Under the pieces are notes generated by a model. The model was not told where the DNA came from and searched no databases. It worked only from the letters and a program-made list of their open reading frames with translations. Shown one piece after another: positions 1-64,000 of a stretch of DNA of 64,000 bases. A program made the translations under genes and the position numbers. This DNA is from Auanema rhodensis (Eukaryota; Animalia; Nematoda). The DNA lies in contig OZ059896.1 in assembly GCA_964057225.1 (NCBI GenBank), positions 18,290,001 through 18,354,000 on the forward strand, written 5' to 3'. Every line of letters starts with the position of its first letter. Position 1 is the stretch's first letter.

Positions 1-858
1 TTCAATGTGTCTTGGTTATTAACATGCTGACAGAAAAAATCTTCATATTCTTGTGGTTATGGCTTACAGTACAGTTTACTTTTTTGAATTTGTTTTAACT
101 CAAGATTATGCAGGTTCTGGCTACAATTACTGCTCTGAATCTGCTGTTTTGGCTATGTGCTTTGGTATCTGGACAATGCCGTCAGAATTTCGTAGCCAAG
201 CACTTAGATATGGAAACAGATCAGATTGAACGATTTACTGATAGGTAATCCTCGCAACATTTTAAAATATTTTGATGTGCTAGGGCAAATATTTGAATTT
301 TTTGTAAGACATATAACTATTGGTGTCATTTCTATTAAATTAGTGTTATGTATTCCATATAAAGATTTTATCTCCAGGTTTTTACGTCCGGACGGTGTAT
401 TCCTACTACAAATGATCGCTGCTCATGCCGGAAACCTTACATGCGCTCGGGTAAGCTAACTCTCTTAAAAGTATTTTCTCAGGAAAACAATTAAATTAGA
501 GAATATCTTTAACTTGTTGAACTTAATTGAGCCTTTTGATAACCTAATTATTATAATTATTCAACTGTTTTTTACACATAGTGTAAGTAAAGTCCTAATT
601 TTCAGGTAACAGAAGCTTTGTGGCTTATATTCCTGCGTCGAAGTGGTAAGCCAGTAGCGGATGACAAAGTAATTGAAGGATCTGAACGTGAATGGGAAAG
701 TGTAAGTGCATTTCCTAAATAACTTTGCTAGTCTTGTTTTTCAGAATGAAGATTATCTGATGGGTTCAATAAAGGAGTCAGATCGGCGGGATTCATGGCA
801 TGAAACATCAATGCCTCCACCTATGCCACCACTTCCAAATCGAACACACTATGTGTGA
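1..858 (+). CDS. Innexin (gap-junction subunit), 3' part; 5' end lies outside the window
   Basis: Spliced translation QCVLVINMLTEKIFIFLWLWLT...RFLRPDGVFLLQMIAAHAGNLTCARV...PPLPNRTHYV* (TGA 856-858). These are innexin TM4-region motifs (QCVLxINMxNEKIFxFLW; FLxPDGVFLL). All introns are GT-AG. Confidence 0.9.
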
Positions 859-1549
859 AATTAATTTCTTGTTATAAGATTAATACAAGAAGAAGTATTA
901 TACCAAGAACTTCTAAAATCAAGTTTATATTTTATGATTTTTTCATCACTTATTTTATAGTTTATTCTTATTAACAATCAAATTTATATGTTTCTTGCCG
1001 ATTTTATCGTATTATTCTTTTAATTTCTTCAAACGTTTCTATAGACAGTTTAGTTATTTTAATCCGTGTTTTGCCTAATTTTCAAAATTCAAACTATAGC
1101 TGAGTACCGACTACAGTCACGCTCAATCAAACATTCGTTACGTGTATGTGATCTCATGCTTCCAGTGTTAATGTTTCTTTCCATCCTAACTGAAATATGA
1201 CAGCCATACCAGATTCTCTAACATGTTGAATATGATTATTTCTAAAGCATGTCGTTCTAGTTCAGTTTTAAATATATTCATCGAAATAAATTGTTTATTC
1301 TTAACTAATTTCAGTTGCGATTTCAAATAAACGTTGAAGATATTGTCATATCCCGTAGAGTTTTAGGAATTATATAGTATTCTCAATAATATTCAATTCG
1401 ATTGATAAATAAATTAAATTAAATCATTATTATTGATTTATTTCTTAAGATTTTAAGCATAAACATGTTATTCAATTATCTACAGAATAATTTAGAGATC
1501 TAGTATTATATACAAACGGCGAATATCGGCTATTTTCTATTGCATTCCA

Positions 1550-3872
1550 TCAATTAAAAGGTAAAGGACTGGCTTGCAGAGCACGTTTGCTACAGATTTG
1601 TAAAGCTTCAAAAAGTCGGAACAGACCTGTGTCTTTTGGTCTTTCCAAGCCTCTTCTTAATCGACGTCGCATCACAGCAATCATTTCATCATTTGAAAGT
1701 TTTCCATCCTAGAAGAAAAAAGGAAAATTCTAAGATTTAATGAAAATGATCTCACCTGATTATCATCAAAGAGTGTAATCACAATATCAATCATATGATC
1801 GCTAAGATCAACTTGTGCAACTTTTGTTGCAACTCTATATAACAAAATAAAAGATTTTAACAATAACATTAGAGTAAAAACCTTTTTAATAGAGGGCCTT
1901 CTACTGGTAATCCAGCCATTCGATGAAAATGAAGAGCCATATCAACATCATCTATATGGTATAAAAATTGAAAAAAATCAGAAACCTGTAAAACGAATAA
2001 TATATCTGTTAAATTTCAAATAATGTACCTCTTTATAGCAAACACCTGGACCATCTTTGAACTTTTTTCGAACACGCTTTAGCATATTCTTTTGCCTTTT
2101 TTCCGGAATCTAGAAAATAAACATCAACAGGTAAGCAGCAAATAGGAAAATTTACCTGAGCATGAAGTAGAAGATGCTGAGCGAAACTGACTTCTGTAAT
2201 AAGTCCATTTGAGCCATCTAACTGATCTCGTCTAGCAAATTCCATTTTCAAAATATCTTCATGCAAAGCTTTCTTAAATGATTTAAAATCAAATTAACAC
2301 AATTAAATAGAATAGAAAAACCTGAAATTCTAGAAACTTATCAGAAGATAATTTATTTGTCCCATCTTTTCCAAAAAAGTAAGTTTCTAATCCAGAATTA
2401 TTATCAGCTCTACATGTAAAATTAGGTGTTGTGTGATCTCGATGACGTTGCCCAACAGTAGTTTGAGACATGATCAAAGCCCAAAATATATCAATTAAAA
2501 TTAATAAACGAGTATATAAAAAACCTTTACACGTTCAAACTCAGCTTTGTCTAGTTCTCCATCCCCATTTACATCAAAAATTTTAAAAGCTAATGCAAAA
2601 TCGTTTGGAGATGCTGAAAAAACGGTGATATGCAATAACTATTAATAAACTAACTTGAAAGTAGAGTCATTAAAAATAAGTAATCACTAAAACTAATCAA
2701 TCCGTTTTCTCCCAATTTATAGAAAATACTAGACGGATCCATGAATTTTTGATGAAATCTCTGTAATATACGAAGTAAAAAATCGCAAGCAGAAAATGCT
2801 CACATCAGGATCATATACTTTGTAACTGTCAAGACCAAGTCGTCTGGGTTGCATAACTCCAGGAGTTAAAGATCTTAAAAAATCCTGAGGCATCATAAAA
2901 GGCTCATATGTTCTTCCACTGTCATCATTCTTATCAACTACCTAGAAAAGAGTAACCAATAAAAAAATACAAATTCTGATGTGAATATAGAAGGTGACAT
3001 GGCATAAGGTTGTTATCTTTCTATTATTAATATTATACAAATTCTATTTGTTCTATATATGTTATGTACTGCTAACATTAATAAAGGTGTTACCTTTAAT
3101 GTTGCAAAATAGCGAAATATTTTATCAGGTGTTGAATACATACGTAAGCGATCTTCATATTCGATTATGCGCCGTTCTCGAAAACCAAGCTTTTTACTCT
3201 TAAGTCTTCCAGTAGATTCCTCCTACAAAATCATTTATTGGCCTAATATATAGATTTATAAATCAAAATTTAGAAGTCTACTTCATTCTCGTGGTTATCT
3301 TCTGCATTTTCTTCCTTTTCCTCTTTCAGTTGGGACGCTGCAGGCTTGAAAGAACTACTTGCTTTTTCAAGCTGCTTTCCTAACCTGAACAAAAAAAAAG
3401 AATTCCAACTTCAAAGTATCGAAAATTCACCATTCATAATCCCAACACAAGATAAAGAAAATCGCTCCTACCAAGTAATAATTGAACTTGTATAGTTTTC
3501 TTAAAGGAGGCCAAATATACGGTCGATGCTGATAAATATTAGAGGAATAGTTTGAATAACCCGGAGCGACTTTTCTGTAATTCAGGAAAGTTGCATAAGA
3601 AATTTATATAAAAATGTATACCTATCAGTATAATGCCATACATCAGTTTTCTTTTTTATTCCACCAAACGGTGTGTACTCCTTCAAAGGGTCTATTTCCT
3701 ATGAATCATAAAATATATAATTATATTACGAAATTTAATATACTTGTACTCTATTCTCTTCATTTACAGATTCAGTAGGTTTTGTTCGATTTAAAGAAGA
3801 TAAAAATCTAGTATTATAATTTTGGTATATCCTATTACATATGATTCTTGAATGATAAGGTATAATTCTCAT
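1550..3872 (-). CDS. micu-1: MICU1 mitochondrial calcium uptake protein (EF-hand), multi-exon
   Basis: Presequence-like start [14 protein letters not shown]. Conserved segments [46 protein letters not shown]-hand [31 protein letters not shown] and [13 protein letters not shown]. Ends [11 protein letters not shown]. One intron (2481-2524) has no AG acceptor. Confidence 0.93.
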
Positions 3873-4737
3873 ACCTAAAACAAAATTATTTTTCTCTCTT
3901 GATCATTATTAATAATTCGTAAAATTAATAATAAGAAATAATGTTATTAAAATGAATAATATAATCCAGATAAAAATTTGATTAAATTGCTGAAGACTTT
4001 ACTTTCGAACATTAGTCGATTCCGACATTTGGTGAAGTATATTTTCAAACTAGTTTCTATTGATTAAAAACATCTTCAAGAAAGAAAATTGTGTAACTTG
4101 TACGAGAATTCCGACTATATGCGAGAATTAGAAAGCAAGAAGATTAACGAAATTCAAAGCGCATAGAGAAAGCTATAAGTAATTATGGAATGCTATTTGA
4201 TTATCACTGGAATAGTAGCCGTACAAATATTAATTTTGATTTCCTATTAATAATATTTATATTTCTTCCATCCATTTCTTACTTAAGAGAAACCTTAAAA
4301 ATTGTATTCTGATTTAAAATAGGAGCACCTTAGATATTTATTATGGTATAACATAATTTTATACATCAGCTGCAACAAAATTTATATCTCTAGCTTTTTT
4401 TAAAAGTAAACCTATTATTCAAACTAAAAAGTGAGCCCATTAATTATCTTCACAATTATTATTTTAAATATATTAAGAATTTAAAAAAAAGTCTATAAAT
4501 TTGATCAAACGGCAAAGCTGCGTCCAAACGAAAATATGAGTTGTATACAGGAACTTTTATACTTTGAAGTTTTCACCATAGTGTGAATTAAGTCAACAAC
4601 AATGTAATTATGTTATTCAAAGTATCTGTTCTCGATAGAAGACAAATTCCGGCACATTTTTTTTTGTATTTTATATTTATCTGACCTTGTTTTCTGTATT
4701 TCTTATATTGGTATATATCTCTTACAGGAAAGCAGGG

Positions 4738-6036
4738 ATGGAGTCCGAAAAAATGAATGCTAAGGGAAGAATTAGTAGAGTAACTACCAAGTACGCTTTC
4801 GTGAATACTGATAAAGGAACAGTTTTTTGTCCATTAGCAGCTTCAATTCCTACCACAGAACATGTTCCGGATATGACTGAACGTTATAAAGCTGGAGATT
4901 CAGTTCATCTAACAGCAGTATCTCAGAATGACAAAAATGGCTGCAAATGGAGAGCAATTAAGGTATGTTAAACATCAATTCATAATATTAACTTCATTTT
5001 AAAGTTGTAGATGCGAATAATCTGCGAACAAAAATCTTCGAACGATATCAGATCAGATATATCAGTGATACAACCCACAGATACTTTGGTAATTTGTTTT
5101 TTGGTTTATTTAAATCAAAAATTTCATAATGTTTGGCGTTCAATATTTATGTTTTACTTATCAATTTTGAATTGTTTGACTTTGCATAGGAGAAAATTAC
5201 AGACAAATTGATTTCATTTCACCGTCGAATTTTGTTAAATCTTGTATTAAATTTCAGAAATGTATAGCTTCAATCACTCGGCTCACAGAAACTTATGCCT
5301 ATTGTATATATTTGGGAGAACAAGTATTTGTACCAGGAGCGGCATTCAGTTCCACAGAAGTTACACGATTAAATTCGTATTTGAAACAAGGTGATATTGG
5401 TCTTTTCACAGATTCTAATATCAAATTATACAGGAGATGAATTAGAATTAGAAGTTCGGCAACAGTTAAAACATAATGACTGTAAATGGATAGCTGTTAA
5501 AGCTACGAAGTATATTAGGCATTCAGAAACTGTTTTCAAAGGTTTATATTTACTTATATAATTAACCTAATTTTATCAGGCCATGGAAGAATTAACGAAG
5601 TGTCAGCACTTTCCGCACATATTACAACTGATACACATGGAATACTTCAGTTACTTTTAAATTACTCTTTTGAGAATAATTTTTTTATTTCATGTGCTCA
5701 ATACTCACTTGGTCCGGTGGTGATGGAGGCCTATCAGCAACATGGCTCGATGAACTTCTCGCAGAGGGTATTTTGGGGGAACTTCATATTTTAAGGCCTG
5801 AAATACTTTTAGGTGACCACGTATCGTACTATGTAGCTGTTAGAGAAAACGGGTTTGAAGTAATAGCATGGACAGCCAGAGGATTTCTCCCTTGTGAGAA
5901 AAAATCTAAATCCATCTCTGTTGAAACTCAAACTGTTTCTTCAACCAATGATATCGTTATTAGAGCTTTTAGTTCTGTTCTACCGCTGTTGCTGGAAGAT
6001 AAGCCAGCACTGCAAATGTTATATGACATGAATTGA
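4738..6036 (+). CDS. Uncharacterised protein with three tandem OB-fold/S1/cold-shock-like repeats
   Basis: Three internally similar units: GRISRVTTKYAFV..GTVFC..YKAGDSVHL..CKWRAIK; ASITRLTETYAYC..GEQVFV..LKQGDELEL..CKWIAVK; GRINEVSALSAHI..GILQC..LAEGDHVSY. C-terminal SVETQT motif. The OB-fold call is an inference from the pattern. Confidence 0.7.
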
Positions 6037-6388
6037 AAGGCATGAAAACAACTGTTTACCAGAAATACGTTTTATACGGGAGAAAAATACGCACATTTTT
6101 TGCTGTGAATTTCATATGGGTTGAAATGCAAACTCAAGCATGTTGTTTATGTGTATTATGATACATCCACTTCTTTCATAGTATTTAAGAGCTTTTTTTT
6201 AACTTTGATTTCATTTATTTGCTTTGTCAATAGATCCTTCATATCAATATAACTGACATTTTCTTATATTTACTCATTACAAAAATTACGATCAGTAAAA
6301 ATTTCAAGTTAATCAAAATAATCACAATAATCTTGTGTTGAGTGTTAATTTATTTCGTTTGTTCGTTAGACGAGCGGTGATACGTAAC

Positions 6389-6791
6389 ATGAAGTTTCAA
6401 AATTTTTCTTGGAACGAGGAAAGACAATTTTTCAAAGTTAATAGCACGGAGTTCATGCCTGGGGTTGCTCGTGATGATATTGCATCGCTTAAGCTTAGAG
6501 CAAGTGGAACAACAATTGTTTGTGCCGTTATAACGGCTGTTAACCCTCCAACGATTCGTGATAATTCGGGTATTCAAAATGTTTTAGATTTAAAAAATGT
6601 GTTATTATGCAGGAACTTATGAAATCGCCGGGTTTCCGGCAGGATATAGTCCCATAGAAGGAGATGTTGCTCTTTTTCTATTTAACTGTAATTCAGCATC
6701 AATAATATGTGAACGTGTCACAGCTATTCCTCCTGATATTGTTCCTGTTTACATTAATATACTTAAAAAATATAAAGAAGAGTTTTCTTAA
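6389..6791 (+). CDS. Small (~120 aa) two-exon protein, possible RPA3/TEN1-like OB-fold subunit
   Basis: A GT-AG intron at 6570-6612 joins ORFs 6335-6622 and 6597-6791: MKFQNFSW...IVCAVITAVNPPTIRDNSG|TYEIAGF...[32 protein letters not shown]. The family call is an inference. Confidence 0.6.
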
Positions 6792-6960
6792 TACTTGGTT
6801 CAAATATCATGTGAAGAAATATCAAATATGTCATAATAGTCTTATATTTGTTTTTTCTTATTTTCTCTTCTTGATCTAGGGATCTTGGTTCCCTTTTTTT
6901 ATATTTGAAATATCATAACTTCTTCAAATTATTGTCTTTATTTTTGTCGATTGTACTGCT

Positions 6961-7794
6961 ATGGGAGTGGCTTGGGTATTCGAACATACCGGTTCAGCTC
7001 GAGAAATTGAACGATTATTGGAAGGAGGTGGTGCGGAACCGATTGGAACTTATTCCGTTGACTTTCTACCTTATTCTCCAACAGGAGCTGTAACTTTGCA
7101 TCTATCTATCTCTTAATTTCTCGAAATTTTTTTAGGTCGGGGTCGGCATTCAGACTAATTATGTGCTACATCATTCTAATTTTCCCCAAACTTCGTTTTC
7201 TATTGGTTAGTTAATTTTTTGTTTTTTGTTTGGTGCAAAATATATATGGTTTGTTTCAGCACCATCTGATACATTGAAGACTAGTCCTCGAGCCACATGC
7301 GACCGTGGTTTCGACCTTATCTTAACAAAAATGTCGGCTGGGCTACAACCTGATCATGCGGGTAAATTCACGGTTTGTATCTTATTTAGTGTATTCGCTC
7401 TCATCTTTCCGATTAGCTGACAGGTCATCAGTATAGATTGTGTGATTTTGTTGTTCGTGTCGGTACTGCTTCTCAAGTAACAGCTGTAAAAGGAGCTATA
7501 GTTGAAGTCTGTTAAACTTTTTGAAAATAATTTTGAATGATTTCTTACAGGTTGAATATGAACCTTCGCAAGTAGCTACTCAGGCCATAAACATGCTGTC
7601 AGAGTTTATGGCAAGCTATTTTCCAGCCTATGTATATTATCTTCGTTGTAGTATTTCTCATTTGATTTTTTCAGTCTGAAACTAGTAAAAGACCAGACGT
7701 GCTTAATCGTTCCGCGCCTGAGCCATATACAGCTTTAGACACAATGTGGCAATATCTGATTATTTTCCGACAAATGAGAAGTAGGAGCACATAA
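6961..7794 (+). CDS. mdt-20: Mediator complex subunit MED20
   Basis: MGVAWVF...[11 protein letters not shown]; [27 protein letters not shown]; [19 protein letters not shown]. These match MED20 motifs (MGVTCV, YCDFVIKVGT, VEVEY, DTMVQY). Five canonical introns. Confidence 0.88.
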
Positions 7795-7974
7795 TCAGGT
7801 TCTTATCAAATCTCATTCCATTACATTATTCATATGGGTATTTATACGCTGTTTTATGCTCGTTATTTCTAATGAAGTTTCTTTTATCGGATTATTTGTA
7901 CTAAATTTCGGTAAATAGCCAAATCTTATCTTTTCGCCTGCATCTTTTTCTCAAGATTTAAACATTAAACTCAG

Positions 7975-10295
7975 ATGATTCCTTCTGAATCATATGCTGT
8001 ATTATCAGATTTTCTTTTTGAAAATCTGGATACTTTGCGAGCACATTTCAACAGAAAATGCTCTGCATTAGAATCCTGGCAGGTATTTTGCACCCTTTTA
8101 TAAAAAAAGGTTGAACATTTACTTTCAGTTAGTATTTTATAGTATTTCATTCTCTTTGTTCATTTCTTGGTTTTTCAAACTTTTATCATCAGATGATTCT
8201 TTTTTGTCGCGATTCAGGTACATTTTCAATTTTATAATTTATGTTTGTTCTGTTTTTTAGAAAGTTAGCTTATCATGGCTTGAGAAGCTTACCATGGGTG
8301 AAAAGAAGACATCTCGCCAATTTAACCAAACTTCGTGATGAAGTTGATGAAGAAACTCATCAATGGGATAAGGTATCATTCAATTACTTTGTTTACTATA
8401 CCCTTTTGTAACTTGTATAGATTCGAGATTTTTACAAGTTTCTCCCCGAACGACCGCTAGGGAATGAAGAAATTATGGCTGAAGCTCGACAATATGCTGC
8501 TCTAGGGGAGCGAAGATATATGGAACACTATGATCCTAAAACCAAAACGGAAGATTTAAAGTTATCCTCACAGGTTTCTTTTTAAAAATTGTATATTACT
8601 TATGATCAATGCTTTAGATTTACGAACTATTTTCTCATACAGATCCCCATCGTTCTGATGCTTTCCCAGGAAATAGGAAAATGGAATCTGAGGTAAGTCG
8701 GTATTTGTATTTGTAAATTTTTGTTTTTTCTCAAAGATTTTACGTATGTGTTGCTCCATGTTCCATGGTGGTACGGAATCTTGCGGTGTTGTTGCTGGTG
8801 GTGGTACCGAAGCTACTTTACTTGCTTGCTTAGGTATTTTCAATTTTTCCTATTCAGACATATTAATATTTCAGCTTATCGTAATAGAGCGATTAGTAAA
8901 GGAATTGAAAGACCTGAGATCATTGCACCAGTAACTGCTCATGCATCGTTAGAAAAATGCGTATCTTTATTTGGTATGAAGATACATAGAATTCCTGTTG
9001 ATGAGAACGATAAAGTTGATCCCGATGTACTGAAATCTTATATTAATAGGAATACATGCATGGTGCATACATATTACTCGTAAAGTCTGCCATTATTGAT
9101 CCTGTTCTTCCAGATCGTAGCTTCTGCCCCAAACCACATTACTGGAACCACTGACCCCATTGAAAAGTTATCCGCGGTCTGCGGTAAAAAAAAACTTTTT
9201 TTTTTCAATTATACATTTTAGATTGCTATGGCCAGACGAATTCCGTTACATGTTGATGCTACTTTGGGTGGATTTATTATTCCATTTATGGAATATTGCG
9301 ATTTAAACAATAAAACTATAGATTTTCGATTGCCTGGAGTAACCTCAATAGCTGTGGATCTACACCGAGTAATATTTTGAAGAATCTTCGCACAACTCTT
9401 TATATATTTTTCTTAGTATGGCCAATGTCCTCGATCTTGTTCCGTACTCATGTACCGTAACAGTTCCTTTATTCGCTATCAGTTCTTCTCTAATCCATTT
9501 TGGGCCGGAGGCTTGTATGCGACACCTACATTGGCAGGAGGACGAGATGGAGGAGCCGTAGCATCAGCCTGGGCTACAATGCTTCGCAAGGTTTTTTTTA
9601 ACCCTATGTTTAAAATATGTGCTATTATAATATCAGGGACGAAGCGGATATATGGATGCATGTATGCGTGTTGTAGAAGGTACACATAGTTTAGCTGAAC
9701 TTCTGACTGGAGTAGAAGGAGTTGAGCTTAAAGGCAGTGCCGATATATGCGTTGTCGCTTTCACGTGCAAAAACATTAATGTTCACGCTTTGGTTGATCG
9801 AATGACACGAAAAGTATTCACAGTGGCGATTTTTCTTCCTTTATCTTGCTTGTTTCAGGGGTGGCACGTGGATGCTTTAATGTCACCAAGTGCTGCGCGA
9901 GTTCCAGTTACGTTATCTATGTGTGAAGATGGAGTGCTGGAAGCGTTTGCGAATGATGTTAGTCAGTCTATAAATTTCTTGAAGGAGAACCCAAGTTGGG
10001 TAAAAAGCAGCAAACTCGCCTCTTTCTACAATATGCTAAAAACAGTAATAGTTTTTCCTTTAATCTAATTATTGGCGTTTCTTTTGAGGTGACTGATCAA
10101 TCAATCTTGGACGAATTAGCACTTATTCGATTGGAATCTCACTACAGCATCCCTCAGTCATTAGACCGCCGTCCTCAAAAAACTTTAAGCGTTGAAGGCA
10201 GAAAAATGAGCATGATAGGGGCAGGGGATACTTATAAGCAACTTCAAGAATTGCGAGCTCGTTATGCGGTTTCAAAAAACGAAGACGCGAAATAG
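7975..10295 (+). CDS. Sphingosine-1-phosphate lyase-like protein (PLP fold), probably catalytically inactive
   Basis: N-terminal ESWQ plus TM segment; FPGNRKMESE, GGGTEATLLAC, PEIIAPVTAH, IPLHVDATLGGF, DFRLPGVTSIAVDLHRYG, GGLYATPTLAGGRDG. The Schiff-base Lys position is Arg (CGA 9366-9368). The ORF is intact. Confidence 0.9.
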
Positions 10296-10659
10296 TCACT
10301 ATACTTCTTTTGCTTCTCTGACTAAGCTGATCATAGTTGTCTAACAGGTTTTTTTCTTCGTCATGTTCTTCGCCAAAGCATCATCATTTTCAACGTTCAG
10401 ACGCTAACTTTATAGCGATTACATCTGCTATTTGTATATAATTTTCTTCACTTTTATATAGTAGTTGTATATTTTTTTGTATATGTATGTTTGTCAAAGC
10501 AGGTCTTCAAAAAAAACAGTAGTAAATAGATTTTCATGGCTGTTATTTTCAATTGCACTCCCTAAGGTCCTATCAGCTTTATCATACTTGTCATTTGTTG
10601 TTTTCTATCAATTTTGACAACTTCAAAACCCTTTTTTGTCATTTTTCAGTTGTTATGTG

Positions 10660-11366
10660 ATGTGGAAGTGGACTGCGCAAACGTACAACGTCACAGCTAT
10701 TATATTACTAGTAATTGCTGGAGTTTTACTACTTCTTCTGTGTACTCTTAGTGTATTTTTTTGTAGAAAAAGGTATGTTAGCTGTTCTTTTTATATAATA
10801 TAGACTACTTAGTCGTTGTAGAAGATCGGATTGGTTTGGTGAATCATCAGTTTTGGCTGCACCTTGGAATGAAAGTTCATGTTATAATGAAGCTTTCGAT
10901 TATGCCGATGAAACAAGTCCCTGGTAAGCTTTTTAAGGTGATAATTCAGCACAATAAATGAGCGTATTAAGGAGAATAGAACAAAGGAGATGCGCTAGAG
11001 AAAAAGAAGTTAGCAGTGATGGAACTACTAAAGTTGATCTCAACTTGCAAAGGTTCCTTTTTTTCCCTATTCCTGATGCAAATGAAAGTTATAGGCTCGA
11101 TCCTTCAGTTGGCGCAGCTTTAGCTGTAGAACAGCTATTAAGAGATAGTTATGTTTTCGATACTCGCCTGATGCCAAAGCCTGAAGCGGATGTTCGTATT
11201 ATTGCAGCCAAAAGGGATTATTTATAGCCTTCTATTATACATTTTTGTACAGATTGTTCATGTTATATTCCTGATACGGGTAATATTGAAGAAATGTAAA
11301 CTCACAGCATGCCATTTATAACATTTTCTCCTATACAGGTATCACCATATACGTAGTGTTCAATAG
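10660..11366 (+). CDS. Uncharacterised ~160-aa single-pass membrane protein
   Basis: MWKWTAQTYNVTAIILLVIAGVLLLLLCTLSVFFCRKSRCRR: a TM segment followed by a Cys/basic patch. Six exons can be joined in frame with GT-AG introns, ending EEMYHHIRSVQ*. Confidence 0.6.
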
Positions 11367-11483
11367 ACCTTATGAGATAAATTTTATAATTTCTCACAAA
11401 TTGTTTCAATGAGCATAAGCGACATACAGCAGAATCATAAAATGAGAGATCGCAAAGAAGCATAAATTCGGATGATATCACAA

Positions 11484-11993
11484 CTATGATGACTTAAGCT
11501 CCCACATAACAACAGGGAGGTCTGGACTTAGTCGAGGAATGGCATACTTTTCTTTGCCCTTAAAATTAATTATAGCATAATAAAATACTTAATAAAATAT
11601 AATTAAAAATTTTCAAACTTACTTTGGGTTTGATATTATCGATTACCCTACACAATCTTCTACGGGGGCCAATTAATTTTTCTGTTAAAAACTCATTTGC
11701 AACATCGCCATCTTCATCAACAAATTTAGAACTAAATCCAAGAACATCAATTAATATATCAAATGAGTTATATACCTCTGCGATTCTTTGACTAGAAAGA
11801 TATCCGGAATTACACCTCTTTCTTTTAGTAATTGAGCATATTTGGCCATTAGTTGATCAGATCTAATTTTAGGAGTAGTGACCTAAAAGAGATTAGTTAT
11901 ATCTACAGATTTCTTATACACAAAAACCTTATCATTGGGAGTTTCAGTCACATGCTCTTCTTTCTTTTTTAAACCACTGGAAAATTGCCCCAT
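11484..11993 (-). CDS. TUSC2: TUSC2/FUS1 (tumour suppressor candidate 2) homolog
   Basis: MGQFSS (N-myristoylation pattern)...SKFVDEDGDVANEF..RRRLCRVIDNIKPKG..IPRLSPDLPVVMWEL. Compare TUSC2 MFYDEDGDLAHEF...PRIHVDFPVILYEV. Four exons; not in the ORF track. Confidence 0.85.
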
Positions 11994-12847
11994 ATCCCTC
12001 GATGCATTGATATCATTTAACGCTAAATGTGAAAATAGTAAAAAACATATCCTGCTCATTTAAAACCGAAAAAAAAAACAAAGCATATAAATCCTAAAAT
12101 TTGTGATAAAGCTTACGTGATTTTTTAAATGGTTTAATTTTTCGAAAAAAATTATGGAATGGCTTGGTCTGCACTAGGGGCATTTCAGGAAGTTAAGGAA
12201 TAATGATAAGGGAACGAAATAAAAGCATAATAGACCCTGTTTATTAGAAACAGGTTTTAATTTTATACACACATCAAAAGCGGATTATTTAAATTAAAAT
12301 TGTTTCTCGTAATATGTGAATGTTGCGTCAAATGTACACGTAACATTGAAAAGCGAACCAAAATTTAATCTCTAACAATATTAATATTTTAATATATTTG
12401 AAAAAAAAAACAAGTGTATGTAGGTAAAATATTGAAAAGTTAATCAGGTTTTTTACATAGCTAAATTCGTTTATTTTTTTAGCAAATCAAGAGTGAAGCA
12501 GAATTAAGGAAAGAAAATGAAAAATGTGAAAATCATGTGCTTCAATTCGGACGGACTATTCAAATATCGATTACTTAAAACTAGTATTTCCGCAAGTTTG
12601 CGTACTAACGTACTTTTTCAAATTAATTCCCAAAGTGATTTAGTTGAACCTGCATATGTTCTACGATGTGTTGTTAAAAAATGTATTTAGTTTAAAGATT
12701 TTCGATTTTTAGAAGAATTTAAAAAAGTACTTACTTGGAATGTGAAATGTTGCAGCCAAATCTAAAATTAGGCTAGTTGGAGCACGGTTTTATAAGATCT
12801 AATGAGCGTTGTTTTCTTTGAATACTTTCTTAAAGTCAAATGACAAA

Positions 12848-12910
12848 ATGTTATTTTGATGTAATCAGGTGACGTGAACGTTTGTATTCGAATATGAATG
12901 TTTATTTTTA
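12848..12910 (+). repeat. Diverged direct repeat, copy 1 (other copy 15744-15807), flanking the UGT gene
   Basis: atgttattttgatgtaatcaggtgacgtgaacgtttgtattcgaatatgaatgtttattttta. Confidence 0.55.
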
Positions 12911-13125
12911 CACTAATCTTTAACAATATTATTATTGATTTACACCCGTTTTTCTTTTTGTTTTTTTATTTCATGTGCTTAACATATTTATAATGTTGTT
13001 GAAGTAATACCGCAATATCATACGAGAAGAAACCAGAACAATGCGTTATTGATAATTCATGATACTTAATTGTTAAAACAGTTTCACTATTCTTTCCATT
13101 CATATATGGATATAAAAAATAAAAG

Positions 13126-15300
13126 TTATTCAATTTTTGATTTTTTTGTTCCTAAACATAATCTATAGCATTTCCTGATGATGAAAATCACGGCACATAA
13201 GATTGATATAACACTAAACAGTACAAAACACAGTACATCTATTAAATAATATTGGAAGAAGTTTAGATGGCGAGCGTTTGATTCCAAGTTTGGGATTCTG
13301 CCAACCCTGGATCATATTAATTATTATTTTTTTTGTCTCAAATCTTACTTTCCAGCAAATTCTACATATTTTATCAGAGTGGCTTTTCCATTGTTTGGAC
13401 TGTTTTTGAGGATGAATGATAAATTTTCAGCATCTTGCTTATATCTAAAAGGTATAAGATATCACAGTTCAAATATGGAGAATCTACTTAGGATTTTCGA
13501 GTATTGTTTTAATAGCTTGGTGTAGTTCGTCTTCTTTCGCTAAAACGTTTTTTTCTAAAGCTAATGATCCTCCATATCTGGATATCATTGCAGCATTAAC
13601 TTGTTGATCACCAAATAGAGGTATCTGAATTTCAATAACACTACGAAAATTCAGAAGCATTTATTATTTTTATAAAGATATAATATAAACTTACAAACAG
13701 TGCAGGTTTGCCTAAATAAGCTACTTCGGTAGTACTTCCAAGTCCACCATGAGTTATGAAAAGTGTAAGACGAGGATCACTGAGAAGAAGCAACTGTGGT
13801 ACCCATTTCACCAAATAAACATTAGGGAGGTGTTCGCAGATGGTAGAATGCTCTTCATATTTCCAGATAAAAGTTACATCTTCCATTTTTTCGAATACGG
13901 ATATGAGAGATTTTCTGAAGAGAAGTCAGTCCAGTCGCTTGCATATTTTATTTTACTTGTACTCTTCGGGCATATCTTTACCTTTAGCCATGGTGCCAAA
14001 AGAAACCAAAACATTCGTTTTTCGCTTGCTCAGAATTATATCGAAATCCTGGAAGTTGACAAATTGAAAGTTGAACTAATAACATTCGTGAAACATACGC
14101 CTAGAGTTTCATTAGCTTGTATGGTCATATCAGTAACAATGCCACCTATTTCAATAGTTTTTTTATTAATAGGTCTTGGGAAAGAGAGGTAGGGGTGAGC
14201 GTTAGTGAAAATGTATGAAACTTCACCCATTAAATCCTGAATATTTTTTTCTTATAAAACGATGAACAAATATAATAACCAAATACGTTTTGAAATCATC
14301 TCCTAATATTTCTTTAATTACAGCTTCTTCCCCATATAATATCCTTTTGCAAAAAAGTTTACCAAGTACAAACTGTATGCCATTTGACACACGGTCCAAG
14401 AAATCAAGTTTGGTGGATCCTGTAAACATAGATCCAGGAACAAAACTAGGAAAGATAGGCTCTCCTAAAATAAAATGAAAGTTAAAAATTTGTTTTCACC
14501 TAAGGGATTACCGATAAATTCTGATACCATTTCAACATAACCTGTAGAAAGGGCTCCTATTGTAACTGGAATTTCCAAATGTTCGAAAATTGCTGAAAGA
14601 AAAAAAAAGAAAATGAAGATAATTTTTGAATGATAAGTACCGAAAGGGCATACGGAGGTGGGTTCGGCTATCCCTATATCAAACTTTCTTTTTTTAATAT
14701 AATTTAAGAGGTGCTCGTTCGAAAGAAGACCTTAATATTGTGGCAATTAGAATATTACTTCCAAGCTGTAACTTACTTTTACAGTTTTTAGACATCATAA
14801 TAGTAATATTGTTAAAAAACTGAAAAAAAGGATTCAAAAATATTTGATAAAAAGTGCTATTATACATTCATCATAGTTAATGGGTTTTGATTCGTGCTCC
14901 ATAGCTCCCTCATCAAAATTTCACGACCTTGTTCCATAAGATCATATATGGATTGATCTGATGGAATCAAATGAACATCTTTTGTTTTTGTTACACCAGT
15001 TTTCGTCAAACTTTTATCCAAAATAGGGCTGATAACAGTCTGTTAAGAAATCATAAATATCGTTTGAATTGTAAAAATGTACTCACAACATCGTGGCCTC
15101 TTTCAGTCAAAGTGTCTGCTATTTTCCCTAGATAATTTGAGTGTGAATGGGCAAAGATTGGTGAATATATAGCAATTTTAAGAGGTTCGCCAAGTGCAAC
15201 ATGAGTAATTACTAAACAGTGATTAAAAGAAAAAAGTAAAGAACGAAAACATACCAGTTATATACAGAGAACATAATGTAAATATTGAAATATACTTCAT
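13126..15300 (-). CDS. UDP-glucuronosyl/glucosyltransferase (ugt family)
   Basis: Signal peptide; KIAIYSPIFAHSH..IADTLTERGHDV; UGT signature WVPQLLLLSDPRLTLFITHGGLGSTTEVAYLGKPALFIPLFGDQ; C-terminal TM segment and KKSKIE* ER-retrieval-like tail. Confidence 0.93.
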
Positions 15301-15743
15301 AACTTTGTGTATTTATCAGTTCATCAAGACTCGAAAGTCTTAATTGATTTTGTTCAAATTATCAAGTTGGTTTTTTGATTGTCTTCAATTTTTCTCGAGA
15401 TCTTGCGTACATTTTCTGAGCAGAGCTCAAGGCTGGTGCTGAACATTTGAACATCTCAGAAACTATCTCGTTGAAAAAATAAATGAACTTGCTTTTATCG
15501 GCGATTTTAGGTTATGAAAGTTGATATATGCTATTTTGAAGTTTTGTGGTGTTTTGATCGGCTTCTTTAATACAAGCGAGCTGATCTGTAAATTAAATGC
15601 TTAAGAGGTTTTTAGCTTATTCTTAAGCATTAGTCCACGTGTTTAGCTTGTTTAAGTATTCAAAAATAAAGGTTTTATCAGATCGGATCAACATTATGTT
15701 TTTTTAAATTGACTTTATTTAGAATAGTGAAATGGCGTACGTT

Positions 15744-15807
15744 ATGTTACTTTCGGGTAGTACAGATGACGTGAGCGGTTGTATTTTAATTCGAATGTTT
15801 ATTTATA
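15744..15807 (+). repeat. Diverged direct repeat, copy 2 (other copy 12848-12910)
   Basis: atgttactttcgggtagtacagatgacgtgagcggttgtattttaattcgaatgtttatttata. Confidence 0.55.
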
Positions 15808-16267
15808 TAAATTATCTACTGACATTTCAACTTCGTGTCTAAAAATGAATTCAAATATGAAAAAAAATAATATAATTAAGATCAAGCACAAATTTAAAAA
15901 AATACAATAAAATAGATGTTCTTATAAAGTTATCATTAATCAATTCATCTATTTATATTGTAGGAGAAATACTACAAAAGGTTATTAATAAATTGTTTGT
16001 ATAAAAATATTTCAGACTTATGACGAAAGCATTTATTAATTTCTCTCAAATAAACATATCCAGAAATAGTGTAGTATAGCTCCATTACTTAAATGAATCT
16101 GTATGATTACATACTGGATTTAGAGCTAATCAGATAAGAATATCCATAAAAATGATGCTTGATTCTCAGTGAGCACGAGGCATTCGCCAGAATGCAGACA
16201 CCTGTCTATTGTTTCCTTTAACAAATTGTTCTTGAACTAATTTTCTATTCTATCTTTTGCAGGTAAA

Positions 16268-19200
16268 ATGGCTTTCATATGGCAGCCTGGTTCATTCCGT
16301 GAACTCTTTTTGTTTTTATTGTGTGTTGGCTTATCTTCTCAGATTTTTGAAAATTCTTCGGACACAACAAGCAACTTCACCACATATAGCGAGAAAAGTG
16401 AAGCTGATAATGTTGCTAATGAAGGATTCCAGCTGCTTCAAGTTGCGAAAGATATTCCAATATTTCCAACACAGTTCCCTATAGAGCAAAAGAATAACAG
16501 GCTACTTCTCAACTCTAGAGTTCGTCGCCAAGAAAAATCTTCTTACACCCAATTCGATTCCCAAACAAAACTGGAAGTTAACAAGGAAAATCGTAAAGTT
16601 ATTCGTATTGGTCATCTTGGAGCTGTTGGTTAGTAACCAATATTAAAATAATTGTTTTTTAATTAATTAAAATATTTTTGAAATTATTCTTCAGGAATTA
16701 TGCCAAATGATGTAAAAATTTTGAATGCAAGTAGAATGGAACTAATTGAGCTCGGTATAATTGGAGAAAACATTGAATTTGAGTTAGTTGTCTAAGCAGT
16801 TTATAACAACTTGAATTTGTTTCAGAATAATCTCGCGCTCCACATGTTCTGAATCTTACGAAGGCGTGGCTGTTGCTGCTGAACTGTACCACGTGCATCA
16901 AGTGCGTTGCTTTATTGGACCTTATTGTTCAGCTGGTTTGTTTGGAATAGGAAGTTCTTCGAAAACTTAAAATTAAGAATTGGAATCTGTGGTTAAAATG
17001 TCCACATTTTGGAATATTCCAATTATATCTTATTCATCTACCAGTAATAGTCTAACAGATAGGAACCTTTATAAGACGTTGGCACGAATTTCCTCCAAAA
17101 ACATTAATGCAATTGCAGAAGCTACAATCGCTTTATTACAACATTACAAATGGTACAAAGTATGTTTTGTCCGTAAAATGAAAATAATATTATTTGATAA
17201 TGAAAATTAATATAATTATAACAACCAGGTTGCGATTGCAACGAATACTGGAACTGAGGCTTACGATCGTGTCCAAATTTTCGAAGAAATCATGCACCGT
17301 GTTGGTATTACGGTAATTAAAAAGGTTGTCTTCATAAACTTCAGATTGTTTTTATACTATCTTGGTTTATTCTAGATTATGGTGGAGGAGGTTGCTACAG
17401 CAAATGATATGGTAAACTCAGGACTTCTTCATGATCTTGCTAATTCTGCCCGAAGTTCGTAGAAATACATATACATTTAAACTTTCAAATCAACTATACA
17501 AAAAGTAAAAAAGATTATCTAATCATAATCTCAAGTAAAAATCCTCCAATAATCTCAATCGCCAATTGCTCACAACTAATGTGTATTTTGATAAGGTTTA
17601 GCAGGATATCTGAGATATAATAAGCAAGAGCCGTCGCTATTAAGCGGATATGCTTAACTACAGTATTAAATCCTCTTTAAAATAGAGAAATATATGATTA
17701 CTTAGAGAATGTGATTAAGTCATAATAAAGAAACGGATAAGTTCATATTTCAGTCGTAATATGCATTTTTTCATCAACTCGTGAATTATCCAAAGAGTTT
17801 ATGAAAGCTACTGCAATGATGCAAACCAATACTCCAGAATTTGCTTACATTATCCCATGGATGCAATCGGGTACAAAGGTGTTAAATAAAATTTAAACTA
17901 TAAATCTCAATTAGAACATTCTTCAGGATATCTCTCCTTGGATAGGGTCTGACGGTGAGATGTTGCAGCAGGTCAAAGATCATTATGCTAACGCCATCAT
18001 AGTAAGTTATAGACAACAGTTTAAAAATAGACAATGACAAGGGCTTAAAATTAACATAAAACACCGGTTGTGTTCATGTGAACGTTACCGGAGAGTTCAA
18101 CTCCAATCGAATTAAAATCGAAAAACCAAATTTAGAGAAGAAAAAAATAATAAAATAAACGATTGAATTTAATCAATATTCCAGTTATGTTTATTATATT
18201 TATAGGTTGATGATGTTAACGGCTTCGATGACGTCTTTGTAACCAGTTTTTTGGAAAAAGTAGAGAAATACGGAATTAAGAAAGAAGATTTAGATTTGGT
18301 TTGTTATTCATTTTTTTAATATTGAATGAATGAATTGGTTTAGAGTAATATATATGGCTACATACATCTTTATGATTCTTTGAAGCTTTATGCTTTGGCT
18401 ATAAGAAAAACTTTAAATGAATCTGGTAATGAAGCATATGTTACAAATGGACAATATATTTGGAATGAAATGCGAAGAGCCACATTTGAAGGTTATCTGA
18501 TTTGAATTTTTATTAACTAAAATATATTTTTCTAGGAGTTGTAACAAGATTAGATAAGGAAGAAAATGGATTACATGTAAACGGGGCAGTTGGGACTGTT
18601 CTAATGGATGATCTAGCTGATCGTGCTCCTATGTTTGCTGCTTTCTTTATTTCTCCAAAGAGGTGAAAGAAATTCTCTCTAGTAGATCAGAAATACTTTT
18701 GCTTCAGAGATACTGTTATCAAAATGGTTACGATGGAAAGTGAACTTATACCAAATTGCGATGGCTTGAAAAATCGATCTGGTTGTTTAGCTTTAGTGAG
18801 ATTGCACCTAAGACAACCTTACCACAAAATTATTCTTTATAGAATATAACCGATATCATTCGAGATTTTTGGAATTCTGATGATGGAGCAATGCCATTAG
18901 ATGAACCTTTATGTGGTTTCCGTGGACAAAATTGTTCCTATTTCTTGGAAATAATAATTGGTGTTTCTGCTCTTGTTGCACTTCTTGCTGTAATAGGTGC
19001 TTTTATTATGTATAGAATATTGTAAGTTGTATGATACTTTTCACAATATTCACTTAACATACTTCAGGGAGCAGCGTGCATTAGATAAGATGCCTTGGAG
19101 AACATTCCACGATGATTTACAGTTCATTGATGAGGAACAGGTTAAATCAATGGTATACTTAATTTATTATAAGATTAGAGTGAAACAATGAAAATCTAGA

Positions 19201-21634
19201 TGTCGATCGGCTCTGCCAATACAAAAATTAGTAATATGAGTACAGGTCAGAAACGGCATGTAATTATAGGAGTAAATACTCATTGTACATATCATAAGTT
19301 AGTTATTTTATTTTTTATATAATAACTATTTGTTTTAAAATGACTAACTATTTAAATTAAGATATCCACAACGCAGACCAATTAAATTTGGTCGAGAAGA
19401 TTTACAATTACTAACACAAGTCTGTTTTCAAAAAACAAAATGATATCTCAGTATTTTTTTAAGATGAAACAATGCATCCATGATAATATAAACCCTTTTC
19501 TTGGAATGGCTTTCAATGAAAAAGAAGAAATGCTAATTTTATGGAAGTTTTGTAGTCGTGGAACAATTCAGGTTAACGAATTCATTGTAATATTGAATTT
19601 AAAAAAAAAAATTTAGGACATTATTCACAATCAGAGTGTGGCATTGGATGAAAAATTCCATGCAGCTTTTGTTCGTGATATCACTCTGGTATGATATACT
19701 ATACATATGTGAATTTTTAAACTTTTTAATAGGGTTTGGAATATTTACATGCAAGCCCTATCGGCTATCATGGATCCTTAACACCGTGGGCTTGTTTAAT
19801 TGACAGGAATTGGATGATAAAGCTTTCAGATTATGGAATTGGTTTGTTAATTAGTAATTTGTATTAATATTCTATTCAAAATTTCAGCGAATCCATTGGA
19901 ACGATGGGAAAAACAGGGTGCCATTAGTGTAGATGCACCGACAGACGATGATGATAAAAGCCAAGCTGCTCAGAAAACTAGTAATAAAATAATTAGTCGA
20001 ACTCATAATATTCACTTATTCTCAGGTGTTCTTTACTGTCCTCCCGAAATGTTGAAAATGCGTACACAAAATCAGAAACGAAGAATGGACCAGTCATTTT
20101 TAAAACAAACCCAAGTTTGACTGCATAATAGCAAACGTAAATCGTCAATAATTATTTAAGTTTCGGCGACAAGCTGCAGATATTTACTCTTTTGGCATGG
20201 TAATGTACGAAATTTTGTTCAGGTCTCTACCATTTAAGGAAGGAACTAACACTACTGGTAGCATGTTAACTATTTTCTGATGCTCTATTTATTTGATACA
20301 GAATTATGTGATTATTTATCTGACGGCTCAAAAATCGTAACCCCTGAGATTCAAGATCAAATGGGATGTCATCCAGATTTGCAGGTTTTTTTGCTGATTC
20401 AATATGTAAGATTAATATTAAAAATAGGCATTACTGAGAGACTGCTGGAGTGAAAATCCTGAAATTAGACCGAATATTCGTCGTGTCAGATTAAACACAG
20501 AGATGGTTCTTAAAACGTATTAATAAATTGAAATATAATCGACTGATAATGATTTTTCGTTTAGTAAGGGGTCTTTGGTGGACCAGATGATGAGATTGAT
20601 GGAACAATACGCCAATAATTTGGAAAAAATTGTAAAAGAGAGAACAGGCATGCTGGAAGAAGCGAATCTGCGTGCTGATCGACTACTTTCCCAACTTCTA
20701 CCAAAGTAAGTATATTTCTTCGAAAACCATATTTACACAAATGTAAAGATACGTTGCAAATGAATTGAAACTTGGAAGACCTGTTCTACCTAAGCTATTC
20801 TCGTCAGCCACCGTTCTCTTCTCAGATATTGTTGGCTTCACTACTATATGCTCATCTTCTTCTCCTTTGGAAGTAATAAATTTTCTTAGATTTCATTACA
20901 AAGTACTAATTTAGGTTGTGAATATGCTTAACGGTTTATATACAGGCTTTGATGAATGTATTACTCGTAACGAAAGTTACAAGGTATTAAAGGATATGAT
21001 TAAACAATTTTAGATTTGAACTAAATTTTATATATCTTCAGGTTGAAACAATTGGTGATGCATACATGGTAGTATCTGGAGTTCCAGAAGAAAATGGCAA
21101 TAATCATTCTAAACATGTAGCTAACATAGCACTGGACATGAGACAAGTTGAAATGATCAAATAAATTAGAAACCAACAACTTCTTACAGTATCTGACAAC
21201 ATATGCGATTCCTCATAAACCCAGTCAACGGATTCGCTGCCGATGGGGATTCCATACTGGCCCTGTTGCAGCAGGAGTTGTAGGTATGACAGCTCCGCGT
21301 TATTGCCTGTTCGGAGATACGGTTTGTTCTGACCACAGGGCAAAAAACATAGTTTACAACGTTGTATAGGTTAATACTGCATCTAGAATGGAATCGTCTG
21401 GATCTCCAGGTTTAATCCAAATGTCGGAAGAAGCCCATTATCACCTATCATCCAACTGGTCAATATTTAAAATTACCCCAAGAGGAGACGTCGATATTAA
21501 AGTATAAATAATATTACATGGTTTCTATAAGGAAAATCGAACTTCAGGGGAAAGGAATACTTAAGACTTATTGGCTGGAGGACCGAGAAAAAGATGCGGG
21601 AATTGCTGGCTACATCAATAATCATTGCGATTGA
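16268..21634 (+). CDS. gcy-8: Receptor-type guanylyl cyclase of the AFD thermosensory GCY-8/18/23 group (best resembles GCY-8)
   Basis: Signal peptide; extracellular domain [63 protein letters not shown]; TM; kinase-homology domain; cyclase motifs [45 protein letters not shown]. About 30 canonical introns. Exact orthology within the group is from memory. Confidence 0.9.
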
Positions 21635-22477
21635 AAACATTCAACATGATCTCAAAATTTCTCACATCGCAGTTATCTTTTATTGAATGTTCATTAGTTG
21701 TTGTCAGATTTACATCACAACGTTTACTTCAGCTGGTTAATGCTACTGCCAAAACATTATACTGCGCGCATGTAAGCATATTGATTTTTCCTTCGAGGCA
21801 TATTATATATATGCGGTGTTAATGTGCTATTTTCAGTGTTTCGCTAATATCTTTTAATCAGCTGAATCAACAATTTTTGTAATCTGAATTGTAGCTAACT
21901 ATTAACTATATGATAAATAATTAAAATAACTAGTACATAAACTCTATAAATCATTTTTCAGTTGAAGAGCATACTTTTTTTCACAGCTGCAAGCAACATT
22001 TCTTGTAATAATAACCTGAACACATTGAAATTCATTTCCTCAGCTTTCTTGTTTTTAAAATGTGAAAATGACTACCTCTTCTGCTTTTTAGGCGCCATTG
22101 CAAAGTTTTTATCCGTTGAAGACAGCGAAATGCCCCTTCTTTGCCCCCCAGTTACATTTGCACTTTTAGATTGCGTACGAAACACTTTATTTTATTTTAA
22201 ACAATACTACATGAAAGTATTATCGAGCATTTCGCGCAAATGAGACATTTGAGTGATCTTGTTTTTATTTACTCATATGTCAAGCCTGAATGTAGCTGAA
22301 TATTCAAATTACTCAACATTTCGTAATATTAAATAAAACATTTTGATCTGATCTTTTCTCATTTAAGCTTGTATTTTTTTTAATCCACAAGTGCTCATAT
22401 TGAGAAAATTTTATTATGAACTTTTTTTTCCAGAATTAACTTTTGCATAGTTTGCATCCCATTCCACAGCAAGCACG

Positions 22478-25400
22478 ATGGACAGAGTAAATTATTGAAA
22501 AAAAACTTTGTTTTAATACAAATACGGTTTACAGGCTGTGGAGTTGGAAAAGATGCACTTGACACCGGAGGAACTTGTTCTAGTCACTGATGTTACTCAA
22601 TGGCTTGGATATGTTCCACCAGTAGAAGAAGCCATACTAGAATTCCCTTTAGGTAGCTTGATTTAATTTTTGTCAGAGGTGAAATTATCCTTTTCAGAAT
22701 ATGAATATTTTGTAAATCACGCAAAAGCAATGAAAAATAAAGAAAAGAAAAAAGCATATTTACGAACAAAACGAAGACAAATTATTGCATCGTCATATCA
22801 TAGAAAAGATAAAACGTTCGAATAAAGGTTTTCTGCCGTTATATATTTTTATATAATTCAGAACGCCCCCTATTTGTCTTGTTTGTACGAACCCAGATCC
22901 AGAATTTTGTCGAAATGCTGGAACTTTAGTTTGGCTTCCTAATTTTCCCGACTTCTTCGGATTCCATGAATTTTGCATGGTATATTTTTATAATAATTTT
23001 AATCCAGCTCATGATTTGTTCTTTAGTTAATTACGCCCGAATGTTATTGTGCTCAAGATGCGACACGCCTAGAACGCCATTTCTTTAAACTCAGTATTGA
23101 ATCTCTTTTAGGGGCCTTTAAGCGCCTTATTACAGGAAAATCTGTACGACTATCACAATAATTGTATAATATATGTATATATCGTTTCAGACATTAGATT
23201 GTGCATATTGCGGTTTTCGAGGAGCTTTCTCTGGCTGCAGCATGAAAAGATGCAATAATGTTTATCATTTACCCTGTGCTTTACGTTCCTCATGTTATAT
23301 ATCTTACACAGAGGGTGAACATAGGTTTGTATATAAATTTTGATCTTGAATAATTTTTTATATTAAAGTATTACTTGCCCGACACATGTAGATTTTCTTA
23401 AATCGAAACAAAGAAATATTATTGAAAGGATATTCCCAGGTGGATCTCTGAAGAAAAGTGACCAGAAAGTCCTTTCCGGTGAAAACGCAACTTTGAAGTG
23501 CTCATATTGCAAAGCTCGACTTCGTTTCGACGGGGAGAGTACTTGGTTGGGGCGTTTTGTTATTACAAATTGTGACAATCGTATCTTAGCTTATCATTAT
23601 GAATGTATGCAGGTATAGTTTGAACGTTATTATTTCTCAAAATAATTTTCTATTTTTAAGGATTATGTAAGAAGCTGTGGCTATGACGCTCGATGTCAAC
23701 AATGCCATAATTTAAATAGGGTTACTATGTTTCATGAGCACCTAGCTCAACAAGGAGTTTATATTAATGACAGGTTGGATGAAAGTTTAATTTTTTTTTC
23801 TAAATTTGTTTCTCGATTTGTAGTAATGATGAAGATGATGACGACTGTGATGCATTTTCGGTTTCTTCCTCTGACTCTTTAGAATATTTATCTTCCGGTG
23901 AAGAATTTTTGCGTGTAACACCCACTCATGACTACTATTTCAAACGATCTGAATATAATCCACTTCCAAGAAAGAGAATGAAATATACAATTGTATGTTT
24001 ATTCTATTCACCTTTTCTATTTATTCGTCTGTAGGATAAAATTAACGATATGGACGCTTCAACTTCGGATGCAGTTGCTAACAATATAGATTTTGAAAAA
24101 ATAAAGGATATGCCCTCAACTTCCACTGCCGCATTGGAGTACCATACAAATACGGAACCAGAATCAGCTCAACAAAGAATTCCATTCCGGGAGCTGACAC
24201 CTAACCGTCACACTAGCGGTGAGGAACTGCAAGCTTCCATGGAACAAGTGGTAGTATCTAATCAATATTCAGCTGATGGTGAATCGCCAGCTTCAATAGA
24301 AAAGAAATCTTCATCCACTGAGTTTAACCATTATTCCTTTATTCAAGTAATCTATTGCGTTCAGAACTAATAAAGCTGATTCCTCGGATATTCCTGATGA
24401 TTTACCTATTAGTCAATATCCTAGGTTAGTTTTTTGCTCAAATTAAGTTTTAAATTTATATTTCAGTCCATGTGCTCATTATAATGAACCTCTGTCGCTT
24501 CCTCAAAGGTAATTTCTGTATATTTTTATTTCCATTAAAACAATTTTGGTTTCAGTGATATCATTGATGTTAGTTCTGATCATGATATCAGGTATGCCTA
24601 AAAGTTGGTTTGAATAGAAAGTATAATCTATATTTTCAGTAGTGATATAATTATCATTGGGGTAAACAAAACGGCCGATAACAGTAAGACTAATATATCA
24701 GCCCGGACCTCGCTTTCTGTTCGAGAAGTTCTTAGTAATAGTAAACAGGAACCTCTTGATGAATACGAAGAACAACCTGCGGAATACTTTGAAAGCAATG
24801 ATATTGCTAGTTTGAGTGATGCTGTTGAATCTACTCACATAATCGATGGAGATCGCCCAACTACTTCTGCAGCTGGATCTGGTGACCATGATGAACAAGC
24901 ATTAGCAAACAAAGATTTATCTAATCCTGTAAAAAGAAACATTATTGAAAATAATGAATCAGTTATGGTGGTGTCTTCAAAAGCCTCTAATCATGTTGTT
25001 AATGGAGAAGTGGTTGTTCCTTCGCCAAGCATGCCAGATACTGAAACTTTGGGACCAGTATCACCTTTCGTGGATAACTCTCCAGAAATTGTGAATGATC
25101 GTTTCTCCGAAGAATTGAATGCCGGTGCTCGATCCGTGGAAACAGCATCGTCCGCAGAATACGCTAATAATGGTTCAGGAAACAAACTCACAACTAAACA
25201 AGCCGAGATGAGAGAGTTGCCAACAGAATTAGAGTTTGTTTATTAATCATGATTTGTTTTTTAACTATTGTTTAAGGGCCAACATGGAATACAACAATCA
25301 TATTGATAGCATGTAAGTTATACCAATTTACATGAAGATTCTAATTCAACTTTCTTTGCAGGGAACAGCCCGTGCCAATGCATTCACCTCCTGACCCGAT

Positions 25401-26653
25401 GCTTTTGTCTAGTTCTCAGAAGGAGGGCACTGTTAAAAATCCCGTTTGTCTCGAAAACACGTAAGTGTATAGGATGCCATTATTTCTAAATTTCAAATAT
25501 TCAGAACTATGGAGGTCGACACTCACGTAGAAAGAGCAAAGGTTCCAGTTTCTGAATCTAGACGACCTGCACACCAAGTTATTAAGCCGATTAAATTAGT
25601 TAGAATAGCTACTGAACCTGCTAAGTATGCTCATCGAATACCTGGGTCAGACGCAGATTCTGAAGAGGATGGAATCATCAGGTATAAAAAGGCATCTCGT
25701 GAAGTATATAACTTGTTATATTTATAGCACTATATTTACACCTAAACGTAGTCGTAGTAGACCTCGTAATTCTATTCTTGATAAAACTGATGAAATTCCT
25801 ATTTCCCACGTAAGTTTCGAAAATTAGTTTTAAATTTACCATTTGATTCTAGAACGGTACTCCTGGTAGATTCTATCCTCTTTCTATTTCCACTCCTGCT
25901 TTAGAACGGAAATGCACAGTGAGAATGCTTGATCTGTAAGTTATAAACATTTAAGCATCAAATAACTTTTGAAAATATTTTCAGTATGCGTAAATCAGAG
26001 GATATTTGCAACAAGAATTTGAAACCATTCATATCTAATGCTGAAAAAAATCGGTACTTATATTGGATATATGGCATATATCTTTTAAACTTTATTTCAG
26101 TCTTCTACGATGCTTTGAAAAAGTGCGATCTAAGTTATTATTTTTATTAAAATATAAGGTATGTTTAAATTTGGTTTTAATTATTTTCTCAATATTTATT
26201 CACATTTATATCTTATTTTTAGAATTTCCATAGAAACATAAGTAACCAAGTTTTACCTGATCAAATTCAAGTTAAAAGGTATTTATTAATTTTTTAAACA
26301 ATTTTGTTTATAATTCGTTCAGTGCCATATTAACATCTGAGTCAGCTATGAATTTGGTTTACAAATTGGTTCGAAAGTATGAGTTTTAAAATTCTTAAAA
26401 TTTTACTTTGTTCTTCTTAGGTTCTCGAAAATTGAAGAGAATTGTAAGCTCCTTCGAAATGAGCCAATTGCTCTAGATGATCTTAAAGAGTGAGTAAGAA
26501 AGTTTTTAATTTAATGCTTGAATATGTTCAGATGTGACGTTTATTTTCAACGATTGGAACTTGCTTTTGTGAAACTTCTTGATTGCGAAGTATAACTTTT
26601 GAAGATCTACATTCCAATTTCAGTATGACATAAATACTCAGGCGACGTTTTAA
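22478..26653 (+). CDS. PHF7/G2E3-like extended-PHD plus RING-like zinc-finger protein with long disordered C-terminus
   Basis: CLVC...FHEFC...CAYCGFRGAFSGCSMKRCNNVYHLPCA...CPTH (ePHD); CSYC...YHYECMQDYVRSCGYDARCQQC...FHEHLAQQGVYI (RING-like, as in G2E3/PHF7); acidic Ser/Pro-rich tail; ends YDINTQATF*. Confidence 0.75.
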
Positions 26654-27136
26654 ACGAGTTAACTGTCTTTCCGTATTTACGATTATTGTATTTTATTCTT
26701 ATTTGTATGTTCTTTCATAATTTTATTTAACCATCATTTTTTGAAGATATCTCATTTTTCTAAATTGAGTTTTTATTAATCCCTGTTTTAGGACTTCTTT
26801 GTACTGCTGGTTCTGTATGACTTAAAAATATTGGATTGTCTTGTATTAAATAATTTTCTTAGCCACAAAATTGAATATTCAGTTTAAAGATTATAACAAT
26901 AGTCATAATGAAATCAATTGACGTGCACAAGCGAACATTAAATTGTTCATAAAATAGATAAAGATGGTTAATTGTCAGCTATTCTAACCTTAGCTAAGAT
27001 TTCTTTTTATTGCTACTGACAAAATTTTCAAGTTGTCATACGCTTCTGCTGTTCAAGTTCTGGAATTATCATTACTGTTGTGGAACTAAAATTACTCACA
27101 TTCATTCTAAGTCTTCTATCAGGTTCAGATAGTTAG

Positions 27137-30100
27137 ATGTATAAAACCGCAAGTAGAGATGTACGATACCTTCTGAAGGTACATCACCTATGTACTGCTG
27201 CTCTTTACTTAATTTTTCTATTATGTATATTTATGAACTTCTATGTTCTATTAAGCAGAGAAGATACGGTATTTTATTTACGAATGTATCATACGGTAAG
27301 TATAATTATTACAAATCGTATATCAATGTATGTTGGAATTATGAAGATTGTCATATTTAGATCATTGCTCTTCTAATGTTTTGTTGTGGAGTTATAGAAG
27401 TTGAATTTTTAATCAGAACCAGAAAACTTCCTAAATTAGATCACCCTCATGAAATTCCGGATCCTGCACTGATAGGTGCTTATTTATCTATTATAGATAG
27501 TCTTAAAACAAGCATAAATTCTTTTTTCATGTCAATTGTTCTCTTTTTTTTAATCTCATTATCCTTAGGAGCAATTGCACTAACTATTGGAATTACTCTT
27601 GGATATCTATATTTTATTGTTTTTAACTATGCATTCCAAGATTGTGATAAGCTTGTTGATGCCATTTATAGGTTTATTTGATCTATTGAAATCAAAACCA
27701 ATTTGTTTTTCATATTATAGTTCTGAACTATGGATGGAAGCTATATACGATTTGCTCATGGCATCATTTTCGATGTTAAGCTTAATATATATACTACAAC
27801 GTCGATATTTTGGTGCTATTAATTCAAATTTGGATAAGGTTTTTTCTTCGATTACCTTGATTACAAAACACATTCTGAATGTTTTTATAGGTTGGTAGAC
27901 TGTTCATAAACATTACGTTCTCTGTTGTTTGGATGAAAGTAGTTATTTATAAGGCCTATCTCAGTCATCAGGTACGAAACTTCTGTATTCACACACCTTT
28001 TTGTCATCATTTGCTTCCAAAAATAGCTGAAATGAACCTTTATCTTATAAAAATTCTGTAGGAACTATGTCAGCGTAGAGAGTTAGAAGGATATTGGTGT
28101 CCAGTCATGAAAAGACATTATGATTGTGTCCCAAGTAATGATCTACACGGAACACAAAAAATGTGGTATGAAGTATACTCTCAAACATTGATAACAATTG
28201 AAAATATTCAGGTATTACATTAACAAAGGAATATTATCTTCTTCTATCATCTCATGTGCATCTGAATTCTTCCCCGTTTTAATTGTAACCCATTGGTTAT
28301 CATGTGGTGGGGCTGAGGAAAAAGCGGAAGACATTGAAAAGAAAAGAAAGGTACTTCAAAAGGAATAAAAGTTTAAAAATAACTTTCGCAACTCTTAAGA
28401 TCAAACAAGGAGTTCGTTCTTTGATGCGTGAATTTATGAAAGATATATCTCGTGTATATACTAATAACTCTGCTCTGGATACCAAACCTTTGAAAATCGC
28501 GTTAGTTTTGAATTTGAGTGATTTATTCATTCTTATACTATTTAAGACAACTAATCCCTTTAACGTTCTGGGTTTTAACTCCTATAGTAGCAATTGCGTC
28601 ATGTGTTAAATGGCTTGTTCGCTTCTATTTCACAATCGGTTATTTTGTTAAGTTTATTCGCAACAACTTTCTTCTTATTGTACAGATTTTGATCACTTAG
28701 CTGCCGAGCATTGGAAGGTTTATGATATTGTCGGAATTATAGCAAATTTCCTACAGTTTATTTTCTTCGGACTTGTAAGAACCAACTGAAAAATAAAATG
28801 AAAACAATTATTTGCATAGATGTTTGCGTTTGCTAAGAAGTTTTTGAAAAATGATCGTCTGGATGCACATCACAAAGCTCATGCTAGAGGAGATGTTTCC
28901 ATATTGTTTGGCTGCTGCCTTGTACTATTCATCAAAATGGTAATTTTCACTCATTTTTCATGATAGTTTGATCTTTGGTTATACTCTTTTTTCATTAATG
29001 TATTTTAAAATTCAACACTATCATTTTTATGTTGAATATTATATTTAATAGCATAATAATTGCGCTGAATAAAATGATGATGAGCTGATTAAAGTTTTCT
29101 TTTTCAGGTTCTACAATGTACGGAAGTAGAATACCAAAGGAAAGATGGTTTTTATACTACAACGGATACTGTAACTTACACTTTTAGCTTTTTTTTTGTC
29201 CATGTAAGTTTTTTATTCTGAGAGCTTCTGTACCCACTATCTTGTAATTTTGAACACGAAAGATAAGTTGTTTTCTGATGCGTTGCACCAAAAGAAATCA
29301 ATTAATTCTAGTTGTTGCTTTAATATTTGGGTCTGCTACAGTTTATACCCCCCCCCCACCTTAAGCTCTGCCCCTTTTGCAAAAACCCCACAGTTCAACA
29401 TTTTCGCAGCTAAAATGTTAGGCACGCACCAGCTTTGCATAAACCAGTGGGAGTGCTCTATCTCTGATCCGGGGGGTCTGGGGGGTGACCCCCCCCCAGA
29501 TAGAGAGAGTTGACATATGAGATTTAAGATGTTTAATTTTGAAAATTTCCAATTTCTTACTTTTAGTATTTTTTTTCACTTGCACATTGCATTATACATC
29601 ATTATTGAATTACCCATCCTTATACTTAATACTAATTAATTTCAGGTAACTGCGCGCGTTTTTGCAAAAGGGGCGGGGCTTAATTGTGGGTATAAACTGT
29701 AGTAAAGCTCAATATTTAAATGTTTTTTTTACGTTTTACAATCCACAGAAAAAGAAAGTAAAAATAGATAATGAATCAGTTAACTATTGTCTCACTGATA
29801 AATTATTAGATCAGAAAACACATAAAATTGCATTCAGCTGACGTCAGCTAGTTATATGATGAATACATAAATGTGTCTAGATTTACAATTAAAATAATAA
29901 AAATATATAATAATAATAATAATAAAAATAATACAAATAATAAATAAATAATGTAACCACTAACTGTTCTACCTTTCAGTCTTCTCAATGGTTCCAATAT
30001 TTTGCTGTTCGTCGTATTCTAGCCATGACAGATAGAGATTGTAAAGCTACGAAACGCTTTATACCCTTGATTGCTTCAGGTGACATCTGTCATTAAAATT

Positions 30101-30874
30101 TTTTTGACCTCAGTTATCTTGTAGGAGGGCTTCTCATAGCTTGGATTCACTTTGGTATAACATTTTTCGATACATCCCTTATCAAATATCAGCTGACAGA
30201 TGAAACATTCAGGTTAGTACATGTTTAAAGACCTTTGTTTCTCATATCTTGAATGTTTAACTTTTTAGATTTTCTGAAACTGCTTTAATTTGTATGATCT
30301 TCACTCAAACCATATTCCCAGCTGATTATCTCTTTGCTTTCACTGTTAGTGGATGTTATTTGGAATTATTACAAAGGTTCAGAATATATTCAAGAAATTA
30401 AAAACAAAATAATATTTAGATATTTGAATATGGGATTCTTCCAAATAGGAAAACCCGTCTTTGTGAAACCTGGCCACGGTCATGGACATGGTGCTGAGGA
30501 ACATGACAAAAAGGTCAGTTATAGCTTTAAAGTAAATTAGGTTTTTACTTATTCTACTTACTACAAGCTTATTTTTGAGATAAATATATTATTTTTCATT
30601 TTTAGGACGGACATACTGATAGATTCCAGCATGGCCCCAATATATCAACTATGATGCATGCTGCTCAAATCATGCATAGAAAGCGTTTTGAATCTGCAGA
30701 TGTAAGTAAATTTCGAAATATTCAGAAGAACCAATTATTAAAAAAGAGATTTAGCAAATGAAACTAAACAGAGATTAGTGATTTCAAAATATAATTTATA
30801 TTCAGACAACAGCAACTGCGTCATCATTAGATAGTCATATGAGAACAATCACTATACATGGAAAAGAAGATTAA
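27137..30874 (+). CDS. Multi-pass membrane protein, possibly a divergent otopetrin-like channel
   Basis: Many TM segments across ~16 exons. Weak otopetrin-like landmarks: NITFSVVWMKVV, SCASEFFPVLIVTHW, IFPADYLFAFTVSGCYLE. His-rich GHGHGHG cytoplasmic tail. The gene is well supported; the family call is tentative. Confidence 0.7.
29339..29699. mobile_element. MITE-like non-autonomous element with ~45-bp terminal inverted repeats, inside an intron
   Basis: Left end TA|CAGTTTATACCC...TTAAGCTCTGCCCCTTTTGCAAAAAC; right end GTTTTTGCAAAAGGGGCGGGGCTTAA...GGGTATAAACTG|TA. TA flanks and CAGT termini are Tc1/mariner-like. No coding capacity. Confidence 0.75.
29888..29952. repeat. Imperfect (TAA)n/AT-rich simple repeat in an intron
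   Basis: taataataataataataaaaataatacaaataataaataaataa. Confidence 0.6.
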
Positions 30875-31039
30875 GTTTTCTGGTTTCTTAGGCTTTATTC
30901 TGTAAAAAGTATATATAGTTATGACCACTTTTTTCAACCCGATTTCCCTTATATATATATGATATAAATATATGTATATACATTGAAAGAATAAACATTT
31001 GATAAATATATAATAAAGCTTCTTTTGATAATGTATTTG

Positions 31040-34000
31040 CTAGTCATTTTCGTTGCTGATATCCAAATAGAAAGCATTGTCTTCTAAGCCTAACGTTTGA
31101 GTTTCGGTATCTCTCAGGAAATCCAATGCGTGATCCATGCTCGTGCCAGCATGCCGAATAGTATTTGATTCTTCCCTAAATACAATTTAGAAAAAGGAAA
31201 AGTCAAGAAATTGTTTAAATCTAATGAACTATGCTAAAACTTTAATTCGTATATGATATGATTGTACTAACCCATTTAATAGTGATTGGTCTATAATTGT
31301 ACCGAAACTGCGTGTTTCAACAGATTCAGCTGGGTTGTACGGCGTATAGGACATGGCGATATTTTGCCTAAAAACTGCTTAATAAGAACTATTTAACACC
31401 TGAATAGGTGGTCTTCTTCAATTTGTTTTTTTTTTCAATTTAGAAAGAGTTTTTAAAGAATGAAATTTTAAATAAAAATGTTTCAATGAATAAAACTTCT
31501 CCATTCTTTAATAAATAAAAAAAAACTTTTAATTTTGAACTTAGTTTAAAATCTTTTCAAATGTGCCTGTCTAATAGGGCTCTATAATGACAATCTCTCT
31601 AAGAAAATTTAATTTATTCAGTTTTGTAGCAAGAAAATATGACTTAATAATCTAAATTATCGATTAAAGTCCCAACTACTATCAAAAATATAGAAGAGAT
31701 TACTTTATACATTCTACTAACCTTATAGTATCAGTATTTTGTGTATTATAGCCAAATGAAGAATATTCATTGCTGTTTTGAGATTCATAGTTTATAAAGT
31801 TGGAGTCGCCGAATGAAAAATCTGTACCCGTAGAAATGTGACGAACATCTTAACAACACTTTTTTGAAAAAAAATTAAGAACTTCAAAATTTGTTCTACC
31901 TGGAGTATGAGATTCAGAACAATAGAATGAGGTATGTGGTAAAGAGTTATACTGACCCGAAAAATCGAAAGATTGTGGCAAATCCTAATAAAGAAATTGT
32001 AAAAAGACGATTAGAATGTGAAAACTTCACATTGCCAACGCCTACTGTAGATGTCTGTGGCAGGAATGTTGATGTTTGAGCTTGAACAGCTACTTCGCAT
32101 GTTGTGCGTAAAGAACTTCAAGCGAAAAAAAAACATTATTTTGAACTTTTTAAAGAGATAACCTTGAGATTCGTTCTATAGTTGCTTGAACATCATCAGT
32201 TGGGACTATGATTATAGTTGGCTGAGGAGCAGTAATCAAGGAAGTTACATCATTAGATCTGAAAACATCAAAAGAATTAATATAGGATAATGCTATAGAA
32301 ATGATTTGCCTCTGACGACAATCAGGAGTTGATCTTGTTTGTAAACTTTTCGAAAGCTTCCTGTTGCTAGAAATCGGTAGTTCAGCGGATGACACAGGTC
32401 TGATATCTAAAGCAACCCATTAAAGATCATATTAGATAGGAAAAAAAGATTTTTTTGTTTTTTCAAATCTCTTTCAATATGTACTAAATCACCTTATCCA
32501 TTCAATTTTGTGCTTTTCTCAAATCAAAAACAAATGAAACTAGAAGTCTCAAAAAGCCTGTTACGTAAAGTGCTTTGCCGTTTACGGAAGTTTTTTTTGT
32601 TATATTATTCATGTGTATTACACATCAATTGCTGGGTATCTTTTTTGGCTATTGCTTTGTTTCAGACAACGACCTTGGTAAGCTTGGAGGCCGCACTTGA
32701 CGGACTATATAAGGGCATTTGGCAGGTGGTTGATCAGCAGTCTCAATATGAGCGCCAAAGTTTTAGCTACTCTTGCCTCCGGAGCTTCCGGAATCGTTAT
32801 TTTAGCATGCCTCGTCATGGTAGGATCTCTTTTCCAAGAGATCAACACCTTATACGATGATGTTATGGACGACATGAACGAATTCAGAGTAGGAATAAGT
32901 TTCATTTCAATTTTTTAATAAAATTGTTCAGATGGTCGCCAATGAAGCCTGGAAGGACATGATCATCCCAACTCAAGCTGGAGCCAGCCACAGAAAGATC
33001 GGAACCATCTTCGGACGTAACAAGCGTGCTGCTGGACAATGCTCTTGCGGAACTCAACCAAACAACTGCCCAGCTGGACCACCAGGACCACCAGGACAGC
33101 CAGGAGAGCGCGGAGAAGATGGACTTCCAGGAGATGCTGGAAGAGCCGGAACCCCAGGAATCTCTATCATTAACGTTGAAGACAACAAGGGATGCATCCA
33201 ATGCCCAGCCGGACCACCAGGACCACCAGGACCAGACGGACCAGCCGGACCAGCTGGACCTGACGGACAATCTGGAGCCCCAGGAGCCCCAGGACAAGAC
33301 GGACAACCAGGAGCTGCTGGACCACAAGGAGATGCTGGATTCCCAGGAGCCAATGGAGAAAATGGAACCCCAGGAGCTCCAGGAGCCAATGGACAACGCG
33401 GAAAGGGAGCCCCAGGACCACAAGGACCACAAGGACCACAAGGAGCCCCAGGAAACAACGGAGCCCCAGGAGCCGACGGATACCCAGGACAAAACGGACC
33501 ACAAGGACCAGCTGGACCTAATGGCCACGATGGACAAGCCGGAACTCCAGGACAACAAGGAGAAGCTGGAGGAGAAGGACTTCCAGGATCTGATGCCGCT
33601 TACTGCCCATGCCCAGCCAGAACTGGAGCTGTTGAGTCCGAGACTGCCAGTCAAGGATACAGACGCCGTTTCTCCAAGGCTTAAGCTAAAACAGCTCAAT
33701 GAAAATAAAGACTTGAATCGCTTAATAACTGTTTTTATTGTTTTCTCATATATACACTGAAATGATGATACATTGAAAAACCAGATTAAAATTCTATTGA
33801 AACAGAAAAAGTTTAAGATGACCTTTTAAACATGTTTTATGTAGCGTTTGATATATATTTTGAATTAACCAAGGCCATTTAGATTATTAGACTTGATATC
33901 AGTCGAACTGGTCCCACCCAACTATAACTTTCATAGGAAAGGTCATAAAGAAGATAAAAACCTACGTAAGTCCCTGGACATGCAACGGGACTTTTTATGA

Positions 34001-34487
34001 TAAACAAAATCCTTTTGAAGAGCGAACCTGGTTCCGCATTCACAAGCTATAGTTTTCTCAGTATGTACCTAAAATAACGAATATTGCAATTTTGTATTGT
34101 CAAGTTCGAGTCAAACCCGTAAGTAATGTTGCTTCAAATTCCGCATTCCGTCAAACTTAACTTTACGTTTCATGCAACCCTCTACTGGGCAGTGATAGTA
34201 AAACGTCCGGCCTAATTAAAAATTTTATTGGAATATGACATATTTCGTGAAACCTAGTCCATCTGAAGCTTTGCAGAATATTCGCTTATCTTCAATAGAA
34301 ACCACTATTTTATGAGTTTTAACTCTATGTAGTCTCAACGCAGAAACGTTAGAAAATCAAAACAACAGATATAGATGAAACAAGAAATAAAGAAAAATAC
34401 TTACGATTTATCACATATATCACATCGCTTAGTCGAATCTTCCCCCAAAATTTCGTCTATGTTTGGATACAAATCCACTACTGACAT
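31040..34487 (-). CDS. ATMIN: ATMIN/ASCIZ-like zinc-finger transcription factor with multivalent dynein light chain (LC8)-binding tail
   Basis: [15 protein letters not shown]...[22 protein letters not shown]...[58 protein letters not shown]. Compare ATMIN FYCCPIEGC...VKQHFMKMHAEKKHKC. A phase-1 intron (32407-33965) leads to a disordered tail with [24 protein letters not shown] and RDTETQT; stop TAG 31040-31042. Confidence 0.82.
32704..32715 (+). promoter_or_regulatory. Probable TATA box of the collagen gene
   Basis: CTATATAAGG about 40 nt upstream of the collagen ATG. Confidence 0.55.
32748..33684 (+). CDS. Nematode cuticle collagen, nested antisense within the ATMIN intron
   Basis: Col_cuticle_N TM/coiled region, RNKR furin site, CSC...[17 protein letters not shown], Gly-X-Y repeats and AAYCPCPAR. 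One intron at 32889-32931. Strong GGA/CCA codon bias. Confidence 0.97.
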
Positions 34488-34619
34488 ACTAGAGTCATTT
34501 TGTCGTAAATGGTATTTAACTATTTTGATGAGCATATAAGAAAATGTTAACAACATTAAGTTTTTATAATCAATTTAAGAATAAATATTTATTGCGATAA
34601 ATACACTATATATAGCATA

Positions 34620-37285
34620 TTATATAATATTATTCGATTCTTGACTGTTTTTCACCCGTTCTATTTTGTCATAGCATACACAATATGTTGCTAAGAAGTA
34701 ATTTTTATCAATAATGCAGTGAGGATCATCTCCGTATATAGATACATGACTAATGGCTGATAAATCCAGATATAAATTATTAGCTATGTTATCATAAAAC
34801 ATAGTAACCTGAAAGCTGATAATTATATTTTACTACGAAAAGGAAAACAATAACCTCGTAAATTGCTCTGCCAGGAGTCGTTGAAAACTTTAACTGATAA
34901 TGTGCAAAAACAGCTTTGGTGTCACCAGATAAATCAGGAACAAATCCATCATTATCTTTTACAGATTTGTATTTCAATAAATCTTCATTTGGAACTAATC
35001 TATAAAAATTAGATAATGCTTACATTAAACTTAAGATCCAAAATCAACTCCAACTCACTTTTTAGCATAAATCAACTTTTTAAGCTTCAGTGGCGAACAT
35101 AAATCAGTTACATTTGATAATTCACCATTAATCGCATTTACGACATAATTTGCTAACTTATAAGAAATTGAGATATCTTCTGGTGTTTTTAAAGCATTCA
35201 TCCAATTTAAGCATGTGCACCAATGTGGTTCAATTCCTGCCTGAAACCATAAATTTCAATCAGAATACTGTATATTAATATTACCTTATCACAAGTTCTA
35301 GATTCTGGAATTGGACGAAATAAAGAAAGAGATCGTTTTTCAATAGATTGAACTTTTGAAATTTCATCAATTGTTGGCAGATGTAGAATATCAGTAAGGG
35401 TAGCATGAAGATCGAATGGAGTTGATAACCTTAAAACAATATCTTTATAAGTATATTTAGTCAATAAAAACAAACCTTTCTTTGTTCAGTTTCAAATTTT
35501 CTTCCATTTTAGCTCCAAGTGTAGTTTTCTTTAAACTTTCAGGAAGTGCAATTGCTACGAATGGAAGGCGCTAATAAATTTTATATAATATAATTAGCTT
35601 CTCTGTTATTCTTTGATTTTAAACCTCTTCAAGTTGACCCTGTTGAGTTTCCCTTAATTTAGCGAATCGATGTCCATGATCAGCCATCAGAATTACAAGA
35701 GAATTTTTGAAATAGCCTAAATTTTATGAATATACGCATATATATTTAAAACTAATGTACCTTCATCATTCATGTTATTAAGGAATTTCACAAGATCATC
35801 ATCTTCAACTTGAACAAGGTTAATATCATCATGAGAAAGTAGAGATTGATGCATGAATAAGAAACGAGGATAATCTTTATATATTTTCATAAACTGTTTG
35901 GCATAAGCAAACCAAGACTACAAAAATTATTAAATGTTTGAAACATATTTATATTTTACCTTGTGCAATGGCTCAGACCCAAGACAATTTCCACCTCCCT
36001 TAGCTTCATAATCTTTGAAGAATGGTCTCAAGTAATGATCTGTTGGTTGTTTCCTAAACCCTTTAAGACGATATGTAAATGTGCCTATAAAAATATTTTC
36101 TCTAGTTAGAGTTAACTGTATAGTACCAATATTAAATGCATCTTCTCCGTAAATAGTGGCATAGCCTTCAGATGAAAAATTATTCCAAATAAAAGGATAA
36201 ACATCATCTACATAATTAGCTTCAGAATAACGCTTTCTGAACTTTATTTTGAACATAAAAGAATAAGCAGTAAACTAACCTAGTTAAAGGTAACTCCACC
36301 TCGGTAGATGCCGTTAGAATAGGTATAATTGCTTGAGGAGTTCCATCCCCAACAATGTTATATCCTGAGATTTAATATCAAACATAAATGCAAATTAATA
36401 AAAAAGCTAACCATTCAAAACCGTAGATCCAAGAACCTTTTCCAAAAATTCCACTGTTTTCGGAAGCTTTCTTCTATATGACATTTGACTCAACGAATCA
36501 ATAACAAGAACAAAAACATTAACTTTTTCATTCTTATTTGTTTTAAATGTTTTCAATCTCTCTTCGACAGAATCAATTTTAGCAGCAGACATGAGTAGAT
36601 TACTCCTGTAAAACATTCTTGAAAACTATATAAAAGGTATAACAAAACCATTGCTTTAAATGTGAATATGTACATACTACTTTTCCAAAATCATATTTCA
36701 TTGGACGTCCAAATTCTAAAGGTTGAGGCTTTAGATAAGTGTTACTAGATCCGTCCTTTCTATAGAAATACACTATCTTACAATCGGCATCTTTTCTGAA
36801 TGAAATTACTATAATAAGGAAAAAAACTGAACCCAACCGTTCCGGTATCACTTGTAAATTTCCATTGTCATCTAAATAAACCCAATTGCTTAAAGCTTCA
36901 TTACATGATAATGGAGGAGGAACTGAGAAAAAACCGCGAACCTCTGTACCGTTAATATCTAGTTTAGGAACCCGACAAGTCTGAGAAAGTATAATAGTTT
37001 TTTAAAACATAGATAAAAATTACTTGTTGCATAAGAGTATTTTTTCGAATATCACTAGATGCTATTTTATTCGAGTTAGATTTGGATTTATCTCCACTAA
37101 AGTCATCTTTGCCAGAAACAATAACATTAAAATCCTGTAGACACTTAAGTCATTAGAAAATATCTTTGAAAACGTTTAAATACCTTCACTTCATCTCGAA
37201 TTGCAGCAGTTTTAAACAAAATTACAATACCTATAACAGTTCCAAGTATCACGAGTTGACGTAACTTGACTGTTCTAAAGAACAT
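34620..37285 (-). CDS. DUF229 family protein (alkaline-phosphatase/sulfatase-like fold, type II membrane)
   Basis: N-terminal TM; VNVFVLVIDSLSQMSYRRKLPKT, GYNIVGDGTPQAIIPILT, MADHGHRF...GQLEERLP, LSTPFDLHATL, AGIEPHWCTC; ends YCVCYDKI...NNII*. Confidence 0.9.
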
Positions 37286-38103
37286 CGATCCAAATCTGGA
37301 AACTATGAAATATAATTTATTTCCCAACGTAAGTACTGTATGCACAGATGAGCAAAGAGAATATAGTAAGACAAACATGGTATAGATGTCGAATAAGAAG
37401 GGTTTAGCCTGATAAAAACAGCGGTTAAAAAAATCAATCGACCAACTTCATGGAAGAAAACAGGAAGTGAACTTGAAGAAATACTGTGGAAAAATTCGCC
37501 TTGTTATTTGGAGCGAAATTGTTTTTTTACTATTCATTGGAAGAAAAGATCAATATTTCATTAAATGAACTTAGAAAGGTCAGATTAAAAACTTGGAAAA
37601 TTTTTCAAAAGATTTTTAACAAAATGGAGGAAGATATTTAAAGAAGTAGGTAAAATTGTAATTTTTATAAGCGCTTGTGTGTGAATCAAGGAGAAATTAA
37701 ACCTTCAGTTCACCATATAGTTCACCCTACCGCTACCATATTAATTATTATAATCAAGCTTCACAGTATAAAGTAACAATGATTATTAAATTGCCTTATC
37801 ATTGCCGTATTCCAGATTTCTTTTAGCAAACATACTAACATGATAAATTCTTATAGTTTATATATGTAGTCTCCCTGTTTGATGTTTAATCAAACATGTG
37901 TTCGTTCTGCATGTCATTGTAACAACCGTACGCATGACTAGGGTCGTGAACGAAGATCTGACTCATATAAATACAAACTTTATTTTTGCCGAGAATATTC
38001 GCTTATTTCAAGCTTAAAAATAATGTATTTTAAAATTTAACATTAAATTTTGCACAATATTAGAAATTAACATATTACTTTCAGTTGGCTCCATCCAAAA
38101 GTC

Positions 38104-39179
38104 ATGGTTGAACGTCTGCGTAAGATTTTGCTTTTAAATTTCGTTAATATTGTTTGTTGTTTTTAAGGTGACAGTGAGGTTAATACAAGAAGACTTGTTA
38201 ATGTGGAGCAATGTTTTGGTAAAGGCAGTATCAGTTTAAATAGTATTGGAAGAGTTTTAGTAGGAGAGGGAATTTTAATTAAAATGTGCAGGTAATAACC
38301 AAAATCTTTATTGTAGCTATCCATTCTGTCATTCTAGGAAGAAGCCTAAACAAAGACAATTTTTTTTATTTAATGATATTCTGGTTTATGGAAATATTGT
38401 GATTTCAAAAAAGCGTTACAATAAGCAGCGTGTTATAGCTCTTGAAAGTGTTACTTTAGAAGATTTATTGGATGATGGTAGTAAGTTAATTATTTTTTTC
38501 CGTATATAAATTGAACATAATAGTGTTAAAAAATGGCTGGGTAATAAAAACTCCTTCTAAATCGTTTGCTGTCTATGCTGCTACAGCGACCGAGAAGAAA
38601 GAATGGATGTTGCACATTAAACGATGTGTAGACGATCATAGCAAAAACATAAAAGGTTTGTTCATTTGTTAAGTCTATGATCGAACTTATGTTTAGGAAG
38701 AGAAAATGGTACTGCACTCAAGCCTGCACCGGTTTGGGTACCCGACAGTGATGTCACAAAATGTATGTGCTGTAAACGGAAGGAATTTAATTTACTTTAC
38801 AGAAGAGTTTGTTACCTTTACTATCTTTTGCTTATAGTATGTATTTAGCATCATTGTCGTGCATGTGGTAGCGTCATATGTGGAAATTGTTCTACACATG
38901 CTTTAAAAATTGACGCTGTTAACAAGAATACTCCAGTTCGTGTTTGTGATACGGTCAGTTTTACTAAAAACAATTAAGACTTTTCTAGTTTTTAGTGTTT
39001 TGATGAGAAAACTGGAACAGTAGGGCGGGCTCATGGTAGAGCAGGGACTGAGAATAAGGAGGAAGGTAGTGACTCTTCGGATGATGATATTGAGATAGAC
39101 AAAGAAGCTAATAAAGTAAGTTTTTGTTTTAATATAGGGCTAATTTCGATTTTTGCAGCCAACCTTTTACGAAGGATAA
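38104..39179 (+). CDS. PLEKHF2: PH- and FYVE-domain protein Phafin/PLEKHF1/2
   Basis: MVERLRDSEVNTRRLVNVEQCFG...[33 protein letters not shown] (PH); WVPD...RRHHCRACG...VRVCD (FYVE); acidic SDSSDDD tail. Confidence 0.92.
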
Positions 39180-39469
39180 TCATGACATTTTTTATTTTGG
39201 TTTTATAATTTCTGTATATAAATGTTTAATATAGTCAGTTAACAAATTTGATAGATTTTAAATATTTTCCTTATAATTGCTGTAAGCTCTCAAAAGGATT
39301 CGCTCATGCATGTTCACTTATACAATGTGATATTGAACCGCTTTACCTTAACTTATAATTTTTCCACATGTGAATAAATTTATTAATATTTACCCAGCTT
39401 TGAAATTCATCGAAACCAAAAATTTAAAAATAGTATTTACAAAATCCTAATTGCTCATGTCTTGAAAGA

Positions 39470-40438
39470 TCATTTCATTAAAGTAACAGCAGCCAAAGTG
39501 AAAAATGTACTAGCTATGATGAAAGACAATTCTCTAAAATTACAACTTTGAATAAGTATGAAATGAATTTGGTGTTTACCTATAACTTGGGAATTGATCA
39601 ACTGAGAACTCTACAGATGGTATTTGAGCGCCTGGTTCACAACCATCTTTTTGTAAAGTGAGAATAATATTTTCCAACTGGAATGAGATACAAAGATTAA
39701 TCTAAATCAAGAATTTGATAAAATGTACTTGTTTGTCATCTCCATCAAAAATAAACCGAACATCGGGAGGACGAGAGAATTTGTCTGGTGCAGCATGGAA
39801 CTAAAGTAAAAAATCGCTCTGTACTCTATGTAAAAAATATTATACCATTTCTAATACAGCTTTTTTCATCTTTTGTTCTTCAGTATTAAATAAATACACA
39901 TTAGCTACATGAAATTGGGGTTGAAAGACTATAGTTTTCACCTATATGAAACATAAGTAGGTGGTATTTGATTCCTTAGCTTACCATTCCTTTAGAAAGA
40001 TAATCGTCAAAAAAATTTTCCCACGGAATCGGAGGAAGTTTTTCATTCAGCTTCCTATATTCATTTCGTCTTCTGAATTATAAAATATTACTATGTGTAC
40101 AAACGAATTTTACAACCTATAAAGCAAAATGCCGTGAGTAGATAACCAGATGAAAAGAAGACAACCTCCTAGAGCATAGGCACGGCGAACTTTGGCTGAA
40201 AAAATAAAAAAAAATAACGAAAAACAATTCTATGAATACCTTTATCTTGTTTAGATTGTCCAGATTGTTGCTTTTGTTCACCTTCTTGTGTAAATTCAGA
40301 CGTAGAGGAAAAGCCGCGTTGTGAAATTGAAGGAACAATGCGTACATAATCGGTAAAAAGTGAATGCCTTGAAGCCTGTACAGATGTTAGAGCAAGCTTC
40401 GAGCTTCTTATACTTCGAAGAAGTAATCTGGTAGCCAT
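39470..40438 (-). CDS. Mitochondrial two-TM protein with only the m-AAA protease N-terminal (FtsH_ext-like) module
   Basis: Presequence MATRLLLRSIRSSK; TM (AYALGGCLLFIWLSTHGILLY); PPIPWENFFDDYLSKGMVKTIVFQP (compare AFG3L2 ITWKDFVNNYLSKGVV); second TM (LSFIIASTFFTLAAVTLMK*) followed directly by the stop. Seven exons, canonical introns. Confidence 0.75.
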
Positions 40439-40651
40439 TTATATCAAATTTTTGTTCACTGCAAAAATTTTAAAATATAACGTGCGATTGAAAATACCTA
40501 ATTAATGAGCAGTGGAAATGACACTCCTAGATTACGTATATTAGATAGATAACGGAAACGAGCATGCTTTCCTGGAATCTAAACTTCATGTTTTGTAGTT
40601 AATTCTTGGAGAATAATTTTTCTTGTTTAAGAGTTTTTTGATTTTACGTAT

Positions 40652-43600
40652 ATGCCCACTTGGCCTATTGGTGGCATGGAATTTCGTTCACTCATATATA
40701 ATGCTGCTGCATCCAATAACTTAAAGAGACTACAAGTAGTTTAAGCTTTTAATTTTTTTTGTTCAATATTTTTTTCCGGTTTTCCTTAATAAGCCTCGTA
40801 GTCCCGAGTGGCTTGAGCGTTGTCTTAATTGTACACAAAATGGATCGATTCCTTTGGTTATAGCAGCTTGTAACGGTCATTTAGAAATTGTTAAATATTT
40901 GGTAATATTCTAATCAGGGTCAGTGTTATTCTTCTCTTATAGGTTAGTAAAGGAGCAGATCCAAATATTCGCGGTACTGCCTTTATCGAAGGAGAAGTTA
41001 TAGGTATTAATTTTTGCCAATTTTGCTCCTAAAGTTTTTTTGCATTCAGAAGCTGCTCCTCCTCTTTGGGTAGCTTCAGCAGCAGGTAAATATGACGTAA
41101 GTGTTTTTACCCTTTAAATTTTACGACGTATAAAATTTCGCAGGTTGTTGAATATCTTGTAAATGAAGCTGGTGCTGATATAAACTTAACCACTGGAACG
41201 AATAGTACTCCATTGAGAAGTGCATGTTACGATGGTCATCTTACAATTGGTATGATTAGATTGCTCTACTGAGATGATTTTTTTAATAGTGAAATTCTTG
41301 GTTGAAAATGGTGCAGAAATAGAAACCCCTAATCTACATGGTCATACTCCTCTCATGATCGCTGCTTTCAAAGGAAAAGTTTGAAATATCAGATTAGGCA
41401 AAACTAATAGATAAGCACATTTAGACTGAAGTTGTACGCTATTTGCTTGAAAAGGGGGCGGTTCTGTCAAAACGTAGTTGTAAAGGTATAATTGTTAAAT
41501 AAACAAAATATATTTTACATACATAGGTAATACTGCACTGCATGATGCTGCTGAAGGAGATCACCCTGATGTATGTGAAGTATTATTGAGCTATGGAGCT
41601 CAAATGGTGGAGGATGAATTTGGGTTATGCCCGTTAATCGGCAGTGCATTATTGGGCAATGAAGGCGTAAAATCATTTCTTGTTGTCGGAGCTTTATTTT
41701 TTTTTCTTAGGTTATTCCCATTTTACTAAAATATTGCAAATCTAATATTCTCAAAAGGGATGCACTTAAATTGTTAGGAAGCACGCGATGTGATAAAAAG
41801 ATGGACATTCAAGGTGCTGTTAGTTCATGGAGAGAGGCTGTATCAATTCCATTGACCTGTGAAGAAGAAATGGTAAATGCTCTTATATAAAGTGTTTTGA
41901 TAATTCATCCCAATCCATGAATTTAGGAGTTGTTAAAATCTAACAGAAGTTACGTGGTTCACAAAGTATATGAGTGTGATTCTGAGATAGAAAGTGTGGC
42001 AGACATAGATGAAATCGATGGACAACCTGACGCTATATATATGCAAGTAAGATACTTTTTTATACTTTTGTTGATTCGAATAATAGGTCATTATATCTTT
42101 CCAATTAAAGTCTGGAACTTCAAAGCTTGAAATTGACTAGTTCACGATTTTATTTTTTAAAATTATTCTTTATTGTAGTTACCCTCTGTGTTTCCTATAA
42201 CTGATACCATTTCGTTTGTTCAGTATATCTTAAGAAGTACCTAATTAGTCTTCACAATCCTTTATTTCACTTTTATTGTAGTTTCCTGATTGACGATTAT
42301 CTTTCTCCTTATGTCATCCTGCCGACAGTCATAGTCGTTTGGCTAACGTCTTGAAAAGGATATTTAGTACACGCGATCGGCTGTCCATGTATGAAAGACA
42401 GGATTTATTGTTCTCACTAATTGTATCATTAGTTGCATACTTTATCACCTTTTATCTTTCCGAACCTATCTTAGAAATTATGTTTTCTTTTAGAGTCTTG
42501 TCATCAGAGAAAGAGTCGTTGGTCCACGTCACACTGACGTTCATTATTATTTACGATATAGAGGTGCCATATACTGTGATACATCCCGCGTACAAAGGTG
42601 TTTCCAATTATGGTTTCATGCTCTTAATTTGCAACAACTGTAATTAACTTTTATGTGCTACTATAAAAATTCTTTTTACTTTAAGATATTTACCACCTTT
42701 GCACATACATACAGTTGCCACCTTCCAAGCTTTCCAAGAAACATATGTTTTAGCTCTGAATGAACAAGCTAATAGAATAGATCAGGGAGGATGGTCAGTC
42801 AAACCAGAAAACGTTGGACAAATATACCATAAAGTTTGTTTTGAATTGGAGAGGGTAATCATTTTTTATTTGATTTCTTTACCTAAAATACTATTAAGGC
42901 GTATAATCAAACTGGGCCTCCAACAAGGCAGCCATGTGATATGCGTGACGAACATGACTCAAAAAAAGAAAAAGATGATTTAGTTTTAGTTGCTTTACAT
43001 CTTTTGTTATTGGTATTAATTAGCTTATACTCTACGTATTATAATGCTTATTTTAAGCTGTATAGACTCTCCCTTCCTAGATATCAGCCGCTTGGAGGTG
43101 GAGGTTCCACTACTTTCATTGACGTTGGCAGGTGAAATAGATTTCTTTTATTCACTATAACTATTAGAATTTAGATTAGTTCTAATATGTTCAAGATTAC
43201 GCCTTCTCCCTTTACATCTGGCGCTTACCGAGACAGAAGGACCTGAATATGCTCAGTAAGGACATTTCCTCTTTTTTTTTTACTGGAAGTTTCTTCCAGA
43301 TTTCCTTCCAATTTTGTCGTTAAACTGCTCGTTCGAGCCCACACTGACCTGACAGCTCGTAATAGCGATGGTAATACCCCGTTACATCTTCTACTCTTGC
43401 ATTTGAAGCCTCGGTATATCAGTAGTAATTTTAATAATTGGTAATCTGAATGATTTAGTGAAAGCATTGTACGAATGCTATTATCAGCAGGCGCTCCCAT
43501 TCTTGCCAGAAATAATGACGATAACACATGTCTTGATTTGATTGAATTATCCAGGTTAAAATCTGTTCGCTCAGGTGAGAAAGTTTCAAAAAAACTAAAA

Positions 43601-43773
43601 ATTGAACTTGAGTTTTTTTCTTAGGTAAATATATCACACTGGCTGGCCTTGCAGCAAATTCAGTCATGCGCTATATCTGTGGTTTGAATAGAACTGAAGA
43701 GGAAGTTGAAAAGTTCTTGGGAGCCGAGAACTTAATACCAGCAGATATTCGTTCATTTGTAAAGATGCACTAG
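40652..43773 (+). CDS. fem-1: FEM-1 ankyrin-repeat CUL2 substrate receptor (sex determination)
   Basis: FRSLIYNAAASNNLKRLQ; PLVIAACNGH; PPLWVASAAG; STPLRSACYDGH; GHTPLMIAAFKG; GNTALHDAAE; SLVIRERVVG..YYLRYRGAIYCD; C-terminal box TLAGLAANSV...FVKMH*. Confidence 0.93.
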
Positions 43774-44989
43774 CTCAAGTTCCAACAGTGATAATTTCGA
43801 GGCTTAGCCATAATTATCCTTTTTGTTTTCAAAGCTATTTTAGGGGGTTTTTTTTTCACTTGGTGTTTCCTAGTCAACAGTATTTGTTACCTTATGTTAT
43901 ATATTTAATTAGAATTTGAAAAATCAACGCCGTCAGTGTAATATTTCTGAGTCTACTTATACTTTACTTTCATTATTGCTCTTGCTCATATTCTTTTTAA
44001 TCTGTGTGTGGAGTGATGCTTTTATTGGTCAGAAGTTTAATAATTGTGATATTTTTCTTCAGAATTCTAACCAAATGTATGTAAGTATTGTATATATCAT
44101 AGATTTATAAATAAATTTTAAAGTCTTTTTCTTTGACTCCTTGATATTATCCGGCTGTCAGTTGGGCTCTTGACTACGTGGGAGCGTTAGTTGATGAGGA
44201 GCCCTGTTTCTAATTGATGAGACTCGTCATTCTTCGTGAAATGTTCTCTAGGTGATTCTCCTATCTGTTTAACTTTTTGTAAAATAGAGGTTGTTGTTAT
44301 TCCTACTCCGTTTATATTAAGGTTCACTCATGAATTTAAATATAAATTTGATATATCCTACGTCATCAGGGAACTTCTCAGGGATTTTATTACTTCTTAA
44401 CTCTCGATTAGTTCACAATTTCTTACAAAAACAGTATAGACTTTATGGAATATATATATTGCATATATAAGAGAGAGAGTTGTATGTTATAGTCATATTG
44501 CCTTACTAGTAATGAATCAAATGGCTAAGTGAAGACGGAAAGGGAATAGAAGGAATGAGAGTGAAAAGAAATCGAGAAGAAAGCTATCCATCTTCTTTGA
44601 GTATTAGTGATTTTTCTCTTATTTCTTCGGAACAGCAAGGTGTGAACAATTGGCTCAAGAGAGGGACAATCTGTTCATTCATATTCATAAGTTTTGTTCA
44701 TTTTTTATTGATTTTTGTATTTGGCGCATCAACTCAATTTTCTTTTCAATCTTCTTTTAATATGGTTTGTATCGACCTTCTTTGTCCATCCATCCTTCCA
44801 TCTCAATGTTACCAGTGCCATCTCCTGTTGCTTTATTCCCTTAAAATTTAAAGGGAGATCACTCACTTCCCACCCTAATTCATTTATTATCACAGCCTTT
44901 CAGTCTTTTTTCTTTTTTTTTGTGAAATTGAAATGGATTCTTGATTGAATTTCTTTTGACTTTTTTTTCTCATATAAATGTTTGCAGAA

Positions 44990-56377
<11,388 letters not shown>

Positions 56378-56961
56378 GAAGATATGTCATAAGAAATAGT
56401 TGTGAGAGCTACTCAGTGGATTGCTGCGGATTCAGTCAATGAAATAATTAACGGGTGATATATTAGTATTTAAAAAAATAATTTTTTGGCTACTCCGTGA
56501 AATTGCTTTGATAATTATCAGTAACTCATTTATTGCTGATTATCAATAATTACCTAATTATTTGTGTATATTGTTTAATAAAAGTATATGTTTTCATTTC
56601 AATAATTGTATACTGTAAATAAGAAATTGCATGGAAAAATAAAATTTTAATATCATATCATATTGTATCTTTATAGTTCTCTTCATCAGGTGGAAGTTTG
56701 TTTTTTATTAAACTCATTCATAGAACTCAAAGTCCTTTACTTGAGGTAGCTGAGATATCCACCTCACAATTGAACCCAACACATGACTGGATTACGGTAG
56801 TTGTGGCTTTCACAACGTTTTGTAAACATGAACATTAATCAAAATAGCAGCAAAAAGTAATGCTTGGATCATATTTATTCATGTAATACTTATTGAGCTA
56901 ATTTATTTAAGGATTACAAGGTCGATGTATACGTTAAGACTATATGTATATGACAAGACGC

Positions 56962-57670
56962 TTACAAAGCTTCCCATTTAGCAAGGCAATCCTTAGGATC
57001 CTTAGTTAGGCAATCCTTTAAAATAATTAATTCACTGAAGTTCACCGCATTAATTTCAAACCATGACATCAGCTCGGGCTGCATCACTTAAAACATTTCC
57101 TTGAGAGTCCACCAACTTCAGAACAGGAATAGTTTTAACTTCATATTTCTCCAGGTACTCCCTTTAGACTCAGTGAAAATCAATTCAAAATTAGTTTTAC
57201 TTACTTAACGCGAGGGTCGCCAAAAGGTATGTAAGCCCAAGCAGGCATAGCTTTCTCATAGTACTCCAATTGGTGATCAGCTTCTTTATCTCTAGAGATC
57301 CAAACAACTTCCAATTTGTTCACATCATTACCAAGGGCATCATGAAATTTCTTTAATAAAAAACAAATGTTTCGGATTTAGCTGGTTACAAAGAAACCTT
57401 TAATTTTTTAGTGAAAATCTTGCAAGACCCGCACCACCCAGCAGAAAAATACAACAATAGTAACTGAAGTCAACTCAATTGAAAAACCAAATCTCACAAG
57501 CGCTTTATAACTTTAAAACAAACCTTTCCATCAAAGTCTGACACAGGCACATTACCCTCCACACCTCTTCTTTTTAAAGGACCATCAGCAAGAAAATGCT
57601 TATCTCTTATTGAAAAGGCAGACGTTTGCGTTATACCCGAACGTAAAATACGAGCGGTCCTCAGTAACAT
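56962..57670 (-). CDS. Nucleoredoxin/tryparedoxin-like thioredoxin with mitochondrial-type presequence
   Basis: MLLRTARILRSG...GKLLLLYFSAGWCGSCKIFT...LEVVWISRD...W-AYIPFGD...YEVKTIPVLKLV...KWEAL*. Confidence 0.85.
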
Positions 57671-58302
57671 CTTTAAAAAAAGGATAAACATGAAATTAAG
57701 AAATAATTCCGATATTTCTTGTATTTTCATTCTGTGTTTTATTTTGTGTTTTAATTTTGAAAAATGAAAAGATCCAATACGACAAGACCAAAATTCTATT
57801 CTTATTCATAAAAGTGTTGTTTTTTTCTGTTAACTCAACAGATATGACAAGAGACTTTACTAAATATTACTTTCAGAGAATTTCTTACAAATATATAAGC
57901 CTCTAGGTTCACATAATGGACATAATTGAAGCCCGTGAATGAACAGCCATCAATCACTTCGCGCCCTTATCTCAGAATTCCATCAGAGAAATGACTCAAC
58001 TATCTCAAATGAGCCATATATCTAACTTCAAAACCGATTTGTCTCTTACATGAGAATGATTATGAAATGAGTTTTAAAGGTTTCTGAGGCAGATTCAATG
58101 AATCACAGGGATAAAACAATATCAAATCACATAAGGCATGAAATATTGATAAAGCAAAAAAAAAAAACGACATTGAAATATTAAAAAATTTTTTATTATG
58201 TATCCGTATATCAATTTGTTTCAAACCTAGGGCCTATACAATCTATCCTAGAACTTTATTACAAACTCGTACGAACCACTTCAACTATCAAAATGCAACT
58301 TT

Positions 58303-59764
58303 TCAAAGGAGCTTAGCAAAATCGAAGTCTAATGCAGGATTGAATGGTTCGGCAATCATAACATCAGGATCTGATAAAGATGCCGAAAAATGAGCTAAAA
58401 AGGAAGCAGCAGCTTGTTCGCTGATGGCCCGGCCATCAAAGCACAACGTGACAGTAAATCTGAAGCTATTATGTAAAAATGTCAAACAAAATCACTAACT
58501 TATTTTCAGGTTTTAGTTCGTTATTTAGGACGGTTCTATTTCCACCAATAGTAAGAATAGCAGCTTGAGGTGGATTAATGATAGCTGTAAAGTTGCTAAC
58601 GCTACCAAACATTCCAAGATTAGATATGCTAAAACAAAAATATGTTAATATTATGATTGATATATACCGATTGCTTATGTGGCTTGTTTTATAGTATTTG
58701 ACTTTTTTTTAAATATGGAAACAAAAAATTTCAAAATATGCTTCGAAAATATATAAAAATTTAGATATTTGAAATATGACTAACGTGAAAGATCCTCCTT
58801 GAAACTCATGAAGCTGTAATTTATTTTCTTTAGCTCGTCCAGAAAGATCCTTCAAAAACAAAATAAAATATTAGCATATTTGGATATTCCAACTTTCACT
58901 CGATGTGAAATCTCTCTAACGCCTAATATATCAGCACTGGTGACAATAGGCGTGATTAAGCCTGTAGGTGTTGCAACAGCAACAGAAATATCAACAGTAG
59001 GGAGATATTGGACGCTATCATTAACCCAACGAACATTGACTTCAGGCACAGCCTTAATTGGAAAGTAAGACAGAAAATATAAAAAAGAAAAAACCTTCAA
59101 AGCCAAGCCCGCTGCCTTAATAATAAAGTCATTCAATGACAAGGCAACACCTTCAGCTTTTAATTTCTTTCGTAAACCAAGAACAGCATCAGAGCTCACT
59201 TCTATTGATTCATATTCATGAGGAATAGTTTGCTTAACAGAACACATTCATTGATAAAATTTAATGAATAAATACCTTGGACTGGGAAAGTCTTTTAGCA
59301 ATAGTAGCTCTAATATTCGTCAAAGGAATATCAATGAACTTTTCGAGGTTTCTTCGAGAACCAACATAAGCAACCTAATATAATAATTGAAAAACTTTAA
59401 AATATAAGAATAAACCTTTTTTTCTTGTTTGGGTGGAGCGACGTCTGCGACTTTTGAAACCTTGGGTGGAATTGGTTTAAGACCCTTATGTTTTATAAAT
59501 GTGAGAACATCACTAGAGAAAAAAAAGAATGAAACAAGAAGAACATTCAATACCTTTTTAATATGTTATTTTTGGGCCCACTTCCTTTCAATAAATCACG
59601 ATTGATATCATATTGTTGTAATAGTAATTTAACTGCAGGACCACACAAAACGGAGTGTCTAAAGTTATTCGGTATACCATACTAACACTACATGAATACC
59701 CTGTGTTGGATTGAGTTGCTACACTAGCAAATTGCCTTATAGCATTCGCATTACAGGACTGCAT
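58303..59764 (-). CDS. Pyruvate dehydrogenase E3-binding protein (PDHX-like), no lipoyl domain
   Basis: Subunit-binding domain [22 protein letters not shown]; core [57 protein letters not shown]; [12 protein letters not shown] in place of catalytic DHRxxDG. Start codon uncertain. Confidence 0.85.
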
Positions 59765-60224
59765 CGCCCAGAAGTTCAAACTACCTATGATTAAATCAAT
59801 AATGATTGGTTATTAAATGAATTAACATGAAAAAAAGAATATATTTGAATATAGCTAAGTAGATGATGATTAAATAATGAAAAAAATGTATTTTATATTA
59901 GACATAATTTTCTTGGTATCCATGTTACTTTATTCGAAGGACCAATAGTATCTAACTATATGTGAAGAACTATATAGGAAATTATTGAGGTAAAGCTAAC
60001 GTTGAACCAGTTGAGCTTATAAGACATTACATTTTCAGTTTAACGTCGATCTAAAAATTTTGCGTATTCCTTTTATTTTAATGTCAACGGCACCTGAGCT
60101 ACAAATGGTCCAATTTTCACTATTTTAAAGTTGTAATTTTGTGATGAAAGTGTTATATTATTGTTTTTCAAAATTAATTTGATTATCTAATATATTTTTA
60201 TTATATTTATTATAGGGTATCACT

Positions 60225-61571
60225 ATGACTGTTATGTATCAATTACCTGTTTACATGCCAGGCAATACTAAGGCTGATCCTATTCCTGTTATGTACGGAT
60301 TACCAAGTTTTCATGCAAATAATTGTTGTGATAAGGTTTAAAATTTATTTTTTATGGTTATATTCCTTACATTATGTTTTTAGGAATCCGTAGAATTAGA
60401 GATTGTGGATCCAGCTGCACAGTTGGAAAAAAGACAGCAAGAATTGATCAAACAGTTACAGGCTTTAAATATCAAACTTGATACATTTCTCAAAGCTCAA
60501 GGTTGCTGACCCAATTATTCATTTAAAATATTTGTTTTTTTTAGGTACGAGCAAGGACTCCGCGAGCAAAGAGAAAACTCCAACTCCAGCTGCTAAGCCT
60601 GCGAAAAACGATAAAGATGCTAAAAAAGAAGCTCGCAAAGCTGCCAAAGCTGAAGCAAAGAACAAGGTATATTAAATTATTCATACTTATAAAGAAATGT
60701 TTTTTAGGTTAATGGAACAGGCGGAGCTCCTGCACAGAAGGCTGGCCAAGGTAAAGCTGTAAATGCATGGGTTATACAGGTATGTACCTTAAAAGAAGAT
60801 AGAAAAAACAATGGTTTTATAAAATAGGAAGACAAATTATCAACTGAAACTGGACAATCCTTAACATCTTGCACAAAACAAACTTTGGCTAATTTCAAAC
60901 AAGAAGGTATCTTTTTTACTGTAATATTATATTCGTAATATCCAACTTTTAAGCTATTGGTGATTCTACTTTAACTGTGGAAGCTGCTGATCTTGCCTGG
61001 GTTCAGCTAATAGCGAAAATTGCCGAATCTCGTAATGTTGCTTTCACTGGAGCTGTGACAAATAAGGTTAAAAAATCCTCATCTTCATTCACAGTCAAGC
61101 AAGGAGGTGACTAAAGCTAATCTACTTGAATTACTAATTGTTATTTAGATAAATTCTCTTTGGTTGCTGGTGCGTTGAATATCTCTCGTCGTGTACCTGC
61201 CTGGAAATTGATAGGAAGTGCCTTAGGTATCTTCTCCTTCTCACCCGAACAAAGTATCAATTCTACTCACCAACATCTTTGGCTTCAAAAGGTATTTCTA
61301 ATACTTTTCAATGATAACTTTTTCATTAAAGGCTGATGGAATTATTAACAAGCTAGTGGATGTTGATTATACCATCAGAAACGTTAGTCAGTTTCTTTCT
61401 AGCTTTGATGGACTTGGTGTCCAATACAACTTAGGTATTGCCGATATTGTTTTGAGGTAAACATCCGCATTTAATATTATAAATTGTTTGTATATCTACA
61501 GAAGCTTATTCCCTGCTGGAAACTACTCAAGCAATGTTGAATTATGGGCTGCCCGAATTGAGTCTTTATAA
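60225..61571 (+). CDS. AIMP2: AIMP2/p38 multisynthetase-complex scaffold
   Basis: MTVMYQLPVY...PIPVMYGLPSFH...AQLEKRQQELIKQLQALNIKLD (compare AIMP2 MPMYQVKPY..CMYRLPNVH..LESRQDDILKRL); GST-like C-terminus LGIADIVL...NVELW. Confidence 0.82.
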
Positions 61572-61754
61572 TTGTGTTATCCAAAATTGTTTCTTAACTT
61601 GTTTACTTGTTTTCATAAAATATGACGCTGGTTATAGAGTTTTTTATTAAAGCATTTGAGAAAAAATAGTTTTTTGTTATATTCTGGTTTAAAACCGGAT
61701 CTGTATTTTACGTTTTGATTCATTCTTTTTGTAGTTGCGCAAGGTTTAGGAAAC

Positions 61755-62455
61755 ATGCCGTTCATGCACGGTCCTATGCCGCTTAGGCGGACGTTCTACT
61801 ATTTAAAGCAAGGAAAAATTAGGTTCAGAGATAACGTTCAAGTGATTACACATTATAAATTTTCTTTTTAAAAGAAAGCTTTAGGTTTTTTCCATTGGTT
61901 TTAATAGAATACCCGAAGAGGAACAGAGGGGTGCTAGAGATTTTGTATTTTGGCATTGGGCTCAATTGCAGGTATTTTGATACTAAAAAACTTTTCTCAT
62001 TTCCAATTTTAGTACTATAACCCTAAAGTTCAACTTGTAAAGCATGTTGATACTGTCATTACACCTTTTGCTAGAGCATATTTGAGTAAGTGATTTGTCG
62101 CTGTTTTTTTGATTTCAATTTAATTTAAATTGGTTTTTTCAGAGGATGGTCGAGAAGTTCTTTTTGATTTAGAAGGATTATCTAGAACAGAAATTGAAGA
62201 ACAGTTAGCTCATACGTTGGGAAAAACCGAATTAGTTCGTAAACGTGAAGAGCTAGAACAGATCGCTAAGTTGAATCCTGCTGATTTTGGCTCGAAGTGT
62301 AAACGACAGGTTTGAATGATTTATTTCTATAGAAAATAATCGTATTCGTTTTGTAGTGCGTATGTGAGGTACAAGGACAACATCCCTGCACAGGTCTCCT
62401 CCACGCTCCTAAGTTTATGACCGGCAAATGGCGTTGGAATCATAACCTTATTTAA
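61755..62455 (+). CDS. mrps-25: Mitochondrial ribosomal protein S25
   Basis: MPFMHGPMPLRRTFYYLKQG...GARDFVFWHWAQLQYYNPKVQ...NPADFG..CKRQCVCEVQGQHPC; five exons. Confidence 0.93.
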
Positions 62456-64000
62456 TAGAAAGTCTAATAGTGTACAAATGCTAGTGATGTTAGAGAATTC
62501 ATTTGTTTATCTGTTGTTATCTCAATTTTTAATTTTTTTTCTGTTATGTTATTTGGCTGTTTTGTCAAATAAATGTATATGCCTCGCATTATGTTATCCT
62601 CTTTCTCACAAAATCCTATCGCTTTTGACCGGCACTTTCCTTTCTTTATTTCATATCTACCACCCGGCTATCTCATCCTCTATATCCATTCTTTATACGA
62701 TCATATATGGCATATTTAGATTATTGAATCAAGTTAATAACGGTTCGATATTCATTATTTTCAGTTTTTATAGTTTTCAATCAATATATAGAATAGCGAG
62801 TTCCGATACTCTTCGTTTAAGAATGCCTCTATTAAATTCAAAACTTTCTCGATACTAGATGAGAAGTGTTCGACGTGATCAAAAGTATTATAAACTAAGG
62901 AATCACAACGCTTACACCGAGACTTCTTCGGGAAAAAATCAATTTGAATCCGTTCTTATGCCTTATAAGAACAATATAAATTGCCGGTTTGGCAAAGAAT
63001 TTCAGAAAGTTGATTGTTATCTATATGGCGAATATTCTTATTTAGCTGTCTTCTTCGTATATAGCACTGCCTTCTTTGTTATGTCAATTATTTGACGACG
63101 CCGTAATCCCGTTTGTGGTTGTGGAAGACATTGCTTGAACCGTTTCTTCTAGAGATCCATATGAGGCTAACGTGGAAATGAAACTTTTATTTTAATTTTC
63201 GTTTAGTCACTATGTTTGTCGCTCCTTATTTCAATTGTTAGCAATTTCTTGTTCAATTTATGGAGAGCCTGTCAAGCAGTTGGGCGCTTTTCGTCCAAAC
63301 TTCCATCCGCTTTGAAAATTGGCTTCCTGCTAGTTCTGGCTACTTTTATAAAATTATTACTGAATAATATTATAATATTATTAGTGATGAAGTTTTACAG
63401 GTTGGAAAGTTGGTTTTGTTCTAATATGTTGTATCGAAAATGTAGTTGAGATGTTTCAGCATTTATCAGGACGTTTTATTCGGTTTCATCGTTTTAATCT
63501 TCTACGCCTAGTCTCTGGCCTGATTTCCTTTCTATGATTAGCAGCTAAATTCAATTGAGATTTAGTGTGCTTCTTGGCTTTGTCGTTAGCTATCTCTATT
63601 CCTAACCATCCATATTGAACAATGTTCCTTAATTGCTGTGAATTTTAACTTAAATTTCAAATTTAATTAATAATACAACCTATTCTAATCATTATTCACT
63701 CTAATCCGTTTTTATAATATTATGCGTAACCAATTTTGAAAAATGACCTTGTAGAAGAGGAGGATCGTTGTTGCTTTTTGTCTTCAAAATGATTAAGGAT
63801 CGTTGAGAAACATCTGGAATTATTTAATGACAGACTTTCCATTCTTCTTTCTCAACTTCATAGTTTCTGCTCTTCCCCTTTAACTATTTTTCTTTCTCTT
63901 TTTCATTTTTCTCATCCTCCTCTAATCTTTTTTTACGTTTATATTCATCATTCAAGTGCCCGTTTAGCATAGATTTAATATTATCCGACCTTAAAGACAA

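Follow-up and report, generated by a model that had tools for sequence, protein, structure and literature searches.

The terminal AG of an intron is near-universal, and few signals in the expression of eukaryotic genes are as fixed. In nematodes, the 3' end of an intron is marked mainly by a short U-tract that is bound by U2AF. Many non-canonical introns are found in the appendicularians Oikopleura and Fritillaria. These resemble the case described here in that the genome is compact, the introns are very short and the splice code is relaxed, but their non-canonical ends are for the most part at the 5' end or belong to other pairs. Among nematodes, mutants of C. elegans are described that use 3' splice sites independently of AG (PMC4484395 and PMC10946897, which cite Aroian 1993 and Zhang & Blumenthal 1996), and proximal non-AG acceptors are known from the C. 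elegans germline, with only three such cases reported in the whole genome (Ragle 2015, PMC4484395). In the literature that was searched, no nematode is reported to have a naturally raised rate of non-AG acceptors.

Four introns in the 64-kb window (the whole stretch of DNA that was analysed) begin with GT, are 43-47 nt long and carry a T-run before their end, but terminate in GG (MICU1), AT (the OB gene), TG (ATMIN) and CG (fem-1) in place of AG. Judged as U2-type GT-AG introns, all four have the GT 5' end and none has the AG 3' end, and direct reading of the sequence found that an AG could not be recovered by sliding the junction in any of them. Each has the modal length and a nematode-type short T-tract adjoining the 3' end, and the UUUU(C) tract is intact at the altered acceptor (ATTTTGG, TTTCAT, GTTTTG and TTTTTTTCCG). 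The sequences match the description in the sequence-only reading, which had claimed GT introns of modal length with a T-run and differing non-AG ends, each separated from a normal acceptor by a single substitution; A is replaced at position -2 by G, T or C, or G at position -1 by T. The claimed recurrence of about 2% was also borne out, as 4 of about 214 introns in the window (1.9%) are non-AG, where no more than 0.2 would be expected at a true rate of 0.1% or less (Poisson probability of four or more about 7e-5, by our own arithmetic). Lengths of 41-48 nt form the mode in this window, with 147 of the 213 AG introns called by a self-trained gene finder falling in that range. The host genes are conserved and all otherwise intact, as the same reading had taken them to be.

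Like the introns of the C. elegans AG-independent mutants, the four introns are short, have a UUUUC-type tract at the end and one changed base in the AG, and the original end is the expected cut. However, the C. elegans cases are laboratory mutations with reduced function, while here the non-AG end, known from sequence, appears to be the wild-type state of about 2% of the introns, in conserved genes. The germline sites (Ragle 2015, PMC4484395) are likewise natural TG, AT and GG ends in a nematode, although the use of such ends is a prediction in the window. Those germline sites are alternative, proximal acceptors without a pyrimidine tract that lie 18 nt or less upstream of a strong consensus AG. 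In contrast, the four window sites have strong T-tracts of their own, above the average, and no good AG nearby: the next AGs lie at +43 (MICU1), +35 (OB), +24 (ATMIN) and +15 (fem-1), and their contexts fall between the 0th and 3rd percentiles, so that no strong AG is found within 18 nt downstream.

The MICU1 gene (1550-3874, minus strand) has 14 exons encoding about 538 residues, and its non-AG intron is intron 8 of 13 (2481-2524, minus strand; GTTTTT...ATTTTGG, GT..GG; 44 nt, phase 0). The exons that flank this intron (2322-2614, minus strand) align without a gap both to human MICU1 (4nsc_A, matched at 146-171 and 174-225, with the junction at 172|173) and to Auanema P0227 (273-301|302-354). 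The gene of Auanema sp. JU1783 has its introns at the same 13 positions and the proteins are 80.5% identical, and thus MICU1 is otherwise intact. At the position and phase of the non-AG intron, the JU1783 gene has a 43-nt intron with an AG end, terminating TTTCATAG. The intron at 2481-2524 contains no AG; the next one, 43 nt into the exon, is out of frame, and an in-frame AG alternative is absent. If only AG ends are allowed, a parse of MICU1 must drop about 44 residues (EFERVK to ...NFTCR), the most conserved segment of the protein included. The predicted non-AG junction in MICU1 is fixed by homology. JU1783 also provided the best match for MICU1 in the protein search.

The OB gene (S1/OB-like, with three repeats and DUF7930) has its non-AG intron at 5650-5693 on the plus strand (GTTACT...TTTCAT, GT..AT; 44 nt, phase 2). 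Its orthologue in Auanema sp. JU1783 has an equal number of residues, and the corresponding codon is interrupted by a 45-nt GTGAGT..AATCAG intron, also in phase 2; in both species, the match of exon 6 to Pfam DUF7930 begins at position 26. The predicted non-AG junction of the OB gene is likewise fixed by homology. While the first AG past the intron, at +35, would give a 79-nt intron, a canonical GT-AG detour is possible, in which 5650-5693 is read through and 5694-5737 (plus strand; 44 nt, the modal length) is removed; the frame is kept, but the conserved CSILTWSGGDGGLSA segment is replaced, and the acceptor context is at the 1st percentile. Correspondingly, an AG-only parse of the gene swaps out the conserved CSILTWSGGDGG segment.

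Intron 1 of the ATMIN/ASCIZ-like zinc-finger gene (34358-34404, minus strand; GTAAGT...GTTTTG, GT..TG; 47 nt, phase 2) splits zinc finger 1. With the non-AG junction, the spacing C-x2-C-x12-H-x4-H is restored and exon 2 enters the C2H2_ASCIZ profile at position 17 of 34 (a weak match, E 0.085), and sliding the junction is impossible without altering the mRNA. The finger spacing and the weak profile match are the basis for this putative junction. The first AG past the intron (34334-34335, minus strand; +24 nt) is in frame and would make a 71-nt intron, with a context at the 3rd percentile; if it were used, 8 residues would be lost and the finger spacing destroyed.

Intron 1 of fem-1 (40736-40778, plus strand; GTAGTT...TTTTTTTCCG, GT..CG, TTTTCCG; 43 nt, phase 0) lies in a gene (40676-43773, plus strand) whose ankyrin-repeat exons are intact up to the stop codon. 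This junction is the least certain of the four because there is an in-frame AG 15 nt downstream (40792-40793, plus strand), which would give a 58-nt intron and lose VFLNK, in a context at the 0th percentile. When the fem-1 exons were searched against the PDB, designed ankyrin proteins swamped the results and the 20-residue first exon had no match, and therefore the junction is not fixed by homology.

The gene finder, which was self-trained on the window, called the 213 AG introns. When non-AG ends were then admitted under penalties from -3.9 to -8 nats, it added the MICU1, OB and fem-1 introns and nothing else but one artefact that merged two genes. The non-AG ends were preferred even at -8 nats, with a gain of 12-21 nats at -3.9. 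As a control, non-GT starts were allowed: none was called at -6 nats, and at -3.9 nats only three marginal introns of non-modal length appeared, each with a gain of 1.5 nats or less. Introns with GC starts gave nothing notable in the window. Other non-AG candidates, from a very lenient run, were rejected as artefacts: 6782-6947 fuses two genes, and 23774-23814 and 61457-61499 have a normal AG 9 and 2 nt further on, respectively. The models form 13 long chains (12 with non-AG ends allowed) with 27.5 kb of predicted coding sequence, and the spliced models were searched exon by exon. A collagen in the window has its best protein match in C. remanei (69%). The protein and contig look-ups that were made gave no protein, contig or transcript of the source species, and exact look-ups of the collagen ORF, the MICU1 exon ORF and an Auanema collagen had no hits.

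Scored without the last two bases of the intron, the T-tracts of the four sites rank at the 85th, 100th, 59th and 100th percentiles when set against 185 short AG introns. Their mean score is 4.70, compared with 2.08 for the AG introns (resampling P = 6e-5), a difference that comes from four sites only and could carry a bias, since a non-AG intron is less easily recognised when its tract is weak. Use of the downstream AGs would give non-modal intron lengths. The sequence-only reading had suggested that the U-tract and the intron length set the 3' end, and this part of it gains indirect support from the strong T-tracts, the modal lengths and the poor downstream AGs.

We propose that the four are probably ordinary major-spliceosome introns of an Auanema-like rhabditid nematode that have lost AG by a single substitution and would still be removed at the original end. 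Cutting of the RNA at the non-AG ends, at whatever efficiency, is inferred, and the pattern fits splicing that tolerates a missing AG given a strong U-tract. In introns of about 45 nt, the position of the U-tract is nearly fixed relative to the 5' end, and a strong U-tract, together with a retained G at -1 or A at -2 and no AG in competition, would suffice to position the second cut. In a simpler form of this proposal, non-AG ends would already be tolerated by the ordinary machinery of nematodes, and the lineage may merely let such mutations persist. A broader form is possible but doubtful: the U-tract and distance would set the 3' ends of short introns with AG dispensable genome-wide, about 1 in 50 introns would end constitutively at NG or AT, and an AG-reading factor (U2AF35, or a second-step factor such as PRP8, SLU7 or PRP18) could have changed in this lineage. 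With AG reading relaxed in this manner, A at -2 would be dispensable and G at -1 less often so. The genes for U2AF35 and PRP8, whose possible divergence the sequence-only reading had raised, lie outside the window.

A comparison of orthologous introns in a sister species had been put forward along with the sequence-only reading; for MICU1 and the OB gene, the Auanema sp. JU1783 introns that match in position and phase have AG ends. By the same method, non-AG introns numbered 0 of 61 in 22 kb of JU1783, a sample too small to be decisive with about 1.2 expected at 2%. Because none of these 61 introns is non-AG, the trait may be confined to the source species.

The non-AG ends might instead be real in the DNA but unused, with other AGs used or the introns retained, and the protein altered, reduced or lost. 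We consider this unlikely. In-frame AGs do lie at +15 in fem-1 and +24 in ATMIN, the OB gene has its in-frame canonical route through 5694-5737, and mutated acceptors in C. elegans reportedly work at reduced efficiency. However, MICU1 has no such in-frame route, and the acceptor contexts of the alternatives rank lowest in the window. While the OB detour has a modal length of 44 nt, three alternatives would have rare lengths of 58 (fem-1), 71 (ATMIN) and 79 nt (the first AG in OB). The alternatives would lose residues conserved with Auanema, human MICU1 or DUF7930, or the zinc-finger spacing. Moreover, four damaged genes among about 15 in one window would be far above the normal null-allele load, and the four genes are otherwise intact.

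The control with non-GT starts bears on a different explanation, in which the true sequence is AG and the four ends are assembly or base-calling errors or minor alleles. Random errors should strike GT as often as AG, but four altered AGs and no altered GT were seen (binomial 0.06), and random errors would not single out introns whose T-tracts are the strongest. At an error rate of about 1%, stop codons would be scattered over the 27.5 kb of predicted coding sequence; instead, the models run in long chains, and MICU1 agrees with its orthologue exon for exon. Each site is indeed one change from AG and all four follow T-runs, as would be expected of errors, but the changes are of four different kinds. 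Errors are therefore a rather improbable source of the four ends. Least probable is that these are minor (U12-type) introns or are excised without the spliceosome: although GT-GG, GT-AT and GT-TG pairs are shared with the non-canonical U12-type introns of vertebrates, being listed among those of mammals (Sheth et al. 2006, PMC1557818), the 5' ends GTTTTT, GTTACT, GTAAGT and GTAGTT do not include [AG]TATCCTT, none of the four introns has a TCCTTAAC-like branch box 10-15 nt upstream of its 3' end, the T-tract directly before the end and the overall architecture are those of nematode U2-type introns, the orthologous Auanema introns in MICU1 and the OB gene are plain GT-AG introns of the same size, and C. 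elegans has no U12 introns (PMC1557818).

Taken together, the junctions, the AG introns of the sister species, the rate, the controls, the strong T-tracts and the poor downstream AGs argue against an origin in random base errors or in null alleles of recent date, and we favour the removal of ordinary introns at an original end that has lost its AG. Because an AG is assumed by standard gene predictors and by splice-aware aligners, gene models would be broken or distorted at such introns; the AG-only parses, in which MICU1 is left without about 44 residues and the conserved segment of the OB gene is replaced, are examples of this distortion. If our proposal is true, a nematode that is free-living and culturable and lacks AG at about 2% of its constitutive introns would be a natural system for studying how the 3' end of an intron is found, and what the small subunit of U2AF and the second-step factors each contribute.

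The sequence-only reading had listed four introns in the window that start with GT and end without AG, and all of them (4/4) read exactly as written there when the sequence was re-read. They are the MICU1 intron at 2481-2524 on the minus strand (GT..GG, 44 nt), the intron at 5650-5693 on the plus strand in the S1/OB-like three-repeat gene, or OB gene (GT..AT, 44 nt), the intron at 34358-34404 on the minus strand in the ATMIN/ASCIZ-like zinc-finger gene ATMIN (GTAAGT..TG, 47 nt), and the fem-1 intron at 40736-40778 on the plus strand (GTAGTT..CG, 43 nt). Sliding to reach an AG alters the mRNA at all four junctions. G(-1) is retained at three of the sites and A(-2) at the fourth, and both are lost at none (0/4).

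We compared the spliced models with the databases one exon at a time. The MICU1 exons flanking the GG intron match the human MICU1 structure (chain 4nsc_A) at 146-171 upstream and 174-225 downstream, with a gapless join between 172 and 173, and they fall on 273-301 and 302-354 of MICU1 from Auanema sp. JU1783 (P0227), the closest protein found (80.5% identity). In the OB gene, the residue count between THG and SILTW is equal in the window and in the Auanema orthologue, and both have the start of exon 6 at position 26 of the Pfam profile DUF7930. The ATMIN join yields C-x2-C-x12-H-x4-H, and exon 2 starts at position 17 of 34 in the ASCIZ-specific zinc-finger profile (a weak match, E 0.085). The fem-1 junction was not fixed by homology in the exon-wise search; if splicing went to the in-frame AG that lies 15 nt downstream, five residues (VFLNK) would be lost, which presumably align with KLLSG of human FEM1A, a lead only.

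An AG-only parse of MICU1 would need a 131-nt intron that removes about 44 residues, including the most conserved segment, and that of the OB gene exchanges a conserved segment for intron read-through. The next downstream AGs, at +43 (MICU1), +35 (OB gene), +24 (ATMIN) and +15 (fem-1), have an acceptor context in the 0-3rd percentile and give non-modal intron lengths. A second 44-nt GT..AG interval that keeps the frame stands right behind the AT-ending intron (5694-5737, plus strand); this is probably a coincidence.

The MICU1 neighbourhood (window 1500-16000) is collinear with positions 1-12239 of JU1783 contig CALQYR020007199.1 in the order MICU1, OB gene, Med20 and a pyridoxal-dependent decarboxylase-family gene, probably sphingosine-phosphate lyase, with a receptor guanylate cyclase probably next. 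The OB gene (window 4738-6036, plus strand) has three S1/OB-like repeats, with a weak Pfam S1 match and DUF7930 matched in repeat 3; its orthologue is intact at 8404-9556 (minus strand) of that contig, unannotated and absent from the called genes listed for the locus. The sister-species comparison that the sequence-only reading proposed showed an AG end in the orthologous MICU1 and OB gene introns. All 13 introns of JU1783 MICU1 are GT-AG, and their positions match the window MICU1 at 13/13; the GG intron corresponds to one of 43 nt with the end TTTCATAG, and the AT intron of the OB gene to a 45-nt intron in phase 2 (GTGAGT..AATCAG). A metagenome contig of a more distant nematode has TTTCAG at the corresponding MICU1 position. 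Thus, the introns concerned in MICU1 and the OB gene are old, and their non-AG ends are a derived state reached by single-base changes.

A small signal-based gene finder, written for this analysis and self-trained on the window (G+C 33%), gave 213 introns under an AG-only parse, 147 of them at 41-48 nt, and 13 chains that total 27.5 kb of coding sequence. When any 3' dinucleotide was permitted at a penalty of -3.9, -6 or -8 nats, it gained exactly the MICU1, OB gene and fem-1 introns and one artefact; the ATMIN site was outside its recovery, as the first exons of this small gene were not modelled. The artefact, a 166-nt non-AG intron, fused the Med20-like gene with the gene before it because the two lie on the same strand only about 170 nt apart (6787-6961, plus strand; the first ends ...KKYKEEFS* and the second begins MGVAWVFEH...), a gap that looks like operon-style spacing. 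A very lenient run added artefacts only. The window also encodes a nematode-type cuticle collagen whose top matches in a protein search are from rhabditids; because of the Gly-X-Y repeat, both strands of its exon stay open over long stretches (32932-33684, plus; 33054-33699, minus), and this led the gene finder to call spurious antisense exons and spurious GC-donor introns. The non-AG rate is 4/~214 introns (1.9%), in agreement with the previously suggested rate near 2%. The same method found no non-AG intron among 61 introns in 22 kb of JU1783, and the compilation of Sheth et al. (PMC1557818) lists only 11 non-canonical U2-type introns for C. elegans.

Could the non-AG ends stem from random errors in the bases, or from newly arisen null mutations? 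Such changes should hit GT and AG equally often, but the mirror control, in which non-GT starts were permitted, gave none at -6 and three marginal ones at -3.9. They should also hit introns at random, whereas the four sites have strong T-tracts: scored without the last two bases, the mean is 4.70 versus 2.08 for AG introns (resampling P = 6e-5), and the sites rank at the 85th, 100th, 59th and 100th percentiles among 185 AG introns of short length, with only four sites compared and non-AG introns with weak tracts possibly harder to find. Both points argue against errors or null mutations.

Among the 213 predicted introns of the window the 5' consensus is very weak (+5 G in only 41%, +3 A in 56%), acceptor position -3 is relaxed among the 185 short introns (TAG 78, CAG 73, AAG 32, GAG 2), and lengths cluster tightly at 41-48 nt. 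In C. elegans, a mutated TTTCAA is still spliced with a TTTC tract, and natural TG, AT and GG acceptors occur at three germline sites (PMC4484395; PMC10946897). We propose that where an intron is about 45 nt long, its U-tract strong and a rival AG absent, the second cut would still be made at the old end despite the loss of one AG base. The four-site pattern (n = 4) is what would be expected if tolerance of AG loss requires a strong U-tract. The earlier idea that acceptors are chosen by intron length plus the U-tract is partly and indirectly supported by the strong U-tracts, modal lengths and poor downstream AGs of the four non-AG sites. Judged from sequence, the four introns appear to be a variant of a tolerance already known in nematodes, in which the new features would be its frequency and its presence in constitutive introns of conserved genes.
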